DNA from: an uncultured Nitrososphaerales archaeon
GTDB taxonomy: Archaea; Thermoproteota; Nitrososphaeria; Nitrososphaerales; Nitrososphaeraceae
Direction: 5' to 3'
DNA: 64,000 bases
NCBI GenBank assembly: GCA_963695855.1
Contig: CAVOHZ010000010.1
Span: forward strand, 1,248,001 to 1,312,000
Shown: piece after piece, positions 1 to 64,000 of the stretch
Layout: each line of letters starts with the position of its first letter
Numbering within the stretch: the first letter of the stretch is position 1
Translations under genes and position numbers: made by a program
Notes under the pieces: model-generated
Told to the model about the DNA's origin: nothing
The model's input: the letters and a program-made list of their open reading frames with translations, nothing else
Database searches by the model: none

Positions 1-521
1 TTCAGAGATTTGGTTCTTGCAGGATCTATAAAAGAAAAAGAGTAACTGCTTTTATTATAGATGAGACCATTATTCAGATTGGTAACCAGCACTTCTGGTT
101 ATGGTTTTGTATTGAACCAGACCACAGTTCTGTGCTTGGAATCTATCTCTCAGAGAAGAGAAACATGATAGTCGCTGAAAAGTTCATTCGATCTCTTGTA
201 TCAAAATATGGAAAACATGTTGTGTTTACAGATACAGATAATGGAGGTACATGGTATGATAAAGCATGTAACGTAATGGATTAAAACAGTATCTGCACTC
301 ACCATTTCAGAAAAATTTTGATGGAAAGAGTTAACCAATATTTTAATGATAGAATCGAATCTTTTGATGACTATTATCGTATATGCAAGAGGAATGTAAT
401 CTATTACATGAACATAACTGGATACAATTCTTTGTCCCTGTGTATAATGATATAATATTTGAAAATTATTTTATAATTGAGATGCAAGAGAGAGGTGAAT
501 TTATATTAAGTTAATAGAGCC
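1..521 (+). mobile_element. IS6-family element, 3' part (degenerate DDE transposase), cut by the window edge
   Basis: Frames give IDETIIQIG, YTD..GGTWY and ERVNQYF..R.E.FDDYY motifs; ends in TIR TTAAGTTAATAGAGCC (506-521); closely similar to 10730-11396. Confidence 0.85.
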
Positions 522-665
522 TAATTAAACCCATTATTGATGATGAGCATATTTTTAATGTAATAATAAATAGAACGTATAATTAGGTTTTATCGGATCA
601 TTGCCAAGTTATAAAAATTTGATTAAGCATAAAAAGAAAAAAGAAAAAAATTATTTATTTTTTAT

Positions 666-1223
666 TTATCCGTTATACGGACTTTCTATCTTTCTTATGT
701 AATTGAAAGTAATTCGCATTGTATCGTTGTAATATCTTTGTGAGAGTTCTAATGATTTCTTAACATTCTCAACCCCACTTACAAAAATTTCATTTATAAA
801 ATTTGTTGTATTTACTGTACTATCTTGTATGTTTTTGTTTAACGTATTATATGTTTCAGAGTATCTTTCTGGAATATTGAAATTTTGCCAGTATGACTTG
901 TTTATATTGTTCAAGAATTGAGAACACGATGATTGATATGTGTTAAAGATATTTTTTTGTAATTCTATAATGTTGGAAGATGCTTCTTGTGTAGTTTTGC
1001 TGATTTGTTCTTGATAATTCCTGAATGTATCTGCGTTCTTTTCAAAAATTCTTCGGTTATCACCTTGAAATTTATTTACGCTTTCATTAATCTTTTCTGT
1101 AGTTTGAGATATATTGGATGCTGTATCCTTATATTGTTGTTTCTGCTGTTCAAGGTATCTTTCTGTGGTTTCCTTAAATTGGTTTACATTTTCTTTTACA
1201 TCATCTTTTTTAGTTGAAGACAT
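666..1223 (-). CDS. Q/N-rich helical hypothetical protein (phasin-like character), paralog of 63384-63947
   Basis: 185-aa ORF aligning along its length with 63384-63947; upstream sequence also shared. Confidence 0.75.
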   Translation of the reverse strand: MSSTKKDDVKENVNQFKETTERYLEQQKQQYKDTASNISQTTEKINESVNKFQGDNRRIFEKNADTFRNYQEQISKTTQEASSNIIELQKNIFNTYQSSCSQFLNNINKSYWQNFNIPERYSETYNTLNKNIQDSTVNTTNFINEIFVSGVENVKKSLELSQRYYNDTMRITFNYIRKIESPYNG

Positions 1224-1647
1224 ACACTAAATATTGTTTTGAGGGATATTAAGATTAATACTATTGACTATGTATTTTTCATTTCTATTATATAGACAAT
1301 TGTCTAAAACGTTGTAAAACATAAGCAAGATGATTATGAAAGTATTAGTTATCATTAAAGTCAAAGGAAAATCGATATTAATATTTTAGAATTTTATATC
1401 GTCTATAAAAATGATCAATACAATTTAATACTGAATAGAATGTGCCCACAAGTTGAGCATCATGAGTGGAATTTAACATCATACATTTTATTTTTAAACT
1501 AATATACTACTTATATAATTATTTTACATATAACTTAGGATTAAATAAAATAAATATAATTTAAAATTCTTTTTGAAGAAAGATTAAAAAAATCAACTGA
1601 ATTTTTATAATTTCTATGTAATATTCTATAAATCAACAATTGTAACA

Positions 1648-1711
1648 AAGCCTTGATACCATACGGACTGGGGAGGATAGTCAACTGATTTTGAAACAAT
1701 TTTGTAGTTCA
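1648..1711 (+). repeat. tRNA-3'-end-derived att-like repeat, type A
   Basis: GCCTTGATACCATACGGACTGGGGAGGATAGTCAACTGATTTTGAAACAATTTTGTAGTTCA matches copies at 8465, 18608, 35516, 61333. Confidence 0.75.
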
Positions 1712-1829
1712 CGGAAAGTCGAAAATAATCTAAAGAACAGTCATTATCACATCTCATAAATGTCAACTAGGCGTTTAATATTATCTACTTTAGTACTACT
1801 GAAATATCAGGTTTGACAAAAAATGCTAG

Positions 1830-2747
1830 ATGATGTCATTTAAAAAAATTTTTCAGATGAGTAGAAAAAATCGAGAAATTTTAGTTTCTGCTTTTACTGC
1901 TGTATCTGTTGGAATTATTATCTATCAACTTGTTTATAATCCTACTAAATCAACAGAAATTATTATTTATTTGTTTGATCTGATAGTGACTGCTATTCTA
2001 ATTACAGATTTTTACTTGAGAATGAAAGAAGCAAAAGGAAGCAAACGCATTTTCATTCTCAAACATTTGTATGAGATTCCAGCGCTAATTCCGTTACTAA
2101 TTTTTGGAATATTTGAAAGCTATTCATATCTCAATATAATTTTCAGATTGTTAAGACTTATCCGTTTATTTAGGATCATGCATCTTTTTTCGCGAATTTT
2201 AATTTTTTCAGCTCAAACGAATAATCGTTTTCTCTATATTGTTTCAGTGTCAGGTCTGGCTGTAAGTGGTGGGGCAATTGGTTTATTTCTAGTTGAGGGC
2301 AATGTCCCAGAAAGCAAGGTAACAAATTTAGGAGATGCTTTTTGGTGGGCAATAGTAACTGTTACCACAGTAGGGTATGGAGATATTTACCCTGTTACTA
2401 CTGAAGGAAAAATCATAGCTAGCATTTTGATGATTGTTGGAATCGGTATTTTAGGAGTATTAATTTCTACACTTGGTGCGAGTTTTATAGAATCTAGACT
2501 TAAACCTAAAATAACCATAGAGGAAGAATCTAAAAAAGCAATAAATGAAAAAATTTGCAAACTGGAATCATTAAATAAAGATGAATATTCCTCCTTGATT
2601 TTATCAATTAGCAAACTTTATAATGATTTAAGATCAAAACCTAAAAGTAAAAATAATAATAATTCCAGTTGTATAAAATGCAATAATATCTATCCTGCAG
2701 ATTCTAGATTCTGTAATAAATGTGGATGCTCACTACAAAATAATTAA
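1830..2747 (+). CDS. Voltage-gated-type potassium channel with C-terminal zinc ribbon
   Basis: TTVGYGD selectivity filter; S4-like RLLRLIRLFR; C-terminal CxxC..CxxC. Confidence 0.92.
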   Translation: MMSFKKIFQMSRKNREILVSAFTAVSVGIIIYQLVYNPTKSTEIIIYLFDLIVTAILITDFYLRMKEAKGSKRIFILKHLYEIPALIPLLIFGIFESYSYLNIIFRLLRLIRLFRIMHLFSRILIFSAQTNNRFLYIVSVSGLAVSGGAIGLFLVEGNVPESKVTNLGDAFWWAIVTVTTVGYGDIYPVTTEGKIIASILMIVGIGILGVLISTLGASFIESRLKPKITIEEESKKAINEKICKLESLNKDEYSSLILSISKLYNDLRSKPKSKNNNNSSCIKCNNIYPADSRFCNKCGCSLQNN

Positions 2748-2786
2748 ATTTGCGTCGTAATAGTCAAACGAAAATCGAAACGTATG

Positions 2787-2840
2787 GTAATAATGTAGTT
2801 TCTGATGATTCAACTATCTTCAATACAATTTTGTAGTTCT
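2787..2840 (+). repeat. Degenerate type A att-like repeat
   Basis: TCAACTATCTTCAATACAATTTTGTAGTTC resembles the type A right arm. Confidence 0.5.
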
Positions 2841-3069
2841 ATTATATTTTATAATATGTTGAACAGAAATTTACGTTTAAAAAATGAAACAATATCATAA
2901 AATGTTTTATTTCTATGGAAAAACTCTTCCAGAATTGATAAAGTAAACAAGTTTACTAAACAATACAGTGATGGAAATACCTCTGATGTATCAATAATGG
3001 CAGTATTAGATAAACAAATAGAAATTCAAAAAAATTTTTCGTTTGGGTATTAGCGAAACAAGAAAATTA

Positions 3070-3565
3070 TCAAAATTTGGGTCTTATTATTTCATACACA
3101 TGATCAATATGTTTAAAGGATTTCATTCTTTCATTTGTACGAATATATAATTTATTAGTATCAAATTTGTCCATAATTAATTCATTAAGTTCCACTGAAA
3201 TAATGATATGGTTATCATTGGCATAACCCTCAAGTCTACTACATAAGTTAACGTTCTTTCCCATTGCTGTAATTTGTACTCTTGAAGGAGATTTCCAATA
3301 ACCAAAAACAACATCTCCTACATGAATAGCACATTTTAAATCAATATTAGTGCGTGGATTAAAACCAAAATAATTATTCCATAGTTTAAGATGCCTGTTT
3401 TTTATGTCATCAAATATTTTCCTTAATTCTATGGCAGCCACAATTGTTCTGCAAGGAACATCATCAAATTTTGTATCTTTAATACCAAAGTAAGCAAAGA
3501 TTCCATCGCCTATAAATTTATCCAAAATTCCATTATTATTGGTGATGATTTGTGACCCTGTATGA
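3070..3565 (-). pseudogene. Class III adenylate/guanylate cyclase, 5'-truncated at a MITE
   Basis: DKFIGDG, AIHVGDV and GKNVNLCSRLE motifs; the N-terminus in the ORF track lies inside MITE 3566-3693. Confidence 0.8.
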
Positions 3566-3693
3566 GGTCCTATTAAGTTAAGGAAAATAGATGGATAGAA
3601 TTGAAAAAACTTGTAAAAGTGAGCACACAACAGCACAGAACATAATAGAATTATATAATATTACTATTACTTTACTCTTAAGTTAACAGGGCC
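3566..3693. mobile_element. IS6-derived MITE (128 bp)
   Basis: TIRs GGTCCTATTAAGTTAAG / CTTAAGTTAACAGGGCC; interior homologous to the reverse complement of 17658-17776; no TSD visible. Confidence 0.75.
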
Positions 3694-3702
3694 AAAAATA
3701 AT

Positions 3703-4935
3703 CTATATCGTACTCTGATTTTCCTTAATAGTATATGTTCTGTCCTTCCAATTAACAGTGTGTTTATATCCAGAATTAATTATGGATGTAAAAAATGCAA
3801 TAAATACAAAAGTACACGCTAATGGAAAGGCTATCGAATAGAAGATATTTTGAACCATTAAATATTTTAAATGCAAAATACTTGTCATTATCAACAATAA
3901 AATTGATGTTATGGCTAAAGATAGCAAAACTAGATTTAGGTTGGTCATATAATCTGTTATATGTTCTTGCTGTAACACAGTGATCATAATTGAAAATGGC
4001 AATACAATTAGAGGTAGTAATAACAAAAGAAATGTTGCAATCACCATCAAATACGCCTTTATTTTTTCTCTTTTGTATATGGAAATCATTAATCTTGTAA
4101 GTCCATGCCAAAGAGTAGAAGGGTTTCTTGCCCATAAAGCCTCTATGTGGTCTTTGCCATTAACTACTTTAAGTTTAAAGCCTTTCTCTTTTACTTTTCT
4201 TCCTAGCGCACCATCTTCTACAATTTCATCCTTTACTGCTTTATGAGTACCTATTGCCTCATAGGTTTTTCGTGTTATTATAAAAAAACTTCCAAAGAGG
4301 TATCCTATCTTGCTATTGGGATTATTTGCTTTTAGCGCGGAGTATCTAGCCAAAGAAAGAGTCCAAAGTATAGGTAGAGTAATCTTTGTCCAAAAATCAG
4401 TTGCCAATATTTTGGGCATTGCGGTAAGAGCATCAAGTTCTTCAGACAAAAAATGATTCACAGCTAAAGAGATAGAGGTTAAAGAATGTATAGTATCGGC
4501 ATCAGTAAAAAGAAAGAGATCGCCTGTTGATTTAAGATATCCCTGATGGCAAGCCCAATTCTTTCCTGTCCAGTAATCAGGCTTTGGTTCTGCATTAACA
4601 TACACAACTCTAGAATTTGTTGTGCTATAATTCTTAATTATTTCAGCTGTTCTATCAGATGAAGAATCATTAATTACAACTATTTCATAATTGGAATAAT
4701 CTTGATCAATTAAACTTTCTAGACATTTCTCTATGTATTTTTCCTCGTTTCTTGCAGGAACAATTATGCTCACCTTGGGAAGAACAATGTTTTTTTTAGA
4801 TGATGTGAAAGAATGTAGTTTTGGTACCTCTATTAGAGATTTTATAGTACAAACAAGAAAGTATACCCATGAAAAGAAAACACTAGAAATAATAGCAACT
4901 AACGTTATTAATAAAGCAAAATTATATTCGACCAA
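3703..4935 (-). CDS. Glycosyltransferase family 2, membrane-bound
   Basis: VSIIVPARNEE, NDSSSDRT, FTDAD and EDGALG motifs; TM segments at both ends. Confidence 0.92.
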   Translation of the reverse strand: MVEYNFALLITLVAIISSVFFSWVYFLVCTIKSLIEVPKLHSFTSSKKNIVLPKVSIIVPARNEEKYIEKCLESLIDQDYSNYEIVVINDSSSDRTAEIIKNYSTTNSRVVYVNAEPKPDYWTGKNWACHQGYLKSTGDLFLFTDADTIHSLTSISLAVNHFLSEELDALTAMPKILATDFWTKITLPILWTLSLARYSALKANNPNSKIGYLFGSFFIITRKTYEAIGTHKAVKDEIVEDGALGRKVKEKGFKLKVVNGKDHIEALWARNPSTLWHGLTRLMISIYKREKIKAYLMVIATFLLLLLPLIVLPFSIMITVLQQEHITDYMTNLNLVLLSLAITSILLLIMTSILHLKYLMVQNIFYSIAFPLACTFVFIAFFTSIINSGYKHTVNWKDRTYTIKENQSTI

Positions 4936-5059
4936 TTATATAAAGAAACCTTTCTTTTTATATATAAATAATATTTATATTGTTTTATGCCTACAATATC
5001 TATAAATACATCGAAATTTATGAGAATACCTAAACAATCTAATACCTTTCCTATTTTGC

Positions 5060-5107
5060 TATATTTTGGTATCGGAGGGTTAGAGTATGACACGTAATTG
5101 GGATCTG
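5060..5107 (+). repeat. att-like repeat, type B
   Basis: GGTATCGGAGGGTTAGAGTATGACACGTAATTGGGATC matches 17205 and 39139. Confidence 0.7.
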
Positions 5108-5436
5108 TCTTTTACAAATTTAAATTTTTATATTGTTAAACTTTTAGTATAATTAAAAATTATTTTTTATATGCTTTACGATAGATATGGGAAGGTAAAA
5201 ATAAATCTTATTGTTATTTTGAGAAAACTATTCATCCATGTTGTTCTTTTGTTGTCTACCCGTTAAATAGAATATTATTACGATCACATAAATACAAGCA
5301 TAGAGTATTGACCACTATAGATGTTTTGCTAAATTAACTGACATGGATAATTAACAATATATTCATAAATTTGAAAAAAGAAAGATAATATCATTTATAG
5401 ATGAATTGTTTTATTGGATAAGGATGATAAGTTGTC

Positions 5437-6411
5437 TTAAAAAAAACTGCCTAGTCTAGTTAAAGTATTCTCATTAAATAAGTTAAGCTCTTTATTATAT
5501 ACGCATTTATTTAATTCATTTCCATCGCTGTTACAACTTTGAATAAGTAGTAAAATTCTTTTATTCTGGAAAATATCATAAGGAAGAAAAGTGATTTGAC
5601 TTTCTTTTCCATTGAATTTTTCTAAAATACTTCCTGATTTACCCTCCAATCCAAACTTAACCGATGTAAGATTTGAAAACTGCTCTTTTTTCTCATGGAG
5701 TTTTTTTGAGATTGAAGTCTCATTTTTATTAGAGTCTCCAATCTTTACTCCATTTTTGTCAATTATTACCAATCTGGTATTATTTTGTATATTAATAGAC
5801 TGAAGAAATTGGTCATAATTGTTAAAATTAATAGTTCCAAACAGTATTCCTATCATATCCTTTTCTTTTATTACTGGAGTAGCAATTACTGCCAGATTTC
5901 TTCCTGTCGCTTTAGAAATAATTGCATCGCTCAAGTAAGTTTTTTTAGTCTGTTCAACTACTTGATAATAATCTCTAAATGCAAGATTGTTTGTAGTTAG
6001 ATTTAATTGACGTTCAAATGGCTCATCAAAATACACCTCTCCGTTATTTAATAAAAATACAATTGATGAAAATTCGTTAAATTGATCCAAAAGTATTTTA
6101 GCTATTTTTCTCTTCTCAATATCTGCATCTTCTGGTATGCCATTGATTTTTGAATCTACCAAATTTTTATCAGGAGGCTGTAAAATTTGTGGTAGACTGC
6201 TAGCAATTTGTAGAGCTGTAGCTAGTTTTGTTACCTTACTCTCAAGTATTGTTTTTATATTTTTGAGTTCATTTAAAAGTGAGGAATTATTTTCGTTCGC
6301 TTTATAATAGTATTGAGTATCTTGAGCATACACACAGATGGATAGGTTTGCAGAAAATACAATAATACTGATAGTAATAATACCAAATAAAAGATCTAAA
6401 ATCTTTGACAT
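5437..6411 (-). CDS. Secreted or membrane-anchored Cache (dCache) domain protein
   Basis: Signal-like N-terminus; FRDYYQ, YLSDAIISKATG and VIATPV Cache motifs. Confidence 0.85.
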   Translation of the reverse strand: MSKILDLLFGIITISIIVFSANLSICVYAQDTQYYYKANENNSSLLNELKNIKTILESKVTKLATALQIASSLPQILQPPDKNLVDSKINGIPEDADIEKRKIAKILLDQFNEFSSIVFLLNNGEVYFDEPFERQLNLTTNNLAFRDYYQVVEQTKKTYLSDAIISKATGRNLAVIATPVIKEKDMIGILFGTINFNNYDQFLQSINIQNNTRLVIIDKNGVKIGDSNKNETSISKKLHEKKEQFSNLTSVKFGLEGKSGSILEKFNGKESQITFLPYDIFQNKRILLLIQSCNSDGNELNKCVYNKELNLFNENTLTRLGSFF

Positions 6412-6631
6412 TATTTAATCTTTAAAATTTCAATAATCATTCAATATAATCCTATCTATGATCTCGCATTTCCTTTCTCATCCATTACTGCAATCTGTAA
6501 GTAGTTCTTATGGAGATCCATTCCCACATACATCATACTACTGTTAGAGCATAACTTACTGTCTGATTTGTATTTACTGGACTTGTTCACATATAGTTAG
6601 CTCTTTCCTTAAGTTAACAGCACCCATTAAA

Positions 6632-7681
6632 TTATAATTTTTGCGGAGTAGTAATCAGCTTTCCGAATAATTGTGACTCCATCATTTTTATGTGACCCAT
6701 TACCATCTCTTCAAAAGGATAAACTGTGTCTATTATTGCTTTTATTTTTCCTTTACTTGTCCATTTAATTACCTCTTCTAATCCTGCACGTGTTCCTTGG
6801 GTAGCTCCGATAAGATTTAGTCCCTTAAAGAAGAGATATCTCAAGTCTAATTTTGAATCATATCCTGTTGTGGCTCCTGTAGATACTAAGGTACCTCCCA
6901 TATTTAAGAGACTAACTTCTTGTGGAAATACAGATTTTCCTATATGTTCAAAAATAATATCTACACCTTGATTATTTGTTAAGCTTCTAACTTTCTTGTA
7001 CCAATCAGGCTCTCTATGATTTACAACATGATGAGCACCTAATTCAAGGCATTTACTCATTTTTTCTTCCGTACCAGCTGTTGCAATAACATCACAATTG
7101 AACAGCTTTGCAATTTGAATACCTGCTATTCCCATACCACTTCCACCTCCCATAATCAAAACAGTTTGCCCTGGTTGAATATTAGCTCTAGTAACTAACA
7201 TGTGCCAGGCTGTCATTCCAACCATAGAATTAGCCGCTGCATCTTGAAAAGAAAGATTATCTGGGATTTTTATAACGTTGACTTCTGGTAAATATGTATA
7301 TTGAGCAAACCCTCCCCATAAAGGACCAGTTTGAAAACCCCATACTTGTCTATGACGACAATCATATTCTTTGCCTGAAGTACAGTCCTTACATATTCTA
7401 CAGGTTAGATTGGGATGTCCTACTATTCGGTCTCCTTTTTTTATATCTAAAATATTTTCTCCAATATCTGCTACTGTTCCAGAAACATCACTTCCAGAAA
7501 TGTGAGGAAGAGGAATCTTAATTGGTTCTCCCCATATTCCCCAAAGATCATCATAATTATAAGAAGCTGCTTCAACTTTTATAAGAACTTGATTATGCTT
7601 GATTTTCGGAATTTCTATCTCTTCTATTTTTACAACTTTTCTTGGATCCTTATTATGCTCACGATATACAGCTGCCTTCAT
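6632..7681 (-). CDS. Zinc-binding dehydrogenase/reductase (MDR family)
   Basis: PHISGSDVSG; structural Zn CxxCxxC...C; GGGSGMG nucleotide-binding loop. Confidence 0.9.
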   Translation of the reverse strand: MKAAVYREHNKDPRKVVKIEEIEIPKIKHNQVLIKVEAASYNYDDLWGIWGEPIKIPLPHISGSDVSGTVADIGENILDIKKGDRIVGHPNLTCRICKDCTSGKEYDCRHRQVWGFQTGPLWGGFAQYTYLPEVNVIKIPDNLSFQDAAANSMVGMTAWHMLVTRANIQPGQTVLIMGGGSGMGIAGIQIAKLFNCDVIATAGTEEKMSKCLELGAHHVVNHREPDWYKKVRSLTNNQGVDIIFEHIGKSVFPQEVSLLNMGGTLVSTGATTGYDSKLDLRYLFFKGLNLIGATQGTRAGLEEVIKWTSKGKIKAIIDTVYPFEEMVMGHIKMMESQLFGKLITTPQKL

Positions 7682-8464
7682 GTCACTATAAAAAATACAA
7701 TATGGAATTTAAAGAATAGGTTTACAAAGTATTGTAAAAAAAATATATAAACAGAAAGTAGTAATAGCAATATTATAGAAATAAAAAGCAGTTAACTTAA
7801 CTTCCAATTCTCTCTCTCAAAGTATCTCTCAAATTAATAAATAAAATTTTGTATATATGATAATGCCTAATCTTGATCAATGGATCAATCAAAGTAGTAA
7901 AAATGAAGAACTGACGACGACAACAAACAAATTCAAAAATTGTTTGCTAACTATTAGAGCTGAACATCAAACGAGGATACGATCTAATATACATCCTACC
8001 GATAATGCATATCGTGAAAAAATTGTGGAGTTGATAAATTGAACTCTCGAAACATATAGAGCAGCCAATATACATAAGGTCCAACAGAATGAACAAATAA
8101 TAATAGATAATTTTATAGATGAACTTCACAAAAAAGAGATATAACTATAAACAAAAAGAATAGATATCTACTAAAAGATGAAGTCTTGATGTATAGACAA
8201 GAAGAAGATACTCTTGATTATATTCTATTTATAATCCATGACATGACTGATAAATTTTAGTATTAAAATAGAGATTTTGTTTACATTTTAAAGAAAACAA
8301 AGTACTTGTAAAATAAAACTTCTGGAATTCTACCAAAATATTTGCATTGTTCCTATTTGATAATCTGTGAATCTTTTCTACTGTATATCTTTTCTACTGT
8401 ATATTTTAACTTCGTTGCTATTTCTATGAACTACTCATTTCTTCTACTACATTGTCATCCAAAA

Positions 8465-8532
8465 TATATTAACGCAATTGGTTACTTGGCTCTGAGGATA
8501 GTCAATTGTTTTTGACACAGTATTGTAGTTCA
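8465..8532 (+). repeat. att-like repeat, type A
   Basis: GGCTCTGAGGATAGTCAATTGTTTTTGACACAGTATTGTAGTTCA. Confidence 0.7.
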
Positions 8533-8595
8533 TTTTCTACAGTTTTTATAAAATAATTTTATCTTCAATTCTTATTGATGAAAAAATGTTAAAAA

Positions 8596-9555
8596 TTAAT
8601 CCTCAAGAAATGTATTTATCACTTTACTTAATCTTTCGGGGTATTGAAACATCAACGCATGACCACCATCCTTGAATTGTGCTAGCCATGCTCCTGGAAT
8701 TTTCTCTATAAGTATCATAGAATTAGCAGATGATAAGACAAGATCATTAGTTCCTGTTACGACAAGAGTATCTTGTGATATATCTTTTAATTGATCACAT
8801 ATTCCTTCAAACGAGAAAATTGCGTCTGTTTGTCTTTTAAGAATCTCAGTAGGTGGCAACTCAAGTGAGGCAAATTTTTCCAAGTAATCAGCATTTTGTT
8901 TTATCCAATCTGGAGTAAATAGTAGAGGGATAATTCGTTTCTTTATATCGTCAGCAGAAGCAGATTGATTTGTCACTTGATTAAAAATGTCGGGATTTGG
9001 TGGAGTTGATTGATTTCCACCACAATAAGAAGCATATATTATTAAATCATCAACTTTGCTTGGATAGTTTAATGCTAATTTCTGGGCAATCATTCCACCC
9101 ATTGAATATCCCAAGATGTCAGATTTGTTAATCTTAAGAGCATCTAGCAATCCTTTACTATCATTTGCAAATTGATCAATTGAGAAATTTTTAGATCCTA
9201 CAGTAGGGTTACCAATACCACGGTTATCAAAGACTATGACTGTATGATTTGCAGATAATCCTTTCAAAAAAATAGGATCCCAGTCATTCATAGATCCTGC
9301 ATATCCCATTATTAGTAAAATTGGATCTCCTTTGCCAAAGATTTTATATGAAATATCTATATCTCCAACTTCAACTTGTTTGGATAGATTATTATCTAAT
9401 TTGCTTATGTTACTATCATTGTCTGAATTTATAATTTGACCATAAATTAAAACTGGATGATAGTAATTACCAATCATTACCAAACTAATAGTAGTGGTTA
9501 CAGCAATAATTACTACAATATTGAATTGCGAAATCATTACCATTATTATCTCCAT
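8596..9555 (-). CDS. Alpha/beta hydrolase with N-terminal membrane anchor
   Basis: GYSMGG nucleophile elbow; FDNRGIG; GGH catalytic His. Confidence 0.9.
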   Translation of the reverse strand: MEIIMVMISQFNIVVIIAVTTTISLVMIGNYYHPVLIYGQIINSDNDSNISKLDNNLSKQVEVGDIDISYKIFGKGDPILLIMGYAGSMNDWDPIFLKGLSANHTVIVFDNRGIGNPTVGSKNFSIDQFANDSKGLLDALKINKSDILGYSMGGMIAQKLALNYPSKVDDLIIYASYCGGNQSTPPNPDIFNQVTNQSASADDIKKRIIPLLFTPDWIKQNADYLEKFASLELPPTEILKRQTDAIFSFEGICDQLKDISQDTLVVTGTNDLVLSSANSMILIEKIPGAWLAQFKDGGHALMFQYPERLSKVINTFLED

Positions 9556-9947
9556 CCTCCTCGTTTTTTAATGGAAGTACGTGATTCGTCTAGTGTTTCA
9601 AAAACTTCTACGTTGTTATTCGGAAAAGAGAATTTTACGTTTGCTGAATGTGATGTATAAGGTCCACAAAAAATACCACTAACCTGTCCTTTCGAACGGT
9701 GAATTTCATATCCGCGAAATTTTGTAGTATCTTCGCGAACCTTGGTACATAATATCCTTTGCCCTTCAACATATGTTAGATTTTTATCCAAGCAAATGGT
9801 CCAATATGTTGCCATTTCTGGAATCTCAATATCTTTATCTTTAAAGTTTGCTTCTATTAGAGAATGTTCTAAATTGTATTCATCTGGATTTAAGATTCTA
9901 GAACCTGTAAGTTTACTTTTTCCTTCACATAAGAAGTTACCTAACAT
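9546..9947 (-). pseudogene. Hypothetical protein, possibly a degenerate relative of 19948-20490
   Basis: Similar spacing of the ATYW..EGQ.IL and FETLDE.. segments; weak. Confidence 0.4.
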
Positions 9948-10154
9948 CCTTAGTCGTTAATTTATTTAATTGCCTCATCTTTATAAAATATATAGTTTGC
10001 AATCTTTTGTTTTCTAACACATTAGCAGAATCAGATTCAATATTTAATTCTTCATTAAAGATAACAGGAAAAAATCTAAAAAGTAAATTGTCAAGGAGAG
10101 TAGATGATCAAGAATCATTAATTAATCACAAAAATAATTTAGGACTAATCTATT

Positions 10155-10565
10155 TTAATTAAATTTATCGAGTAAAGGTGATTTACATGGTATGGAATAG
10201 TTCACATTTACTTCGGCCCCATTATCATCCTTCATATAATCATTATTTTTATCATCAAAAAAACTTATCACATAGTCATCAGAATAGATATCATCTGCTA
10301 TTACATAATCGTCAAAACCACCAGTATTATTTGTAGCAAAATAACCGTATGGATCAACAAATCCGGTTGAATTAATGAATTCCCAGTAAACGTTTCCATC
10401 TCTATTGAATCCATTTACTGTGAAATTTACTCTATGATCTGACAATTTTCCACATTCTGGAGAGACTTGAACGATTGGTTTAATAGCATAAATTGTGGTA
10501 TGTTCAGAAAGAGTATTTAATGCAAAGACAATTATTGTAATCAATGGAAAAAGCAAAAGTTTCAT
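10155..10565 (-). CDS. Secreted hypothetical protein
   Basis: 136-aa ORF with signal-peptide-like N-terminus. Confidence 0.7.
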   Translation of the reverse strand: MKLLLFPLITIIVFALNTLSEHTTIYAIKPIVQVSPECGKLSDHRVNFTVNGFNRDGNVYWEFINSTGFVDPYGYFATNNTGGFDDYVIADDIYSDDYVISFFDDKNNDYMKDDNGAEVNVNYSIPCKSPLLDKFN

Positions 10566-10729
10566 AGATTTTTCTGTGTATCGTCTATTTTAAATATTAC
10601 TATATGGTTTTAAAGAAAACAACCCATCATTTAAGAAAATGAAAAAGATATACATGGTAAAAATAGTCCTGTTCCTTTGGAACTTATCTCTTTAAAAAAA
10701 GAAAATTAAATTTTTTCGTTATCTAAAAC

Positions 10730-11396
10730 GGGTGTGTTCAGATAAGCAGCAAAAGCTATAGCTGAGAATGTTCTAAATATACTATGAAAATCAAATTTGA
10801 AAGAAATACAACATGTAACTGTATTGTAATATATTCTTTGTATCTATATTTTCTTGGTCTCAGTTTAAGAAATACTTCTAAAGTATTAATGCTCTTTAAA
10901 CAAACGTAAGAAAAGGAGTTACGTGTCTGTATGGAATTGGGGTTCAAAGATTTGGATCCTGCCAGATCTATAAAAGAAAAAGAATAACTGCCTTTATTAT
11001 AGATGAAACTATTATTCAGATTGGTAATCAGCACTTCTGGTTATGGTTTTGTATTGAACCAATCCACAGTTCTTTGCTTGGAATCTATATCTCAGAGGAG
11101 AGAAACATGATAGTTGCTGAAAAGTTCATAAGGTCTGTTGTATCAAACTATGGAACACATGCCGTGTATACAGATAATGGAGGTACATGGTATGATAAAG
11201 CATGTAACGTAATTGGATTAAAACAGTATCTACACTCACCATTTCAGAAAAATTTTGATGGAAAGAGTCAACCAGTATTTGAAAGACAGAATAGAAAGTT
11301 TTGATGATTACTCTCCTTGTATGCAAGAGGATTGTAATCTATTTCATGTACATAACTGGATACAATTCTTTGTTTCGATGTATAATGATACTATAT
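10730..11396 (+). mobile_element. IS6-family element, degenerate, right end missing
   Basis: Degenerate left TIR GGGTGTGTTCAGATAAG; frameshifted transposase (LGIYISEERNM, YTDNGGTWY, ERVNQYLKDRIESFDDY). Confidence 0.85.
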
Positions 11397-11406
11397 ATAA
11401 AAGCAT

Positions 11407-11952
11407 TCAACAATCTCCTAATCTTTTGGTTTCTGAGCTACCTTCTTTAGTACATACATTTTTGAGATTATACCCACAATTATCAATATATGCCTTGTAG
11501 TTATCATAATAGACATCATGATACCCTATTTTTTTGAATTCATCCATTAGCCAATCGGCTGCCTTATTGATGTGTGTAGATTTACTATGTCTATTATGAA
11601 ACAAGATTAGATAATTTAATTTTGTTTTTATATTATCCAATGAAACTTCACCTAATAATGATATAACGGCATATCTAATTTTTTTTCAGACTTTTGTATG
11701 TCAATTATAATTGTTTTTGTATTTCTAATTCTTTTATCTATTTGAAAATTTTTACACATATTTAATTCAACAGTATATTTTACTCATGAACTTTTTATTA
11801 TCCTCCACTATCTTATCATTATCTATTTGTTTATTAAAAAAGGATCTTAAAACCTTGTCTTTTTTGTAAATTGCAATAGCATTTTTAGAATCAGTATTAA
11901 TTTCTGACATGCGAATGTTTTTCTCGATATATTTAGGTTTATTTATGAGCAA
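11407..11952 (-). pseudogene. Fragmented M28-like aminopeptidase N-terminal region, cut at the IS6
   Basis: FHNRHSKSTHINKAADWLMDEFKKIGY...NV segment; broken into fragments. Confidence 0.5.
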
Positions 11953-12045
11953 ATAGAAAATACTTCTATGTTAAAATTTACAATCTTTTAGACGCCGAAA
12001 AGATTTTTTTACCAATAAAAATGGCTATAGAATTGTAATAATTAC

Positions 12046-12243
12046 TTAGAACTCTTCATCATTTTCTTCTTCTTTTGGTTTACTCCAATAAAAGACATTT
12101 GCAGCACCACATCTTCTACATTTGTTCGTTGACTTTACATAATCCTTCCAGTTTAACACTTTCCTATCAACTATAGTATGGACTTTGTCTGGTTGGGAGA
12201 CAACAATCTCTGCTTCGCACTTCCTGCAGGTAACTACACTCAT
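12046..12243 (-). CDS. Small zinc-ribbon protein
   Basis: CRKC...CRRC, 65 aa. Confidence 0.7.
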   Translation of the reverse strand: MSVVTCRKCEAEIVVSQPDKVHTIVDRKVLNWKDYVKSTNKCRRCGAANVFYWSKPKEEENDEEF

Positions 12244-12590
12244 GATGATAATACAATATGTTTTTGGTTACCCATCTATCTATCTTTGTTTTTAAAAATT
12301 CAAGTTGTAGCTAGCATCAAAGGATTTGGATCACTATAACTTTAAATAAATTCCGTTATAAAAAAATAAACTACATTGTGATAATTACATTTACCCTAAC
12401 CTCTATATGAGCAACTCGACTTCTACTTCCGCAACTAAGATGCTCGAGTAATTTATTTTATCCCTTGTTCTCCGGAATTACCAAAAAAATGATGATATAC
12501 TAAATATATTTATGGACTATTCATTAGATATTTTTATTTTTAAAGTTCTAAAGAAAATTTAAAAAAAGATACTTTGTTATATGATTTACA

Positions 12591-13223
12591 TTGAATAAAA
12601 AAATTCCATTAATTGTTGGAATCCTCATTTTTAATGATGTAGAGATCTTAGATGTTGCTGGACCTTTTGAGGTATTTGCTGTCACTCGTTTAAATGAAAA
12701 ACGACGAGTAAAGCAATCGTCACCATTTAAAGTATATTTAATAGCTGAAAAGAATAAACAAATTACAGCAATTGGTGGTCTACGTTTAACTCCTGATGTA
12801 ACCATTAGTGAATGTCCGGAATTGGATTTATTGGTAGTACCTGGTGGATGGGGCACACGTAAAGAATCAAAAAATAAAATTCTATTAAATTGGATTAGTA
12901 ATCAATTTAATACTATTACTGATGATAGATTGATTGCCTCAGTTTGTACGGGATCTAGTATTCTTGGAAAAGCAGGCTTGTTAGATGGACGAGATGCAAC
13001 TACTCATTGGCGAGCTTTTGATTTCCTGCAGGAATCTGCACCGAAAGCACGAATTCTCAAAAATGTTAGATTTACATTGACTGAACCCATATTTACATCT
13101 GCTGGTGTTTCTGCTGGAATCGATTTAGCCCTTCGTATAGTAAGTCATTTTTTTGGAACTGAAATAGGACAAACTACTGCTCGCCAAATGGAATATCCTT
13201 ATCCTAGTAGTGACCAAAGATGA
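12591..13223 (+). CDS. DJ-1/PfpI family protein
   Basis: VEILDVAGPFEVF, VPGG, ASVCTG (catalytic Cys), TSAGVSAGID. Confidence 0.92.
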   Translation: MNKKIPLIVGILIFNDVEILDVAGPFEVFAVTRLNEKRRVKQSSPFKVYLIAEKNKQITAIGGLRLTPDVTISECPELDLLVVPGGWGTRKESKNKILLNWISNQFNTITDDRLIASVCTGSSILGKAGLLDGRDATTHWRAFDFLQESAPKARILKNVRFTLTEPIFTSAGVSAGIDLALRIVSHFFGTEIGQTTARQMEYPYPSSDQR

Positions 13224-14127
13224 TAATCTAATAAATTTCTAATAAATTTTGTTAATCTATAATGAGATTGGAAATAAAGTAAATCTATCACTAAACAAAA
13301 TGAGCTATCTGATTTTGTTACTGTTATTGAGTTTGAGAATATGATAAAGGAGATGATATTAAAAGCATCGTTGTATAAGTGGTTTCAAAAAATAACTATC
13401 AAAAGATTAAAACTTTTGGGAAAAGACGATTATTATATAATCTTCTAAATAGCGTTCTGTAAACTATTTGTCGGATTTACAACATAAATTTTGTATTTGC
13501 AATAGAATAATTTTTTCCACATAATTGATAGTATACCAAATCAACCAAAAATATTTCTCGTTGTAAAGTATCTATTGTATCGAAAATTTAGTCTTTATTG
13601 TGAGTATCAAAATAGATTTTAGTCATCTGAACTCTTTCTAGAATTAACTCTGGTATTAATTGGTATCCTGTGTTGATTTCAATTAACAAGAATTGTAAAT
13701 CCAAAAGAATTTTTAACTTTTGTCTTTATTTTTAAATGCTGCAGATGCTTTTCTGTCTTCTTTAAAATCGACATAAGTTGCAAAATTGAATGGAGTCGAA
13801 TTTATTACTAAATAAAATAATATTTATGTTAGGATTTTGTAAATCGACTTAATCTGCATAAGCAAATTCAACTACTTTAAACTGAAAATATTCTTATGTT
13901 AACCATCTTTAAATTTTGTCTTTAATAATTAAAGCATATACATATATTCTACTAATTCACGATAAAATTATTGATAATTAATTACACTAATATTAAAAAA
14001 TATGATAGGGTTATCAAATTAAAGTTCCGCTCATTGAATCGGTCTATTCTTTCAAATTTTAGCATCCGAACATGAAGATAGGTTTATGGAAATTAATAAA
14101 CGATTTGTAAAGAGATAGTATTTTATA

Positions 14128-16086
14128 ATGAACAATTACAAAAAAGTAAAAATAGATTTTTCTCTAAAAAGAGAAATATTTTTTGTAATAGTTGGAGCTA
14201 TCATAGGTGCAATTGTTTTTGTTATTCCTAAAACGATTTTTGAAGTAGTAATGGGAATGCCTTATTACTTATCATGGATAGTATTTGGACATGTCATTGG
14301 AGTATATTCATCAAATGTAATCGTAGCGGGTATAGGGATACATATGTTAACTGCTATTTCAATAGGAGTCGTGGTAGGCATCTTTTTGTATAAAACTGGA
14401 ATATTAAATATTAGTAAACCATCCAATGGAATAATATATGGAATCTTTGCTGGTACTGCAGTATTCATAATTTTCTTTATACCTGTGTATCAATTTGTTA
14501 TTACTCCCCAAACAATAGACACAATCCATAGAATGACTCAAAATGAACAAGAAGCAATCGAATATGAACTTTCATCACAATTACCAACTGTTTTGATAGG
14601 TTCTCTAGTTACCCACCTCGTTTTTGGTATTACTGTGGGTCTTGTTTCTTCTAGCCTTTCTATAAAATTTGGTACTCGATATAGGTGTGCAAAGTGCGAT
14701 ATATCTTTCGGTAGAATTGATTCATATCAAAAACATGCTGAACTAATACATGGAACCAAACCAATAGAACTAAAAAGGATAGTGATTTTGGGTGGCGGAT
14801 TTGCAGGAATAAAAATATTACAACAGTTACAAAAAGAATTTCAAGATAATATTGATGTAGATATAACTATTGTAAGTAGAGATAATTTTTTTCTCTTCAC
14901 TCCTATGCTCCCAGAAGTAGCTGCAAGTGCAATAGAGACAAGACATATAATTACACCGATCAGATCATTCTGCAAGAGAGCTAGGTTTTTTGAAGCATAC
15001 GTAGATTCAATAGATCTACAAAAAAAACATGTAAGCATCAGATATAATATAGGAAAACAGTCCATTCCATTAAATGACAGAGTAAAAGTTCTAAAATATG
15101 ATTATCTAGTTTTAGCACTTGGAGGAGACACCAATTTTTTTGACATAGAAAGTGCATCTAAAAATGCATTCACAATAAAGACTATTGGTGATGCGTTGTT
15201 ATTGCGAGATCATGTTATAAATATGCTGGAGCAAGCTGATATGGAATATGAAAATATAGAATTACAAAAAAGATTAATGACATTTGTAGTGGTAGGAGGC
15301 GGCTTTTCTGGTATAGAAACTGTTGGAGAATTAAATGATTTTGTTCGTGATTCTGTTAAACAGTATTATCACAACATTGATATCAAATATATTAAAATAA
15401 TATTGATAAATTCTGGATCAAGAATTTTACCAGAAGTCTCAGATGATTTATCAGATTTTACTCTAAACAAACTCGAAAAAAATGGAGTTCAAATTATCTT
15501 AAATAAAAGAGTTAAAGAAATAGATGAGAATTACGCGTTATTAAACGATGAAGAGAGAATATGGAGTAATACAGTAATTTGGGCGGGAGGAGTTAAACCG
15601 AATAACATTATAAGCAGTTTAAATTGCGAACATGATAGATCAGGAAAAATAATTACTAACGAATACCTAAAAGTAAATGGATATACAAGTATTTTTGCAC
15701 TAGGAGATTGTGCTTTTATAATCGACCCTAATACTGGAAAACCATATCCACCTACAGCTCAGCATGCATTAAGGGCAGCTAAAATAGCATCTAACAACAT
15801 AATTAATGAAATACACTCAAAGAAAAACAAGAAGAAAGAAGAATTAGTTTTTAACTACAAAACTAAAGGTATGATGGCTCTTATAGGAAAAAGAAATGGT
15901 GTAGGTTTAATATTTGGACACAAAATTCAAGGTTTTATTGGATGGATATTCTGGAGGCTATATTACTGGGGAAATCTTCCAACTACTGAAAGAAAATTGA
16001 GAGTAATGTTGGACTGGTTTATAGATCTATTCTTCAAAAGAGACATAACGAGAATAAAAACTCGGACAGAACATGCAGAAAATTAA
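14128..16086 (+). CDS. Type II NADH dehydrogenase-like FAD oxidoreductase with N-terminal TM domain and C2H2 finger
   Basis: GGGFAG and GGGFSGIE Rossmann motifs; ALGDCA; PPTAQHA; CAKC..H..H finger; about 4-5 TM helices. Confidence 0.88.
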   Translation: MNNYKKVKIDFSLKREIFFVIVGAIIGAIVFVIPKTIFEVVMGMPYYLSWIVFGHVIGVYSSNVIVAGIGIHMLTAISIGVVVGIFLYKTGILNISKPSNGIIYGIFAGTAVFIIFFIPVYQFVITPQTIDTIHRMTQNEQEAIEYELSSQLPTVLIGSLVTHLVFGITVGLVSSSLSIKFGTRYRCAKCDISFGRIDSYQKHAELIHGTKPIELKRIVILGGGFAGIKILQQLQKEFQDNIDVDITIVSRDNFFLFTPMLPEVAASAIETRHIITPIRSFCKRARFFEAYVDSIDLQKKHVSIRYNIGKQSIPLNDRVKVLKYDYLVLALGGDTNFFDIESASKNAFTIKTIGDALLLRDHVINMLEQADMEYENIELQKRLMTFVVVGGGFSGIETVGELNDFVRDSVKQYYHNIDIKYIKIILINSGSRILPEVSDDLSDFTLNKLEKNGVQIILNKRVKEIDENYALLNDEERIWSNTVIWAGGVKPNNIISSLNCEHDRSGKIITNEYLKVNGYTSIFALGDCAFIIDPNTGKPYPPTAQHALRAAKIASNNIINEIHSKKNKKKEELVFNYKTKGMMALIGKRNGVGLIFGHKIQGFIGWIFWRLYYWGNLPTTERKLRVMLDWFIDLFFKRDITRIKTRTEHAEN

Positions 16087-16582
16087 TTTGCAAGAATGGA
16101 AAGACAGCTTAAGCTACGGTGAGATGAATAATAGAATACTTATTTCATGTATCAAAAGAATGTTTGGAGAATATGTTACTCTATCAAATTTGAGAACACG
16201 ATAAAGGACATTATACTAAAAGTATCATTGTACAACTTGCCTCAAAGTATAACTGTTACCTGATTACTAGTTGGATTCGAATAAATAACGATTATCCGAG
16301 TTACTCAACAAAGCATAAATAATCTAAACCTTATGCGACTTTTTTTTAAGAATGATTCAAAACAAAAAACTCTGCCTTGTAATAATAATTTGTTTTTAAG
16401 TATGCTTAGATCCTTTAGGAAAACTTTTCCAAGTGTCATTATTGTTTTTTTAGTGATGATATAAAAATAACCTGAGAGATTTTACCATTCAAAAAACAAA
16501 GCCAATAATAAAAATTTTTATTATAATGGATTTTTAAACTAAAATTCACACAGAATTAACAAACAACTACATTATTTACTAT

Positions 16583-17143
16583 TTGTTTTATAGGATAGTT
16601 ATGTCAAAAGAAGAAATAGCAAAATCAATAATTTCTCAAGAGATATGTCAAATATATTCTGATGCGTCTAAAATCAAAGAAAATGGATGTGCAGCATGTC
16701 ATGTGCTATTTACCTTAGTTGATAAAATGCAGATAAGTGAACAAGATGCTTCAGAATTACTATCAGAGATTCTAACCAATGAACCAAATCTAAATGATCA
16801 ATTTATTGAAATGATCGAAACTATTCATATGAAACAAAGAATGATTGGTGTAACATTTTCAACTAAAACCAGACAAGCTAAAGATCGGTATATAGATTTA
16901 AATCTAAAAAACTTTTTGGAAGAACTATCAACCGATTTGGTAAATTATGGTAGTGATATAATATTACGTAAACTACTTTTATCGTCAATTTCATTACAAA
17001 TAGCACAAAATATAGGAATAGACCATCATTCAGCAACTGAAGAACTTTATTATTATATTCGTAAAAATGAACAGAATACAGATCAAAATATAACACAGTT
17101 CATTGACAAATTTTATGAAAGAATCATAAAAAGTAACAAATGA
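16583..17143 (+). CDS. Hypothetical protein with CAACH motif
   Basis: 186-aa ORF, likely start MSKEE at 16601. Confidence 0.7.
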   Translation: MFYRIVMSKEEIAKSIISQEICQIYSDASKIKENGCAACHVLFTLVDKMQISEQDASELLSEILTNEPNLNDQFIEMIETIHMKQRMIGVTFSTKTRQAKDRYIDLNLKNFLEELSTDLVNYGSDIILRKLLLSSISLQIAQNIGIDHHSATEELYYYIRKNEQNTDQNITQFIDKFYERIIKSNK

Positions 17144-17204
17144 GGTATTAGCAATATTTATAATGTTAAAATTTATGATATTAAAATTAATTTAGTTTAA
17201 TCAA

Positions 17205-17243
17205 GATCAGAGGACTTCGAGTATGACATGTAATTGGGATCGG
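17205..17243 (+). repeat. att-like repeat, type B
   Basis: GAGGACTTCGAGTATGACATGTAATTGGGATCGG. Confidence 0.72.
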
Positions 17244-17657
17244 CACTCTCATATTTGGTCATTTAGTACCTCATTTGAAATCTTTACCATATATTTCTGA
17301 GAGAATTTTGAAATAAAGACAAAGGGAATCAATGGAATTTGAAATTGAACGCTTCTATAAAATGGGACCAGTTACTTTTTGAATAAATTACTGTTATTTA
17401 TCCTCTACTTTCGAATTTTTATTTCAAAATTTTTTAGTTTTCCAGGTCATATATAGAAATTGGAGGATACTTTTGATCTAGATCTTTAACTATTTTAGTC
17501 TTTTCTAGATTGGAGCATCATCAACAATACGTTTGATTGCTACAGTTGTTTTAGGCATTTCTTTAGTTCCTTGAGCTATTTCATCGGTCATACCTGCAGT
17601 ATTTCTATACTGTGTTTAAAATGAAGATATTGGTTGTTATTGTCTTTGTATTTTTAC

Positions 17658-17776
17658 GGGCCTGTTAAGTTAAGTATAAAATATAAGATATGTTTTGTTT
17701 GTCTATAATGTTCTACACTCAATTTTAGTAGATTTTTTCAATTTAATTTGTAGTTTTTGCTTAACTTAACAGAGCC
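17658..17776. mobile_element. IS6-derived MITE (119 bp) with 8-bp TSD
   Basis: TIRs GGGCCTGTTAAGTTAAG / CTTAACTTAACAGAGCC flanked by ATTTTTAC at 17650-17657 and 17777-17784. Confidence 0.9.
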
Positions 17777-17911
17777 ATTTTTACTCAATAATTGATATAG
17801 ATAACATATAATATAAATCCTATAATTTAAGACAATAAATACATAATTTTTACATTTACATTTATATTATAAATACAAACATCTAAAAATATTATATATC
17901 TATATGCATTA

Positions 17912-18529
17912 TTATCTTATTTTATTACCTAATTCTTCAATAAAAGCAATTTCTGATAATGGTTTTCTTTCTCTAGGGGAATTAGCTTTTTCTCTATATC
18001 TTTCAGGTAATATTTCGTGAGAATCTTGGTATCCAATTGCTATCATTATACCTATTTCATATTCATCGGGAATATTGAAAACTTTCACCGCTTTGTCTCT
18101 ATCAAATCCACCCATTTCATGCATAATTAATCCTTGATTGAATGATTCAAGAAACATATTTTCATTGGCTGCACCTAAATCGTGAAAGTGAAGTCTATTA
18201 TAAATTCCATTATTAGAATAAGTTTTCTTTGTTATTGCACAAATTAAAATTGGAGCTCGTTTAGCATAATTGTTTATTTCCAATAATACTGATCTTGCTT
18301 TATCAAGCTTCTCTGGATTATCATCTGTAAAAACTATGTAACGCCATGGTTGTTCATTACGCGATGATGGTGCCCATCTAGCGGCTTCGAGAATAGAAAG
18401 TAATTTTGATTTTTCTACTTTTTTAGTTGAAAATGCTCTTGCACTCCATCGTCTTGCAATTAACTTATGTATTGGAAAATCTGTATTTGCTATTTTTGTT
18501 ATCAAATCATTATTATTTTTATCACTCAC
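17912..18529 (-). CDS. Nitroreductase family protein
   Basis: RWSARAF, AARWAPSSRNEQPW, MGGFD, IAIGY. Confidence 0.93.
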   Translation of the reverse strand: MSDKNNNDLITKIANTDFPIHKLIARRWSARAFSTKKVEKSKLLSILEAARWAPSSRNEQPWRYIVFTDDNPEKLDKARSVLLEINNYAKRAPILICAITKKTYSNNGIYNRLHFHDLGAANENMFLESFNQGLIMHEMGGFDRDKAVKVFNIPDEYEIGIMIAIGYQDSHEILPERYREKANSPRERKPLSEIAFIEELGNKIR

Positions 18530-18607
18530 AAAAAATCACCAATTTCTCTTACTTTTTTTTGTTGTCCTTTGCTTTTATATTCTATCCATTTTACTCTTTC
18601 AAAATAG

Positions 18608-18675
18608 ATGTATATGAACCCCGATATAATACTGGCTCGGAGAATAGTTAACTGTTTTGACAAATTTTGTAGTCA
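18608..18675 (+). repeat. att-like repeat, type A
   Basis: ATGTATATGAACCCCGATATAATACTGGCTCGGAGAATAGTTAACTGTTTTGACAAATTTTGTAGTCA. Confidence 0.85.
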
Positions 18676-18765
18676 ACAAAAATAAAATGATAGATAGCGA
18701 CCTAAATTTTAAGTTATAAAACATGAATCATAAATATATAAAATGAGTTAGTAATAATTACAAGG

Positions 18766-19344
18766 TTGAACAAAAAGGTTGAATTTGATGGAGATAATGG
18801 CATCAGAAGAAATAACAAATCAATAAATGAACAAGTCATTAGAGATTCTGTTAAATGGAGTATTACAGAATATTCTGTATTTGTTAGTAAGATAGTAAAA
18901 AGAGCTTTAAGCTTGAATACTGATAAGAAACTTGAAAAAGGTTGGTTCTCTGGAATTTATGTGAATTATCAAGGAGAAATAAATTTCACCGATCCTTTCA
19001 CTATGGAAAATAGACCTGCTAATAACGACATTATAGGAGCAGTTGGATCATTCAATCTTAATGATTCTCAAGAATATTATGTCATTCCAGAAACAAACAA
19101 TAAATTTGTAGAAGTATTAGATAATAAAGGAGAAACTGATCCTGATTTTCCTTTAAAAGATTATCCTTTACATTTAATACACATTTCTTCAGATTCTAAA
19201 TATGCCAGTAAAGTGAGTATAAGAAAGTATGATGATGCTGTCTCTAATTTTATTAAAAATGAAATTCAAAAAGGTTCATTTTTAAATTTATTCGAGATAT
19301 ACATTGAAGAGAAAATAAATAAATTAAATAATTTAAATAAATAA
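18766..19344 (+). CDS. Hypothetical protein
   Basis: 192-aa ORF lying between two att-like repeats. Confidence 0.65.
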   Translation: MNKKVEFDGDNGIRRNNKSINEQVIRDSVKWSITEYSVFVSKIVKRALSLNTDKKLEKGWFSGIYVNYQGEINFTDPFTMENRPANNDIIGAVGSFNLNDSQEYYVIPETNNKFVEVLDNKGETDPDFPLKDYPLHLIHISSDSKYASKVSIRKYDDAVSNFIKNEIQKGSFLNLFEIYIEEKINKLNNLNK

Positions 19345-19362
19345 TATTACTATTTAGTTGAT

Positions 19363-19393
19363 AATTCTCATTATAGCAGAGTTCGGTAACATA
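19363..19393 (+). repeat. att-like repeat, type C (right arm only)
   Basis: AATTCTCATTATAGCAGAGTTCGGTAACATA matches 34039-34068. Confidence 0.75.
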
Positions 19394-19947
19394 ATATAAT
19401 AATAAGTTTTTGATTATTCCATGAATTATTTATTAGTGATACAAATTTAAAATCAATTAAAAAAGTAAAAGATAACTTAGCAGATCCGTCTAATCTGTAT
19501 TTTCGTAGATATTGATATCTTTGACAGGAATGATATGGCATCATTGTGATTGTATTATTTAATCTAGTATGCTATAATTGTAATAAGATTCAATACTATA
19601 AATTTGTAGATTGCAGATAAAGACAAAGACAATAATAATATAATATAATCAGAAATAGGAACAAACAAAATAAAATTCTAAGAATATTCCAATTACTATT
19701 TCTTTAATAAATTCAATTTAAGTATTTTACACTTTGCACAATTATTACTACTATTTGATTTGCATTTACTAGAATTATTCATTTATAGTTAGATCTTTCG
19801 TCAAATTAACAAGACCCTAATTTTCTATGAGCACATATAATTTTCTAATTATCATGAATAATATTTTAGCTGTATTTGTAAGATGTTTATAGCATATAGA
19901 AGGATTTAAAAAATACTATAATAAACAACTAAAAAATTGAGTTAAAG

Positions 19948-20490
19948 TTATTTATTTAGTTTCCATATCTTGGTTATTGAATTTCCATTTTGATCTATTT
20001 CATCTGCATATACCCCAACTATATTATTTAGTACAGATAGTACTCCAGTATTAGTAGTATCAAAATTCACCGATCCCAAGTTTCTTAATTTTCCATCATC
20101 ATTAAGCTTTCCAATGCCACTAAAAGTATATTTTGCTACCTTATTATCGAGTGTTATAAGTATCCCGTGACCTTTTGTGTACTTATAGCCATCGTCCTTT
20201 AAACTAGACCAAGCAGTTCCAAAATCTATTATAGGAATATTTCCATTTAGTGTACCATTACCTGACCAAGATACTTCTAGTTCTGGTTTATCAATATTTG
20301 TTAATCTCATTCCTCCACCTTGTCCTTTCAATACTAATAGTAATTCGCCTATACTTACAGAAAGATCTTTAGTGGAAGTTGTATTTGTCATGTTATTCAT
20401 ATTAGTTTCCATTTGTGCATTAATCGTACTTGATGTTGTCAAAAAAAATATTGACATAACCAGTATTCCAAAAGTTATTAGATATTTCAT
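19948..20490 (-). CDS. Secreted hypothetical protein
   Basis: Signal-peptide-like N-terminus, 180 aa. Confidence 0.75.
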   Translation of the reverse strand: MKYLITFGILVMSIFFLTTSSTINAQMETNMNNMTNTTSTKDLSVSIGELLLVLKGQGGGMRLTNIDKPELEVSWSGNGTLNGNIPIIDFGTAWSSLKDDGYKYTKGHGILITLDNKVAKYTFSGIGKLNDDGKLRNLGSVNFDTTNTGVLSVLNNIVGVYADEIDQNGNSITKIWKLNK

Positions 20491-20587
20491 ATCTAATTAT
20501 TTATATATAAATTCTAGACTAAAAATATTTGTTAAATTAGACAAATGAAAAATTAGTAAAATCAAAATATATTAAAGAGTTTAACTT

Positions 20588-20641
20588 TACTTTGCTAATT
20601 TCTTCTACATTTTTCAGAACAGTTTCAAGTGTCTGTGGCAT
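20588..20641 (-). pseudogene. Short 5' stub (MPQTLETVLKNVEEISK), putative integrase N-terminus
   Basis: Near-identical to the stub at 35410-35478; integrase identity is from recall only. Confidence 0.45.
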
Positions 20642-20644
20642 TAA

Positions 20645-20872
20645 GATATCTTTTATTTTTCATACATAATTAAAGTTATTTTGCACAATATCGAATAATA
20701 TCTTTGTGTCAGCTCTATTGATCTATTGCAATTTTCTGTAGTCCCTGCAACAAGTCTATTTATGAAATTTGTTGAATTACCTGTATAATCTTGTATTTTT
20801 TTTATCTATTGTGTTATGTGTTTGCTAATATCTTTATGGAATATTGAAATTTTTCCATGACTTATTGATGTT
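20645..20872 (-). pseudogene. Degenerate 3' half of the 666-1223 / 63384-63947 family
   Basis: Nucleotide similarity, e.g. ACATAATTAAAGTTATTTTGCACAAT and GGAATATTGAAATTTTTCCA. Confidence 0.7.
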
Positions 20873-20879
20873 GGGCCCA

Positions 20880-21168
20880 ATTTTTTCTTTATATTATAGT
20901 ATGATGAATATTTTTTTTCATATAGTTAGAAATAAAATATAAGATTCCGTACTTATCCCTCATTTTCGTTACTAAATTATTTTTATCAAAAATACTTGTA
21001 TGATGTTGAATACTTTTATAATTTGGTCGTAATTCTTCTTAAATTTTATTGATATTTAATGGATTTTTTATCAGAAGATCAAGGATTTTAATACGATTAT
21101 CGCCTCCTCTGGTCCCTGCAAAAAGAAACCATAACAATCGAATTATATCGGGATCAGGTATTGAGCAT
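20880..21168 (-). pseudogene. ArsR-like wHTH regulator pseudogene, paralog of 29470-29835
   Basis: PDPDIIRLLWFLFAGTRGGDNRIKILDLL...INKI*EELRPNYKSIQHH, with internal stop; absent from the ORF track. Confidence 0.75.
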
Positions 21169-21205
21169 CAACAACAGTAGATAAGAAGTACAAAAAAAGT
21201 TATTT

Positions 21206-21574
21206 TCAAACTACTATTACTTCATTTCCTTCTTTTATCATATTGCCGACGCTTACATGACCAGGACCACTACTTAATACTATGTTTGATTTGATTAATT
21301 TCTCATTAACCTGAAAAAGGTCGGCACAAAAATTACACGCTACTTTCAAGATCCCTTTTTCAATAACTTCATTATATAATGGTTTTATAAATTCGTGTAT
21401 TTTACTATCTACAATTTTAACTCCCTCTCAATCCAAAATTAGTTCAGATTCTATTCCATTCCTATCTAAATCCAATGCATATTCATATGCATGTAATGTT
21501 CTTGCAATGTCAGATGGTTGTGCTAATGCAACAACTACCACATTCTTTTCATTTTTAATTTCTGTTCTATCCAT
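21206..21574 (-). pseudogene. DsrE-like protein with internal TGA
   Basis: MDRTEIK...ELILD*EGVK...ACNFCA...EVIVV; 123 codons, stop at codon 49. Confidence 0.72.
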
Positions 21575-21795
21575 AATATAGGTTGGTATATTTTACTAAT
21601 ATTTAGGTCGGAATAAGATTTTAATTTTTAATACCAAATTGGAAATTTCGCAATTTTTATCTAAAATATTTTTTGTTCTATGTAGGTAAAAAAATAGAAA
21701 TAAAGATTGTTTTTTTATTATCTAAATTGTACATCGATTCATTATTCTTTACGATTTTATGAAGAATAACTAATTAGCATGCTATTGCTTGATTT

Positions 21796-22752
21796 TTGTT
21801 AGGAATGTCTGTTTTCAATAGATCTTATTATAGAATGTTTAAACCGAAACAATTGACATTAGGAGTGATATTTGCAATTGAAGCTTATGAAGGAGCAATT
21901 CCTAAAATGGAAAGACAGGTAGAGTTGGCTCAACGTGCAGAAGAGCTAGAATTTTCAGCATTATGGTTTCGCGATGTCCCTTTACATGATCCTGGATTTG
22001 GAGATGTAGGACAAATTTATGATCCATGGGTTTACCTTGGATATATTGCTGCACATACAAAGACTATAGCTTTAGGAACTGCGGCTATCATCTTCCCTTT
22101 AAGGCATCCAATTGACTTGGCAAAAGCAGCTTTTTCTGTTGATCACTTAAGTAATGGACGATTGATACTTGGGATAGCATGTGGAGATAGACCTATTGAG
22201 TATCCAGCATATGGAATAGACTTTGAGATTAGAGATGTACTTTTTAGAGAAGGCGTTAATGATTTTCGCCGATTATCTGAAAGTTTTCCAAAATATCATT
22301 CGAAATTGGGATTATTAAATGGAGAAGTTGATCTTTTACCAAAACCTACATCTAGAAAACTATCATTATTTGTTACAGGAAATAGTAGGCAAACTATTGA
22401 TTGGATTGCTGAAAATTCAGATGGATGGTTAATGTATCCTAGAGAAGTTCTTTTGCAACAACGTACTATAACTAATTGGAATAATGCAGTCAAAAAAACT
22501 GGAAGTAGTTTTAAACCATTTGCTGAGTCATTATACATAGACTTGACTAAAGACCCTGATGCTAATTTCGAGCGAATTCATCTTGGCTATAGATTAGGAA
22601 GAAACAAATTATTTAAACATCTGATGGATCTAAAGGAAATTGGTGTAAATCATGTCCTTTTTAATCTTAAATATAGTAAGCGTCCTGCAGATGAAGTGTT
22701 AGAAGAACTAGGAAAATTCATAATACCATATTTTCCCCCTTTGAATGAATAA
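21796..22752 (+). CDS. LLM-class (luciferase-like) oxidoreductase
   Basis: LWFRDVP, DPWVYLGYIA, SVDHLSNGRLILG. Confidence 0.9.
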   Translation: MLGMSVFNRSYYRMFKPKQLTLGVIFAIEAYEGAIPKMERQVELAQRAEELEFSALWFRDVPLHDPGFGDVGQIYDPWVYLGYIAAHTKTIALGTAAIIFPLRHPIDLAKAAFSVDHLSNGRLILGIACGDRPIEYPAYGIDFEIRDVLFREGVNDFRRLSESFPKYHSKLGLLNGEVDLLPKPTSRKLSLFVTGNSRQTIDWIAENSDGWLMYPREVLLQQRTITNWNNAVKKTGSSFKPFAESLYIDLTKDPDANFERIHLGYRLGRNKLFKHLMDLKEIGVNHVLFNLKYSKRPADEVLEELGKFIIPYFPPLNE

Positions 22753-23167
22753 ATTTTCAGAAAATAGAAAATATATGACAAGCCAAAATTCATCATGTAA
22801 GTTGTTATACTATATCTTCCTAATCTCTCGTGTAAATATTCAGATACTGCGTCTTTTTGTTCTTCTATATTGGTATAGAATCTATTTACATGTACATTCA
22901 TTTTTATATTATGATTTGCTTTCATTTCATTTGGATTTATGGAGTCGTCTTTGGAAGATGTATTACAAGTAAAGGTAGAATATTTACAATATATACAATG
23001 AAACGACTTTTTTATATATATCCATTTTATAATATTCCAAAATATTTTTATAAAATTTTAAAAGTGTTCTAAATAGAAAAACAAACTAACTATAAAATAA
23101 AAATTTTATTGTAATAGTTTTTCTATTTCATTTTAGCACCGACAACTGACTCCCGGCAGCCATATTT

Positions 23168-23350
23168 TCAAGATTTTTTAATTTTAGCTTTTATCTTTTC
23201 CTGCATTTCAGGCTTCATCACATATTCACGAGTGTAGCCGTGGTCCTTAATTGCATGATCAACCAAATTATTCATTAATTCTTCTTCTGTTTCACCAGTT
23301 CCTCTGAAATCACAGTTTACTCCAACATCTCTACATGACACAGATAACAT
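23168..23350 (-). CDS. DUF1059-like small metal-binding protein
   Basis: CRDVGVNCDF...EEEL...HA..DHG. Confidence 0.85.
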   Translation of the reverse strand: MLSVSCRDVGVNCDFRGTGETEEELMNNLVDHAIKDHGYTREYVMKPEMQEKIKAKIKKS

Positions 23351-23693
23351 TACAAAGATTATGATTGCATTCTATTTAAGTTCATGTCTTCGAGGACGTT
23401 AAAAAGAAGGACAAGGATGATGATAACGACGAGGATAATGATTAAGACTACTTCTGATAAATATTTAATTTTCTATAACAATCACAATATTAACTTGGTA
23501 AAATAAAGTAAATTAGTTTAGATGTTAATCATACATCTTTAGATTTTTGTCATGTGTAAAAATAAATATAAGTATATAACATACAATGCTCACAGAATGG
23601 TGAAGTTGGTTTTTATGATGATCGTTTCTACAAAGCCAAAGATGTTTGTAATCTATTAATATTCAATTGTTATTAAAAAAAAATCAATTGAGT

Positions 23694-23936
23694 CTATGCT
23701 GTCACAAGTTCTTTACTTTTTATTTTTTCATAAAATTCCTTACTATCTATATCCTGAGTAATCCATAAGTAGTCTGAATCTTGTCTTGAATTACTATCAT
23801 CAATTTGTTCAGGTTCTTCATGTTTTACATCGTGATCCACGATTTTTTTGTATGAATTGATTCTCTTTATTATTACGGATAGAATAGAAGACCCCAATAT
23901 TTCTGGATGAAAAAAATTTTTTTTATTCAATGACAT
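23694..23936 (-). CDS. Hypothetical protein
   Basis: 80-aa ORF. Confidence 0.45.
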   Translation of the reverse strand: MSLNKKNFFHPEILGSSILSVIIKRINSYKKIVDHDVKHEEPEQIDDSNSRQDSDYLWITQDIDSKEFYEKIKSKELVTA

Positions 23937-24759
23937 ATTCGTTTACATAAGTTAATTCCTTAAAGTGACTTATAAATATGATTATACTAGGTTCTTAGAT
24001 ATAAAAAAAGTATCTCTGTAATAGTATTTTATTGTAATTAATCAAACTACTGTTTGATCCTTTAATCTAATAATAATTCAAAACCATTTAGAAATAAGAT
24101 TATATTTTTTGTTATCATATTGCATGGATTGAAGAATAATATGTGCTATTGTATACATATTATATATTAAAAGTTCTTGCTTATAGCAGACCTATTAATT
24201 TAGAGAATAAATGTATTAGTAATGTCGCTACAGTAATAGATTAATTTAATTCAGCAAATATCGAAATCTAATCTTGATTCATTAGCAAGAGTTTCGATAT
24301 TGATATTCAATTACAGATCTCATATAATATTTTATTGTTGGTACATGTAAGTTATAAAAATAAATATTTTTGTGCCATGATATAGATTGCATCTCTGTTT
24401 GTGTATATTTTTAGTGTATCTTTATGATTACAATCATCCATCACAATTATCCTTATTCATAACAATTGCAAACGATAGATATCATCCTTACTATTACTTG
24501 TACTCTTGACTCCTACTTTCTCTTGTTCCAACTTCATCCCACTATGTGAAGAGCCTAATCCAGTTATATTTTCTGTATAATCGACTTCAACTGCTACAAC
24601 ATACCATCCCTGTTTTTTTATCTATTATTTTTTTCCTCATCAAAACCAGATTTAGTAAATACTTCTACCATGATTTTTTTGGAGTCATTTCAGGATATTT
24701 AGTATTAGGATAGGATCAACTTTTGGTAAAACTTCTTTGCAGAGTTCTAAATTCCTATT

Positions 24760-25017
24760 TTGATTTTTACAGTGAAATTGAATACCGTAATTATGCAAAC
24801 TCCAATTGTAATTCCTGCATTAACTGAAGGCTGTAGTTATGGGGAATTTAAAAGTCCAACTGATAAGATCATAGAAGATTGTATTAAGTCACATAACTAT
24901 TATGCAGTAGTAAAAGTAACCATCGACGGAAAAGAAATACCTGATATTGATAGATTCAGGATTACATCAGATTGGTTTATTTTAAATGTTACACAGACAT
25001 ATAGGATATGCAACTAA
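24760..25017 (+). pseudogene. Fragment of a hypothetical protein
   Basis: VKVTIDGKEI...RITSDWF segment; no convincing start. Confidence 0.35.
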
Positions 25018-25225
25018 GGAAGCCAAAACATCTCTAACATCTTTTTATATTGAAACAAGTGATTTACTATATTGTTGAGAGAGATGATAATTCAGTTCAA
25101 AACTATAACTGTAATAATAAATTGATTTATCTAATAGAATTTTTATTGAATAATAAACTTAAGTCTATTTAGTGGGAAAAACGTAATACTCTAGGATAAT
25201 AAGAAAAATATACTCCTCTTTCTAT

Positions 25226-25870
25226 TTGTATTTCTATATGGTTTCTAAAAATAAATTATACTATTATTATTATCTTGTTATTGATTTAGAAGGTTCTTCT
25301 TCGCAAAATATTCCATTAGATATTCAAATTGAGAAATTAGAAAAATTGAGACTTTGTGTGAGTAGAATTTTAAACTTTAACACAAGTAGACTACACCAAA
25401 CGAAAGTAAGATATATCAACTCCACAGGGGATGGTTATTTTATTATTTTTGATAAAGGAGAAGACACACTAAAATTTTCCATTGATCTTCAAAAATATTT
25501 AAATGATCACAATAAGAAAATAAAAAACAAAAAATTTTATTCACAACAAGAAATTGATTCAAAAACAATTATAGTTAATACTGGGATTTCTTGTGGAATC
25601 GGTAAACCCCTTAAACAAATAGATGGACAAATAACCTATTGGGGATCGGATGTTATATTGGCTCATAGGATTGCTGATTATGCTAAAGGAGGTTATATAT
25701 TATGTAGTTCTGATGTATACAAAAATATGAAAAATATTAATTTTGGTGAATTTGTAAATCTTGAATGTTCAACAAATTTTAAACACAATTTAAAAACAGA
25801 TGTATATTTATTTTATAATAAAGAAGATAAAGAAAAATTCGAGAATGTAAATATTCATCTTTTAAGATGA
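25226..25870 (+). CDS. Class III adenylate/guanylate cyclase domain protein
   Basis: VIDLEGSS, TGDGYF, TGISCG, WGSDVILAHRI. Confidence 0.82.
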   Translation: MYFYMVSKNKLYYYYYLVIDLEGSSSQNIPLDIQIEKLEKLRLCVSRILNFNTSRLHQTKVRYINSTGDGYFIIFDKGEDTLKFSIDLQKYLNDHNKKIKNKKFYSQQEIDSKTIIVNTGISCGIGKPLKQIDGQITYWGSDVILAHRIADYAKGGYILCSSDVYKNMKNINFGEFVNLECSTNFKHNLKTDVYLFYNKEDKEKFENVNIHLLR

Positions 25871-26777
25871 ATCAAAATTTTTTTCTAATAACTTTAACAA
25901 AAAAGTGCAGTTTAAATTCAAGAATTAAAGTAAAATTCTAAATTTTATTGATAGAAGATGTTTCATAATTTTGATCTACATGACTTTTCTTTAGTTTTAG
26001 GGCAATCGATCCATTAATTATACTTTCAATACCTAAAATTGTAATTTCATCTTAAATATTCTAAATGAAATAACATTTTTGAACCACAATCAAGGAAAAT
26101 TCTAGATATTACTAGAGTAATAGATTAATTAATTTATCTTCGATAAGAAAAAAAAGTAAAATATCAGTTTTTGTCATCTCAATGGTCGATTGTCTGAGCA
26201 AAATGCAGCAACTGTATATACTATATCTGTTCCTTTTCTACAGATTATTTAGTGAACCATCTGTTTGGGCTTAAAAACCTGAACTTTCAATGAATCTGGC
26301 AAAGTGGAAAAATACTTCAGTAAATGAAATTTATAAAATTCGATACAAATAATCGAGCTAATTAGGATCAAAAAATTCTTTATAACAATTAATAAATTCT
26401 AATAGACTTAAAATCTGGGTAGATATAATTCTCTTATTTGACAGTAATATTTCCAAACAATGGATACATTGATTATAAACATTTTACATTTTTGTAAATT
26501 CGAGCCAACCTTCGAAATCTGCTATGCAAAAACTAATCTATAAAAATAAAACTTATCATAATTCATTTTATTAATCTATCTATCATATCATAGCAGAAAA
26601 TAATCAGACATCAAAAGATTATTTGGTGAATATGTTAGAACTAGATTATTGAAATTACAAAGTGAAATAATCTTTGGATGTATTGCATACAATATTCATG
26701 GAATGATAAATGTGATTATTACAAGATGTCTTCTAGAGAGCCAAAAAATTTATCTATTACGATGACTTTGGAAGATT

Positions 26778-27183
26778 ATGCAAAATATGATTGGAATGCT
26801 CGCACAATCTTTTGGAATAGATCCCAAAAATAGCCGGTTTAGCGGTTAACGGTGCAACCAAAATCTTTCTTCAAAAATCGACTCCTAAGGCTGCTTCAGG
26901 TCTTCTGTCAGCTTTACCCAAAAATATTACCGACCAATTTGATGACAATGACAGACAAAAATTTAAAACAACACAAGAGAATGTAAATCGTTATGATTTG
27001 ATAAAATAATTGTCAGAAATAACAGGTATAAAAGATATCGACAAATTAGATAATTTTGCTGATACTATTTTGGATGGTATAAAGCAAAATACTAGGATTG
27101 ATTTAAGTGATGGTCTTGACAAAGAAGAATTGTTACAAGGATTAAAAGATTTATCAAGACAGCAACAATCTAGTCAATTTTAA
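26778..27183 (+). pseudogene. Hypothetical protein pseudogene
   Basis: MQNMIGMLAQSFGIDP, then a frameshift, FLQKSTPKAASGLLSALP and an internal TAA. Confidence 0.5.
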
Positions 27184-27626
27184 TTCTTAATAATCTCTTT
27201 TTTATAAAAGCTTCTAAAATACAATCGTTGGGATAGAAACAAGTACAGGTATTAAAAGAAACATCCATACCTAATAATATCATAGAATAAGTGAAATGTG
27301 ATTGTTACTTCTTCAGAATATTATTTATAAATTAAAAATGAAAATATGTATACTCAAATACAAAACAATGATAAATATTTTTACAAATATTTCAGAAAAT
27401 TTGGTTTTTATTTGTAGCAATCAAGACGATTTATGATTTATAGAGCAAGAAAAACTAAACCTGTGAATTTAAGTCATTTATACTAAGAGGTCTAGAAAAT
27501 ATTATAAATGAAAATATATTATATGGTCAAGATTATTTCATGTATATATCTTTTTCTAGTGGCTAAAAATTTGAATTCTTGTAATTCTGTTACAATAGTG
27601 AATAAGAAGGTGAATTAATAGCAATA

Positions 27627-28034
27627 ATGAAGTCTAGATCAAAATTAATTCTATTGGTGGATGATGAACCCGATCATGTCGATCTTTTTAAAGATATACT
27701 TGAAAGTAGAAATTATGATGTGAATGGTTTTACAAATCCGCTAGAGGCATTAGAACATTACAGAACAAATTGCGATCAATATGGATTAGTAATTGCTGAT
27801 ATTCAAATGCCTGCAATGACGGGGTTTGATCTGCTAAAGAATATCAAAAAGATTGATACTACTATTTCATGTTTTTTGATGTCAGCTTATGATACCATCG
27901 AATTTTCTGAACTAGAAGATATAAAGATAGATGGATTTATAAAAAAACCAATAATATTAAAGGAATTATTATCTACCATCGAAAAATATTTGATCAATAT
28001 CCCAATATCATCAAATTATAGTAGTAATATCTAG
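27627..28034 (+). CDS. Stand-alone response regulator receiver
   Basis: LVDDE, ADIQMP (phospho-Asp), MSA, KKP. Confidence 0.92.
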   Translation: MKSRSKLILLVDDEPDHVDLFKDILESRNYDVNGFTNPLEALEHYRTNCDQYGLVIADIQMPAMTGFDLLKNIKKIDTTISCFLMSAYDTIEFSELEDIKIDGFIKKPIILKELLSTIEKYLINIPISSNYSSNI

Positions 28035-28944
28035 TAATTGTTTAAACTTTTACAACATGCGATATCAAGTTATTATTTATTTTTGTCTTAACATATGAGA
28101 ATTTCCAGTCAATAAATATATACTGCTATTTATTAAAATCGAATAGTTAGGTAGACTAGATAATTAATTGAACCAATTAATTTAATGTCTATACTTATTA
28201 GAGAATTGAAATATTGTATAACAATAGAATAATGATAATAGGTGATTATGAAGAAATTATTAATTTATTCATTATATTTTTAAATTCAATGGCTATAATA
28301 CAGATGCATATACCGATTAAGTAGAAGCTTTGTGTAACTTTATAAAATATAGTCATGATTTAATTATACTGGATTTGAAATTCCACAAACGGATGAATAA
28401 TATTATATAAAAAGATGAAATGTTTTTTCGGTGTTTATAATTACAGAAATAAGATAATATTATATGTCTATTCTATCTCATGATGACAAAACTTGTTACC
28501 ATTTTTAGTAAAGTTTGCTATTATCAATTTGAGTTTCAGATATTTCAATCAAATTTCCCTTATTAATGTGATAAATCGGCATTTAGAATAGACTAAACTA
28601 GTATCATCAAGATTTAAAATTTCCTTATAACAAATTTCATCTAACAATACCTATCTATTAAATGTTAAATCTTATCTTTTTTATTTGTAATCATAATTAT
28701 ATTTAACAGTGGACCAAATACTGATTGGTTTTTGAGTGGAGTCACGCATATCCTACAGTGAATGACGTATGGACCGTAATATTTTATGCCGTCAGACAAA
28801 AAAGAATTAATTATTATTGTCTATTTTTCAGTACAGCAGAAATTAATGGTAAATTTTATTAAAAATTCTCCAATACAACAAAATATGCATTAATCAGGAT
28901 GAAAAATCGCTGAATATTTTCAATTGTCTTTATAACTATAATTG

Positions 28945-28986
28945 ATAGACTCCACGAGTTGAGCGCCGGGAGTGGGACTCGAACCC
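28945..28986 (-). repeat. tRNA 3'-end fragment (Ser-like), att remnant
   Basis: Reverse complement GGGTTCGAGTCCCACTCCCGGCG = T-arm, acceptor strand and G73; no 5' half. Confidence 0.75.
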
Positions 28987-29469
28987 TTATTCATCAAATG
29001 TGGGTTCTATCATCTAATATTAAAATATCTTCAAACAAATTGTAGATTCAATTATTCTATTTTAAATTCTTCTACCAATAGTAAGAATTTCATTGTAAAA
29101 GAAATATTATTTGTTATGAACATGATCATCATACGAAGAAATCAACGTCAAGATATTATTATCCTGATCTTTGATCTCAGACATTATTCCATCCCAATCT
29201 TGTTTTTTAGGTTCTGTAACCTCTACTCTTTTTTCTCGTAAGTCTGTATAAGTATTATCAATATTTTTGGTATGATTAGATGTAAGTCTAATTTTTCTTT
29301 ATATCTTTTTATTACCAATAAAATTTTTTATAAAAATTGAAATTAACAATTGAAGATCGTATCATACCTAAGATGAAATACTAGATGATTCGAATATTAT
29401 AAATAATAAATTGAATTAATATTTTGCTAGTAATTTATATCCCTTATCTTATAATAACCTTGATGTTAT

Positions 29470-29835
29470 TTGGGTTTCAATGGTAATGTTCCAAGTCGTG
29501 GACGCTATCCTTATCCAAATAACAATGATAAAAAATACTTTGATCCAAGATTTAAGCGAATTCTCTGGTTTCTATTTGCAAGCACAAGGGGAGGTCTTAC
29601 CCGCACTAAAATTATAAGTTTAATTAATGAAACACCTACAAATGCTAACCAGATATCGACAATGTTGAATCTCAATTATAAAACTGTAATTCATCATTTA
29701 AATGTCTTGATAAAAAATGGATTGATTATTACAGAAAATAAAGAGATTTATGGTTCTACATATTTTCTTACTCCGTTAATGGAACAAAATTTTCAATTAT
29801 TTAAAGAGATATTAAATAAAATAACGAAACAATAA
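29470..29835 (+). CDS. ArsR-like winged-helix regulator
   Basis: DPRFKRILWFLFASTRGG..R.KII; NYKTVIHHLNVL. Confidence 0.85.
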   Translation: MGFNGNVPSRGRYPYPNNNDKKYFDPRFKRILWFLFASTRGGLTRTKIISLINETPTNANQISTMLNLNYKTVIHHLNVLIKNGLIITENKEIYGSTYFLTPLMEQNFQLFKEILNKITKQ

Positions 29836-29881
29836 TGAAATTTGCTTATCACTTATTTTATAAATCAGAAACTAACGGAAT

Positions 29882-30181
29882 TTATTTTCTTGAGATCCAC
29901 AATAGTATCGATAGTCCAACTGATTGAGAGAGATTGATGAAGAATAAATACGGAGCAGCACTGTCAACTATATTTTTTATAGCAGGTCCAGCAAGATAAA
30001 GATTAAACCAAAATATCACAATTACTATGTTTTGTAACATAAATAGTGACGCTACTAGTACCAGACCATATGTAAAAAACGATTTCAATAACCGTATATT
30101 TTGGATATATATCGATATAATATAACCTAGAAGACCAATATTTATCAAAGCCGCAATAGCAGCGCCAATCATAAAATCCAT
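29882..30181 (-). CDS. Small 3-TM membrane protein
   Basis: 99 aa, three hydrophobic segments. Confidence 0.75.
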   Translation of the reverse strand: MDFMIGAAIAALINIGLLGYIISIYIQNIRLLKSFFTYGLVLVASLFMLQNIVIVIFWFNLYLAGPAIKNIVDSAAPYLFFINLSQSVGLSILLWISRK

Positions 30182-30325
30182 TTCTATATCTACTATATCC
30201 TTTCCTAGAGCCTTTTATTTTATGGTTTTTTATTAATTAAAAAAAAGTGGTGGTAGATTTTTTTCGAATTTTTTTCATTTTCGTTCATGAATTTTTTAGT
30301 TGTGATATTTTACGTTTTTACTTTT

Positions 30326-31429
30326 TTAATTCATTTCACTATAGTTTGCATCAACTTCTTGGAATAACAAGAATGCAAAGAACGGAGGTTGTTTTTGATT
30401 TGCTACTGGCCATATTGATGATTGTGATTCTGTTCCTTCTCCGATATTGTCATTATTGTTCCTTGGTTCTGCAAATTCGATAGGATAATCAAATGGAGGA
30501 CTATTTTCTAGCGACAGGTCACTTGATAATGGAGTAAATGATTGTGCCTCTTCTGCAGATAATTTACCAACTCCTGCTGGTAATTCAGTATCATTTGGAA
30601 TATTTACTGCAAATACCAATGCCAAATTTGGAGTTAATGCTTTATCTCTCATGTTTTGATAATATACATTTTCATCCATTAAATGTCCAACCATCACATG
30701 AGTAAAAATATCTTCTGCTACTACTGTATTGTTACCATTTGTTATATCAACTACTTTTGCATGACCATACAAAAATGCCAGATTGCTTAACTGTGGAACA
30801 TCTGATCTATCAATATTGGATAATCCATGTTGAATTTGATGCATTCCTACGTTATTTACGGATGAAGCAAATTCTGCGTTTTCAGTCGGTAAGGAAGAAT
30901 CCGGAGAATTCCATTCTGTATCAGTCAGTATTATTTTGTACGTATGATCTTTTATCTGATGAGATCCATAAGTAATTGGAGAGGTGTATGTTGCCTCATA
31001 CGATGTAGTTTTATCTATATTTCCATCCTCAAATTTACCTTTAAATTTTGCATCATTTCCTGCAGATACTCCACATGTTAATGCATCAGCACACTTGAAA
31101 ACATCTGTAAAAGGAAATATTCCTTCAGGTCCAAATACATTTGTCAAGCCTACAGCAGGTTCAAAAAGTGCATTTGACCCTTCAACTTCAAGTATAGTTG
31201 AATTAGAATTTGGTTGTGGCATCTTTGATGATGATGATGGCATCATCATTGTCATCATTTCAGACTTTGATTGGTTTCCTTCTTCTCCTTGTTCTGCATA
31301 TGCTATCTGATTTAAAATATCTATTGTACCAATACTTATGGTTAGTATAAAAAAAATAGATCCCATTAGTATTGCCTGTTTTTTATACTCTTTGTTGTTG
31401 TTTGATGATTTTTCTTTTGGATTAATCAT
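30326..31429 (-). CDS. Secreted or anchored hypothetical protein with Met-rich linker
   Basis: N-terminal TM; MMTMMMP; His-containing HVMVGH. Confidence 0.8.
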   Translation of the reverse strand: MINPKEKSSNNNKEYKKQAILMGSIFFILTISIGTIDILNQIAYAEQGEEGNQSKSEMMTMMMPSSSSKMPQPNSNSTILEVEGSNALFEPAVGLTNVFGPEGIFPFTDVFKCADALTCGVSAGNDAKFKGKFEDGNIDKTTSYEATYTSPITYGSHQIKDHTYKIILTDTEWNSPDSSLPTENAEFASSVNNVGMHQIQHGLSNIDRSDVPQLSNLAFLYGHAKVVDITNGNNTVVAEDIFTHVMVGHLMDENVYYQNMRDKALTPNLALVFAVNIPNDTELPAGVGKLSAEEAQSFTPLSSDLSLENSPPFDYPIEFAEPRNNNDNIGEGTESQSSIWPVANQKQPPFFAFLLFQEVDANYSEMN

Positions 31430-31480
31430 TAAACCAACTTTTTTATAATAAATTATTTAAAATAAATCCAAATTCAAGCC

Positions 31481-31513
31481 TAAATTATGCATAAATTATA
31501 CATAAATTACATA
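31481..31513. promoter_or_regulatory. Three 11-bp direct repeats upstream of 30326-31429 (candidate operator)
   Basis: TAAATTATGCA TAAATTATACA TAAATTACATA. Confidence 0.45.
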
Positions 31514-32345
31514 CCACTCTTTGTTGAATAAATATTTAGATTGGATGGTTATTTATCACAATCATGTCATCTTCAATATTTTCTTAATTGTTTACTCACT
31601 TTTACAAATAACAATTTATCATGTAAGAGAATTTCTTTACAAGAAAAATTACAATAAGTATCCAACTCATTAGTATATTAATTTGGTATTCTATGATATA
31701 ACAAAATTGAAGATAAAGTTGTGTCAAAAAAAGGAAATAGTTTATAATAAAAGTGTTAAAAAGGTTATTGTCATCATTGCTCCCATTAATGAAACTAGTC
31801 CGATTATACCTACTTTGGAATTTATCGATATTCTTCTTTTTTTATTTTCTTTTAGTATATCTTTATTCATATCTTGTTTTCTCTGATAAAATATATAAAA
31901 AAATACCAAAATTATACCCAATTATATGAAACTTTATTCTGATTGTAACTCGAACTCTATTCGTCAAGTGTGGATCTACTATCTGTTATTAAATTATTAC
32001 ATTACTCTAACACAAATGTTTCAGAAAAATTTGAATTCATTCTAATCTATTTTTAAAAAAATACTCCTGGTATGGGGATAGAGGGGTCTTGTTAAGTGGG
32101 TGATTTTGGGAGTGGTGTGGGGTTTTAGTAAATATTTTTTGTGGGATGGCTCTGTTTATTAGCATTAGTTGCCTGATGGGGTTCATATGTTTACGATTTA
32201 TTTTTAGTGGAATTTTCGTTAATATTTTATTTAATAAAATATAACGGAAAAAGTTTTTAGTTCAATCAGAGATTTTTAACTAGTACTGCCAAGATTGATA
32301 TGGAGTATGTTTAGAGTTGCAATTTTATGATTTAATTTATAGTCG

Positions 32346-32434
32346 ATAGAGTCCGCGAGTTGAGCGCCGGGAGTGGGGACTCGAATTCAGAAGAAGTACG
32401 ACGGGATTTGTAAGGAATAATATCGCTAGAGTAA
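32346..32434 (-). repeat. tRNA(Ser-like) 3' fragment plus extension
   Basis: GAGTTGAGCGCCGGGAGTGGGGACTCGAA...ATATCGCTAGAGTAA; extension shared with 33623-33702. Confidence 0.72.
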
Positions 32435-32766
32435 TATTTTTTGTTGTAGTGATTACATTTTCCATTTCAGTGAAACCTCACTAAACTGAACTAAAAAGAA
32501 TATTCGTCATTCTTACAGGATACTATTGCAGTATCTTTTACAGAACTTGTTAGAAATGTTCTGAAACTGTGTTTTATTACTTATAAAAACAATCTTACAT
32601 TACAAAAAATAATTTAAATTTCCCACTAAGCGATTTAGTAACTTATTCCTGATGAGGTAAATTTATACACTCATTTCTAAAAGTAATTTTTTAACTTAAA
32701 AAATGAATAACATTTTTAAACACTTAAGTAACATGGTCTGGAAAAATATCTTATAGGAGGGAGAAA

Positions 32767-32970
32767 ATGAAGAGAGAAAATGAAGAATTAAAAGATAAGG
32801 GAAAAAAGGCCAAGATTTATGGTGATCAAACCTTGGAAAATATAAAAAAATATTATAATATAGAAGATCATGAAGATTTATTAAAATTTATCAAGTTAAA
32901 TCGATTAGTTATTAACCTTGATAATTATTATGATGAAGATAATGATATTATTATAAATGAATCAATCTAA
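32767..32970 (+). CDS. Hypothetical protein
   Basis: 67-aa ORF with GGAGG upstream. Confidence 0.5.
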   Translation: MKRENEELKDKGKKAKIYGDQTLENIKKYYNIEDHEDLLKFIKLNRLVINLDNYYDEDNDIIINESI

Positions 32971-33021
32971 ACAATAATGTTAATTTAATTTTTCAGTTGC
33001 TAATAACAGATAATATTTTAT

Positions 33022-33387
33022 TTAACCAAGAAGAGTTAGTTTTGCACATATAGCAAAACCTGTATGCGCGCAATCATCTGTCTGGCATAAGGTACAGAAT
33101 GGGACACCATCAGTAAAAACAACCTCAATATCTAAATTCTTGAGGTTATCATAAAGTAATATTTTGTTTTTTTTCTCTAAAATTCCGGTCAGAGATAAGT
33201 GTATATTCCTTCTGTTATCTTCACCACAATTTCCATCTCTAATTGATAGCCAGTGAGTAAAACATTCTATACCCTCCTCCGCGCTGTTATTTTTAATTTC
33301 TGATATGGCAAATTCATCATTGACACTATTGTTGGTTTCAGGTAATACTGACATTAATTTATTATTCCTCTCTGCCTCTTCTTTCAA
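33022..33387 (-). CDS. Hypothetical protein with C-terminal CxxC..CxH motif (possibly 5'-disrupted)
   Basis: PFCTLCQTDDCAHTGF. Confidence 0.55.
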   Translation of the reverse strand: MKEEAERNNKLMSVLPETNNSVNDEFAISEIKNNSAEEGIECFTHWLSIRDGNCGEDNRRNIHLSLTGILEKKNKILLYDNLKNLDIEVVFTDGVPFCTLCQTDDCAHTGFAICAKLTLLG

Positions 33388-33622
33388 TTAGAAAGAATCG
33401 ATATCTATTCAGCAAATTTTATTGTGTTATACCTATAGTAAATGCCGTATTTGAAGATTTCTTTTGTACCAGTAACAACTATTGAATAGAACAAAAATTG
33501 TACAAAACTCATTGGGAATGATATAAGAGTAATGTATTTGAATATTAGAAGATATTCCCTCCGTTCTAGGAGCAACCACGAATATGAATGTAGAAGGACA
33601 GAGTATGAATATATCAGTCTTC

Positions 33623-33702
33623 AAATTCGCAAGATTTGGGAGAAGTGGGACTCGAACCCAGAAGGAGTACACAGGGGTTTATACGAAATATCGCTAGAGT
33701 AA
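33623..33702 (-). repeat. Degenerate tRNA(Ser-like) fragment plus extension
   Basis: AGTGGGACTCGAACCCAGAAGGAGTAC...ATATCGCTAGAGTAA. Confidence 0.65.
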
Positions 33703-33791
33703 AAAACCAAATGATAACCTCCTTATTCTAGACTATAAGAGTAAATTTAGAGAATTAGAATTTAATGATAACGTAAATTATTTTATAATGA

Positions 33792-33829
33792 ATAGACTCC
33801 GCAAGTTGAGCGACGGGAGTGGGACTCGA
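33792..33829 (-). repeat. tRNA(Ser-like) 3' fragment
   Basis: ATAGACTCCGCAAGTTGAGCGACGGGAGTGGGACTCGA. Confidence 0.72.
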
Positions 33830-34004
33830 CACCACAGAATTATCCTAGTTATAATAGTCTCAATATCACGTATTTCTCTTACGTGGTTTCTTTACAATTT
33901 AAATTGTAATAATTTCACAAAAATGATATTTTAGTAAGGAATTATATAATATTTTGAATTGTTGTGTTTTCTGTGAAGTACATACCAAATCATTTGATAT
34001 AGTA

Positions 34005-34068
34005 GAGCCTTGATATTATACGGTTCCGGAGGGCTTCGAATTCTCATTATAGCAGGGTTCGATAACAT
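34005..34068 (+). repeat. att-like repeat, type C
   Basis: GAGCCTTGATATTATACGGTTCCGGAGGGCTTCGAATTCTCATTATAGCAGGGTTCGATAACAT. Confidence 0.85.
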
Positions 34069-34074
34069 GCTATT

Positions 34075-34263
34075 TAAATTTCTGAATTTGTCAAAACCAT
34101 TTTTCTCTATAATTTGATTAATATTCCAATCCTTATTTTTCCAGACATGGCTTGCCCATAAATTCTTGGTTAATTCTACTAAATCGGATTTTGCCATTTT
34201 ACGAAGATTTTGTGGCGACAAATTTGATTTAAAATAATTCAAATGGTCCCGGTGGTCTTGCAT
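34075..34263 (-). pseudogene. Gene fragment ending at a type C repeat
   Basis: LWASHVWKNKDW...NGFDKFRN, after which the ORF reads into repeat sequence. Confidence 0.45.
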
Positions 34264-34626
34264 CTCTTTTTTCCCATTCTCAGAATCAAGCCATTTTTGG
34301 AATTCTATTCAATATTTTTTCAGTATCGTTTTTTCTTCATCTGATGACTTGGCTTGTTGCACAAATGAATTATTGTGGACTTCTTTAAATGATATTCTAA
34401 TTCAACCCATTTAATTGCTAAACAGGAAATTTGAGATAAATAATGACATTTATATTCAGATTTAAAAATACAAAAATGTAGTAATAGAAGGCATGATATT
34501 ACTTTATTACAATGAACTTGACACAATATAGTAGGTATTAACAGGTATCAAATGGAAATAAAAGATAGATAAATGAAAATATAATACCGAACTGTTTATT
34601 AACCCATTTTTTAATTGAATCCCAGA

Positions 34627-35240
34627 ATGGAAGTTCCAAGCTTGAATAAATTTGAAAAACACGATTAAGTAATAAGGTTACATGAGGAAGGAAAGACATA
34701 TAGTGAAATAGCCCATATCGCTCACGTATCGATAAGGGATATAAAACCTATAATAAAAAATATGAAAAATCAACCTTAAAATCAGGTAAAGATAAAAATA
34801 AAAAAAGAAGGTTATCACAAGGTAGTCAGGCTTTCAAGTTATTTCAAGAAGGCAAATCTGCTCTAGATGTAGCCATTATTTTGGATTTAAAATTCAGTAA
34901 AGTTGACATATTATGGAGAGAATATTTATTTTTATCAAGTAACGCAGAATTTTTCTATATTTATGAGGACAATAAACCTCGTATAAACTATTTGCTTAAG
35001 ATAAATCGATTCTTAAAAGAAAACAATATCCCATACAAAAATATTTCTGAAATCTGGCAGACTGCCAATTCCATAAATAATTTGCTTTCTACTTACTCTA
35101 ATCTTAAAGATACAGTAGAAAAATTACAACGGAGTAAAAATAATTTTCAAAATATTAATAATCAAGGTATAATCGAGAGAATACCAAATCCTGGTCCTTG
35201 TCCATATGGACCACCCATCACATGGAGATTTCGAACATAG
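34627..35240 (+). pseudogene. HTH / coiled-coil protein pseudogene of the kind found on integrated elements
   Basis: VIRLHEEGKTYSEIAHIAHVSIRDI, then SQAFKLFQEGKSALDVAIILDL; stop and frameshift. Confidence 0.6.
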
Positions 35241-35409
35241 ACAAAGAATCCATCGTGGCATTGTAGGGAAAATTATTGAATTCATTTGTAAAACTCATTT
35301 GTGGAATTATTTCTCTTAAATTAGGAATACCTCGAGTTGGTTTTCCATTAATATTTTGATGAATGATTATTTTAAAGTAATCGTTATTATTGTTTAATAT
35401 TGCTGATGT

Positions 35410-35478
35410 TAGCTGTCTATTAACATCATTACTAATCTCTTCTACCTTTTTCAATACAGTTTCAAGTTTTTGAGGCAT
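35410..35478 (-). pseudogene. 5' stub MPQKLETVLKKVEEISNDVNRQL (putative integrase N-terminus) next to a type A repeat
   Basis: Repeated at 20588-20641 and, degenerately, near 61262-61305. Confidence 0.45.
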
Positions 35479-35515
35479 TTTAGATGTCTCTCCTTCTTCT
35501 ATTATTACAATACCC

Positions 35516-35586
35516 ATGTATATGAACCCCGATATTATACGGGCTCGGAGGTGTGTGAACTGATTTTGACACAATTTTGTAGTTCA
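35516..35586 (+). repeat. att-like repeat, type A
   Basis: ATGTATATGAACCCCGATATTATACGGGCTCGGAGGTGTGTGAACTGATTTTGACACAATTTTGTAGTTCA. Confidence 0.85.
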
Positions 35587-35829
35587 AAAGTATTTAAAAA
35601 AAATTTATAATATTATTGAATATTGCAATAGTCACCCATATTTTAATCTAAATCTAAAAAGATGGATAAAGTAAGTAAGCATTATCTCATTGAGAAATAA
35701 TATTTCTTTTCTAACAAAAAGTAAAATAATCAAAATATGTCATTAAACAAGATTACAGAAGAAAGGGAAAAAGAAAAAGGAGAAAGGGAAAAGGAATAGA
35801 TATGAAATTAAATTTTATAAAATAGTATT

Positions 35830-36510
35830 TTATTCAGGATGACCATGTCCTGCTTGTGGGTTATATGGTATAAAGTAGTTATTTAAGAATCTATGATCAA
35901 TTCCTGCAGATACTATATGTTTATCTTCTGGCATAGGTCCTTTATCTAGTATAAATGCAGCAGGTACTGCTATATGCTTGAACCAAGCAACTAATTCAGG
36001 ATGTTTTTCACCATTGTCCGTTCTTATCAGATCATGATAGTGAACATATCCTTGTTTAGCAAATTCATATGCAGTTGTATTTGTCCAAGGAGCAATTAAA
36101 ACATCAACTACATACAATAACTCATTACCTTTTGCATCAGATGACCACCAATTCTCTTCTCCAAAAGGACCTATATTATAATGTAATCCATACAGGTGAG
36201 TCGGTGAGTTTTGCCACCAATAGTGGCCAGGTGCATCTTTTGTACCATTGGCACCGTCTGCTGGGCCATCAAAATAATATCCTACACCATCCAGTTTAAT
36301 TACTATTCCATGAGTAAAAGTTTGTGAGTTTTGATAATTGGTTTCATTATTAGTAGATGAAGATATTCCAGAGGAATAATCGGTAGTTAAATTTTGGGCA
36401 GATACATTGTTGTTATTATTAGTAATCAAGATTCCTGATATAATTGCAATAGTCGTTATTATGATTATGAAATTTAATGATTTGTTCATGTACTCTAGAA
36501 GAATCAACAA
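35830..36510 (-). CDS. Secreted His-rich hypothetical protein
   Basis: Signal peptide from MNKSL; GHYW, LHYN and VHYHD motifs. Confidence 0.75.
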   Translation of the reverse strand: MLILLEYMNKSLNFIIIITTIAIISGILITNNNNNVSAQNLTTDYSSGISSSTNNETNYQNSQTFTHGIVIKLDGVGYYFDGPADGANGTKDAPGHYWWQNSPTHLYGLHYNIGPFGEENWWSSDAKGNELLYVVDVLIAPWTNTTAYEFAKQGYVHYHDLIRTDNGEKHPELVAWFKHIAVPAAFILDKGPMPEDKHIVSAGIDHRFLNNYFIPYNPQAGHGHPE

Positions 36511-36590
36511 TTCTTATAAAACCTTCTTTATCTAATTCATTAAAGAGGTAAAATCTATTTGAGATATCAGAATCCATAGTTAATATTGCA

Positions 36591-37154
36591 TTGTTAAATC
36601 CCAAAGCTCACTACCATTCTTACGCTTTCGCTCACCCTGCTAATATAAAGAAATTAATAATTATGGATTTCCCATATCCAGGTTTTCTACCGCCTGAGTT
36701 TGGTGAGAATGGACCTTGGTGGTTTGCTTTTCATCAGACACCTAATTTGCCCGAATTTCTGGTAGAAGGTAAAGAACGAGAATATATATCATGGTTCTTT
36801 AAAGAGTTAGCATATAATCCATCTGCAATTACCGAAGAAGATATAGATATATTTGTAAACCATTTTTCAGCACCTGGTACAGCGTGTTCGGCATTTGAAT
36901 ATTTTAGAGCTTTTACAATTGATGCAGAACAAAATATAGAATCAGCCAAAACTAAGATAACAATACCTGTATTAGCATTAGGTGGTGATATTTATCCAGG
37001 GTTAGGTGGTGATATACCTGGCAACTTTGCAACAAGCTCCTTACAATCATTAGCTACTAATGTAACTGGAATCACTGTTCCACTCTCAGGACACTGGATT
37101 CCTCAAGTGCGACCGGACTTTGTAATAGACCAGCTATCTAAATTCTTTGACTAA
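36591..37154 (+). pseudogene. Alpha/beta hydrolase (epoxide-hydrolase-like), 5'-truncated
   Basis: WWFAFHQ, YFRAF and SGHWIP present; nucleophile region missing. Confidence 0.75.
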
Positions 37155-37181
37155 AATAAGAATATCAAAGCTAATGAAATA

Positions 37182-37270
37182 ATGAAGAAGATTGAAGGAA
37201 AAATTATAGTTATTACTGGTGGAAACAGTGGCATTGGTCTAGCTACTACAAAGAGATTTCTTTCAGAGGA
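37182..37270 (+). pseudogene. SDR oxidoreductase 5' fragment
   Basis: MKKIEGKIIVITGGNSGIGLATTKRF, then breaks off. Confidence 0.7.
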
Positions 37271-38104
37271 ACTGAATCTATAACACGATTAAATCTGTAG
37301 TTATTTTATATTGTGAAATACCGTTAAGTTTGGTGATACTTTTTGAATGATCTGCTAATCTAATTTGTTTGGATTACTATTTATTCAATATTAAACGAAA
37401 ATTTCTTTGTTTCAATAAAGATGATTATATTTTATGCATGTGTATCCCTATTTTTTAATAATTTCTTATCTATAAAATACGGAGGACTGAGCTGCTCCAA
37501 ATTTTTTGTGTGTACTAATTTTTTTGTTAATAAAACACCTGCTATGTGTTGATTATATAAAAATATAAAATATATTCTATTTTAAACGAATGTTAGGTAT
37601 AAACGAATGTTAAGTATAAACAAAGAAAACATGAACATTTACCTGTATTTTATTTCTATCTTTCTTCCTTCTTTTGGAATATCCCTATTAAGTATCATCA
37701 ATAGTTATTCTTTGTTTATTTATAATCAAGATACAAATAAATTTTAACAATAATTGTTATTAAATCAAAAAAAAAATTTTCCAAGTAGATTATCTTATGT
37801 ATTTATAAAAAAAATATTTGTTTATTTATTAATAATAGAATTTCCAAAAAAGCCGAGGTCAGATAAATTTAAATCACTTTTTGAACATTTGTTTCATCAT
37901 TAACAAAAAAGACCTACTAAAGGTTAAATCAATATAATATATCTCATCTCAATCATTCTATATGAAAAGAACGTTAAGTATAAACAAAGGACAAAACAAC
38001 AACAATCTCTTCAATTTAAAATACGTAAACAGATATTATGATGGAATACCAAATAAATATTAGAAAAACCAATTAAATCATTATTCAGTTAAGGATTTGA
38101 CTAT

Positions 38105-39125
38105 TACTAAGTTATCAAATTTAACCAATCAATATTTTTTGTATAATTATGTACAAATTGTTTCAAAAAACTCCAAAAATGATGTGAATGTCCTTGAACT
38201 TTTAGATGGCATAATTCATGTATTATTATATCATCAATAATATCCTCTGGAGCTTTAAATTCCTATTCGATTTTATAGTATCTTTTTTGGGTGGTGTTAA
38301 GTTAATGGAAGAGCTATACCTGTGAATGTTCTATTCTAACAATATATGTTGTTAAGATTTGTCAGAAATAGAACGTCCACTATTATTGTAATGTACTCTT
38401 TGTATTTGTACTTTCTTGGTCTCACTCTACGAAATACATCTAAAGCACTGGAACCTTTTAAGGATAAAAATAGAAGTCATGTACAGTTTGGGAATGGATC
38501 CAACGTTTTGGTTCATTACAGATTTACAAGAGAAAAAGAGTTTAGCATTCATCCTAGATGAAATAATAATTCAGATTGGTAACCAGGATTTCTAGTTGTG
38601 GATCTGTATTCAACCTGTTGAAAAATGTGCTTGCAATCTATATTTCTGAAGAAAGAAACATGTTTGTAGCAGAGAATTTTATCCGATCTCTTGTATCAAG
38701 ATATAGTAGACATACAGTTTACACCGATGGAGGAACATGGTACCCTCAAGCCTGTAATTTTTTACATTTGAAACATAGATTGCATTTACATTTGGATGAG
38801 AGTTTTATAGAAAGGGTAATGCAGTATTTTAAGGATAGAACAGAATCCTTTGATGATTACTATCCATGTATCAACCAAAAGAGAAATTGTGATCTACAAT
38901 ATGTATACGATTGGATCAAACTATTCATTTATCTGTATAACGCAAAAGCTAGAAATACATTTCCATTCAATATTGGAGGTGAAATAATCTTAACTTAACA
39001 GGATCCTTTTTTGGTAACACTTCCCCATCTATTTCTTAAACTCTTTAAGATTATCCTGTTTGGAGTACAATCTTCAATTATTTTACTATATTTTTTTATT
39101 TTTGTAAAAGTTCTTTTGCTTTTTG
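38105..39125 (-). pseudogene. M48/YgjP-like metallopeptidase pseudogene interrupted by IS6
   Basis: Right of the IS: LKSLRNRWGSVTKK; left of it: KAPEDIIDDIIIHELCHLKVQGHSHHFW (HExxH). Confidence 0.72.
38290..39005 (+). mobile_element. IS6-family element (716 bp) with frameshifted transposase and 8-bp TSD
   Basis: TIRs GGTGGTGTTAAGTTAA / TTAACTTAACAGGATC; CTTTTTTG at 38282-38289 and 39006-39013; YTDGGTWY and FKDRTESFDDYYPC. Confidence 0.92.
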
Positions 39126-39138
39126 ACTTAACATGTTA

Positions 39139-39181
39139 ACGGGCTCGGAAGGCTTCGAGTATGACATGCAGTTGGGATCGG
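39139..39181 (+). repeat. att-like repeat, type B
   Basis: ACGGGCTCGGAAGGCTTCGAGTATGACATGCAGTTGGGATCGG. Confidence 0.8.
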
Positions 39182-39203
39182 TTTTCTGTTATTTTATTTT
39201 ACT

Positions 39204-40205
39204 TTATTTTATCGATTTTAAATTCAAAGTATAAACTATATCATTATACCATTTTCTTAAAACTGAATCAGATATTCCTATTGATTTTGCAATTTCTCTT
39301 TGTGTTTTTGTTTTTCCTTTTTTACCGTTATAATCCTCATCAAATTTACAAGCAGCATATACAGTTGAAGCAGCAATTGCTATTGGATTTTTTCCTTCGT
39401 GAATCATATTTCGTTTTACATCTGCCATGATTTGTAATGCTTTACGTTCTGTACTCTCATTTAAATTCATTTTATTTGTTATTTTTATAATACATTTCAT
39501 TGGATCTATAAGAGGTACGGTCTCTAAACCAAATTCAATGACAAGAATTCTATAATAATGTGAAATAGTTCTTATCTTTACATTAGTTGCTTTTGAAATC
39601 TCTTTTAGTGTTGTGGGTCTTTCAAATTCTTTACATGCTAAATAAATTGAAGCAGAAACTATTCCATCCATTGTTCTTCCACGTACAATTCCCAATGTTT
39701 GTGCTTTTTTATAAAAGTAAAATGATTTTTTTATTATAGCATCTGAAATACCAAGTTTGTATTTTAATTTATTCAGTTGTACAAAAGCATATTTTAAATT
39801 TCTGTCTGTTGCATTATTATATCTTGTTCTTTGCTCCAATACTCTCAATTTATTTATAATGTTCTCCATATCTGTTCCAATTTTTCTTCCTGTAGCATCC
39901 ACATTAGTTCTTCCTATGATTGTAGGCGATTCAATATTATAGGGTAGAATATTCCTTGTATTGTGAGACATCAGCTCATTATTAATTACCTGTGCAGTAC
40001 CGTTAACATTGTTCATCTCTTCATAAATTCGTGGTGAAGGACATTCATCATTCTTCTCATCAGATAAAACTTTACCGCATTTAACGCAAATTACTTCTCT
40101 CGTTTCAGGATCGGATATAGTTTTATAATTATCATTACAAATTAAACATAATGATCTTTTATCATTAATATTCTCGATACCATTCTCATAATTGTTATAA
40201 CTCAA
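39204..40205 (-). CDS. tfb: Transcription initiation factor IIB paralog
   Basis: N-terminal Zn ribbon (CLIC..CVKCG); RNLKYAF, RGR, ASIYLAC, GKNP.AIAAS, TQREIA cyclin repeats. Confidence 0.9.
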   Translation of the reverse strand: MSYNNYENGIENINDKRSLCLICNDNYKTISDPETREVICVKCGKVLSDEKNDECPSPRIYEEMNNVNGTAQVINNELMSHNTRNILPYNIESPTIIGRTNVDATGRKIGTDMENIINKLRVLEQRTRYNNATDRNLKYAFVQLNKLKYKLGISDAIIKKSFYFYKKAQTLGIVRGRTMDGIVSASIYLACKEFERPTTLKEISKATNVKIRTISHYYRILVIEFGLETVPLIDPMKCIIKITNKMNLNESTERKALQIMADVKRNMIHEGKNPIAIAASTVYAACKFDEDYNGKKGKTKTQREIAKSIGISDSVLRKWYNDIVYTLNLKSIK

Positions 40206-40355
40206 TATTATTTAATACGTATAAAGATAATTTATGTATTTAATAGGTCATAAAATATTCAAGTTATTGATATCAATTTTTCATTACAGCAAAACTATCT
40301 TAGTTGAACCATAATTGAACCATCACCTTTAATAGCTCTTGTTTATTGTCAAAAC

Positions 40356-40949
40356 TTACCTTGTTACCGTTTCACAATCTACGGTTTTTCTGTCACCTTC
40401 CAGATTGTTAAAGTTTACTGCGATATCATTTCCTGGTCCACATATATAAAAATCAGCACCTGAATCACCAATCAAGGTATCATTCCCATTCCCTCCTATC
40501 AGTTTATCATCACCTTTATTTCCTTTAAGTATATCATTTCCATCTCCACCATCAAGTAGATCATCTCCTAAATTACCAACTATATCATCATCTCCTGCTC
40601 CACCATACAATTTATCGTTTCCAGAATCACCTATCAGCTCATCTTCACCTTCGTTTCCGTTCAATATATCATAACCCAATCCGCCGAACAAAATGTCATT
40701 GGCTTTTCCTCCATTTATGCAATCATTAGTAATACTTCCATGTATCATCGCTCTTGAAGAAGAAGCATTTATTACTTCATCACATTCGGATATATCAAAA
40801 ATACCTGATAAAGAAGAGGTTTGACCATCTATCGGTAAAGTATTATAAATGCTAAGAATGAATACAATAGAAATAACAATCGCAATTGCTATAGTTAGAA
40901 TAAAGGTAATAGATTTAGTGTAGAAATTTGATGTTATTTTTATTTCCAA
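40356..40949 (-). CDS. Hemolysin-type (RTX) calcium-binding protein
   Basis: Repeated GGxGxDxL nonapeptides; N-terminal TM. Confidence 0.9.
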   Translation of the reverse strand: MEIKITSNFYTKSITFILTIAIAIVISIVFILSIYNTLPIDGQTSSLSGIFDISECDEVINASSSRAMIHGSITNDCINGGKANDILFGGLGYDILNGNEGEDELIGDSGNDKLYGGAGDDDIVGNLGDDLLDGGDGNDILKGNKGDDKLIGGNGNDTLIGDSGADFYICGPGNDIAVNFNNLEGDRKTVDCETVTR

Positions 40950-41985
40950 TTATAAAATATAAATGATCAATCTATCTTTTAAGATATTTGTTTTTTGATT
41001 TGATCTATAAGATGTATACATTTGGGATTAAACCATTTGTATATAGATAAGAGAATGGGAATTGCAATTCCATTTCTCAAAAGAGGTGAATTATACACTT
41101 TTAGGAAAGATAATGATAGACAATTTTATTTCTAATTCATTCCAATTAACATTTCAGAAAATCTTTTAGAAAAATAGAAATGATTGGTGCTGATACAGAA
41201 AATCTGTAATACTAAAGTAATTAATGTTAGTTTTCATCTGTTATAAAATCTAGTAACTACCTTTGATAACTGAATACAATAGAAAATGATACAAAAAATG
41301 ATGTCGAACAATAATAATAGATTACAAAAAATGATTTTTTTGGGTGTGATAACAGTTACAACAATCTTCGTACTTGGAAATCTGGATGAAAATTTTGTAC
41401 AAGCGTATTCTCAAAAACAAGATCAAGAAGCGACCAATTTATCATCTATGAATTGACTGGAAAATTGGTTGTATTGCCACCATCACAACAACAGCAATCT
41501 CAATAATAACAATAATTAATTTCCAATTGCTTTTTTTTGTTTTTGTTGCTATTGTTTTACATATCATTAATTGTGTTATGCAAATTATCACATTGGTGAA
41601 GACATTAGATTTAAACAGTATAAGTAGAGACTGTCATACTGGTTTAAAGTTTTATTTCTATCAAAATATTCTTGACACATTTCCTGATTATCTAAATACA
41701 ATTTTTTGATGACGTACCATATCCAGTACTTTCGTATAACATTCGTAATGTCTAGTTATACAGATAACCAGATTCTAATATCTTACCATAATATCGTAAT
41801 GATCATGATTATATCACCTTTGAACACAAAAAACCTTAGATTAGAAAGGTCACTCATAACAAGGGGATTTCCAGTTGGGTCAGAGAATAGATAACAGGGA
41901 AGGACTTTTCTATGTATTCAAAGTATCTTGTACTATATACAGGAATAAAGTGAATCTAATATAAAAGATATAGTATATCTAAAAT

Positions 41986-43386
41986 ATGAATGATAAAAAA
42001 ATAGTGACGATAAATCCAGCTACTGAGCAAGTTTTAGCAGAGTATGATAGTATGAATAAAGAGCAAGTTGTTGAGATTATAAAAAAATCAAGAAGTGGAT
42101 TTGCACAATGGAGGAAAGATAGTCATAATAGGTCATTTTTTTTACATCAGTTGTCTGAAAAATTACAAACTGATAGAGAAAGACTGGCAAAAATAGCTAC
42201 ACAAGAAATGGGAAAACCAATAAAAGAATCACGAGCAGAATTGGATAAATGTTCATGGGCGATGAATTTTTATGCATATAATGGCGAAATCTTTCTACAG
42301 AATGAGTCATTAAATAGTGATGCAATTAAGACGACAATACTGTTTCAACCACTGGGAATAATCGGGAGTATAATGCCATGGAATTTTCCCTACTGGCAAG
42401 CATTAAGGGTTGCAGCACCCGCGTTGATGACAGGAAATACAATAGTATTGAAACCGTCTAGTACCACACCACAATGTGGAATCGAAATAGAAAATTTGAT
42501 GAAGGAGATAGACTTACCAGAAGGAGTATTTAGTACTTTAGTTGGAAATTCAAGCGTAGGAGAAATATTGATTGATTCAGATATAAATGGGATAACATTT
42601 ACCGGCAGCGTAGAAATTGGTGCAAAGGTTGCACAAAGGGCAACATCTCAACTTAAAAAATGTGTACTTGAGCTAGGTGGAAGTGATCCTTTCATAGTCT
42701 TGGATGACGCAGATATAGACAAATCTGCACTTGGGGCAGTAAAAGGGAGATTTTTAAACTGTGGACAGAGTTGTATTGCTTCAAAACGCTTCATTATAAC
42801 AAAAAACGTTGCCAAAGAATTTATTGAAAAATTTGTAGAAAAAACTGAAGATCTCAAAGTAGGAGATCCGCTGAAAGATGAGACTGATATAGGTCCGCTT
42901 TCAAGCATGAGTAGTATAGAAAAAATCGACATGATGGTTAAGGATGCAATTAGTAAAGGTGGCGAGATATTTACTGGTGGTGATAGGATAGGAGATAAAG
43001 GTGCATTTTATAAACCCACGATAATTGGTAAAGTTACTTCAAACATGCGTGTAGCAAAAGAGGAAACATTTGGACCAGTGGCTCCAATTACAGTTGTAGA
43101 GGATGAAAGTGAAGCCATTAAAATAGCAAATAATTCTGAATTCGGTTTGGGAGCTTGCATATGGACTCAAAATCTAGATAAAGCAGAAACACTATCGGAG
43201 ATGGTAGAATCTGGACTTGTCACTGTAAATAATGTGGTTCGATCAGATCCAAGAATTCCATTTGGGGGTATTAAGCATAGTGGGTTTGGAAGGGAATTAT
43301 CTCGATATGGAATGCTGGAGTTTGTAAATATAAAAACTGTACGGTTCTATGATAGATTAGTCCATGAACACCATAATGTAGAATAG
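41986..43386 (+). CDS. NAD(P)-dependent succinate-semialdehyde-type aldehyde dehydrogenase
   Basis: MPWNFP, FTGS, LELGGSDP, GQSC, EETFGPV, PFGGIKHSGFGRE. Confidence 0.93.
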   Translation: MNDKKIVTINPATEQVLAEYDSMNKEQVVEIIKKSRSGFAQWRKDSHNRSFFLHQLSEKLQTDRERLAKIATQEMGKPIKESRAELDKCSWAMNFYAYNGEIFLQNESLNSDAIKTTILFQPLGIIGSIMPWNFPYWQALRVAAPALMTGNTIVLKPSSTTPQCGIEIENLMKEIDLPEGVFSTLVGNSSVGEILIDSDINGITFTGSVEIGAKVAQRATSQLKKCVLELGGSDPFIVLDDADIDKSALGAVKGRFLNCGQSCIASKRFIITKNVAKEFIEKFVEKTEDLKVGDPLKDETDIGPLSSMSSIEKIDMMVKDAISKGGEIFTGGDRIGDKGAFYKPTIIGKVTSNMRVAKEETFGPVAPITVVEDESEAIKIANNSEFGLGACIWTQNLDKAETLSEMVESGLVTVNNVVRSDPRIPFGGIKHSGFGRELSRYGMLEFVNIKTVRFYDRLVHEHHNVE

Positions 43387-43400
43387 CACATAATTACTTA

Positions 43401-43680
43401 AGTTCTGTTAATTTACTATAAATTCAACTCTTCGTGCATCTCAACTATGAAATGATTTTCAAATGTTTTACCACTATACATAGAAATACAGAATTGTATA
43501 CAGTTATGTATTTGAAACAATTTTCAAATAATGAATGCAAATACTGTTTCAATCCAATCACGTTGCTTACTTGTGGACATCATGTACCATAATCGGTGTA
43601 AACTGGATATTTTCCATATCTTGACACAACTGATCTAATAAATTTTCCGCAACTACATGTTGTAACTTGAGATATAGATT
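43401..43680 (-). mobile_element. 3' half of a split IS6 element
   Basis: Reverse complement matches IS6 from AATCTATATCTCA onward (VAENFIRSVVSRYGK, NVIGLKQYLHS); TIR-like AGTTCTGTTAATTTA at 43401. Confidence 0.78.
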
Positions 43681-43709
43681 TAAGTGACGAATTTGTACTT
43701 TAGATAGAT

Positions 43710-45119
43710 ATGCTGTCTGCCTTGTCTTCGTCGTCGTTAAGAACAACAGCAAGAAAGAAGCTTAAAAAGGACTCATATACGTCCAATTATACCCCTTACG
43801 ACAAGTTTTTTCACTCGATACATAGTGACTCTACGAAAATAATGTATTCTTTTTGTTTAAAAAGGTTCCTAAAGTTCTGCAAATTTACAAAATATGAACA
43901 GTTATTGCAGATTTCTAATAAAAAGAAGGAAGAAGCAATAAGGGACCATATCATGTATTTGTTACACCATGAAAAACTGTCGTATTCAAGCATTAACAAC
44001 ACCGCTGCAGCCATTAAACATTTTTACGTTCTAAATGGAGTACGTCTATTACTTTGGGACGAGTTAAAGAGTCTAAAGGGAAAAAAGAAATCTGTAATAG
44101 TAGATAGAAAATATACTCCTGAAGAACTTAAAACATTAATTGAGTATGCGGACCTGCGTGAAAAAGTAGCAATTCTTACCATGCTTTCTTCGGGGATAAG
44201 GGTTGGTGCACTTGCAGACCTGCGTATTGGTGACCTAACATACAATGAAGAATACAAACTTTACAGGATTGTAGCATACAGTCAAGATACCGCTGAATCG
44301 TATGTAACTTATTGTACCCCCGAATGTGCTAATTATATCAATCTGTATTTGGAAGATAGAAAGAAGGGTGGCGAGACTATCACACCTGATTCACCACTTA
44401 TCACACACAAGATAAATTCAAAATCTATGAACAAAGAAAGTAAGGGTTTCATGGGTTCTCAATCTATTGAAAAGTTGTTGGACCGTGAAAGACATGACGC
44501 TAAGGTAATATCTCGTACTACAATGAAGGAGCTAAAGAAGAGAGTTGCTGCAGAAGAACAGAAGGGTAAGGGTAGTGGTGGTAAGGGTAAGACTAAAGGA
44601 CAATTAATTAGGAAGGAAGTAATGCGTACGCATGGATTTAGAAAAATTTTCGATACTGCATGTGTTGATTATGGTGTTAATCCTGTAATTAAAGAAGTAT
44701 TAATGGGACATAAAACCAAGTTGGGTTTGGATACAAGTTACTACAGACCAGGAGACGAAAATCAACTAATGCAGGAATATCTCAAAGTCATTGACGCATT
44801 AACGATAGACGACACATATAGATTAAGACGTAAGACTGAAAAACTTGAGAAAGAAGTTGAAGAAATCAATCTTTTAAAACGTCAACTTATGGAACTTGAG
44901 AAAGACAAAAAAGAGTATGAAGAAAAGACTAAGAAAGAAATAGACGCATTGTGGGAACTTAATGAAAAGCGGGAAATTGATATTTATAAAGAAGCCGTAG
45001 AATTTGCAACAAAACCAATTTCTTATGAGAAATATAAAGAACGAGAAAAAAGAAAATTAGAAAGAAGAAAGATTAATTTTTTACCAGAAAATAGAAGATG
45101 GAAAAAAATAAAAAAATGA
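43710..45119 (+). CDS. int: Tyrosine recombinase / integrase
   Basis: SGIRVGAL (R), HGFR (HxxR), LMGH and TSYY (Y); C-terminal coiled coil. Confidence 0.92.
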   Translation: MLSALSSSSLRTTARKKLKKDSYTSNYTPYDKFFHSIHSDSTKIMYSFCLKRFLKFCKFTKYEQLLQISNKKKEEAIRDHIMYLLHHEKLSYSSINNTAAAIKHFYVLNGVRLLLWDELKSLKGKKKSVIVDRKYTPEELKTLIEYADLREKVAILTMLSSGIRVGALADLRIGDLTYNEEYKLYRIVAYSQDTAESYVTYCTPECANYINLYLEDRKKGGETITPDSPLITHKINSKSMNKESKGFMGSQSIEKLLDRERHDAKVISRTTMKELKKRVAAEEQKGKGSGGKGKTKGQLIRKEVMRTHGFRKIFDTACVDYGVNPVIKEVLMGHKTKLGLDTSYYRPGDENQLMQEYLKVIDALTIDDTYRLRRKTEKLEKEVEEINLLKRQLMELEKDKKEYEEKTKKEIDALWELNEKREIDIYKEAVEFATKPISYEKYKEREKRKLERRKINFLPENRRWKKIKK

Positions 45120-45201
45120 TTATAAACAATCATTCATTCATTCATTGTAAGAAAAAAACATAAAAAAAATTTAGTAAAATTATAAATTTAATTTAAAAAA
45201 A

Positions 45202-45570
45202 TTAAAAAGAATAGTCGTCTTCCAGGTAAGATTTTGATTCTTCTTTATTCGTACTACTAACTTTTAATATATCTGCAGGTAATTTCTCAACTTCCTGGAT
45301 TGTATTGAATCTAATACCAAATTCTATTGCAAAGATATGTTTACACCTATCTGTTCTATTACTTTCAAAGTCTTTGCAACTGCACCATTCAAAAACTGAA
45401 GGTTCATAACGTACGAAGTATTAACGTGAATCACTACTTTCAGATTCTACATAATACGTGTTTTTCTTGTTCTGAAGGTGGTAGATATTGCGGGAGAGAG
45501 CGATTGCCCTTGCTCTCCCTTCTCGTCTATTCTTTGATTTCTCAATTGTTTTAGAAACTGTTTGTTTCAT
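45202..45570 (-). pseudogene. SWIM zinc-finger protein with internal TAA
   Basis: MKQTVSK...YYVESESSDSR*YFVRYEP..WCSCKDF...RCKHIFA; missed by the ORF track. Confidence 0.8.
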
Positions 45571-45687
45571 TGGTATAGTATAGTTGGTATAATTCTTATT
45601 TAAAGTATATTATTAATGATACGTATAACTTATATACCGATTAGTATAAGTGTAGTCATGGAAAATAGTATATTGGGTACTAATAGC

Positions 45688-45822
45688 ATGGTAAAGACTA
45701 TCAAAATCAGTGAAGACATACACACCAGACTTTTGAAAGTTGGTTCAATGGGAGAGACGTTTGAAGACGTTATTGAAAGGTTACTGGATTTTTATGAAAG
45801 TAAAGGGAAGTCTCAGAAATGA
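45688..45822 (+). CDS. Small ribbon-helix-helix (CopG/antitoxin-like) protein
   Basis: MVKTIKISEDIHTRLLKVGSMGETFEDVIERLLDFY. Confidence 0.8.
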   Translation: MVKTIKISEDIHTRLLKVGSMGETFEDVIERLLDFYESKGKSQK

Positions 45823-46091
45823 TAGACAATAATAATACCAGCAATAAAGACAGCAGAAGACATGGAAGGATTTATAATAAGAAAGAACTAAGGGAGAATT
45901 TTGAGGATATAGACGATATCTTACAAAACTTTGAAATGCTGTTACAGGAATTAATAGGAGAGCTGGATATAGATAAAGAAGAAATCAATACCGAAGAGGT
46001 AAGGAGCATATTGAAAGCGATGGAATATTTATGCGATGACCTTGACGACTCACCTCTTATTAATAAAATGAAACAGAATGAGTCAAAATAA
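45819..46091 (+). CDS. Acidic hypothetical protein
   Basis: ATGA overlap with the RHH gene. Confidence 0.7.
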   Translation: MIDNNNTSNKDSRRHGRIYNKKELRENFEDIDDILQNFEMLLQELIGELDIDKEEINTEEVRSILKAMEYLCDDLDDSPLINKMKQNESK

Positions 46092-46566
46092 TATTTATCC
46101 AAAAACCTGTTCTTATGGGTGTGGTTTACAAATCTACTGGAATACTGCAGAGAATACATTTTTTGAAGTTTTAACACAAAAGAAGCATATTTGTCCTAAC
46201 AGCAGAAAACCTAGTACTCCAGCTAATACTACTACAGGTAATTCATATAATTATAGTAAAAAACCCTGGTTACCAAAACAGAAAATGTCTAATTCCTTTG
46301 AATTACTTTCTGGTACGATTGCAAGTGTACAGAGACAATATGAAGTTCTGTCGGATATCGTTATAGAACTTAATGGTAAGGTACATGGTTCTCAAAGGGA
46401 TAGAGATTCAAGAACCGGTATGTTAGACTTGCTGGTATATTATGAAGTACTTGAAGGTAAGAGAGACGAAGTAAAGAGAAGGTTTGAATTTATCAAAAAC
46501 AAGCCTTCTTCGTCTACTAATGCTGCTAGTACCTATATTCCAAGTGGTAGTAGTGTAGCAGCCTAA
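46078..46566 (+). CDS. Hypothetical protein with N-terminal Cys/His zinc-binding motif
   Basis: CSYGCG...HIC; overlaps the previous gene. Confidence 0.72.
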   Translation: MSQNNIYPKTCSYGCGLQIYWNTAENTFFEVLTQKKHICPNSRKPSTPANTTTGNSYNYSKKPWLPKQKMSNSFELLSGTIASVQRQYEVLSDIVIELNGKVHGSQRDRDSRTGMLDLLVYYEVLEGKRDEVKRRFEFIKNKPSSSTNAASTYIPSGSSVAA

Positions 46567-46607
46567 TGTATATATATACTTAAACTCCTAGTAGTAGTGT
46601 AATACGC

Positions 46608-47126
46608 ATGAAGGCATTATCAGACAAAGCGAAGGTTGAACAGTTAACGGATACGCTTGCTGACCTCCTTCGTCCCAGCGATGAGGAAAATAGGGCCACA
46701 GAATTAAGTTTGTGGAAGGTATGGGCTTATCATTGTTACCGTTGTAATTATCTCTGGTTTCCTAAAGATTATGATTATGGGCTTGATAATCCCATTCTAA
46801 ATATGACTCCTCCTACGTCATGTGCCAGGTGTAAATCAAAATACTGGAATAAGATTCCACAAAGAAGGACAAAGAATTATGATAATATGCTTGCACTTCC
46901 CAGAATAGTGGCATTGAGTTTGAAGTATTTTCTTGATAGGTTTGGCAGTCCTGAAGAATTCCAGAAAGTGTATAGGGAATTCATGGCACGTAATCCCTAT
47001 ATAAAAGATAACGTAGAATTTGACGAAGCGTTCAGAAAAGAATTCGATACCCCTGACAGGATAATAATATCTAGAAATGTGAGAGATATAATTGATAGTG
47101 CAGTAGAGATAAGAAGAAATAACTAA
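46608..47126 (+). CDS. Zinc-finger hypothetical protein
   Basis: CYRCNYLW...CARCKSKYWN. Confidence 0.75.
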   Translation: MKALSDKAKVEQLTDTLADLLRPSDEENRATELSLWKVWAYHCYRCNYLWFPKDYDYGLDNPILNMTPPTSCARCKSKYWNKIPQRRTKNYDNMLALPRIVALSLKYFLDRFGSPEEFQKVYREFMARNPYIKDNVEFDEAFRKEFDTPDRIIISRNVRDIIDSAVEIRRNN

Positions 47127-47681
47127 CTAAAAATTTTTATCCTAATCCTTTCTTATTTTCATTGTTATTATTGTGTTGGGAACCAGAAAACTAAACAGTC
47201 TTCATAAAGTGGACCAGGTTAGAGTTATCCAGTTAAATGAACAGATATATCAGAGATAGAGAAATCATTTTAATGAGTTTCACTGTGGACCCGAAGATTT
47301 ATGCAATAATAAAGTTACTACGTATGAGGATATAATTATCAAGATATTAGACTTTTACGAAGAAAGGAATCAAGTCTTATTAGTTACCAAAAAAGTTCTC
47401 TATTCTTGAACACTTAAATACTAACACTTAAATAACTGTGATGGTATATTATAGTTAACACCGAAATCTCTATAATGTATTTTTGCGGCACTAACCTTAT
47501 TAAATCTAATGCAGAGAGAAAAAAAGAAGTATATGACATAACCTATGGAGAATCTTCACGCCCATTTGGTGGATAAATTTCAAGAACAAAATAATTAAGT
47601 GTTATAACAGTAGTAAATAAATAAAAAATAAGATTATAATATATAACCTTTGTAGTTTTTATTGTCTGGTTTCTCTAATGT

Positions 47682-47750
47682 AGGAACCTTGACGATACTA
47701 TCAGAAAACTACTAGATTTTTATGATAGTAAGGAGAAATCACAGAAATGA
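47682..47750 (+). pseudogene. RHH paralog remnant (C-terminal helix only)
   Basis: RNLDDTIRKLLDFYDSKEKSQK*, ATGA-coupled to 47747. Confidence 0.65.
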
Positions 47751-48259
47751 CTACTAGCGACGACGACAATAATAACAATAACGATGAAGAAGGTAAGGTA
47801 ATTCTGGATGAAGAAGGTCTGGTAATTCTGGATGAAGAAGGTCAGGTAATAATTCTGGACCCTAAGCGTAATAAGGTAATTGAATTTGTATTCGAACAGG
47901 GCGGTAAGGAAGGTAGTAGAAGAATATACATTGATGAAAAATGTCGTTGGTATTGTATAGCGGCTTCTCTGAAAGATGCGAAAGAAGGTAGGGGTAAATT
48001 CTATAAATATACTGATTTGGGCAGAAAATTATTGTTGGAAGTTTTCGCTGAATTAGATAAAACAGGTCATTTTAATGATAAAGCGATCTATAAATATACT
48101 GATTTGGGCAGAAAATTATTGTTGGAAGTTTTCGCTGAATTAGATAAAACAGGTCATTTTAATGATAAAGCGATAGAAGAAGATTACTTCTCTGATATTG
48201 TGGTTAGAAAGTGTATTGATATGATCAAAATCAAAAATGACCTATCAGATCTTAAATAA
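47747..48259 (+). CDS. Hypothetical protein with internal tandem repeats
   Basis: Three DEEGxVI(I)L units and an exact 29-aa duplication. Confidence 0.7.
   Translation: MTTSDDDNNNNNDEEGKVILDEEGLVILDEEGQVIILDPKRNKVIEFVFEQGGKEGSRRIYIDEKCRWYCIAASLKDAKEGRGKFYKYTDLGRKLLLEVFAELDKTGHFNDKAIYKYTDLGRKLLLEVFAELDKTGHFNDKAIEEDYFSDIVVRKCIDMIKIKNDLSDLK
48001..48174 (+). repeat. Exact 87-bp tandem duplication
   Basis: CTATAAATATACTG...GATAAAGCGAT repeated at 48001 and 48088. Confidence 0.95.
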
Positions 48260-48384
48260 AATTTCAATTTTATTAAATATTTAATATTTTTTTATATGCA
48301 ATATAATTTTTTAAATATACTTTTATTCTAATCTTCTTTTATTTTCTTTGTATAGGTGGTAGTGGTCCGTAACGTGGTGGCTGA

Positions 48385-48555
48385 TTGGGTAGAGTTGTAG
48401 CGGAAACAAAAGAAGGGAAATTAATTCAGATAGAAAATGAGACTTTTGAAAGAATGAAGGGAAACAGTGTACAATATGGGAAAGTAGAATCTGTTGACGA
48501 GATAATGAATAGACTACTGGATTTTTATGACAGTAAGGGAAAATCACAGAAATGA
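48385..48555 (+). CDS. RHH paralog (56 aa, TTG start)
   Basis: KLIQIENETFERMKGNSVQYGKVESVDEIMNRLLDFYDSKGKSQK. Confidence 0.75.
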   Translation: MGRVVAETKEGKLIQIENETFERMKGNSVQYGKVESVDEIMNRLLDFYDSKGKSQK

Positions 48556-48644
48556 CGTTTGGAGTGATTGAGCAATGGGTTATAGTAATTGCTCTTATTA
48601 CTGCAGCAGTTTGCTATATATCGGCAAGTAAAATGTGGGATTGA
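48552..48644 (+). CDS. 30-aa single-TM microprotein
   Basis: MTFGVIEQWVIVIALITAAVCYISASKMWD; ATGA-coupled to the RHH gene. Confidence 0.5.
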   Translation: MTFGVIEQWVIVIALITAAVCYISASKMWD

Positions 48645-48744
48645 TCAAACGGCAAGAACAAAACTGAACGCAATAAAGAATAAAATCTAAAAATTACAAG
48701 ATTTGCAAAATCTTATATCATAGGTTTTTAATCTATAAGTCGAA

Positions 48745-48903
48745 ATGTCAGTAGGAAAGTCATATAGATTTGAGGAAATCAAGTTATTTTGTTCGGATTG
48801 TAAGGGAGATAATGATCTAACTGGAGAACTTACAATCTATAAGGGAGATTTAGTTTGTAAACAATGCTTAGAGAGTAGAAAGGAACCCCAATCAACCTTC
48901 TAA
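48745..48903 (+). CDS. 52-aa zinc-finger microprotein
   Basis: CSDC...VCKQC. Confidence 0.6.
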   Translation: MSVGKSYRFEEIKLFCSDCKGDNDLTGELTIYKGDLVCKQCLESRKEPQSTF

Positions 48904-48960
48904 AAATTTTTATCCTAATTTTCTTTATAAATAAAAGTACTGGCTAGAAGATATGCAGGG

Positions 48961-49149
48961 TTGGGTGTAAGTACAAGGTTACGTGTTGTAAGTACTAATG
49001 GTAAGAGTAGCAGTAAGAAGAAGGTTGTTATGAAGATATCAGAGAAGACTTTTGAAAGGTTGAAAGAGAATAGTTTTCAGTATGGTGAAGTGGAATCTTA
49101 TGACGAGATTCTTATCAGACTATTAGATTTTTATGAACAAAGAAAATAA
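48961..49149 (+). CDS. RHH paralog
   Basis: VMKISEKTFERLKENSFQYGEVESYDEILIRLLDFY. Confidence 0.78.
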   Translation: MGVSTRLRVVSTNGKSSSKKKVVMKISEKTFERLKENSFQYGEVESYDEILIRLLDFYEQRK

Positions 49150-49178
49150 ATAAAAAAGGAGGTTGCTCCTTTGACATG

Positions 49179-50077
49179 CTAATTTCCGACAGGGAAAGAC
49201 TCTCCATTTATTTTAAGGACCGAGGAGGTTGAGATAGAAGATGCGTCCAACTCTTGGATTGTAATTGAATTTGTTGCTGTACAGGTCTGTGTTTGTCCCG
49301 CCGCTATTGTTCCCGTTGTTATGAAAGCACTGATGACTTCATCACAATCTCCTGTATATGATACAATAAGAATGGCTTGGCGGGGTGGATCGTCATGAGA
49401 TTGTATCCAAGCAATGACTTCGGTGATGTACTGCCCGAAATCTTCTATTACTTGATAATCACCTGGATTCAACGTTACGACTGTTCCACTAGTAGAACCG
49501 GGAAATTCAGAAGATGGATTTGGATTGTTACCATTCACTTGGAAAGGAAAATCACTTTCATCTACCGTTGATAGTAGGTCTTCACAATCACCTTCAATTT
49601 CGTCTGTACAGTCAATTTGTTTAGCAACCGTCAAAGTCGTTGGTGGTGGTAATTGTACCTGTTCGTTGTCATTCACATTTACACATATATTTACAAGATT
49701 CCTGTCGAAGTTTATTTTATCGAGTCCGTTACCATTTTGTGCGTTTGCTGCGTCTGGACCTGCTGTTCCTTCGTTCGCTGCTGCAGTAGCAGTAGTGTCT
49801 TCAGGTATTTGGGTAATATCTATTCCATTGACATTTATGTTACTGTTTACACAGGATATTTTCTGATATCTCCATGAGAACTCTTTTTTTGATGGTTATC
49901 ATAACTATATCTATTGCCGTCTTGGTAATAGTTGCTATCATATCCGTAATGATTGTCGTACATTTGTGCACCTGCGTTTGTAATTGTTGAAAGGTTTAGA
50001 GCCAGTATACTTGTCGCTAGTATTGCTCTCAGTATAGAAGCAAAAACTATAATTCTGTTGTTATTATTATTGCTCAA
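49179..50077 (-). pseudogene. Secreted protein, frameshifted near 49862
   Basis: Signal-peptide ORF 49847-50077 continues in another frame (KISCVNSNINVNGIDI...) into ORF 49179-49676. Confidence 0.7.
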
Positions 50078-50316
50078 TACATTGTTAAATACGAATTTAA
50101 TATATCCTAGGTTGGAAGGAACATTATCTAATCTTGTAATATTTCAAGATTCTGAATGATTGACAAGAAGAAGAATAGAAAATGATGTTAAGGTAGAAAG
50201 TTAAAACTCCTAGATAGAAAATCATACGAGAACGACAAGTAATATGGGTCGAGTAACAATTAGACTAATTAAATTTCGTTAAAAAAAAGAAATAGATGAT
50301 GGTTGGAGTAGGTGTT

Positions 50317-51108
50317 TTACACTGGAGGGAAAGTACCTACAGTCCTTAGACAATCAACAATCGCATCTATATCTGCCTGTTCTATACTAGCAATACTATC
50401 AAGTTCCGATCTAAGGGCTTGTTCATTTTTGAATTGGTCAAGTATTGCACAATATCCGTCAAGATTCCGTGTTGGAAATCCTGCTAAGAACGTTGCTAGA
50501 TCCGCTTCTTCTTGGTCGTCTAAGATACTTGTAAAGCATTCTTGACATGTTTCTGGGGGTGGTGGGAATAGTACTGGTAATAATGCTTTTTCGAAACAGT
50601 CAAAGAGACCTCTTACAACTCTATCGATATTTGTATTTGTTTGTAATAGTACAGCATCTTCTATTATTTTCAATGCATCTACAGGAGTTACTGTCTCAGT
50701 TACAAGAAAATCAAGAGCAAGTTCTAGGTTTTTACAAATATCAAATAGTTGTGCGGTATTATACTCAGCGTCAGGTGATCCGGTCGTTAAACATGTTGCT
50801 CCCGAAACTGTTGGTTCGGTATCATCTACACAATTAATACTATCAAAATTAACAAAATTTATTGCATTAATCAATGCATTAAGAAGGGTACCTGTTTGTG
50901 CAGCATTCAAGAAATGTAACCAATACTTTACACATTCTTCACATATTATTTGTTCATCCGTTAACTCAGGTGGAAGTACTGTCGGGGGATCTGCTGAAGC
51001 TTGATTAGTGGATACCTGCATTGCCGATATCGGCTTTGACATGTTCATAGTGGTTGCCAAAAAAAGCATAACTACTAGAGAGAGACCTAAGATATTTGAT
51101 TTGTGCAT
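50317..51108 (-). CDS. Secreted Cys-rich hypothetical protein
   Basis: Signal peptide; repeated CEEC / CQEC helical units. Confidence 0.78.
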   Translation of the reverse strand: MHKSNILGLSLVVMLFLATTMNMSKPISAMQVSTNQASADPPTVLPPELTDEQIICEECVKYWLHFLNAAQTGTLLNALINAINFVNFDSINCVDDTEPTVSGATCLTTGSPDAEYNTAQLFDICKNLELALDFLVTETVTPVDALKIIEDAVLLQTNTNIDRVVRGLFDCFEKALLPVLFPPPPETCQECFTSILDDQEEADLATFLAGFPTRNLDGYCAILDQFKNEQALRSELDSIASIEQADIDAIVDCLRTVGTFPPV

Positions 51109-51885
51109 TGTTCTTTTACTATTTTATATATATATTAATCTAAGGACACATTTTTCTCTAAATTTATGACAAAAATTATTTTGAGTCAGTTACTTTAAAA
51201 TAATCAAGAATATAATATAATAGAAATCTTATAAAAAGATTAAAGTTTAGATATTTCTAGTATTTTCATTAATTAATTTATAGCTGTTATTATTACAGAT
51301 ATCTTTTTCATCATCTTGATAGTTAGTCTTATCCTTAAAACTATCTATTTGTTTCTTTGATTTGAGATAATATATTAATTAAGTTCTGATAATAAAAAAT
51401 AAACATATGGTAATAGCATATGTATAGTAGATTCTTATTTCAACACAGCTATCCATTATTGGTATTAGTCTTATATATTAATTATAAAATTGTTGCAATT
51501 GTTTCAAGGTAAGATTAGTGAATAAAAATTTCCACGTTCGCCTGATCTAAAGTAATAATAAAAAGTAGGAAAATTTGGCCGTTTTACTTAATTACATATA
51601 AATTAATTATAAATATGAATTTCTATCCCATAGAAAGAAATTTGAATATACCTTTAATTCCCTGAAAATCAACGGTTATGAAGAGTGCATCTAGGAGAAC
51701 CACAAACGATTATAGTGTCTCTATTAAGGACGTGAATCATCATAGTCATTCTTTTTATACTCATAAATAAATAATATCATTGTGGCTTTTTTACACAAAA
51801 AGAGTGAAAATTATAAAGAATAAAAAATAGTAGATATAATTAGTTCAAAATAGCAATTATAAAAAATAGCACCAAACATATTTTA

Positions 51886-53334
51886 TTATTCACTGGTGAC
51901 GAATTTAACTCCTTTCAACAGCAAACGAAGTGCGTCCAAGTCATCGTTGTGGACACTCACATTTTTGTCAAGGTTCCATTCATTAGCGTAGGCAGTCTTT
52001 AGCGACAGGATTAATCTATCGAATCTGAAAGGTATAGCGAGTTTCTGTTTTGTTAAAAGTTGATATGTATGTTCCAGCATTTGTTTATGTTCTTTTGCAA
52101 AGGATACAGGTATCACAATGTTGAATTCAGGACTCACGTTCTCAGAGCGGTCCCAGTCTAAACTCTCACCGAATTTGGATTTACATTCATTAACTGCAGC
52201 CCGATTACTTCCATCCACAAACCACCATAGATTAGGGATTTCAGTATGGAGTTGAAATATACGATCACCGATTACAGAAGGAGTTGTTTTGTCATGTTGC
52301 TCACCCAGGACGATTTTAACTATTTCATTTTCTGTATCTAATTCTGCAATGTATATAGTTGTAATGGATGTAGAGAAGCCGAAATCGATCCCGCCAATAT
52401 GGAGACAGTAATTATTTAATGGTAAATCCTTGTATTTTTCCCCTAGTTGTACTGCCCTCTCTATGTCTTCAATTGCAAAAACGTTCCCAATTTTTCCTAA
52501 ATATTTTAAATCATATTCTCTATCAAATGAAGGACTTTGCTTTGCTCTCTCTATATCTTCAATAGTATAGATTTTATTCAAGCCATAACGGTAGTCAAGT
52601 TTGATTCTCTTGTATAGACAAATATCTTCAGGTTCCTGTTCTATAGTCTGCATTAATCCCCCAGGTGCATTAGGTGTTGAAACCATAACGATAAAGGGAT
52701 TTGATTTACCAATGTATCTCTCTGCTACCGCTCTTACATCCTCCTGTTCTCCCTTTCTAAAGAAGTCGCATTCGTCCAGGTAGATAAATTTAGGGTTATC
52801 CAATGAACGAAATGAATCGATATGGTTCGAGGGATACGCTTCTATCCTGCACTTCTTTAACTCTAATACAGTTTCTTTAGTATCAAATGTAATATTATGA
52901 AATTTATTCATAAACATATTCTTCATACGTTTTACAAGTTTGATTGCTAAATCTATGTTTGGACCTGTAACTATAACCATTTGTGAATCCTGATAGGTAT
53001 TATCTCGTAATGCAAGATAACACATGTATCTTAAGAATAATTCACTAATTCCTAAACCAGTACTTTTGAGAATCCATAGACACTTATCATATTCTAAACT
53101 ATCTAAAACAATTTTCTCATAATCGAATAATGGTTTTTCAATATTATCTTTTCTTGGAAGTGATAGGATATGATTAAAACAGCAATTACCACTTGTTAAA
53201 ATGTCTTCGTTTCTATGTTCTGTAATATCCCATATCCAGAATGGTTTACCCTTGAATACCTGGAATTCAGAATATTGTGTTTGTTGGTTCTGTTGTCCCT
53301 GGCCTATTAGTTTCTGTAAATCCTTCCAACCCAT
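51886..53334 (-). CDS. terL: Terminase large subunit
   Basis: ATPase: KSTGLGISE, IYLDE (Walker B), VSTP; nuclease: GGIDFG ... DDLDAL. Confidence 0.82.
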   Translation of the reverse strand: MGWKDLQKLIGQGQQNQQTQYSEFQVFKGKPFWIWDITEHRNEDILTSGNCCFNHILSLPRKDNIEKPLFDYEKIVLDSLEYDKCLWILKSTGLGISELFLRYMCYLALRDNTYQDSQMVIVTGPNIDLAIKLVKRMKNMFMNKFHNITFDTKETVLELKKCRIEAYPSNHIDSFRSLDNPKFIYLDECDFFRKGEQEDVRAVAERYIGKSNPFIVMVSTPNAPGGLMQTIEQEPEDICLYKRIKLDYRYGLNKIYTIEDIERAKQSPSFDREYDLKYLGKIGNVFAIEDIERAVQLGEKYKDLPLNNYCLHIGGIDFGFSTSITTIYIAELDTENEIVKIVLGEQHDKTTPSVIGDRIFQLHTEIPNLWWFVDGSNRAAVNECKSKFGESLDWDRSENVSPEFNIVIPVSFAKEHKQMLEHTYQLLTKQKLAIPFRFDRLILSLKTAYANEWNLDKNVSVHNDDLDALRLLLKGVKFVTSE

Positions 53335-53758
53335 TGCTATTCCCTTTAGATAATATTCTTTCCTTTGTTGATTCTACAAATCTTATTGAATCCTGCAGTA
53401 AACCGGCATTAGTTAATAATTCCATTTTAGTAGAATAACATTCTTTAATCAATGCTAATGATTGTAACTTGATTTTTATGTCACCTTCTTTTTCTGCCTT
53501 TTCTGATATTATCCATAATTGTTTATTAATTTCCTGTAATCCCTTCAAACAATTTTGATACTCATAAGGTAACGTTTTCTGTATATGGTTCTTTATGGTT
53601 TCTTCTGCTTCTATCTTCAACTGTGCAACGTCCCTGGATACTGCAGACTTGTCAATAGATAACATGCTTGCAATTTCAGACTGACAAAATCCCTTAATCA
53701 TTAATTCGTCAATTTTGTTTCTACGCCATTCTAACTGTTGTTTCCTAGAAGTTGTCAT
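53267..53758 (-). CDS. Putative terminase small subunit (HTH + coiled coil)
   Basis: QSEIASMLSIDKSAVSRDV HTH; directly upstream of and overlapping terL. Confidence 0.65.
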   Translation of the reverse strand: MTTSRKQQLEWRRNKIDELMIKGFCQSEIASMLSIDKSAVSRDVAQLKIEAEETIKNHIQKTLPYEYQNCLKGLQEINKQLWIISEKAEKEGDIKIKLQSLALIKECYSTKMELLTNAGLLQDSIRFVESTKERILSKGNSNGLEGFTETNRPGTTEPTNTIF

Positions 53759-54235
53759 TCTTAGATTTTCCTTTTCAATAATTATATGGTTTCATTACTT
53801 TTGTCTTTTTCTACTCTGGGAATCATGGGATTATTGTTAGATTTATAGATTTCTAGGAAAAAAATATTGAAAATCAATATCCTAAAAAGATAAGATATTA
53901 ACAAGTTAATAGGTTACAAGGCTTCTTCTGGGGACCTATACGAAAAATATCTTCCAGACTTTGAAAAGATGTTAAAATCGTTCAAGTGGATAGATTGAAA
54001 ATAATTAAAATGATTTTGAATTAAAATAAAAAAATAAAAAAATAAAAGCAAGAAATAACAGGTAAATAAAAATATCTAGAGAATTGAGTTTTGGACCAAG
54101 TTTATTTATTTTAAAGATTTACAAATGAATTATTGATAGAATATTTCATTATGAATATATATCATGTTATTACGATAGGAAAGAGATTGAGAAGAGTTAA
54201 TACGTGCCTCTTTCATTGGTATATTTTCTTTTGCT

Positions 54236-54877
54236 ATGATCTTTTCCTCTATTATGACATATACAGATGAACAAAAGGCATACGGACAATCTAGTAATTT
54301 TACTAAATTTACTTCAAAGGATTTAGAGACAGCAAAGGAGGCAGCAAAACAGGCAAAATTAAGAGAATTTATCTTGGAAATTCAAGGTGTTAGCACAAGT
54401 AATCCACAGGTTACACAATTCCAAATTTCTGGAGATGGTAACAAAATCTGTAGATCTGGCAATTGTAAATATGAATTTGGCACAATAAATATATCATTGC
54501 CAACTGTCGAAAATACTGGTCTTACTCTACGAATAGATTTTCAGTTATATGATCAACAATCACAAAAATGGGAACTATATAGCATGACCAGTCTTTCCGG
54601 TATAAATGAGACAGATATAAGTAATCTAATTTACACATTTAATGAACCTCTAGGATCTCTCAGGTTGCACCCTGCAGAAAGTGAAAATCCAATCGATCAA
54701 TCTCTTGATGAAGATGGATGGTTTAATTGGTGGAATGAAAATACTTGGTATTATGATACAGGACCTGTAGAGTATAGATCAGGTGAAGATCGCTTAATAA
54801 TGACCGGCACTTTCAATGGTCACGACGTCCCGACGTATGATAGTGATGATATACAGGTGATTAAATTATTTGATTAA
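54236..54877 (+). CDS. Hypothetical (probably secreted) protein
   Basis: 213-aa ORF with AYG signal-cleavage-like site. Confidence 0.65.
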   Translation: MIFSSIMTYTDEQKAYGQSSNFTKFTSKDLETAKEAAKQAKLREFILEIQGVSTSNPQVTQFQISGDGNKICRSGNCKYEFGTINISLPTVENTGLTLRIDFQLYDQQSQKWELYSMTSLSGINETDISNLIYTFNEPLGSLRLHPAESENPIDQSLDEDGWFNWWNENTWYYDTGPVEYRSGEDRLIMTGTFNGHDVPTYDSDDIQVIKLFD

Positions 54878-55035
54878 CTAATTCGTTTTTTAGAAAATAG
54901 AATTTTGTTATAATGTATAGCCCTTATAATTTTTATTGTCTTTATCTAGTCTGGGAATATCGACAGGATTATCATTAGTCAGACCTATGTCTTCCATTTC
55001 TTATGATATCTTTGATTGGAATTGTTGGATAAGTT

Positions 55036-56172
55036 TCAATCGTTGCCATTAATTGAAACCCCTATTCCTTTAATGACTAGCAAAGAGTACAAATTACTAT
55101 GATTGGTTTTTATCTTCTGTCTACTCATTGGACCGTACTCTTTGTTTTGTGCGTTTCTCAGTGCTTGATTAATTCTCTTATCGATATACCACCAACCGCC
55201 TAACTTCCTTAATGACTCACATTTCTGCAACCACTCTTTAATAATCTGTCTAACTTCGTTATCCGTTAACCCTTTTATCTTGACAAGATAAGGAACTAGA
55301 ATCAACTCAACAATTTCTTTTCTGCAGTCGTCAACCGGTGTTTCTAATAATCTCTCTATCCAGTTGTAATAATTATGGAAATTATTTCCAAAATTATTAT
55401 TATGATTTTTTCGTTTCCACTTTTCTAATTCCTTTATTTGTTTTTCCTGTTCTAACTCAAAGTCTATCTTCTTTTGTATCAGATATTCGTGAAACATGGT
55501 AAACAGTTCTTTTGTAATTGTAGGACGGTATCCGTTCCATTCCTGTATAATTTTCACTGTAACGTTATTTTTGGAATTAATAGAACCTGGAATCCTTAGA
55601 AGACATGATCTAAAAGACGGATTGTGGGACTTGTCTGCTTTATTGTCCGATAATAAAATTTTTGCAAATCTTAAAAATTCTTCTGCAGGATTACCATTTA
55701 CAATTAGTCTAGAATCTGCAAATTCCCTAAATCTCTGATTTATCAAATAGTCATTTACAGGACAGTTTACAGGTTGTATTACGTGATAACCATTACCGGA
55801 CCATAGGACGGTAGGTTTTGTGTTTTTACCAAAATATTTCGAAATATTTCTTAGTATGTGAGCTTTCGCAATATCTAACTCATTCTTTCTAGATTTGAAG
55901 TCCGATAAATCCAAGTCAATGAAAAACAAATCTGGAATCCAGGATTTACCGTCTCTCAATAATGGAAATGCGTTAATTCTACAATCTATGAACTTGGAAT
56001 CTAAAAATGCTATTATTATCTCGTCCATATTGTCAACTTGGAAAGTTCTGTTACTGGATTCGTATGTTGAGATTTTACGTGGAAATACAGGTTTTGAAAG
56101 GTGATTTAAAATAAAGTCTAAATCTTGGGATTCAGATAATTCCTTTCTTGAAATGGTTTCTAGGGTTGTCAT
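55036..56172 (-). CDS. Archaeo-eukaryotic primase fused to a PriX-like C-terminal domain
   Basis: FIDLD (motif I), SGNGYH (II), LRIPGSIN (III); C-terminal WIERLL.TPV.D.RK..V.LIL.PYL. Confidence 0.78.
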   Translation of the reverse strand: MTTLETISRKELSESQDLDFILNHLSKPVFPRKISTYESSNRTFQVDNMDEIIIAFLDSKFIDCRINAFPLLRDGKSWIPDLFFIDLDLSDFKSRKNELDIAKAHILRNISKYFGKNTKPTVLWSGNGYHVIQPVNCPVNDYLINQRFREFADSRLIVNGNPAEEFLRFAKILLSDNKADKSHNPSFRSCLLRIPGSINSKNNVTVKIIQEWNGYRPTITKELFTMFHEYLIQKKIDFELEQEKQIKELEKWKRKNHNNNFGNNFHNYYNWIERLLETPVDDCRKEIVELILVPYLVKIKGLTDNEVRQIIKEWLQKCESLRKLGGWWYIDKRINQALRNAQNKEYGPMSRQKIKTNHSNLYSLLVIKGIGVSINGND

Positions 56173-58193
56173 TCCCAGGGATTTCCTTTGAACTCTACTC
56201 GTTCACCATTTTGCTTCATGGTATTGATTAACGACTTGCTTGGTTGTGCTGGTTTTTTTGCATGAAAATTCAAACAGTGTTTTAGGTGTTCTTTTTCTGT
56301 CGAAAATTCATTATCGCAATAATTGCATTTGTATTGTTGGGGGAAGGTATGTAAAGTATCGTCAATATCGTCCAATCGTCCAGAGTCCTCATTTTGAGCG
56401 TGATTTTGACTGTTTTCTTTGGACGATACTTTGGACGATATATTTTCACTATTTTTAATATCGTCCATTTTTTCACCCTGATTTTGAGCGTGATTTTCCG
56501 TTTTTTGACGGTTTGACGATATTGACGGTATTATACATACTATTTCTATTACCCTTTTTCCTTTATTGTCCTTCTTTCCAATTTCAATCAGAAATCCGCG
56601 TTCTCTAAGATTTGTCTTTGCTTCATTTAATCTGCGTGTGAGTACGTTGGGTGCTTTGGGAAATGAAGTGACTTTGGAAATATTTATTTTTAAATCTCGT
56701 ACTGCAATGTCTTCAAGTCGTGTTAATAATTCGCTTGAAGTACCACTCCATTTTTCTTTATATTCTACTATGTTACCGTCTTCATCTTGTTTATCAATCA
56801 TAAATATGATAAGTGCTTGGGATACCGCACTTTCTGCAATTGCTTCCTCAATCTGGACGTTGATATTATCTTGGTAGACTCTGAGAAACTCACCTTCTTT
56901 ATTACCCAAACACTGTGAAATTATCTCTCCATATTCTTCAAAATCCGCCATTCGGTTAAGTCCCTTTTCAATCGTAATTCCCCCATTTTGTTTAACCTGG
57001 AGAACCTTCACCAGAATATTGAAAAGATATCCCAGTAGTTTGGGTCTCATGGCTTCAAATTCGTTCCAGATATCTTCTTGTTTTCTTCTATTTTCTTTGG
57101 GAATTCTTTCTAGTTTTATAATAATACTTCTATCTAATAGGTCGGGTTTTGTTGCTCCTATGTTGATACCGTTAATACCCACGCATCTTTTAAAGGAATA
57201 GATTATGTCGTCATCATCTGTATACAATTGTCTCTTTGAGAATCCACTACCGGTTACAGCCCTGCATAATGCGTCAGAAACCCAATCATTTATTTTTGAA
57301 ACATTATCAAAATATGCGATATAGTTGTGGGATAGTTTCTGAATAAGTTCGTTGATATCTCTAGGAAATGTTAGGGTTTTGACGCTACTAGGGTCTATTA
57401 ACATTCTTATCAGCTCCTGAAATGTAGATTTTGCACTCCCTTGTTCTCCGTATAGTAGATTGACTGGTTTAGAAATGTCGGGAATTAATAACGAAACAAT
57501 CTTTACCTTTACCAATAATTTTGTGTCCTCGTCCGCTATGTTCAGAAGACTAATAAATTTGTCTAGAAGTGGTTCGTCGTATTCCTCTGTCGGTAAAATA
57601 GGAGTAACCTGGGGTAATTGACTGCTAAAATGTCTAAACAGAATGGGAGGAGTTTTTTCTATTGTCCAACCTTGCGGAGTTATCTTTATTACGCTTCCAT
57701 CGTTATTTACCAAGTCATAATAGAACGTATACTTATCTTCGTCCGTCCTTGCTACTCTTAATTCCAGTCTTTTGATAATACCATTAAATTCTGCCTTTGA
57801 TTGCACATAGTCTATGATATTATTTTTTTCCTTTTCCTTGAGTACAATTTTATACTCACTGTCGTAAAATAATTTGAATATGTATCTTTCAAATTTGTGA
57901 CTTGTTAAAGATATTGGTTCGTAATGTCCATCCTTTATTTTCACACATCCAAATAGTTTACCGTACTGGTCTTTGAACAGTAACTTAATGTGAGTATCCG
58001 CATAAGCAAAAAGGATTTCTGTATTATTCTCTCCTTCGTCTTCTTCTTCTTCGTCTTCTTCTTCGTATTCTGCTGCTGATTGCGATTTTCCGTTTTGTTT
58101 GTTGTATTCTTTTAAAATTTCTAACTGGTTATCGTTAAGAAGTCTTCTGCATTGCAGCTTCGATTCATTATCATTTATCCCGTACTCGTTCAT
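56169..58193 (-). CDS. Replicative helicase-like P-loop ATPase with C-terminal C2H2 finger
   Basis: GEQGSAKS (Walker A), AYFDNV (Walker B), DLLDR; CNYC..H...H; ATGA overlap with the primase. Confidence 0.75.
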   Translation of the reverse strand: MNEYGINDNESKLQCRRLLNDNQLEILKEYNKQNGKSQSAAEYEEEDEEEEDEGENNTEILFAYADTHIKLLFKDQYGKLFGCVKIKDGHYEPISLTSHKFERYIFKLFYDSEYKIVLKEKEKNNIIDYVQSKAEFNGIIKRLELRVARTDEDKYTFYYDLVNNDGSVIKITPQGWTIEKTPPILFRHFSSQLPQVTPILPTEEYDEPLLDKFISLLNIADEDTKLLVKVKIVSLLIPDISKPVNLLYGEQGSAKSTFQELIRMLIDPSSVKTLTFPRDINELIQKLSHNYIAYFDNVSKINDWVSDALCRAVTGSGFSKRQLYTDDDDIIYSFKRCVGINGINIGATKPDLLDRSIIIKLERIPKENRRKQEDIWNEFEAMRPKLLGYLFNILVKVLQVKQNGGITIEKGLNRMADFEEYGEIISQCLGNKEGEFLRVYQDNINVQIEEAIAESAVSQALIIFMIDKQDEDGNIVEYKEKWSGTSSELLTRLEDIAVRDLKINISKVTSFPKAPNVLTRRLNEAKTNLRERGFLIEIGKKDNKGKRVIEIVCIIPSISSNRQKTENHAQNQGEKMDDIKNSENISSKVSSKENSQNHAQNEDSGRLDDIDDTLHTFPQQYKCNYCDNEFSTEKEHLKHCLNFHAKKPAQPSKSLINTMKQNGERVEFKGNPWE
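56357..56530. repeat. Iteron-like cluster (candidate replication origin)
   Basis: About 9 copies of GACG(A/G)T(A) in both orientations plus 17-bp ATTTTGAGCGTGATTTT at 56391 and 56481. Confidence 0.6.
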
Positions 58194-58416
58194 TTGTTCC
58201 CAGAATAGTATAAAATTCTTAGTCCAGTTTTTGCGGTTTAATGTCCAATTAATAGGACCATTTACCTTATGATTTGGGAAACTTCTATTATGTCCGTAAT
58301 TCTGTTAAATGTTGCACGTTCAAACAATCCAGTCTTTTTCAAATCGTCGTTTATTACAAAATTGAAAATTTCTACATTTTCGTTTTCATTATTATTTGCT
58401 TCTGTATTAGACATTT

Positions 58417-58716
58417 CTAAAACTCTCCCATATTGTAGATTTTTACCAATTCTTCAATCAAATCGCCTTTGAGGTAAACTTGCCCCTTTCTAGGACCAAA
58501 TTCTTCACTTTGTTTTGTTTCTTCATTGTGTTGCGGTGAGTAAATCGAGTTCTCATCTACAATATTGCAAATTTCATATTTTGAGTCTAGAATTTTAACT
58601 AATTCACAAACAGGACATTTACAAGTATCACATGTGAAACTTTTTATTCGATTTTTAGGTTTGGACAAGGTTATACAACTCTCCCGTATGCTACAAGTGG
58701 AGATACAAAAGAACAA
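58417..58716 (-). CDS. Small Cys-rich hypothetical protein
   Basis: CDTCKCPVC; co-oriented with the replication genes. Confidence 0.5.
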   Translation of the reverse strand: MFFCISTCSIRESCITLSKPKNRIKSFTCDTCKCPVCELVKILDSKYEICNIVDENSIYSPQHNEETKQSEEFGPRKGQVYLKGDLIEELVKIYNMGEF

Positions 58717-58951
58717 GATTTCCCAATGCCTAGGAGAGCGGTAGGAGAGAAAATTCTGAAATTTTTGAACTTTCTTCCTTTAGTAGTACAAAAGCTATTT
58801 ATCTGTGAAATGTTATAATTCATTTCAAGAGACACGCCAGTGTTGTAATGTTGAGGTTAAGACCCTCAAGGAAGAAGAACTCTCGTCGCTGCTAATAACC
58901 GCTGTTGTGTGGACTGCGCGTAGGCCTGGAATCCTAGCAGTCCATGCGAAA

Positions 58952-59155
58952 CTATGTAACGTGATTTTTAACCTCCTTCTCGACTAAATCAAAAAGTTTA
59001 CCAAGGGCGTCGTCGTACGTATCCCCGATATTTCCCAACCTTCGCAATTTTTTCTTATGTTTCATTGAAATGACAATATGCGTCATCTCGTCATCTTCTT
59101 CTTCTAATTCTCTTCTGCCAACCTGGTGGTCGACAGTTAAAAGACTTGCAATCAT
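58952..59155 (-). CDS. RHH-like regulator
   Basis: THIVISMKHKKKLRRLGNIGDTYDDALGKLFD. Confidence 0.72.
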   Translation of the reverse strand: MIASLLTVDHQVGRRELEEEDDEMTHIVISMKHKKKLRRLGNIGDTYDDALGKLFDLVEKEVKNHVT

Positions 59156-59283
59156 TTAATTGAATTAAATTAATTACCGCATTATAAGTTGTTCTTTTTC
59201 TTAGAATTCTTCAGCAACATATTGGATTTTACGCACGAATCATTAAATCAACCGTATACCTAAAGGACAGGCTTTACTGTTTA

Positions 59284-59508
59284 ATATAGATTCCAAGGAC
59301 AGAACTGTGTATTGGTTCAATACAGAACCATAACCCGAAATGCAGGCTAGCGATTTGAATATCCATTTCATGTGTAATAAAAATAGATACTCTTTTTCTT
59401 TTATAGATCTGACATGATCCAAATCTTTGCATCCAATATGACAGACACGTAACCCATTTCTAATGCTTGTATTACTAATGCCATGGAAATATTTCTTAAG
59501 CTCAACCA
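59284..59508 (-). mobile_element. 5' half of the split IS6 transposase
   Basis: Reverse complement reads QRFGSCQIYKRKR...LWFCIEPIHSSVLGIY and ends at CTTGGAATCTATAT. Confidence 0.8.
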
Positions 59509-59509
59509 A

Positions 59510-59708
59510 TTTGTTACTATTGATGGCATTGCAGATTTAATTGGTAGAGCCAAAAGAAGTTTTCAAATGGGCTAAAATTATTGCGGCAAGGTATATGGAT
59601 AATGATAAAGCAGAAGAGTATGGCAGGAGAAATAGTTCAGAAGGTGAACTATTAATAAAAATAACACCACCAGAGTTATTGGTGAAAAAGATATAGCAGT
59701 ATGGTAAC
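59510..59708 (+). pseudogene. PPOX-class F420-dependent oxidoreductase, 3' fragment
   Basis: FVTIDGIA..KWAKIIAARYM...AEEYGRRNSSEGELLIKITP. Confidence 0.65.
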
Positions 59709-59780
59709 CAATCAATTCAACTTTTCATAAATGAATTATTTATTTATAAAATATGGATTACAGGTTAAAAAATTATACAA

Positions 59781-59844
59781 GTCATTGGTACTATAAGGAT
59801 TATGAGGACTTCGAATTTCCATTATAACAAGGTTCAGTAACATA
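59781..59844 (+). repeat. att-like repeat, type C (degenerate)
   Basis: GAGGACTTCGAATTTCCATTATAACAAGGTTCAGTAACATA. Confidence 0.7.
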
Positions 59845-60184
59845 ATATATTAATTTAACTTTCAAAAATTATTTAATTAGGAAAGAGTAAAAATACTTGT
59901 ATTAACTGGTATAATTCTGAAGAAATTTAATAAATGGAAAAATTAATACATGTGACTTGGATCGTTATTTTCTATAAAATAAATAAAAGTATTGATTCAA
60001 AGGCAAACTGTCTAAATTTCAAGATTCACAAAAATATAAATTAAAATTTTTACTTTATCTTCTATTAGAATATTATTTAATTAGTAACTTTTATCAAAAG
60101 TTCTATGATAAGAAAGCAAGATAAGATTTCGTGTTAATATTTAGGAAATAATTTTAAATTCTAAATGATCTAAAAAAATTACCT

Positions 60185-60500
60185 TTGAATAATAAATCTT
60201 TTGTGATAATTCATGGTTTACTCTTGATTAGTATACTATCTTTGTATGATGTCAGTGCACAAAATAATTCTAATTTTATAATTGATAACGAAGTTAAGCC
60301 TAGAGTAGATGTATGGATAGTTGGAACCTCTGCTGACGATAAGATAAGATGAGGCGAAGGCGACTATGAAATGTCTGGTAAATATGGTGATGATATTTTA
60401 AGCCGAGGCAAAGGAAACGATGAACTTGATGGAGGTTCTGGAGTTGATCAGCTTGATGGAGGCAAAGGAAAAGACCTGTCCACACAATCTGAAACGTTTC
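60185..60500 (+). pseudogene. RTX calcium-binding protein remnant
   Basis: GTSADD, GKGNDELDGGSGVDQLDGGKG with stops and frameshifts. Confidence 0.55.
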
Positions 60501-60532
60501 TAATGAAAGAAGATTAAATTGTTATAATTGAC

Positions 60533-61258
60533 TTATTTCTTCCCTAAATTTATAGTCTCATTGTCTATTGGAGCTAACTTGAACAGTTCCTGGTCATTTT
60601 GCTTATAATCTGATCTTTCTTTTATTACCAATTCACAATCTGATTCAGAGATATCACCCTGAGTTGTATTCAAATTAACTACTACATCCATCCCATCTCC
60701 ACATTGAAAAATATCCTTGCCATTACCGCCAACAAGCAGATCATTTCCATTTTCTCCAAAAAACTTGTTTACATCCTTTGAATTTGTAGAAGCAAAATCT
60801 CTAAGCCAGTCATCCCCTTCACCTCCATAAAATTCATCATTGCCTCTGTAACCCACCAATATGTCGTCATTTAAACCACCAATTAAAACATCTTTTCCAT
60901 ATCTAGTTTCATTAAAAACCTCACTTGAAATATCGCCAACAATTGTATCTGCTCCCTCTCCTCCAAAAATAACATCATCCCCTCCCATTCCACGCAAATA
61001 ATCTGAGCCTGTCCATCCATATATTATATTGTTATTATTATTTCCAGTAATCTCATCATCGGTTTCATCCCCAGTGCAGATCAGCACACTCTTATCACAC
61101 CAATATTTTATTCCTTGTACTTCTTTGAAGAAATAAACTCCAGTTGGAACAACTACCAAAATTGATATTATAATTACTGATATTACCTTCATCTTGATTA
61201 TCATTACTCTTGGATTTTCCCACAAATAAATAAACCGTTCGTTTATTGAAAGTATCAT
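60533..61258 (-). CDS. Hemolysin-type (RTX) calcium-binding protein
   Basis: GGxGxD repeats; N-terminal TM. Confidence 0.88.
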   Translation of the reverse strand: MILSINERFIYLWENPRVMIIKMKVISVIIISILVVVPTGVYFFKEVQGIKYWCDKSVLICTGDETDDEITGNNNNNIIYGWTGSDYLRGMGGDDVIFGGEGADTIVGDISSEVFNETRYGKDVLIGGLNDDILVGYRGNDEFYGGEGDDWLRDFASTNSKDVNKFFGENGNDLLVGGNGKDIFQCGDGMDVVVNLNTTQGDISESDCELVIKERSDYKQNDQELFKLAPIDNETINLGKK

Positions 61259-61332
61259 TTCTTTTTTTAGTACAGGTTCAGTTCTTGGGATATTTAGATA
61301 TCTCTCATTCTTGGATTCTTATAAAATACTTC

Positions 61333-61398
61333 TATGTGAACCCCAATATAATACGGGCTCAGAATAGTCAACTGTTTTTGACACAATTTTGTAGTTCA
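61333..61398 (+). repeat. att-like repeat, type A
   Basis: TATGTGAACCCCAATATAATACGGGCTCAGAATAGTCAACTGTTTTTGACACAATTTTGTAGTTCA. Confidence 0.85.
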
Positions 61399-61437
61399 TC
61401 TTTAGAGATATTTATAAAGATATTTTCTTACTAATAT

Positions 61438-61797
61438 GTGGGTAAAACAATAATGGCATTATATATAGTCAGAGCGAGACCAAAAAATGACCTGTCTGGT
61501 CTTAGGAAAGAATTGAATTCTGGCGAAATATCAAGACTTGGACCATTTGGAAAAACACTACAATATGGCTTAGATAACGCAAAATTTGATCCCGAAATTG
61601 GCTATGCCTTATGGATAGAAGAAGATTATTGTACTCCTCCATTAGCCATGGAAAGAGAAAGTGTTCTTGATAGATATTTCGATGATATTACAGTTCACCT
61701 TATTGCTTCAGAAAAAGAAGGACAAGATAGAATTGCCAATATTTCTGGGCTTTGGACTAGAGTAGAAGCAGATAAATTAAAAAGAAATCATAACTAA
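61438..61797 (+). CDS. Hypothetical protein
   Basis: 119-aa ORF with WIEEDYCTPPLAMER. Confidence 0.72.
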   Translation: MGKTIMALYIVRARPKNDLSGLRKELNSGEISRLGPFGKTLQYGLDNAKFDPEIGYALWIEEDYCTPPLAMERESVLDRYFDDITVHLIASEKEGQDRIANISGLWTRVEADKLKRNHN

Positions 61798-61870
61798 ATC
61801 TGAAAAAATTACCGACTAAATGGAACTTTAGATTTACCGCTGTAAAAAAATATAGCTAAATTACGAGTTC

Positions 61871-62094
61871 TTAACGTTCTACACCAAATGCTACTTTTAT
61901 TGTAGTTTTATATCGAGTAATTTACCTGTATTAGGATCTACAGTAGCAGTCTTACTAATAACTTCAAGTCCTGTAATTCCATGTATCGTCTTTGTTGCCT
62001 CATCTAGGGCAACTTTGACTGCCTCTTGCCACCCCTGATCTGAACTACCAACAAGCTCGGTTATTTTTGCAATATGATGAATCATATTTGTCAT
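61871..62094 (-). pseudogene. Dodecin-family flavin-binding protein, frameshifted near the C-terminus
   Basis: KITELVGSSDQGWQEAVKVALDEA..T; the expected ending TRYKTTIKVAFGVER lies in another frame. Confidence 0.8.
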
Positions 62095-62309
62095 GAGTAT
62101 TCATGCCTATTAATGGGTATCAATAAAAGAATCTAAGAATTAATTTAAAAACATGCAAATTTACAGAATTATAAATTTGTTGTATGCAATCGACTGTCAA
62201 ATGGAAATTAATTATTTTCAATATTTGTAATATATACTTTAATAGGTTTTAAATTTCTATAACAAAACAAAAATTCGGTTATTTATTAACCAGTTTTCGA
62301 TTTAATAGT

Positions 62310-62402
62310 CTGAATCCTTGGTTTCTCTGTATGATGATAGAATAACAACTAATAACTATTTTCATTTAAAAGATGTGAATATTATCTTAAATTAACAGAA
62401 CC
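62310..62402 (+). mobile_element. IS6 right-end remnant
   Basis: GTTTCTCTGTATGATGATA...GTGAATATTATCTTAAATTAACAGAACC. Confidence 0.55.
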
Positions 62403-62457
62403 ATTAGAACAGTAAAATGCTCCAATTGTACATCCATTACAGACTATATAGAATTCT

Positions 62458-62871
62458 CTACTCCGTTTTAGGTGGTATCAAGTAATTTGAAACTGGTGAT
62501 CCATGATGATGATTTATTAACCATTTTTTCTGGTTGTTATCATATTCAAATATGTTCGTTGCAACTACACCAGATTTAATTTTCCTTCCATTTATACTCA
62601 TTTCTATGTTCTCTAAGCAGGTTATTACAGCAATAACCTCCTGATATATTCTAGTCTTTGAGTTAGTAATTGTAAATTTAATATTTTCTGTATTAGCAAA
62701 TATTGTCACCCAACTTTCACGAATTGCCATCCAACCAACAAACATCTCCCAACCAGGATGTATACATATACAATTATCATTATGACTCCATATACTTTCC
62801 ATCATAGTGATTGAGAGATTCTCAAATGCCTCGTAAAATTTGGTATTGGCATTTTCTATATCCTTTAGCAT
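62458..62871 (-). CDS. SnoaL/NTF2-like protein
   Basis: FYEAFE, CIHPGW, ATNIFE, W..HHHGS. Confidence 0.88.
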   Translation of the reverse strand: MLKDIENANTKFYEAFENLSITMMESIWSHNDNCICIHPGWEMFVGWMAIRESWVTIFANTENIKFTITNSKTRIYQEVIAVITCLENIEMSINGRKIKSGVVATNIFEYDNNQKKWLINHHHGSPVSNYLIPPKTE

Positions 62872-62902
62872 ACTAATGACTAATTACTTTTCAACTATGA
62901 TA

Positions 62903-63205
62903 TTAATATATTAAAAAGTATTGTAAATCAAATTTATTATCTCCAACTAGAACAAATACAGTAGCAAACTCTAAACTACTACCACCCTCAAGATGTCTTT
63001 TAGGTAGATGACCCCTAACAATAGTCTCACAAACTAACTCCAGATGGGGTTTAAAAATACAAACTTTATTCCCTAAAATTAATTCTATCTTCTTTTTATT
63101 TTTATTATTTTTTGATAATTCAATGAAAAATTTATCTTCTAATAACTTTTGTGCTGATATAAATTTAGGAATATTAAGTTGACTTAATCTGTAATTTTCA
63201 TTCAA
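62903..63205 (-). CDS. Hypothetical protein
   Basis: 100-aa ORF. Confidence 0.5.
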   Translation of the reverse strand: MNENYRLSQLNIPKFISAQKLLEDKFFIELSKNNKNKKKIELILGNKVCIFKPHLELVCETIVRGHLPKRHLEGGSSLEFATVFVLVGDNKFDLQYFLIY

Positions 63206-63383
63206 TTAGAATAATAGGAAATAGCTTTATAAATTCATAGAGATGATTTAAGAGAGAAAGAGAAAAGATAAAACAATGCAAAAGACATCAATATCTTTAT
63301 TAGAATCTAATTAAAAATTTTGATAATAAATAATAACAACAATAATATTATAATTAATCAGAAATAAAAAAAATTGTAATTTT

Positions 63384-63947
63384 TTATTGTCTATTAAACG
63401 ATCTTTCTATTTTTTGGACATAATTGAAGTTATTTTGTACGATGTCGTTGCAATATCTTCGTGTGAGTTCTATTGATTTATTAAAATTCTCGATACCACC
63501 AACAGCGATTTCATTTATAATGTTTCTTGAATTGACGGTATAATCTTGTATGTTTTTATTTAATGTATTATATATTTCAGAATATCTTTCTGGTATATTG
63601 TAATTTTTCCAGTATGAATTATTGATGTTATCAAAGAATTGAGCATGTGCTGATTTATATGTATCAAATACATTCTTTTGTAACTCTGTAGCGTTGTTTG
63701 ACATTTCCTGTATTGTTTTGTTAATTTGTTCTTGAGATTTTCTGAAAGTATCTACATTATTTTCAAAAATTCTTATGTTATCATCTTGAAATTTATTTAT
63801 ACTTTGATTAATCTTGTCTGTAGTTTGAGATAGATTGGATACTGTATCCTTATATTGTTGTCTCTGTTGTTGTAGATATCTGTCTGTAGATTCTTTTAAT
63901 TGATTAGTAGTTTCTTTTACTATATTATCTTTTTTTGTTGAAGACAT
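63384..63947 (-). CDS. Q/N-rich helical hypothetical protein, paralog of 666-1223
   Basis: MSSTKKD...YW.N.NIPERYSE.YNTLNKNIQD shared. Confidence 0.75.
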   Translation of the reverse strand: MSSTKKDNIVKETTNQLKESTDRYLQQQRQQYKDTVSNLSQTTDKINQSINKFQDDNIRIFENNVDTFRKSQEQINKTIQEMSNNATELQKNVFDTYKSAHAQFFDNINNSYWKNYNIPERYSEIYNTLNKNIQDYTVNSRNIINEIAVGGIENFNKSIELTRRYCNDIVQNNFNYVQKIERSFNRQ

Positions 63948-64000
63948 ATCACTGTATAAGTAATTTAATGATATAAAGATTAATACTTTTGACTATGTAC

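Follow-up and report, generated by a model that had tools for sequence, protein, structure and literature searches.

How twelve similar sites, all facing the same way, came to be spread between the gene blocks of one archaeal chromosome is the question raised by the window analysed here, the whole of a 64,000-nt stretch of contig CAVOHZ010000010.1 (positions 1,248,001-1,312,000). A preliminary description had read these sites as att-like junctions built on a single tRNA 3' end. Searched across the full length of the window, all twelve are present, at or no more than ~25 nt from the positions first proposed (Table 1): eleven are significant nhmmer profile hits on the same strand (E from 1e-16 to 3e-06), the site at 2787 is an eroded copy, and no site beyond the twelve was found by the profile search. 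With none expected from shuffled sequence in any case, right module A gave four matches at <=3 mismatches (18608 and 2787 lie beyond this limit), module B was matched at 3/3 sites and module C at 2/3, and the full 28-nt 'left module' gave two matches at <=3 mismatches (18616 and 35524).

Read on the minus strand, a junction runs from a conserved element-end arm (A, B or C) through 9-19 nt of a tRNA 3' end into a variable second arm, which in places runs on into the opening codons of a defunct integrase gene. What had been taken for one shared left module is really a tRNA-derived core joined to at least three different arms, namely Y1 (18608, 35516 and 61333), Y3 (1648 and 34005) and an X-like arm (8465); the core has no recognisable arm behind it at 5060, 17205, 39139 and 59781. 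The tRNA end is matched at 18/19 positions at 39139, at 12/12 at 35516 and over 9-13 nt at eight more sites, and is absent at 19363 and 2787. The proposal that the reverse complement of the module is a tRNA 3' end holds: it matches the last 19 nt of tRNA-Arg(TCG) exactly, the gene ending in ...ATCGAAGCCCTCCGAGCCCG, and this comparison shows the junction core to be derived from that 3' end. The tRNA gene, the only one of its kind in the genome, was misplaced in the prediction, being located not to the right of the window on the minus strand but ~100 kb to its left on the plus strand (C10:1147352-1147426, where C10 is the contig of the window in its own genome, G000, and other G numbers denote relatives); the window itself holds no tRNA gene. 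A crossover within the T-loop, as had been suggested, is plausible for types B and C, whose junctions retain up to 19 nt of the tRNA end, but type A retains 12 nt and shares only the sequence from CCTCC onward. About CCTCCG is the only sequence after the A arm that is common to all partner arms.

Table 1. Junctions and associated features of the window, in window coordinates, with counterparts in relatives.
Feature	Position	Strand	Support	Associated observation
Junction: A arm, eroded tRNA-Arg core (CCTCCCCAGTCCG), Y3 arm	1641..1714	-	nhmmer E=5e-12	
Eroded A arm alone, ~15 nt left, no core or second arm	2787..2845	-	below profile threshold	
Junction: B arm, core (12/19 of tRNA end), no recognisable second arm	5072..5110	-	nhmmer E=3e-09	G014:C32: upstream unit joined to a different downstream unit
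Junction: A arm, core (CCTCAGAGCC), X-like arm	8465..8535	-	nhmmer E=5e-08	
Junction: B arm, core (12/19)	17207..17246	-	nhmmer E=5e-13	Recombinant partner in G014:C32
Junction: A arm, 9-nt core, Y1 arm (24/24)	18608..18679	-	nhmmer E=3e-06	G035 counterpart: DNA on right replaced from A-arm end onward
C arm alone, core and second arm missing	19363..19403	-	nhmmer E=1e-06	
Junction: C arm, core (13/19, TCGAAGCCCTCCG), Y3 arm	33997..34068	-	nhmmer E=1e-14	
Integrase gene-start remnant (MPQKLETVLKKVEEISNDVNRQL...), 37 nt past Y1 arm	35401..35478	-	translation vs intact start MPTKLANILKKVNALANRKNATL	
Best-preserved junction: A arm, exact 12-nt core CCTCCGAGCCCG, Y1 arm	35516..35589	-	nhmmer E=1e-16	
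Junction: B arm, core (18/19 of tRNA 3' end)	39140..39184	-	nhmmer E=1e-11	G014:C11: same junction and TFB gene, 96% identity, different DNA on other side
Junction: C arm, core (10/19)	59804..59843	-	nhmmer E=7e-11	
Junction: A arm, 10-nt core, Y1 arm (17/24)	61333..61401	-	nhmmer E=4e-12	G014:C11: directly joined to GT2 unit of window 3694-5108; possible degraded integrase start after Y1 arm, ~61262-61300

An intact 436-aa tyrosine recombinase starts 58 nt after tRNA-Arg(TCG), and matches phrog_1 'integrase' at 4.5e-14 and Pfam Phage_integrase at 26.3 bits, slightly below the cut-off of 27.1. Together with a 154-aa ORF and a SIR2-like protein it makes up a 4.6-kb head element that ends in a C arm and a 19-nt exact copy of the tRNA end. 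In archaeal integration of the SSV type, the attachment site lies inside the integrase gene, which is split upon insertion; this mode is ruled out, given that 58 nt separate the end of the core from the start codon of the integrase and that the tRNA-adjacent integrase is whole. An integrase adjoins tRNA-Arg(TCG) in G003 and G010 as well, and is absent after it in G012 and G016. The intact tRNA was seen at the head of an array only in G000; in the relatives, no A, B or C arm occurs in the 13 kb (G003), 4.6 kb (G010), 50 kb (G012) or 7.6 kb (G016) downstream of the tRNA. Elsewhere, integrase fragments were detected by tblastn directly after X arms (C10:1327188 and C10:1328854), and behind Y1 arms, both within the window and in relatives, there are stubs of 12-190 aa; the gene-start remnant at 35401..35478 recurs behind Y1 arms of relatives. 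Units that start with Y1 end in a C arm in 9/13 cases, against 14/118 for other starts.

The window is the middle part of an array of ~210 kb (C10:1,152,008-1,361,892). Genome-wide, the copies are far from randomly placed, 32 of the 40 profile hits falling in this region beside tRNA-Arg(TCG), which is 5.9% of the genome (binomial P=2e-32; the count of 40 excludes the duplicate contig C7). Nor is their strand random, since 131/133 neighbouring junction pairs, relatives' contigs included, are co-oriented, and a close relative, G035, carries 33 junctions in a single orientation on one 151-kb contig. In the G000 array, 28/33 junctions point away from the tRNA, which requires a later inversion; the part of the array that includes the window would have been inverted relative to the tRNA after the array had formed. 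Median spacing between junctions is 2.2 kb, a figure that includes relatives' contigs chosen for several A hits, and mostly one or two genes lie between sites, in units of up to 4.5 kb. The cargo comprises dehydrogenases, a glycosyltransferase, sensor domains, a transcription factor B paralogue and defence-type genes, with ORF direction free relative to the sites (90 with, 79 against). All seven ADH cargo copies of equal length lack an internal stop, and their differences are biased to third codon positions, a pattern by which the array cargo is apparently kept working.

The array is not peculiar to one genome. An A arm (<=2 mismatches) was found in 16/18 other species genomes of the genus and in 0/12 genomes from other genera, and the reversed-pattern control gave none in any genome. 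A search of 185,579 species genomes returned 110 matching stretches and, among the 80 listed, 79 are labelled Nitrososphaeraceae or Nitrososphaerales. The remaining listed stretch, labelled as a beta proteobacterium, has an archaeal-type array end. Across species that have 80% identity in rpoB, conservation of the arms greatly exceeds that of the non-coding DNA around them. A recognisable 12-nt tRNA core is lacking at 38/80 A arms of relatives; some of these are Z-type partners and others may be eroded.

If the sites are exchange points, homology between species should break at them, and the earlier expectation that synteny breakpoints coincide with the sites is borne out. Among junctions from different genomes paired by at least one homologous 300-nt flank, both flanks were homologous in 13 pairs, the left only in 42 and the right only in 48 (90 one-sided), whereas at control points 500-900 nt inside the units (six shifts) 22-34 pairs were two-sided and 5-8 one-sided (Fisher p=2e-13 for the junctions against one of the six shifts, with 26 both and 5 one-sided); the relatives' contigs in this comparison were chosen for several A hits and are mostly short and from metagenome bins, so that binning errors could inflate the apparent sharing between species. 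In left-only pairs the P-arm type was the same in 41/42 and the P' type in 1/30, and in right-only pairs the P' type was the same in 21/31. Given that the P type follows the left flank and the P' type the right flank, the switch point, and with it the point of exchange, lies between the P and P' arms. Recognised modules, which make up 3.1% of bases, hold 6/19 rearrangement breakpoints. Within G000, contig C7 matches C10:1151998-1156400 at 100% identity beginning at the 5' edge of a C arm, while the sequence upstream of that edge differs, which points to a recent event. Units are 88-96% identical between genomes whose rpoB regions are only 80-82% identical, and their histories are, on this comparison, apparently mosaic. 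Given the tRNA match, the clustering and common orientation, and the breakpoints at the sites, the preliminary reading of an integron-like cassette array built by repeated integration is retained as the best one.

These observations establish that integrase stubs follow the arms, that the array is clustered, co-oriented and genus-wide, and that an intact integrase element stands at its head. The array is probably explained by serial tRNA-targeted integration followed by reassortment centred on the att sites. It is suggested that site-specific recombination brought the units in at the 3' end of tRNA-Arg(TCG), the site on the circular unit consisting of a P arm (A, B or C), a core copied from the tRNA and a P' arm (X, Y1, Y2, Y3, Z or other), with strand exchange in the core carried out by a tyrosine integrase. 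Every insertion would restore the tRNA and leave a junction made of one unit's P arm, the core and the next unit's P' arm. Units starting with X or Y1 would have carried an integrase gene directly behind that arm and tended toward a C-arm end, whereas most others would have held one or two cargo genes without integrase and mostly an A-arm end; the integrase genes would later have decayed into short stubs. The junctions would have stayed exchange points at which units are lost, gained and re-ordered, so that the same units would stand in different neighbourhoods among related species. The exchange appears to be the work of an integrase supplied in trans, and not of homologous recombination between arms, and may continue today. 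The same units occur in different orders across related species, which identifies the region as a site of gene capture and gene shuffling.

An alternative, which is considered unlikely, is that the junctions are old integration scars, that homologous recombination, acting on the arms and on IS copies, accounts for all later gain, loss and reordering of blocks, and that no integrase acts now. Given that the arms are repeats of 35-60 nt, homologous recombination could yield the same reassortment, and several observations are in keeping with it. Many array genomes lack an intact integrase of the head family: matches at E<=1e-40 occur in only 14/24 other genomes, none was found at this threshold in G035, despite its 33 junctions, or in the array-bearing G001, G002, G004, G008, G009, G011 and G034, and G014 and G005 hold the family as fragments or pseudogenes only. 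The core is missing or eroded at many A arms, the array contains a large inversion, and 13/19 rearrangement breakpoints lie off recognised junctions, several being IS insertions or plain deletions. Furthermore, linkage of the A-arm 3'-end subtype is split, 13/19 to the upstream unit and 14/19 to the downstream unit, as if crossovers fall within the arm too. However, three points argue against relics: first, the sequence common to junctions of different arm types is limited to 6-19 nt, and all P' classes nevertheless occur next to units with an A, B or C end. Second, conservation of the arms so far above that of their surroundings is unexpected for neutral relics. Third, the head of the array retains an intact integrase element with perfect 19-nt repeats.

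It is far less probable that the A, B and C arms are conserved for gene expression or DNA organisation, as regulator sites or as terminator or promoter, with the tRNA fragments secondary. The A arm is more conserved than the adjoining tRNA core, the Y arms contain a TATA-like stretch and lead into a conserved leader with its start codon, and many arrays persist without integrase, all of which would suit such a role. Nevertheless, genes run in both directions with respect to the arms, Rfam families gave no match within the window, folding of four junctions on both strands is at most weak (z from -0.4 to -2.4), and the arm type tracks the upstream unit while homology breaks at the arm-core border, which is the behaviour of mobile-unit ends. 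A classical integron, with IntI-type integrase, folded attC hairpins and an attI site, has in its favour the co-oriented sites, short spacing and mostly one or two intervening genes, but is refuted, and its probability is negligible, on the tests of integrase type (no match to the integron integrase model TIGR02249 from the tRNA-adjacent integrase, and 25.7 bits against a cut-off of 265 from the window's other integrase), of hairpins (no common fold among the four junctions folded) and of ORF orientation (not shared), and on the tRNA-derived composite nature of the junctions.

Serial integration with reassortment, the preferred reading, has parallels in several known systems. In Streptococcus, where integrative elements accrete at one site, cis-mobilisable elements that are att-flanked and lack an integrase persist beside a complete element, whose integrase can move them. 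The present array likewise has integrase-less, att-flanked units next to a complete element; the Streptococcus cases are bacterial and involve two or three units, whereas dozens of units and several arm classes are found here. The tycheposon islands of Prochlorococcus are described as lying beside tRNA genes, where tyrosine-recombinase elements insert serially at the tRNA end and push older ones inward; they contain scattered partial tRNAs and broken integrases, mostly without a complete element, and their cargo is metabolic or defence genes (bioRxiv 10.1101/2020.12.28.424599). On that description the array resembles them in its position at a tRNA, serial tyrosine-recombinase insertion, partial tRNAs, broken integrases and metabolic or defence cargo. 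As in islands of the tycheposon or accretion type, there is an intact target tRNA with partial copies, an adjoining tyrosine recombinase in a repeat-flanked element, degraded integrases by the partial tRNAs, and borders of content at att copies. It differs in its archaeal host, in that one tRNA seeds ~210 kb with at least 32 junctions, in three conserved element-end arms that recur genus-wide on one core, and in that most units are one or two genes without a replication or integration module. Furthermore, excision of tycheposons is reported to have been shown by PCR (bioRxiv 10.1101/2020.12.28.424599), whereas the present array is described from its sequence.

Integrons have been reported in archaeal metagenome bins as well (bioRxiv 10.1101/2022.02.06.479319). 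As far as the cited account of integrons goes, the array resembles them in that co-oriented recombination sites separate small, independently assorting gene units, in the recombinase gene and primary site at the head (in G000), and in the conserved site that travels with the unit end; unlike them, it has a non-IntI integrase, no attC hairpins, a tRNA gene as primary site, free gene orientation and larger units, at a median spacing of 2.2 kb. Within the same phylum, a survey of Thaumarchaeota mapped 39/68 integrated elements to tRNA genes, with a single exception at the 3' end, with short att sites (median 17 bp), and notes that tyrosine-recombinase elements are known to form arrays when one site is used repeatedly (Krupovic et al. 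2019, PMC6563490). The tRNA 3'-end location is shared; that survey describes single or double elements, its main text reports no multi-unit array with shared arms and contains no occurrence of 'Nitrosocosmicus', the present genus, and its supplementary tables may list related sites.

Given unit identities of 88-96% where rpoB is ~80% identical, a stronger reading is offered tentatively, as somewhat less than an even chance: the array would be a functioning counterpart of an integron, based on a tRNA gene, in a genus of soil ammonia-oxidising archaea. Recombinase-less single-gene units would be excised and re-inserted in trans by tRNA-Arg-targeting tyrosine integrases recognising three arm classes and a 6-12 nt core, and the array, occupying as much as 6% of the genome, would form the chief reservoir of the accessory genes that pass from species to species. 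Little is understood of the way in which ammonia-oxidising archaea, which are key nitrifiers of soils, gain their accessory genes; in the present case an array at a single insertion site takes up ~6% of one genome, and its units recur genus-wide in different orders. The concept of islands grown at tRNA genes, known from marine cyanobacteria, is thereby extended to archaea at a much larger scale. If the junctions are still active, they would constitute a natural, sequence-defined docking system, in which the tRNA-Arg end and three arm types go with a matching integrase; such a system could explain niche adaptation of the group and might be put to trial for genetic work in archaea that at present lack any such tool.

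All twelve sites that the preliminary description placed between window positions 1648 and 61398 are present in the sequence. The pattern of module A (at most 3 mismatches) has four matches in the window, that of module B three and that of module C two, against 0 expected from shuffles in each case. Profiles built from many copies recovered 11 of the 12 sites on one strand, with E values from 1e-16 to 3e-06, which bears out the single orientation claimed for them, and profile search gave no junction in the window beyond these twelve. The site missed by the profiles, at 2787, is an eroded A arm without a tRNA part. Read on the minus strand, every junction comprises a conserved arm (the P arm, corresponding to module A, B or C), then a tRNA piece (the core) and then a second arm (P'). 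The A arm is ~33 nt long (consensus from 81 copies), the B arm ~60 nt (21 copies) and the C arm ~45 nt (24 copies), each with at least 90% consensus at most positions. The tRNA piece is CCTCCGAGCCCG at most in A junctions and extends up to TCGAAGCCCTCCGAGCCCG in B and C junctions. Five kinds of second arm, X, Y1, Y2, Y3 and Z, were distinguished, X being the same sequence as that found 3' of the intact tRNA, and frequently no second arm is recognisable. The 'shared left module' previously taken as a single module does not survive as such: it is the core, followed at three sites by Y1, at two by Y3 and at one by an X-like arm, and approximately CCTCCG are the sole letters common to all partner arms that follow A arms.

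The window, C10:1248001-1312000, holds no tRNA gene. The sole tRNA-Arg(TCG) of the host genome, which comprises 3.55 Mb in 11 contigs, lies on the same contig, C10, and its 3' end is exactly the 19 nt seen in the junctions; tRNA-Arg(TCT) is one base off. The tRNA is followed by an intact tyrosine recombinase gene and, further downstream, by a C arm with an exact repeat of the tRNA end (see table). This tRNA-adjacent segment of 4.6 kb is a complete integrated element with attL and attR. Elsewhere in the genome X arms are followed by integrase fragments, and Y1 arms, in the window as well as in relatives, precede the first 12-190 integrase codons. In four other species the stretch directly 3' of tRNA-Arg yielded no A, B or C arm.

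Positions of features in the window (bare coordinates) and on contigs of the host genome (contig prefix)
Feature	Position	Strand	Remarks
tRNA-Arg(TCG)	C10:1147352-1147426	+	
Tyrosine recombinase, intact	C10:1147485-1148795; starts 58 nt 3' of tRNA-Arg(TCG)		436 aa; phrog_1 4.5e-14; Pfam 26.3 bits vs 27.1 cut-off
ORF	downstream of tyrosine recombinase		154 aa; array head
SIR2-like protein	downstream of 154-aa ORF		array head
C arm + exact 19-nt repeat of tRNA end	downstream of SIR2-like gene		
TFB gene	39204-40205		
Integrase-terminase-primase block	43710-58193		
Tyrosine integrase, different	43710-45119	+	
Terminase large-subunit homologue	51886-53334	-	phrog_2 7.5e-24
PriX-type primase	55036-56172	-	given as 55036-58193 within the block
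Second scar family	28937-28982, 32338-32383, 33784-33829		weaker copy 1431-1476
Scar copies beside integrase genes	C2:4437, C10:1773057, C10:1794999		exact copies
IS240-type transposase gene fragment	1-464, 10943-11402, 38545-38867		65-94% alike
Other repeated gene fragments	645-944, 20651-20857, 63366-63665		
Tandem duplication, perfect	48000-48173		87 nt; within ORF 47747-48259
4.2-kb segment	61767-64000 and beyond (C10:1309767-1313997)		missing in two relatives
Lone A arm	C3:471018-471170		far from main array

Genome-wide, the profiles match 42 times: 32 times in C10:1,152,008-1,361,892, twice in a duplicate contig (C7) and eight times elsewhere. When C7 is excluded, 5.9% of the genome accounts for 32 of 40 matches (binomial P=2e-32). 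Orientation agrees with that of the tRNA in its four closest junctions and in one at 1,361,847, and the opposite orientation is found in 28 junctions between 1,176,666 and 1,358,996, including all of those in the window. These 28 junctions are most simply read as the result of a later inversion, which would have reversed ~185 kb of the array, the entire window included, with respect to the tRNA. The switches in orientation fall within C10:1169924-1176666 and 1358996-1361847. A tRNA-Ser-like 3' end, with 2 mismatches to a second family of tRNA-derived scars, lies ~85 nt away from the lone A arm on another contig, C3.

Of 18 genomes from other species in the genus, 16 carry the A arm (at most 2 mismatches), in 1-44 copies each, and of 12 genomes from other genera none does; the reversed A-arm pattern, used as a control, gave 0 in every genome. 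A search of 185,579 species genomes for an exact A-arm 22-mer returned 110 stretches, and among the 80 listed all carry the label Nitrososphaeraceae or Nitrososphaerales save one contig labelled 'beta proteobacterium'. This contig is 483 kb long, with 26-35% G+C in its first ~20 kb and 60-68% in the remainder, and within positions 1-60000 its low-G+C start is occupied by an archaeal-type array of 11 co-oriented junctions; it is probably a chimeric assembly. Across the host region and 20 contigs of relatives, a non-random sample chosen for holding several A matches, 131 of the 133 pairs of adjacent junctions agree in orientation and the median spacing is 2206 nt (interquartile range 1.2-3.3 kb). 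One 151-kb contig of a close relative carries 33 junctions in a single orientation. Exact-match searches of viral contigs, which are of limited reach, gave 0 matches to the A-arm 22-mer and 0 to the C-arm pattern, and single-protein patterns, of similarly limited reach, gave no integrase relatives there.

The DNA between neighbouring junctions behaves as units. With window 1-20000 as the query, single genes (among them those for ADH, a dCache protein, GT2, DJ-1 and nitroreductase) were found in most of 24 other genomes, their order and contig frequently differing between genomes. In one relative, G014, the block that follows junction 17205 in the window is joined to the dCache unit with its B arm, the overlap being the B module; on another contig of G014 junction 61333 is joined straight to the GT2 unit, and junction 39139 with the TFB gene, at 96% identity, adjoins unrelated DNA. 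A systematic comparison took pairs of junctions from different genomes, each with homology in one or both 300-nt flanks, and set them against control points 500-900 nt inside units. At junctions both flanks are homologous in 13 pairs and one flank only in 90 (42 left, 48 right); at control points the corresponding numbers are 22-34 and 5-8 (Fisher p=2e-13, against one of six shifts with 26 both and 5 one-sided). Among left-only pairs, homology extends to 30 nt or less from the arm in 40 of 42; 41 of 42 agree in P-arm type, but 1 of 30 in P' type. Among right-only pairs, 21 of 31 agree in P' type and 31 of 48 in P-arm type. This sharing of arm types indicates that the P arm goes with the unit upstream of it and the P' arm with the one downstream, and therefore that the switch occurs within the tRNA-derived core. 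Three-way alignment confines the crossover to the B arm plus core, ~35 nt, and no finer; an ungapped change-point scan placed it at +3 to +19 of the core in 11 of 15 left-only pairs, and in right-only pairs 16 of 26 fell at the limit of the scan window owing to indels.

Among units of up to 4.5 kb, ORFs of at least 90 aa number 0 in 12 cases, 1 in 57, 2 in 29 and 3 or more in 16. A C arm ends 9 of 13 units with a Y1 start versus 14 of 118 with other starts, an association that fits a family of integrase-bearing elements; A-ending units are mostly without a trace of integrase.

Several observations bear on the age and activity of the array. Identity in the rpoB region is 97-98% for two relatives and 80-82% for 19 more, whereas window units reach 88-96% identity in several of these 19, and identity ranges over 82-96% between neighbouring units on a single contig. 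The mosaic points to exchange between species later than their split, with the caveat that most of the relatives are metagenome bins whose array contigs are short. The ADH copies are intact and their differences are biased to the third codon position. The unplaced contig C7 (10,052 bp, with IS copies at its bounds) matches C10:1151998-1156400 at 100% identity, starting at the 5' edge of a C arm, and its upstream unit differs; this would reflect either a very recent duplication or junction exchange, or two subpopulations. Integrases of the tRNA-adjacent family (E<=1e-40) are present in just 14 of 24 other genomes and absent from several with large arrays, which counts against current activity, and no link of integrase presence to array size is apparent across genomes.

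The window, at 30% G+C, encodes archaeal proteins, including TFB and a PriX-type primase, and further elements lie among its units. The nested integrase-terminase-primase element (43.7-58.2 kb) has no exact repeat longer than 13 nt between its flanks that could serve as att repeats. Three copies of the second scar family lie in the 14.6 kb that separate junctions 19363 and 34005 and read, on the minus strand, as T-loop, T-stem and acceptor end (TCGAGTCCCACTCCCGGCG). This family has 14 matches genome-wide at up to 3 mismatches, three exact copies adjoining distantly related integrase genes; no intact tRNA matches it exactly, the nearest being tRNA-Ser(GCT) with 2 mismatches. In relatives G035 and G005 the 4.2-kb segment at the right edge is missing, and each comparison shows a 17-nt overlap of the flanks; this points to an insertion accompanied by a short direct repeat and separate from the tRNA-Arg junctions. 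The repeated gene fragments and the tandem duplication are listed in the table. No Rfam family was found in the window at the gathering threshold, and an alternative genetic code behind the low coding density was rejected, as table 4 yields no longer ORFs.

No published description of such an array in the genus was found in the literature, supplements lying outside the search. In a survey of integrated elements in Thaumarchaeota, att sites are short and at tRNA ends, arrays are treated only in general terms and the main text does not name the genus (PMC6563490); PMC13245735 refers only generally to genomic islands that have integrases at their flanks. Of the systems described, the tycheposon island of Prochlorococcus comes closest: there, serial insertion at tRNA genes leaves partial tRNAs and broken integrases (bioRxiv 10.1101/2020.12.28.424599). 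The array differs from integrons in three respects: its integrase is not IntI, the integron integrase; its junctions lack an attC-like fold, the folding signal being weak or absent; and gene orientation is free, with 90 ORFs directed with the sites and 79 against. In summary, the proposal that serial integration gave rise to an integron-like array is supported, and the genome comparisons demonstrate exchange at junctions between species; the array functions like an integron, yet is not one.

Follow-up and report, generated by a model that had tools for sequence, protein, structure and literature searches.

The integrated element at positions 43672-59292 of the window (the 64,000-nucleotide stretch of DNA analyzed here, from an uncultured Nitrososphaerales archaeon) is 15.6 kb long and is best explained as a satellite of an archaeal tailed virus, a reading that we regard as a credible candidate with about an even chance of being correct. 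Judged by its gene content, the element is of chimeric origin: a plasmid-like integrative backbone, comprising a tyrosine integrase, RHH regulators, a PriX-type primase, and a P-loop ATPase, appears to have gained a viral packaging module consisting of a TerS-like protein and a terminase large subunit (TerL).

The element is a site-specific, bounded insertion for which an empty-site control is present. The 9-bp direct repeat ATATAGATT lies at both ends, with the attL core (43672-43680) closing the left half of a decayed insertion sequence (IS) copy, the integration target, and the attR core (59284-59292) opening its right half. The 9-bp repeat alone is poor evidence of the boundaries, because this 9-mer occurs 130 times genome-wide and no direct repeat longer than 9 bp joins both ends; the support is carried by the flanking IS halves. 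Positions 43515-43680 and 59284-59509, each including a core and neither assigned a strand, are the two halves of a single copy of a repeat of about 710 bp, the integration target, as shown by blastn to about 11 IS copies, alignment with six intact copies, and an IS census that counted about 45 near-full copies in the genome. An intact copy codes for a DDE_Tnp_IS240 transposase (Pfam, 31.9 bits; cutoff, 27). The six aligned intact paralogues run unbroken across the junction with one core copy each, which gives the insert a length of 15,603 bp, or 15,612 bp counting one core. Both the initial annotation's claim that the two ends are defined and its predicted circle of 15,612 bp are thus borne out by the cores, the split IS, and the intact copies. 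Direct reading and comparison with sibling elements place CGAATTTGTACTTTAGAT at the integrase-side terminus (43681-43709, plus strand), where it forms an imperfect inverted repeat with the terminus at the far end and resembles the GAAGTTGTACC termini of siblings G and H. The core is flanked by imperfect inverted repeats, like the termini of two siblings with 18-bp and 14-bp att repeats. The GC content of the element is 33.2%, versus 28.7 to 29.1% in the flanks.

The tyrosine integrase gene (43710-45119, plus strand, 469 amino acids [aa]) reads inward from the left end. Its product matches phrog_1 (1.5e-12) and, in the N-terminal part only, NCBIfam XerA (2e-15), and its Pfam Phage_integrase score of 24.9 bits (1.9e-5) falls under the cutoff of 27.1. 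Five paralogues are found at other TerL loci of the genome, and alignment with paralogues places GIRVGA, HGFRK, and SYY at what we take to be the catalytic Arg, His-x-x-Arg, and Tyr of a tyrosine recombinase. The adjoining SWIM-Zn-finger-like gene of cluster cl11 (45208-45570, minus strand) is broken by an in-frame stop visible in its translation and is 59 to 65% identical by tblastn to the unbroken copies that elements G, H, and F carry, with the copy of element G matching Pfam SWIM (0.0069). The RHH gene at 45616-45822 (plus strand, 68 aa) encodes a DUF7557/VapB-antitoxin-like protein (Pfam DUF7557, 1.6e-7) of cluster c2, which is found at 7 of the 12 TerL loci. Three small plus-strand genes follow, at 45819-46091 (90 aa), 46078-46566 (162 aa, putatively Zn-finger-like by its cysteine pattern), and 46608-47126 (172 aa, with a CxxC...CxxC pattern); searches of Pfam, PHROG, and NCBIfam gave no family match for them, and other elements contain paralogues of them, as does the C8:215-217 kb region. 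An 87-bp segment of the c10 gene (47747-48259, plus strand, 170 aa) is duplicated exactly, in tandem and in frame, at 48000-48173; copies of the gene with 97% identity are present in two other elements (A and K) and two metagenome contigs (L121 and L148). Two c2-type RHH genes (48385-48555 and 48961-49149, plus strand) were recognized by tblastn and Pfam (DUF7557, 5.9e-5; RHH_10, 0.015).

Genes for secreted cargo lie on the minus strand. The c1-family gene (49179-50077) is frameshifted into two ORFs, 49847-50077 with a signal-peptide-like N terminus and 49179-49676 with the remainder; the frameshift is exposed by alignment with unbroken homologues (277 and 359 aa), which match it in two frames, and the family has 23 tblastn hits across the genome. 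This gene and the cl11 gene are the two broken genes of the element. ORF 50317-51108 (263 aa) encodes a Cys-rich cargo protein with a signal-peptide-like N terminus, whose homologues are confined to element K (97%) and a site at C10:76.7 kb and are thus not family-wide; it has no family match in Pfam, PHROG, or NCBIfam, and its AF2 model is all-helical and, at a pLDDT of 48.8, too poor for a fold search. The orphan ORF 54236-54877 (plus strand, 213 aa) lies within a cassette of about 0.9 kb whose flanking sequence is contiguous at C10:1208679-1208831; it has no paralogue in the genome and no match in the same three databases, and its AF2 model (pLDDT, 34.0) is too poor to exclude any fold. At the right end, a Cys-rich gene (58417-58716, minus strand, 99 aa) and a gene that is putatively RHH-like by sequence pattern (58952-59155, minus strand, 67 aa) have no Pfam match.

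The element appears to carry its own replication module, composed of a PriX-type primase and a putative helicase ATPase. The primase (55036-56172, minus strand, 378 aa) has a C-terminal PriX-like domain (NCBIfam primase_PriX, 1e-18; Pfam PriX, 3.3e-12; PDB 4wyh [PriX], 2.3e-7) and presumably an N-terminal catalytic domain, a region with no match behind it. All five of its genomic copies lie beside TerL loci. The adjoining gene (56169-58193, minus strand, 674 aa) encodes a P-loop ATPase with a C-terminal C2H2-like Zn finger (Pfam AAA_5, 0.016). Its nearest Atlas clusters are one labeled "ATP-binding protein" (0.91) and another (0.88) in which 25% of members have PriCT_1; no relative was found in the PDB, and in metagenome contig L143 the gene immediately preceding the primase is a homologue with 38% identity. 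A P-loop ATPase beside a primase is what is established, and a replicative helicase is its putative role. The initial annotation had listed an integrase, RHH and Zn-finger genes, cargo, TerS and TerL, a primase, and a helicase. Its integrase, TerL, primase, and RHH genes stand, but the SWIM-like and c1 cargo genes are broken, TerS is recognized by position, size, and a weak helix-turn-helix (HTH) match, and the helicase is so far a P-loop ATPase.

The gene at 51886-53334 (minus strand, 482 aa) is intact, and by sequence comparison it is a genuine terL with its ATPase and nuclease columns intact, as the initial annotation had supposed. Its product matches phrog_2 over residues 65 to 468 (7.5e-24) and is 38% identical, across 89% of its length, to the annotated terminase of the Nitrososphaera viennensis provirus Pro-Nvie1 (FR725450), the only one of 50,697 phage records to give a hit. 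None of the Pfam terminase models matched; the single Pfam hit, to DEAD, scored 22.7 bits and fell below the cutoff of that model. Among 11 aligned TerLs, K90, G95, D187, and E188 are invariant and G93 is nearly so, residues that we assign to the P loop and the Walker B acidic pair of the N-terminal ATPase. Also invariant are D317, D374, D456, D464, and D467, presumably the acidic residues of the C-terminal nuclease. A gene for an HTH protein (53267-53758, minus strand, 163 aa; Pfam HTH_38, 0.015) overlaps the start of terL by 68 nucleotides. Its designation as TerS-like rests mainly on position, size, and the weak HTH match; one of eight family members matches a PHROG small-terminase family, and terL is immediately preceded by a homologue in elements B and K, in two other species (G138 and G229), and in contigs L131 and L151. 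Between capsidless copies, both genes are, by their substitution patterns, under purifying selection, with a dN/dS of 0.17 at a dS of 0.65 for TerL (copy E versus copy I) and of 0.17 to 0.23 for TerS. This selection could date from the time when the genes resided in viruses.

No capsid, portal, or tail gene was detected by sequence methods in the element, in agreement with the initial annotation, or in the whole 99.9%-complete genome. Downstream of terL, where the viruses have their portal gene, lies an AT-rich stretch of 777 bp without an ORF (51109-51885, no strand), in which no remnant of cl14, cl15, or a portal gene was detected and beyond which the cargo genes are found. When 19 Pro-Nvie1 proteins were searched against the genome, TerL alone was matched, apart from one unrelated hit on C3, and of nine L065 proteins (head module and flanking genes) only a small cl14-like protein was matched. 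PF05065 and PF04860 had no hits in the genome, and in the controls they matched in 4 of 14 genomes. The HK97-fold major capsid protein and portal that accompany TerL in Caudoviricetes proviruses were not detected in the element and are present at loci L044, L045, and L047.

The nearest viral TerLs are found in five virus records of the 55- to 60-kb type, described as complete and having a head module. Three of the five have a CheckV completeness of 100%, and two have direct terminal repeats (one 100% complete and the other 72%). Downstream of TerL they contain an ORF of about 500 aa that is assigned to portal clusters (Atlas, 0.98), followed by a minor-head-protein domain (phrog_115, 1.5e-8), and from these features they look like real viruses. 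The element is about one-quarter of their size, and L065 and L071 have a GC content of 33.5%, versus 33.2% in the element. In the TerL tree, the capsidless copies group with virus records L064, L065, and L071, the TerL of one G138 element copy is sister to L065/L071 with a support of 100/100, and the AU test rejects a single clade of capsidless copies (p-AU, 5.7e-6). This interleaving indicates, as far as the tree can tell, that terL was exchanged repeatedly between viruses and elements. The Pro-Nvie1 TerL falls in the other main clade. A simple deletion derivative of a Pro-Nvie1-type provirus or of a 55- to 60-kb virus was considered as an origin of the element and rejected, since the nearest relatives are capsidless and none of the five virus records contains the element's primase or integrase.

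Taken as a satellite, the element would be excised by its integrase as a 15.6-kb circle at the 9-bp core, and the circle would be replicated by the primase and the ATPase. The element's TerS-TerL would then recognize and cut its DNA and pump it into the procapsids of a coinfecting tailed virus, for which the 55- to 60-kb group, with TerLs interleaved with those of the elements, is the candidate helper type. Such a satellite would substitute the entire terminase of its helper and not TerS alone. Another use of the two genes is improbable in our judgment, though it deserves weighing: they may be kept for interference with tailed viruses, by procapsid competition or by DNA cutting as a defense, or for processing the element's own replication concatemers. 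Purifying selection and the recurrence of capsidless copies point to some function without specifying it, no helper virus was found in this genome, and known satellites couple interference with transfer (PMC9618062). However, a terminase with intact ATPase and nuclease columns is most simply a packaging enzyme, no described TerL-based defense system was found in a search that did not extend to PADLOC, and the repeated exchange of terL with complete viruses fits the common use of a capsid.

The element belongs to a family. The genome contains 12 TerL loci, this one included, and capsidless TerS-TerL loci are also present in two other species (four loci in G138 and two pairs in G229) and in metagenome contigs L131 and L151; in some members a small Zn-finger protein, cl14, accompanies the pair. 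Capsid and portal genes are absent downstream of terL at the 11 other loci of the genome, the four G138 loci, and the two G229 loci. With regard to the initial annotation's concern that relatives might routinely carry such genes, the nearest relatives lack them, but more distant ones, namely, Pro-Nvie1-type proviruses and the complete 55- to 60-kb virus records, carry them. Judging from the searched genomes, the backbone is common without the terminase: the primase is found in 26 of 41 family genomes, genus g2 has it in all three genomes searched and TerL in none of eight, and contigs L121 and L148 extend from the primase to the integrase with no terL. Neither TerL by itself nor the primase profile retrieved an element-type relative in scans of IMG/VR, none of the metagenome contigs has terminal repeats, and no episomal, circular, or virion-fraction copy of the element was found in either source. 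The 31 CRISPR spacers provide no link between host, element, and virus.

These distributions also bear on a second doubtful alternative, in which the terminase genes are inert leftovers of recombination between a provirus and an integrative plasmid and are now decaying, as proposed for NitKor-E1, which its authors consider a likely relic (PMC6563490). The occurrence of the backbone without the terminase favors such an origin, and because 8 of the 12 TerL copies in the genome are truncated, frameshifted, or interrupted and two genes of the element are broken, the element may have lost its activity. Inert leftovers would not be expected to show a dN/dS of about 0.17 for both terL and terS or intact catalytic columns in TerL. 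Moreover, a module of TerS and TerL only recurs on differing backbones in three species and in metagenomes, and the preserved fragment always begins at terS and ends at or just after terL, a constant extent that is unlikely to be a repeated product of random decay. An autonomous small virus with capsid proteins diverged past recognition is very improbable, since, despite several ORFs without a family match and two AF2 models too poor to exclude capsid folds, no unmatched ORF is conserved family-wide (50317 occurs in two loci and 54236 in one), all are under 265 aa and too small for a portal, and siblings of 11.7 to 13.4 kb have the same core with no spare room.

The published precedent for a capsidless element with an integrase and TerS-TerL is a single case, NitKor-E1 of "Candidatus Nitrosopumilus koreensis" AR1, which encodes an integrase, TerS, and TerL and no other tailed-virus gene and whose terminase function was termed enigmatic by its authors (Krupovic et al. 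2019, PMC6563490). Like the present element, it is integrated and has a tyrosine integrase and adjacent terminase genes. As far as its description goes, it differs in belonging to another family and in carrying VapBC and a restriction endonuclease, with no primase-helicase block mentioned, whereas the present family is multicopy and multispecies, its att sites are defined, there is evidence of selection, and the terminase has viral relatives that have been identified. The operational definition of thaumarchaeal cryptic integrated elements (CIEs), namely, integrated sequences that encode an integrase and lack a set of signature genes for viruses or conjugation, fits the element in the way that the paper applies it to NitKor-E1 despite the TerL of the latter. 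Separately, locus L054 of G008, which has an integrase and two TerL-like ORFs at 24 to 26% identity, may be a similar case. Pro-Nvie1 shares the related TerL, but in it the terL gene is followed downstream by genes for a portal, a protease-MCP, and tail proteins, and it has no integrase or primase.

Among bacterial satellites, the element resembles PICIs and SaPIs in its terminal integrase, regulators, own primase/putative helicase replicon, packaging gene, lack of structural genes, and size, a fraction of that of the putative helper. Classical PICIs encode TerS at most and rely on the TerL of the helper (10.1101/2022.09.08.507074). The element differs from them in also bringing TerL, in a backbone without PICI homology, and in a helper dependence that is a proposal. 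The initial annotation had correctly singled out TerL as the departure from classical PICIs; cf-PICIs, as described there, do encode TerS and TerL themselves, but alongside capsid, protease, portal, head connector, and HNH genes, and take only tails from the helper (10.1101/2022.09.08.507074), and the element has none of these head genes. Within the Archaea, pSSVx/pSSVi and the haloarchaeal SRCE are likewise plasmid-derived replicons with a partial module for virus morphogenesis or packaging, and they are thought to ride in helper virions (10.1101/2025.02.15.638363). These parasitize spindle-shaped viruses, and their genes include one for an AAA+ ATPase and/or one for the spindle capsid protein, whereas the element is integrative and carries the terminase of a head-tail virus.

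"Motor replacement" by a complete terminase of the satellite's own was not described for bacterial satellites in the literature searched. The broader proposition, to which we give slightly less than an even chance, is that soil archaea related to Nitrososphaera host plasmid-derived satellites of head-tail viruses that bring a complete TerS and TerL and no capsid or portal. If this is true, these elements would number among the first tailed-virus satellites in the Archaea, and the repeated exchange of terL with the 55- to 60-kb viruses would mark the group of their helpers.

The 15.6-kb element at 43672-59292 of the window, which covers 1248001-1312000 of contig C10, lies in a 3.55-Mb genome (11 contigs, 99.87% complete, GC content of about 30-32% per contig) and has a GC content of 33.2%, versus 28.7-29.1% in its flanks. 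No tRNA gene was detected in the window by ARAGORN, which rules out a tRNA gene as the integration target, and no long direct repeat joining the two ends was found. The 9-mer ATATAGATT is present at 43672-43680 and 59284-59292, and because it occurs 130 times genome-wide, this core alone proves no boundary. The junction stretches 43515-43680 and 59284-59509 both align to a common set of sites elsewhere in the genome, at which the two alignments abut. Each of these sites holds a copy of an insertion sequence (IS) of ~710 bp, which is present in about 45 near-full copies (70-87% identity). An intact copy (L119; contig C8, 188222-188929) encodes a transposase with a family match to DDE_Tnp_IS240. 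When six intact copies were aligned with both halves from the window, the IS was continuous through one single core. Since these paralogues read through the junction, the ends are settled, and the target of the insertion was an IS copy that has since decayed; the inserted DNA measures 15,603 bp, or 15,612 bp counting one core, so that the two ends and the 15,612-bp size proposed in the initial annotation are exact. Imperfect inverted repeats adjoin the core, with CGAATTTGTACTTTAGAT at the integrase end and ACCTAAAGGACAGG at the opposite end. In two siblings of the element, G and H, these inverted repeats are clearer (GAAGTTGTACC and GGGTACAAATTTC) and the att repeats are longer. A further fragment of the IS is found at 38576-38998, and RTX calcium-binding repeat proteins, a family with about 20 tblastn matches across the genome, are encoded on both sides of the region (40356-40949 and 60533-61258).

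The genes listed in the initial annotation are present in this interval. The tyrosine integrase (43710-45119, plus strand) matches phrog_1 (1.5e-12), and the large terminase subunit, TerL (51886-53334, minus strand), matches phrog_2 (7.5e-24). The TerS-like gene (53267-53758, minus strand) overlaps that of TerL by 68 nt and is recognized by its position, size, and a weak HTH match. The primase (55036-56172, minus strand) matches PriX in Pfam (3.3e-12), NCBIfam (primase_PriX, 1e-18), and PDB (2e-7). The adjacent gene (56169-58193, minus strand), initially read as a helicase, does encode a P-loop ATPase of 674 aa, but the helicase identity was not borne out, the matches being weak AAA matches and Atlas neighbors that are ATP-binding proteins; we regard it as a putative replicative ATPase. 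Neither this protein nor TerL had meaningful matches in PDB by sequence. Two further small genes lie beyond the ATPase gene, and the remaining content includes small genes of the RHH (DUF7557/VapB-like) and Zn-finger-like types, three genes on the minus strand whose products have signal-peptide-like N termini, a SWIM-like gene with an in-frame stop, and a frameshifted cargo gene of ORF cluster c1. The gene at 47747-48259 contains an exact 87-bp in-frame tandem duplication at 48000-48173, the unit of which is also found in other copies of the gene. The 2.3 kb at 46071-48410 shares 93.6% identity with a solitary fragment on contig C8 (L120; 215381-217738), near which no integrase, TerL, or primase match was found. 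An orphan ORF (54236-54877, plus strand) lies inside a ~0.9-kb cassette (53937-54986) whose flanks are contiguous at C10:1208679-1208831, and the cassette looks like a separate small insertion within the element.

The TerL protein matched 19 pieces of the host genome, which were grouped into 12 loci, all on contig C10. TerL is a full-length single ORF in three of them (E, the copy of this element, and those of G and H), copy I is short of about 40 N-terminal residues, and the remaining 8 are truncated, frameshifted, interrupted, or fused. ORF clustering of the 12 loci revealed a recurrent order of integrase (one of two families), SWIM-like gene, RHH gene, variable cargo, in some loci clusters cl15 and cl14, TerL, TerS or cluster c3, primase, a small gene, and the P-loop ATPase; the genome has 5 primase copies, each beside a TerL locus. 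The flanks of siblings G (about 13.4 kb; L055, C10 about 1488.30-1501.69 kb) and H (about 11.7 kb; L056, 1520.80-1532.47 kb) are swapped. Each of the two carries one copy, in inverted orientation, of an 18-bp att repeat that is found nowhere else in the genome, and their TerL proteins do not differ in the C-terminal half. Together, these features suggest that recombination between G and H has inverted ~32 kb of the chromosome. The cl14 product, a ~150-aa Zn-finger protein (L055, 8829-9308; virus record L065, 7887-8306), is encoded next after TerL in complete virus records and many capsidless elements, and it may be a third packaging factor. cl15 (~225 aa; L055, 7468-8148) follows cl14, is confined to capsidless elements, and is absent from the element studied here; it matched nothing in Pfam, PHROG, or PDB and did not resemble the minor head protein of the viruses.

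A search of the element's TerL against 50,697 phage records returned a single match, at 38% identity, in Pro-Nvie1, a provirus of Nitrososphaera viennensis in which terL is followed by portal, protease-capsid, and tail genes. When 19 Pro-Nvie1 proteins were searched against the whole host genome, TerL alone matched, apart from one unrelated match on contig C3, and the Pfam families Phage_capsid and Phage_portal gave no match there, with the same searches positive in 4 of 14 control genomes. These searches uphold the initial observation that capsid, portal, and tail genes are absent. The 777 bp 3' of terL, at 51109-51885, contain no ORF and no remnants of the genes of other loci, after which cargo begins; a pac or cos site may lie in this stretch. 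ORF 50317 is found in two loci of the family and ORF 54236 in one, and neither has a family match. Their single-sequence AlphaFold2 models (pLDDT, 48.8 and 34.0, respectively) were too poor for a capsid fold search. Neither ORF is likely to be a capsid gene, the stronger argument being their nonconservation across the family.

Among 301 genomes of the class, including the unpublished G231 and G132, TerL matched in 30 (E ≤ 1e-10), with 23/39, 4/180, and 2/9 genomes positive in families f1, f2, and f3, respectively. Sixteen regions from 12 genomes were scored with the proteins of the element, its family, and Pro-Nvie1. Terminase loci without capsid genes were recovered from two of these genomes: a genome of the same genus (G138) has four loci with TerS or c3, TerL, and cl14, some followed by cl15 and in places accompanied by an integrase or ATPase, with no portal or capsid match, and a genome of another genus (G229) has two TerS-TerL pairs without head genes. 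Three regions (L044, L045, and L047) hold proviruses of the Pro-Nvie1 type, in which portal, capsid, and tail genes are present, and the remaining fetched regions have TerL alone or lie on short contigs.

In IMG/VR, neither TerL alone nor the primase profile retrieved any relatives, and a profile scan yielded 55 loci. In a tree of 48 TerL proteins, two main clades were formed. Clade B contains the Pro-Nvie1-type proviruses and many viral contigs, and clade A contains every capsidless copy along with the virus records L064, L065, L071 (identical to L067), L066, L069, and L112. Two further loci (L042, G122:C21; L043, G200:C41) carry Pro-Nvie1-type p1-TerL pairs with 63-66% identical TerL proteins and no portal or capsid match in the 4 to 7 kb downstream, and capsidless terminase loci may thus also exist in the other TerL clade. 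In a more careful tree of 21 rows, an element copy from G138 is sister to L065/L071 with 100/100 support, and forcing the capsidless TerL proteins together, as a group named only after the first tree had been seen, costs 238 log-likelihood units (p-AU, 5.7e-6). The element's TerL is 47% identical to that of L064, 40% to that of L065, and 46% to the G138 copy, which is itself 50% identical to that of L065. L064, L065, and L071 share the order TerS-like gene, TerL, cl14-like gene, a 506- to 525-aa ORF, a 217- to 263-aa ORF, and further conserved ORFs. The ~500-aa ORF scored 0.98 to portal clusters in an Atlas feature search (19 of 30 matches in that set), which makes it a candidate portal as a lead from that search; it had no PDB match, and a profile comparison of its family with Pro-Nvie1-type portals gave no support (hhalign probability, 0.8%). 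The 217-aa ORF hits phrog_115, a family of minor head proteins (1.5e-8), and a 387-aa ORF of L065 is expected to have an HK97 capsid fold. Three of the five virus records are 100% complete according to CheckV, two have direct terminal repeats, and none encodes a protein related to the primase or the integrase of the element. Their head-module proteins had no match in the host genome except the small cl14-like protein. The GC content of L065 and L071 (33.5%) is like that of the element.

The primase profile matched 52 metagenome contigs, most of them short, in which the ATPase-primase pair recurs. Two of these (L131 and L151) have the primase and then TerS-TerL, and two others (L121 and L148) have the primase, c10, RHH, SWIM-like gene, and integrase without terL. 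The primase is present in 26 of 41 searched f1 genomes, including the unpublished G326, and in genus g2 it was found in 3/3 genomes and TerL in 0/8. The occurrence of this backbone without terL in L121 and L148, and of the primase in g2, indicates that the replicon and integrase constitute a plasmid-like integrative family that is widespread. A subset of this backbone carries TerS-TerL as a module, which in G138 is on elements with other replication genes. The element is a chimera that joins an integrative plasmid-like replicon to the opening genes of a tailed-virus packaging operon.

Nei-Gojobori estimates for TerL gave a dN of 0.110 and a dS of 0.652 (ratio, 0.17) between copies E and I and a ratio of 0.05 between I and H, with dS near saturation; TerS pairs gave 0.17 to 0.23. 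The acidic columns of the TerL ATPase and nuclease are invariant across capsidless and proviral TerL proteins. Because this module, cut off in the same way, is found repeatedly on several backbones and across several species, is under purifying selection, and has been repeatedly exchanged with complete viruses, we argue from these sequence patterns that the terminase is probably in use. The known use of a terminase is the filling of procapsids. The element's TerS-TerL would pack DNA into procapsids, for which a helper virus would be the only available source, and we give a satellite of a tailed virus, packaged in helper procapsids, roughly an even chance. The selection and recurrence would also fit a terminase exapted for another role, such as interference, which we consider improbable set beside the known use. 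Similarly doubtful is an inert relic, as proposed for NitKor-E1, a cryptic integrated element of "Ca. Nitrosopumilus koreensis" AR1; the purifying selection argues for use. A capsid that is present and unrecognized is very improbable. The two broken genes and the lack of a helper in the host genome speak against the activity of this particular copy, and no episomal or virion copy was found in the IMG/VR and metagenome contig searches. The host genome has three CRISPR arrays with one shared 30-nt repeat and 31 spacers (C8, about 550.9-551.6 and 583.6-584.2 kb; C10, about 1185.5-1186.3 kb), none of which matched the TerL elements or the fetched virus loci, a lack of linkage that also counts against activity of this copy; a sequence close to one spacer lies at C3:303179-303213.

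Tailed-virus satellites are well established in bacteria. For archaea, the satellites described are pSSVx and pSSVi alone, both riding spindle-shaped viruses, according to a 2025 preprint (10.1101/2025.02.15.638363); recent preprint work adds spindle-virus satellite candidates, and a 2026 preprint one putative Asgard satellite (10.64898/2026.08.12.739948). A terminase outside a virus was noted once in these archaea, in NitKor-E1, where it was left unexplained and the element was classed as cryptic (PMC6563490); having an integrase, TerS, and TerL and no other tailed-virus gene, NitKor-E1 is a direct precedent from the same group of archaea. Classical PICIs bring TerS only, whereas this element also brings TerL, the contrast anticipated in the initial annotation, and cf-PICIs bring TerS, TerL, and the whole head, which this element lacks (10.1101/2022.09.08.507074). 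The literature searched contained no account of capsidless TerS-TerL elements as a family. We rate the element as a satellite-like integrative element with a complete terminase as its hijacking module. What was an oddity in NitKor-E1 is here a recurrent trait, modular and under selection, on elements whose ends are defined, whose copies are many, and whose viral relatives can be identified, and elements of this family also appear to reshape the host chromosome, as in the G/H inversion of about 32 kb. With an att junction known to the base and candidate helper genomes (L064, L065, and L071), an anecdote becomes a testable system, in which the satellite reading predicts element DNA in DNase-protected particles in a terL-dependent manner. 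If this reading is true, the replacement of the whole packaging motor would be a new mode of virus hijacking, and satellite-mediated gene flow would be suggested for these soil archaea.

What the first reader, a model, noticed from the sequence alone, without database searches (positions are those of the whole stretch)
43401..59508. The element is integrated inside an IS6 transposase at a 9-bp core
Seen: the IS6 5' half (59284-59508, minus strand) stops at ...CTTGGAATCTATAT and the 3' half (43401-43680) resumes at AATCTATATCTCA. Joining them restores CTTGGAATCTATATCTCA, as in the uninterrupted IS at about 11078-11095. ATATAGATT is present at both junctions. Reconstructed attB CTTGAGA-TATAGAT-TCCAAG and attP TTTAA-TATAGAT-TTAA have dyad arms around a 7-bp spacer, as expected for tyrosine recombinase cores. 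Inference: the integrase targets a multicopy IS rather than a tRNA, which would give many low-cost landing sites.
Basis: partly seen in the sequence, partly recalled or inferred. Interest (0 to 1): 0.85.

Follow-up and report, generated by a model that had tools for sequence, protein, structure and literature searches.

The report
Archaeal integrative element inside IS6 relic
A 15.6-kb mobile element with its own integrase sits inside a dead copy of a common jumping gene in a soil archaeon, joined at a 9-base match, but nothing shows that it seeks out such jumping genes as a rule.

Summary
Window 43681-59283 is a 15.6-kb element carrying a tyrosine integrase, TerL, a TerS-like gene, a PriX-domain primase and an ATPase. 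It splits one decayed IS6-family transposase pseudogene. ATATAGATT stands at both junctions (43672-43680, 59284-59292). Removing the element in silico restores an IS that aligns across the joint with 46 of 50 genomic hits.

Integrase-mediated recombination at a 9-bp core fits. No terminal inverted repeats are present, the int gene starts 30 bp from the junction, and thaumarchaeal att sites as short as 8 bp are published.

Dedicated IS targeting is not shown:
- This is the only IS copy split at the core; 37 copies in this genome are contiguous, and none was found split in a relative with at least 150 copies.
- None of 6 other int-family loci checked and none of 69 homologous integrase loci abuts an IS6 fragment.
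- The proposed dyad arms are no better than 45% of control sites.
- IS6 DNA is 1.35% of the genome, which holds about 12 related elements, so one chance hit has odds near 0.15.

In favour: any site of 15 bp or more around the core occurs only in IS6 copies, and one attP arm weakly resembles the IS.

I read it as a new member of a known kind, of modest interest.

The parts
43389..43680 (-). 3' half of a decayed IS6-family transposase pseudogene (host side of attL)
   Evidence: nhmmer IS profile places it at model 375-546 (E 6.6e-24) and 640-761 (E 3.8e-4), with model 547-639 deleted. Also blastn and alignment A1.
43672..43680 (.). 9-bp core copy ATATAGATT at the integrase-proximal junction (attL)
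   Evidence: Sequence. It lies inside the overlap of the two IS halves.
43681..59283 (.). Integrated element, 15,603 bp
   Evidence: Bounded by the two IS halves. Deleting it restores IS continuity in 46 of 50 alignments. Its ends are unique in the assembly.
43694..43706 (+). TGTACTTTAGATA motif, 13 nt inside the left core, just upstream of int
   Evidence: TTGTACYTTARA occurs 7 times in the genome, 3 of them upstream of int paralogues. It pairs 11 of 13 with an inverted copy near the right end.
43710..45119 (+). Tyrosine recombinase/integrase, 469 aa, intact
   Evidence: PHROG_1 integrase E 1.5e-12. PF00589 E 1.9e-5, below the cutoff. XerA NCBIfam E 2e-15, below the cutoff. It aligns to XerA 4a8e. 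R, HxxR, GH and Y are invariant in 7 of 7 family members. An in-frame stop at 43701 bounds the ORF.
51886..53334 (-). Large terminase subunit (TerL), 482 aa
   Evidence: PHROG_2 terminase large subunit, E 7.5e-24. About 12 paralogous loci lie on the same contig.
53267..53758 (-). TerS-like small ORF upstream of TerL (inferred from position)
   Evidence: Only PHROG_9628, of unknown function, at E 1.2e-4. Conserved next to TerL in 2 paralogous elements. The function is inferred.
55036..56172 (-). PriX-domain protein, putative primase
   Evidence: PF18689 PriX at 47 bits against a cutoff of 25, E 3.3e-12, residues 269-365. Four paralogues on the contig at 45-52% identity.
56169..58193 (-). 674-aa ATPase/helicase-like protein (inferred)
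   Evidence: No Pfam or PHROG family. Atlas feature hits at 0.91 to 'ATP-binding protein' clusters, and a PriCT_1 lead at 0.88. A Walker-A-like GEQGSAKST is read from the translation.
59257..59269 (-). Inverted copy of the motif (TGTCCTTTAGGTA on the minus strand), 14 nt inside the right core
   Evidence: Local alignment matches 11 of 13. 218 of 2000 shuffles reach the score anywhere within 60 nt, so support is weak apart from the symmetric position.
59284..59292 (.). 9-bp core copy ATATAGATT at the distal junction (attR)
   Evidence: Sequence.
59284..59505 (-). 5' half of the same IS6 pseudogene (host side of attR), lacking its first ~76 nt of ORF and its left end
   Evidence: nhmmer model 157-386, E 1.4e-41; blastn.
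10784..11395 (+). Uninterrupted but frameshifted IS6 copy used as the empty-site comparison
   Evidence: tblastn in three pieces, q1-49, 52-171 and 152-202. It contains the 18-mer at 11078-11095.

Best explanation
A 15.6-kb TerL-bearing integrative element of a Nitrososphaeraceae-type archaeon entered the chromosome by conservative site-specific recombination, catalysed by its own tyrosine integrase. Its attP lies 30 bp upstream of int. The recombination partner was a chromosomal site that shares only a 9-bp core (ATATAGATT). That site lies in the middle of an already dead, diverged IS6 transposase relic.

Shown: the insertion, the 9-bp identity, the intact integrase with its catalytic residues, and the absence of transposon-type ends.

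Inferred: that the integrase did it, that strand exchange lies within the 9 bp, and that the IS relic was dead before the event. The last rests on the two core copies being 9 of 9 identical while the flanking IS DNA is 24-41% diverged from every other copy.

The choice of an IS is best read as opportunistic. An integrase with a very short identity requirement used a sequence that happens to be the commonest variant at a conserved position of a high-copy IS. Evidence of dedicated IS homing is lacking.
For: - Complementary IS halves with a 9-nt overlap. The restored IS aligns across the joint in 46 of 50 hits.
- int starts at 43710, 30 bp from the core, and is bounded by a stop at 43701.
- Integrase HMM hits. 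R, HxxR, GH and Y are invariant in 7 of 7 relatives, and the protein aligns to XerA 4a8e.
- No terminal inverted repeats: 8 of 30 identical in register. No transposase or Cas1 family was found among the 10 largest ORFs.
- Published thaumarchaeal att sites are as short as 8 bp, with a median of 17 bp (PMC6563490, section 6 read).

For 'opportunistic':
- It is the only IS copy split at the core. 37 copies have contiguous halves in this genome, and none was split among the flagged candidates in relative G012, which has at least 150 IS6 matches.
- None of the 5 paralogous int loci on C10 abuts IS DNA.
- None of 69 homologous int loci abuts IS6.
- IS6 DNA is 1.35% of the genome. With about 12 related elements, the chance of at least one hit is 0.15.
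- 16 of the 221 other occurrences of the 9-mer sit at the homologous IS position, so a core-only integrase would land there about 7% of the time.
- A vacant intergenic site shares 16 bp with attP.
Against: - Real tyrosine-recombinase attB sites are usually about 20 bp or more. Every other genomic match of 15 bp or more to the used site lies in IS6 loci. There are 3 copies of the 18-mer and 12 of CTTGG+core, with 0 outside. Other IS copies are therefore the obvious secondary targets.
- The attP arm next to int resembles the IS 5' arm in register. The best match is 14 of 25, reached by 2 of 199 control sites, and the mean match is reached by 1 of 199. A gapped measure puts it only at about the 90th-95th percentile.
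- The core is the commonest variant at this IS position: 46 of 125 sites, including 32 of 86 in other Nitrososphaeraceae records.
- The homologous integrases examined are distant (at most 59% identity in this genome, at most 48% in relatives). Their different sites say little about this enzyme.
- No close relative of this integrase or of the element's ends was found anywhere, so specificity could not be tested on true orthologues.
Confidence: 0.6

Rival explanations
1. Dedicated IS homing. The integrase has evolved to use the conserved LGIYIS-coding segment of the high-copy IS6 family as its attB. This would give many harmless and portable landing sites.
For: - All matches of 15 bp or more to the used site are in IS6 copies.
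- The core is the modal variant at this position in the family, in 46 of 125 sites across genomes.
- One attP arm is IS-like in register, reached by 2 of 199 and 1 of 199 controls.
- Insertion is mid-ORF without gene restoration, which is tolerable only in a dispensable gene.
- The published survey lists targets as tRNA genes, intergenic regions and 3'-distal gene ends.
Against: - Only a single event is seen.
- 37 contiguous IS copies in this genome are unoccupied, among them 16 with the exact core and 3 with the exact 18-mer.
- No copy split at the core was found in G012.
- None of 69 homologous int loci and none of 5 paralogues abuts IS6.
- The occupied copy is the most decayed one, not a typical one.
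- The arm similarity is weak by a gapped measure.
- The dyad arms are at chance level.
Confidence: 0.25
2. Secondary-site use. The element's primary attB, with longer identity to attP, lies in another host or locus, and the IS relic is a pseudo-attB used because the primary site is missing here.
For: - Only 9 bp of identity, at the low end of the published thaumarchaeal range.
- No IS copy in 125 sites matches the attP arms beyond 14 of 25.
- The element has no close relative in 24 genus genomes, which fits recent arrival from elsewhere.
Against: - No longer attP match exists in this genome except a 16-nt AT-rich intergenic string at chance level, E 0.17, and it is vacant.
- No candidate primary site was found. 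Other genomes could not be searched with the joined attP.
Confidence: 0.1
3. Transposition with a 9-bp target-site duplication by a DDE transposase or casposase, rather than integrase recombination.
For: A 9-bp direct repeat is also what staggered-cut transposition leaves. Casposons exist in this phylum (PMC6563490, passages).
Against: - No terminal inverted repeats in register, 8 of 30.
- No transposase or Cas1 hit among the 10 largest ORFs.
- An intact integrase sits 30 bp from the junction.
Confidence: 0.03
4. Not one split IS. Either two unrelated IS fragments happen to flank the element, or the assembly is chimeric.
For: The best-matching copies differ between the halves, and the identity profiles of the halves correlate only 0.37, against 0.68 among intact copies.
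Against: - The halves abut at exactly the same 9 nt of the IS and together cover the gene in order.
- Both are more diverged than any intact pair, as expected for one old relic.
- Both halves are at most 85.5% identical to any other copy, so a repeat-induced misjoin is unlikely.
Confidence: 0.02

Closest known systems
Thaumarchaeal integrated elements with tyrosine integrases and short att sites (Krupovic et al. 2019, PMC6563490), especially NitKor-E1
   Same: Same host lineage, judged from record titles. Both have a tyrosine integrase and a very short att; the paper reports 8 bp at minimum and a median of 17 bp. NitKor-E1 likewise has TerS, TerL and an integrase with no other virion genes, and the authors call its terminase 'enigmatic' (section 6 and passages read).
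   Different: The paper's 68 sites are 39 tRNA genes, 15 intergenic regions and 14 3'-distal regions of protein genes, and none of the listed target genes is a transposase. Its Table S2 could not be opened. Here the site is mid-ORF in an IS6 relic, and the element also carries a PriX-domain primase and an ATPase.
Lambda/XerA-type tyrosine recombination: a core with a 6-8 bp overlap flanked by inverted core-type sites
   Same: The catalytic R, HxxR, H and Y residues are conserved. There is a short identity segment, and attP lies next to int.
   Different: The inverted arms next to the core are at chance level. A possible 13-bp inverted pair lies 13-14 nt away instead. No activity data exist. 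The integrase has a long lysine/glutamate-rich C-terminal tail.
RmInt1 group II intron, which resides in the transposase gene of ISRm2011-2 in Sinorhizobium meliloti (PMC3035460)
   Same: One mobile element uses the transposase gene of a multicopy IS as its home site and interrupts it (abstract and discussion passages).
   Different: RmInt1 is an RNA-guided retrohoming intron, with many occupied IS copies and an experimentally defined homing site. Here there is a DNA recombinase and a single event.
Phage satellites of the PICI type (recalled from general knowledge; no call)
   Same: About 15 kb, with an integrase, a primase/helicase replication module and terminase genes, but no capsid or portal detected.
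   Different: No helper virus, packaging site or induction is known, and archaeal counterparts are not established. This is a resemblance only.

Membership tests
IS6 family insertion sequence (the target) | DDE_Tnp_IS240 / IS6 transposase homology | tested here: met
   An intact paralogue scores PF13610 at 32.1 bits against a cutoff of 27. NF033587 gives E 7e-28 over the full length, but its 97.7 bits are below the 125 cutoff. The split halves match the family DNA profile at E 1.4e-41 and 6.6e-24.
IS6 family insertion sequence (the target) | Terminal inverted repeats and 8-bp target duplication of the IS itself | not tested
   IS ends were not mapped. The relic lacks its 5' end.
Tyrosine recombinase integrase | Family HMM match | tested here: inconclusive
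   PF00589 scores 24.9 bits against a cutoff of 27.1. XerA NF040815 scores 57 bits against a cutoff of 220. PHROG_1 integrase gives E 1.5e-12.
Tyrosine recombinase integrase | Catalytic R...HxxR...H...Y | tested here: met
   GIRVG, HGFRK, GH and YYRP are invariant in 7 of 7 aligned family members. The first Arg region aligns to XerA 4a8e.
Tyrosine recombinase integrase | Recombination of attP with attB | not testable with these tools
Lambda-like core site | Inverted core-type arms flanking a 6-8 bp overlap | tested here: not met
   Arms score 4 of 7 for attB and attP. 45% of 199 control sites score as high or higher.
IS-homing element (dedicated targeting of an IS) | Repeated independent insertions at the same IS position | tested here: not met
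   One split copy against 37 contiguous copies in this genome. None of the 7 flagged candidates in G012 is split at the core.
IS-homing element (dedicated targeting of an IS) | Homologous integrases also sit in the IS | tested here: not met
   None of 69 loci in relatives abuts IS6; one has an IS 5' fragment about 650 nt away. None of the 5 paralogues does. All are at most 59% identical, so this is a weak test.
IS-homing element (dedicated targeting of an IS) | attP arms resemble the IS beyond the core | tested here: inconclusive
   In register, the best match is 14 of 25, reached by 2 of 199 controls. By gapped local score it is at about the 90th-95th percentile. The other arm shows no similarity.
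Head-tailed (Caudoviricetes) provirus | TerL | tested here: met
   PHROG_2, E 7.5e-24.
Head-tailed (Caudoviricetes) provirus | Capsid, portal and tail genes | tested here: not met
   7 of the 10 largest ORFs have no Pfam family and 7 of 10 no PHROG family, and none is a virion family. The largest unassigned ORF is 263 aa. Remote homologues are not excluded.
TSD-forming transposon or casposon | Terminal inverted repeats and a transposase or Cas1 | tested here: not met
   8 of 30 identical in register. No such family among the 10 largest ORFs.

The most novel reading that the evidence does not exclude
The integrase is a true IS6-homing enzyme. A family of terminase-bearing, capsid-less (satellite-like) archaeal elements would use the conserved catalytic-core coding segment of a high-copy IS6 as a portable safe-harbour attB. 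That would make every IS6 copy, in any Nitrososphaeraceae host that carries the IS, a landing pad, and would make the element a natural inactivator of the IS.
Probability: 0.2. Interest if true: 0.7.

Novelty: new member of a known kind. Interest (0 to 1): 0.3.

Why it matters
If the IS were a real, preferred target, this would be a DNA-recombinase counterpart of intron homing into insertion sequences. It would be a neat answer to how integrative elements find harmless, widely distributed sites in archaea.

As it stands, the finding gives a cleanly mapped 9-bp att site, because the paralogous IS copies act as empty sites. Such maps are scarce for soil ammonia-oxidiser relatives, whose att sites are too short to find by repeats alone. 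It also points to a multi-copy family of terminase-bearing elements without capsid genes, which is worth separate study.

Tried and rejected
- **Direct-repeat searches for the paralogous elements.** Searches for the att sites of p473, p1488, p1532, p318 and p1484 gave only chance-level repeats of 8-14 nt, so their sites stay undefined.
- **The 9-mer upstream of p473.** The same 9-mer lies about 80 nt upstream of the closest paralogous int, in the opposite orientation. I considered it a second IS-like site. I dropped it because the 9-mer occurs about once per 32 kb per strand, nhmmer finds no IS there, and its flank is not among the top IS-like control flanks.
- **Lone IS fragments.** The fragment at C10:1342378-1342656 breaks about 25-30 nt from the core. 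The fragment at C10:56076 is diverged but not cleanly broken at the core.
- **Searches for close relatives.** Single-protein scans with the integrase found nothing in genome contigs, viral contigs or metagenome contigs. A DNA search with the element's right end in 24 genus relatives gave only chance hits of 22-34 nt.
- **Sequencing runs.** The look-up of sequencing runs listed 19 runs with shares of 0.23 or less, all kept as contigs.
- **Protein atlas.** The atlas search on the 674-aa protein gave only unnamed 'ATP-binding' clusters.
- **Literature.** Searches found no paper describing a tyrosine-integrase element whose attB lies in an IS transposase gene. That covers those four searches only. 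Supplementary Table S2 of PMC6563490 could not be opened and might list such a case.


Full report
**What is there.** The window is G000:C10:1248001-1312000 of a 3.55-Mb, roughly 31% GC genome. The flanking genes are archaeal and ordinary: TFIIB and an aldehyde dehydrogenase. All 80 listed relatives of the IS transposase come from Nitrososphaeraceae or Nitrososphaerales records, so I take the host to be of that lineage; this is an inference.

**The split IS.** blastn within the window aligns 43521-43680 to 11251..11082 and 59284-59509 to 11090..10854. The two pieces are therefore complementary parts of one IS gene and share 9 nt. MAFFT (A1) and an nhmmer profile built from 24 full-length copies agree. 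The right half covers model positions 157-386, and the left half covers 375-546 plus 640-761. I joined the flanks by coordinates in a script and searched the genome with the result. 46 of 50 hits ran unbroken across the joint. An intact paralogue of 219 aa passes Pfam DDE_Tnp_IS240. It also matches NCBIfam transpos_IS6 over its full length, below the curated cutoff.

**State of the relic.** The relic is badly decayed. It lacks about 76 nt of the ORF 5' end and its left end, has a 93-nt deletion, and has broken frames. Its halves are 58-76% and 59-69% identical to the other copies, whereas intact copies average 75-77% to each other. The two 9-bp cores are nevertheless identical and the element's large ORFs are intact. 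I infer that the element arrived after the IS copy had already died.

**The element (43681-59283).** It encodes:
- an intact tyrosine recombinase that starts 30 bp from the left core, with R, HxxR, GH and Y invariant in 7 of 7 relatives and a match to XerA 4a8e;
- TerL (PHROG_2, E 7.5e-24);
- a small TerS-like ORF, assigned from its position only;
- a PriX-domain protein (PF18689, above the cutoff);
- a 674-aa ATPase-like protein.

Seven of the ten largest ORFs have no Pfam family and seven of ten have no PHROG family. No capsid or portal was seen. The ends are not inverted repeats, with 8 of 30 positions identical in register. This rules against a transposon-type target duplication. It favours recombination between attP and a chromosomal site sharing the 9-bp core. 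A 9-bp identity is within the published range for this phylum: att sites as short as 8 bp, median 17 bp (PMC6563490, section 6).

**Is the IS a chosen target? Evidence for.**
- The 9-mer occurs 223 times in the genome. Two occurrences are the junctions, 16 sit at the homologous position of uninterrupted IS copies, and 199 lie outside IS loci.
- Once 2-3 nt are added on each side, nearly all other matches are in IS6 copies. At 13 bp there are 4 inside and 1 outside. From 15 bp there are none outside. The exact 18-mer occurs in 3 other copies.
- The core is the commonest variant at this IS position, found in 46 of 125 sites, including 32 of 86 in other genomes.
- The attP arm next to int matches the IS 5' arm at up to 14 of 25 positions in register. 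That level is reached by 2 of 199 control flanks.

**Is the IS a chosen target? Evidence against.**
- A gapped score puts that arm only at about the 90th-95th percentile. The other arm shows nothing.
- No IS copy among 125 sites matches attP better than 14 of 25.
The CAAG arm is a peculiarity of this mutated relic.
- 37 IS copies in this genome have contiguous halves, and none of the 14 other unpaired segments breaks at the core.
- In the best-assembled relative (G012, at least 150 IS6 matches) I searched the two transposase halves separately and fetched 7 flagged orphan or split candidates. All were contiguous through the core except one, which carries a 1.06-kb insertion 45-50 nt away from it.
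- The five paralogous int loci on C10 (30-60% identity) have no IS6 DNA abutting them. For three of them none lies within 30 kb.
- Of 69 homologous int loci in relatives, none abuts IS6. These were 11 loci with 1.5-kb flanks and 58 with about 700 nt upstream; two of the 58 were cut to under 300 nt by contig ends. One locus has an IS 5' fragment about 650 nt away.
- IS6 DNA makes up 1.35% of the genome in 94 loci. The contig holds about 12 TerL-bearing relatives, so one chance landing in an IS has a probability of about 0.15.
- A vacant intergenic site shares 16 bp with attP, itself at chance level.

**Limits.** No close relative of this integrase or of the element's ends was found, so orthologues with the same specificity could not be examined.

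**Verdict.** The insertion and the 9-bp core are real. The integrase mechanism is the best reading, with the steps inferred as marked above. Dedicated IS targeting remains an open minority reading at about 0.2-0.25. Against the literature, this is a new member of the known class of thaumarchaeal integrated elements with short att sites. It has an unreported kind of target, mid-ORF in a transposase. The nearest conceptual precedent is the RmInt1 intron in ISRm2011-2 (PMC3035460).

Noticed in passing
G000 contig C10: 479990, 748796, 1108868, 1475376, 1495519, 1525907, 1699540, 1761997, 1785175, 1804026 and window 51886-53334: About 12 TerL loci on one contig at 45-92% identity. Several have the same module order: TerS-like ORF, TerL, PriX primase, ATPase. 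No capsid or portal was detected among the large ORFs tested. Modules are shuffled: TerL is 92% identical to the element's, while the next closest integrase is 59%. Two elements carry a different integrase family at the opposite end. This looks like a capsid-less, satellite-like family similar to the 'enigmatic' NitKor-E1.
   Followed up: partly
whole genome; relatives G012, G010, G017: There is a large expansion of one IS6 family. This genome has 94 merged loci (1.35% of its DNA).
   Followed up: partly
window 43693-43704; C10:1488320; C10:1532443 (minus strand): The motif TTGTACYTTARA occurs only 7 times in the genome. Three occurrences lie 5-20 nt upstream of paralogous integrase genes. It may be a promoter element or an integrase-binding site.
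   Followed up: partly
C3:255962, C8:260849, C10:1666627: Three near-identical, apparently intact IS copies carry the same 9-mer a second time, just upstream of the transposase ATG. At the internal site two of them (C8, C10) have the variant AATTCATAT; the C3 copy has the exact core.
   Followed up: no
window 40356-40949 (-) and 60533-61258 (-); window 59509-59699: ORFs with RTX calcium-binding repeats lie on both sides of the insertion region. The 190 nt just beyond the IS 5' half are 85.6% identical to C10:1316480-1316673, outside the window. This suggests a segmental repeat that truncated the IS relic.
   Followed up: no
C10:822690-822705: A vacant intergenic 16-nt string is identical to the reconstructed attP across the core. 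It lies about 220 nt from a tRNA-Thr(GGT) gene. Statistically it is at chance level (E 0.17).
   Followed up: partly
L109 (G012:C12:43300-45500): An IS6 copy in a relative is interrupted by about 1.06 kb of DNA, 45-50 nt downstream of the core position. The insert was not identified.
   Followed up: no
window 44520-45119 (integrase residues ~270-469): The integrase has a glycine/lysine-rich insert before the HxxR box and a lysine/glutamate-rich, coiled-coil-like C-terminal tail of about 75 residues. The closest paralogue shares these features; most relatives do not.
   Followed up: no
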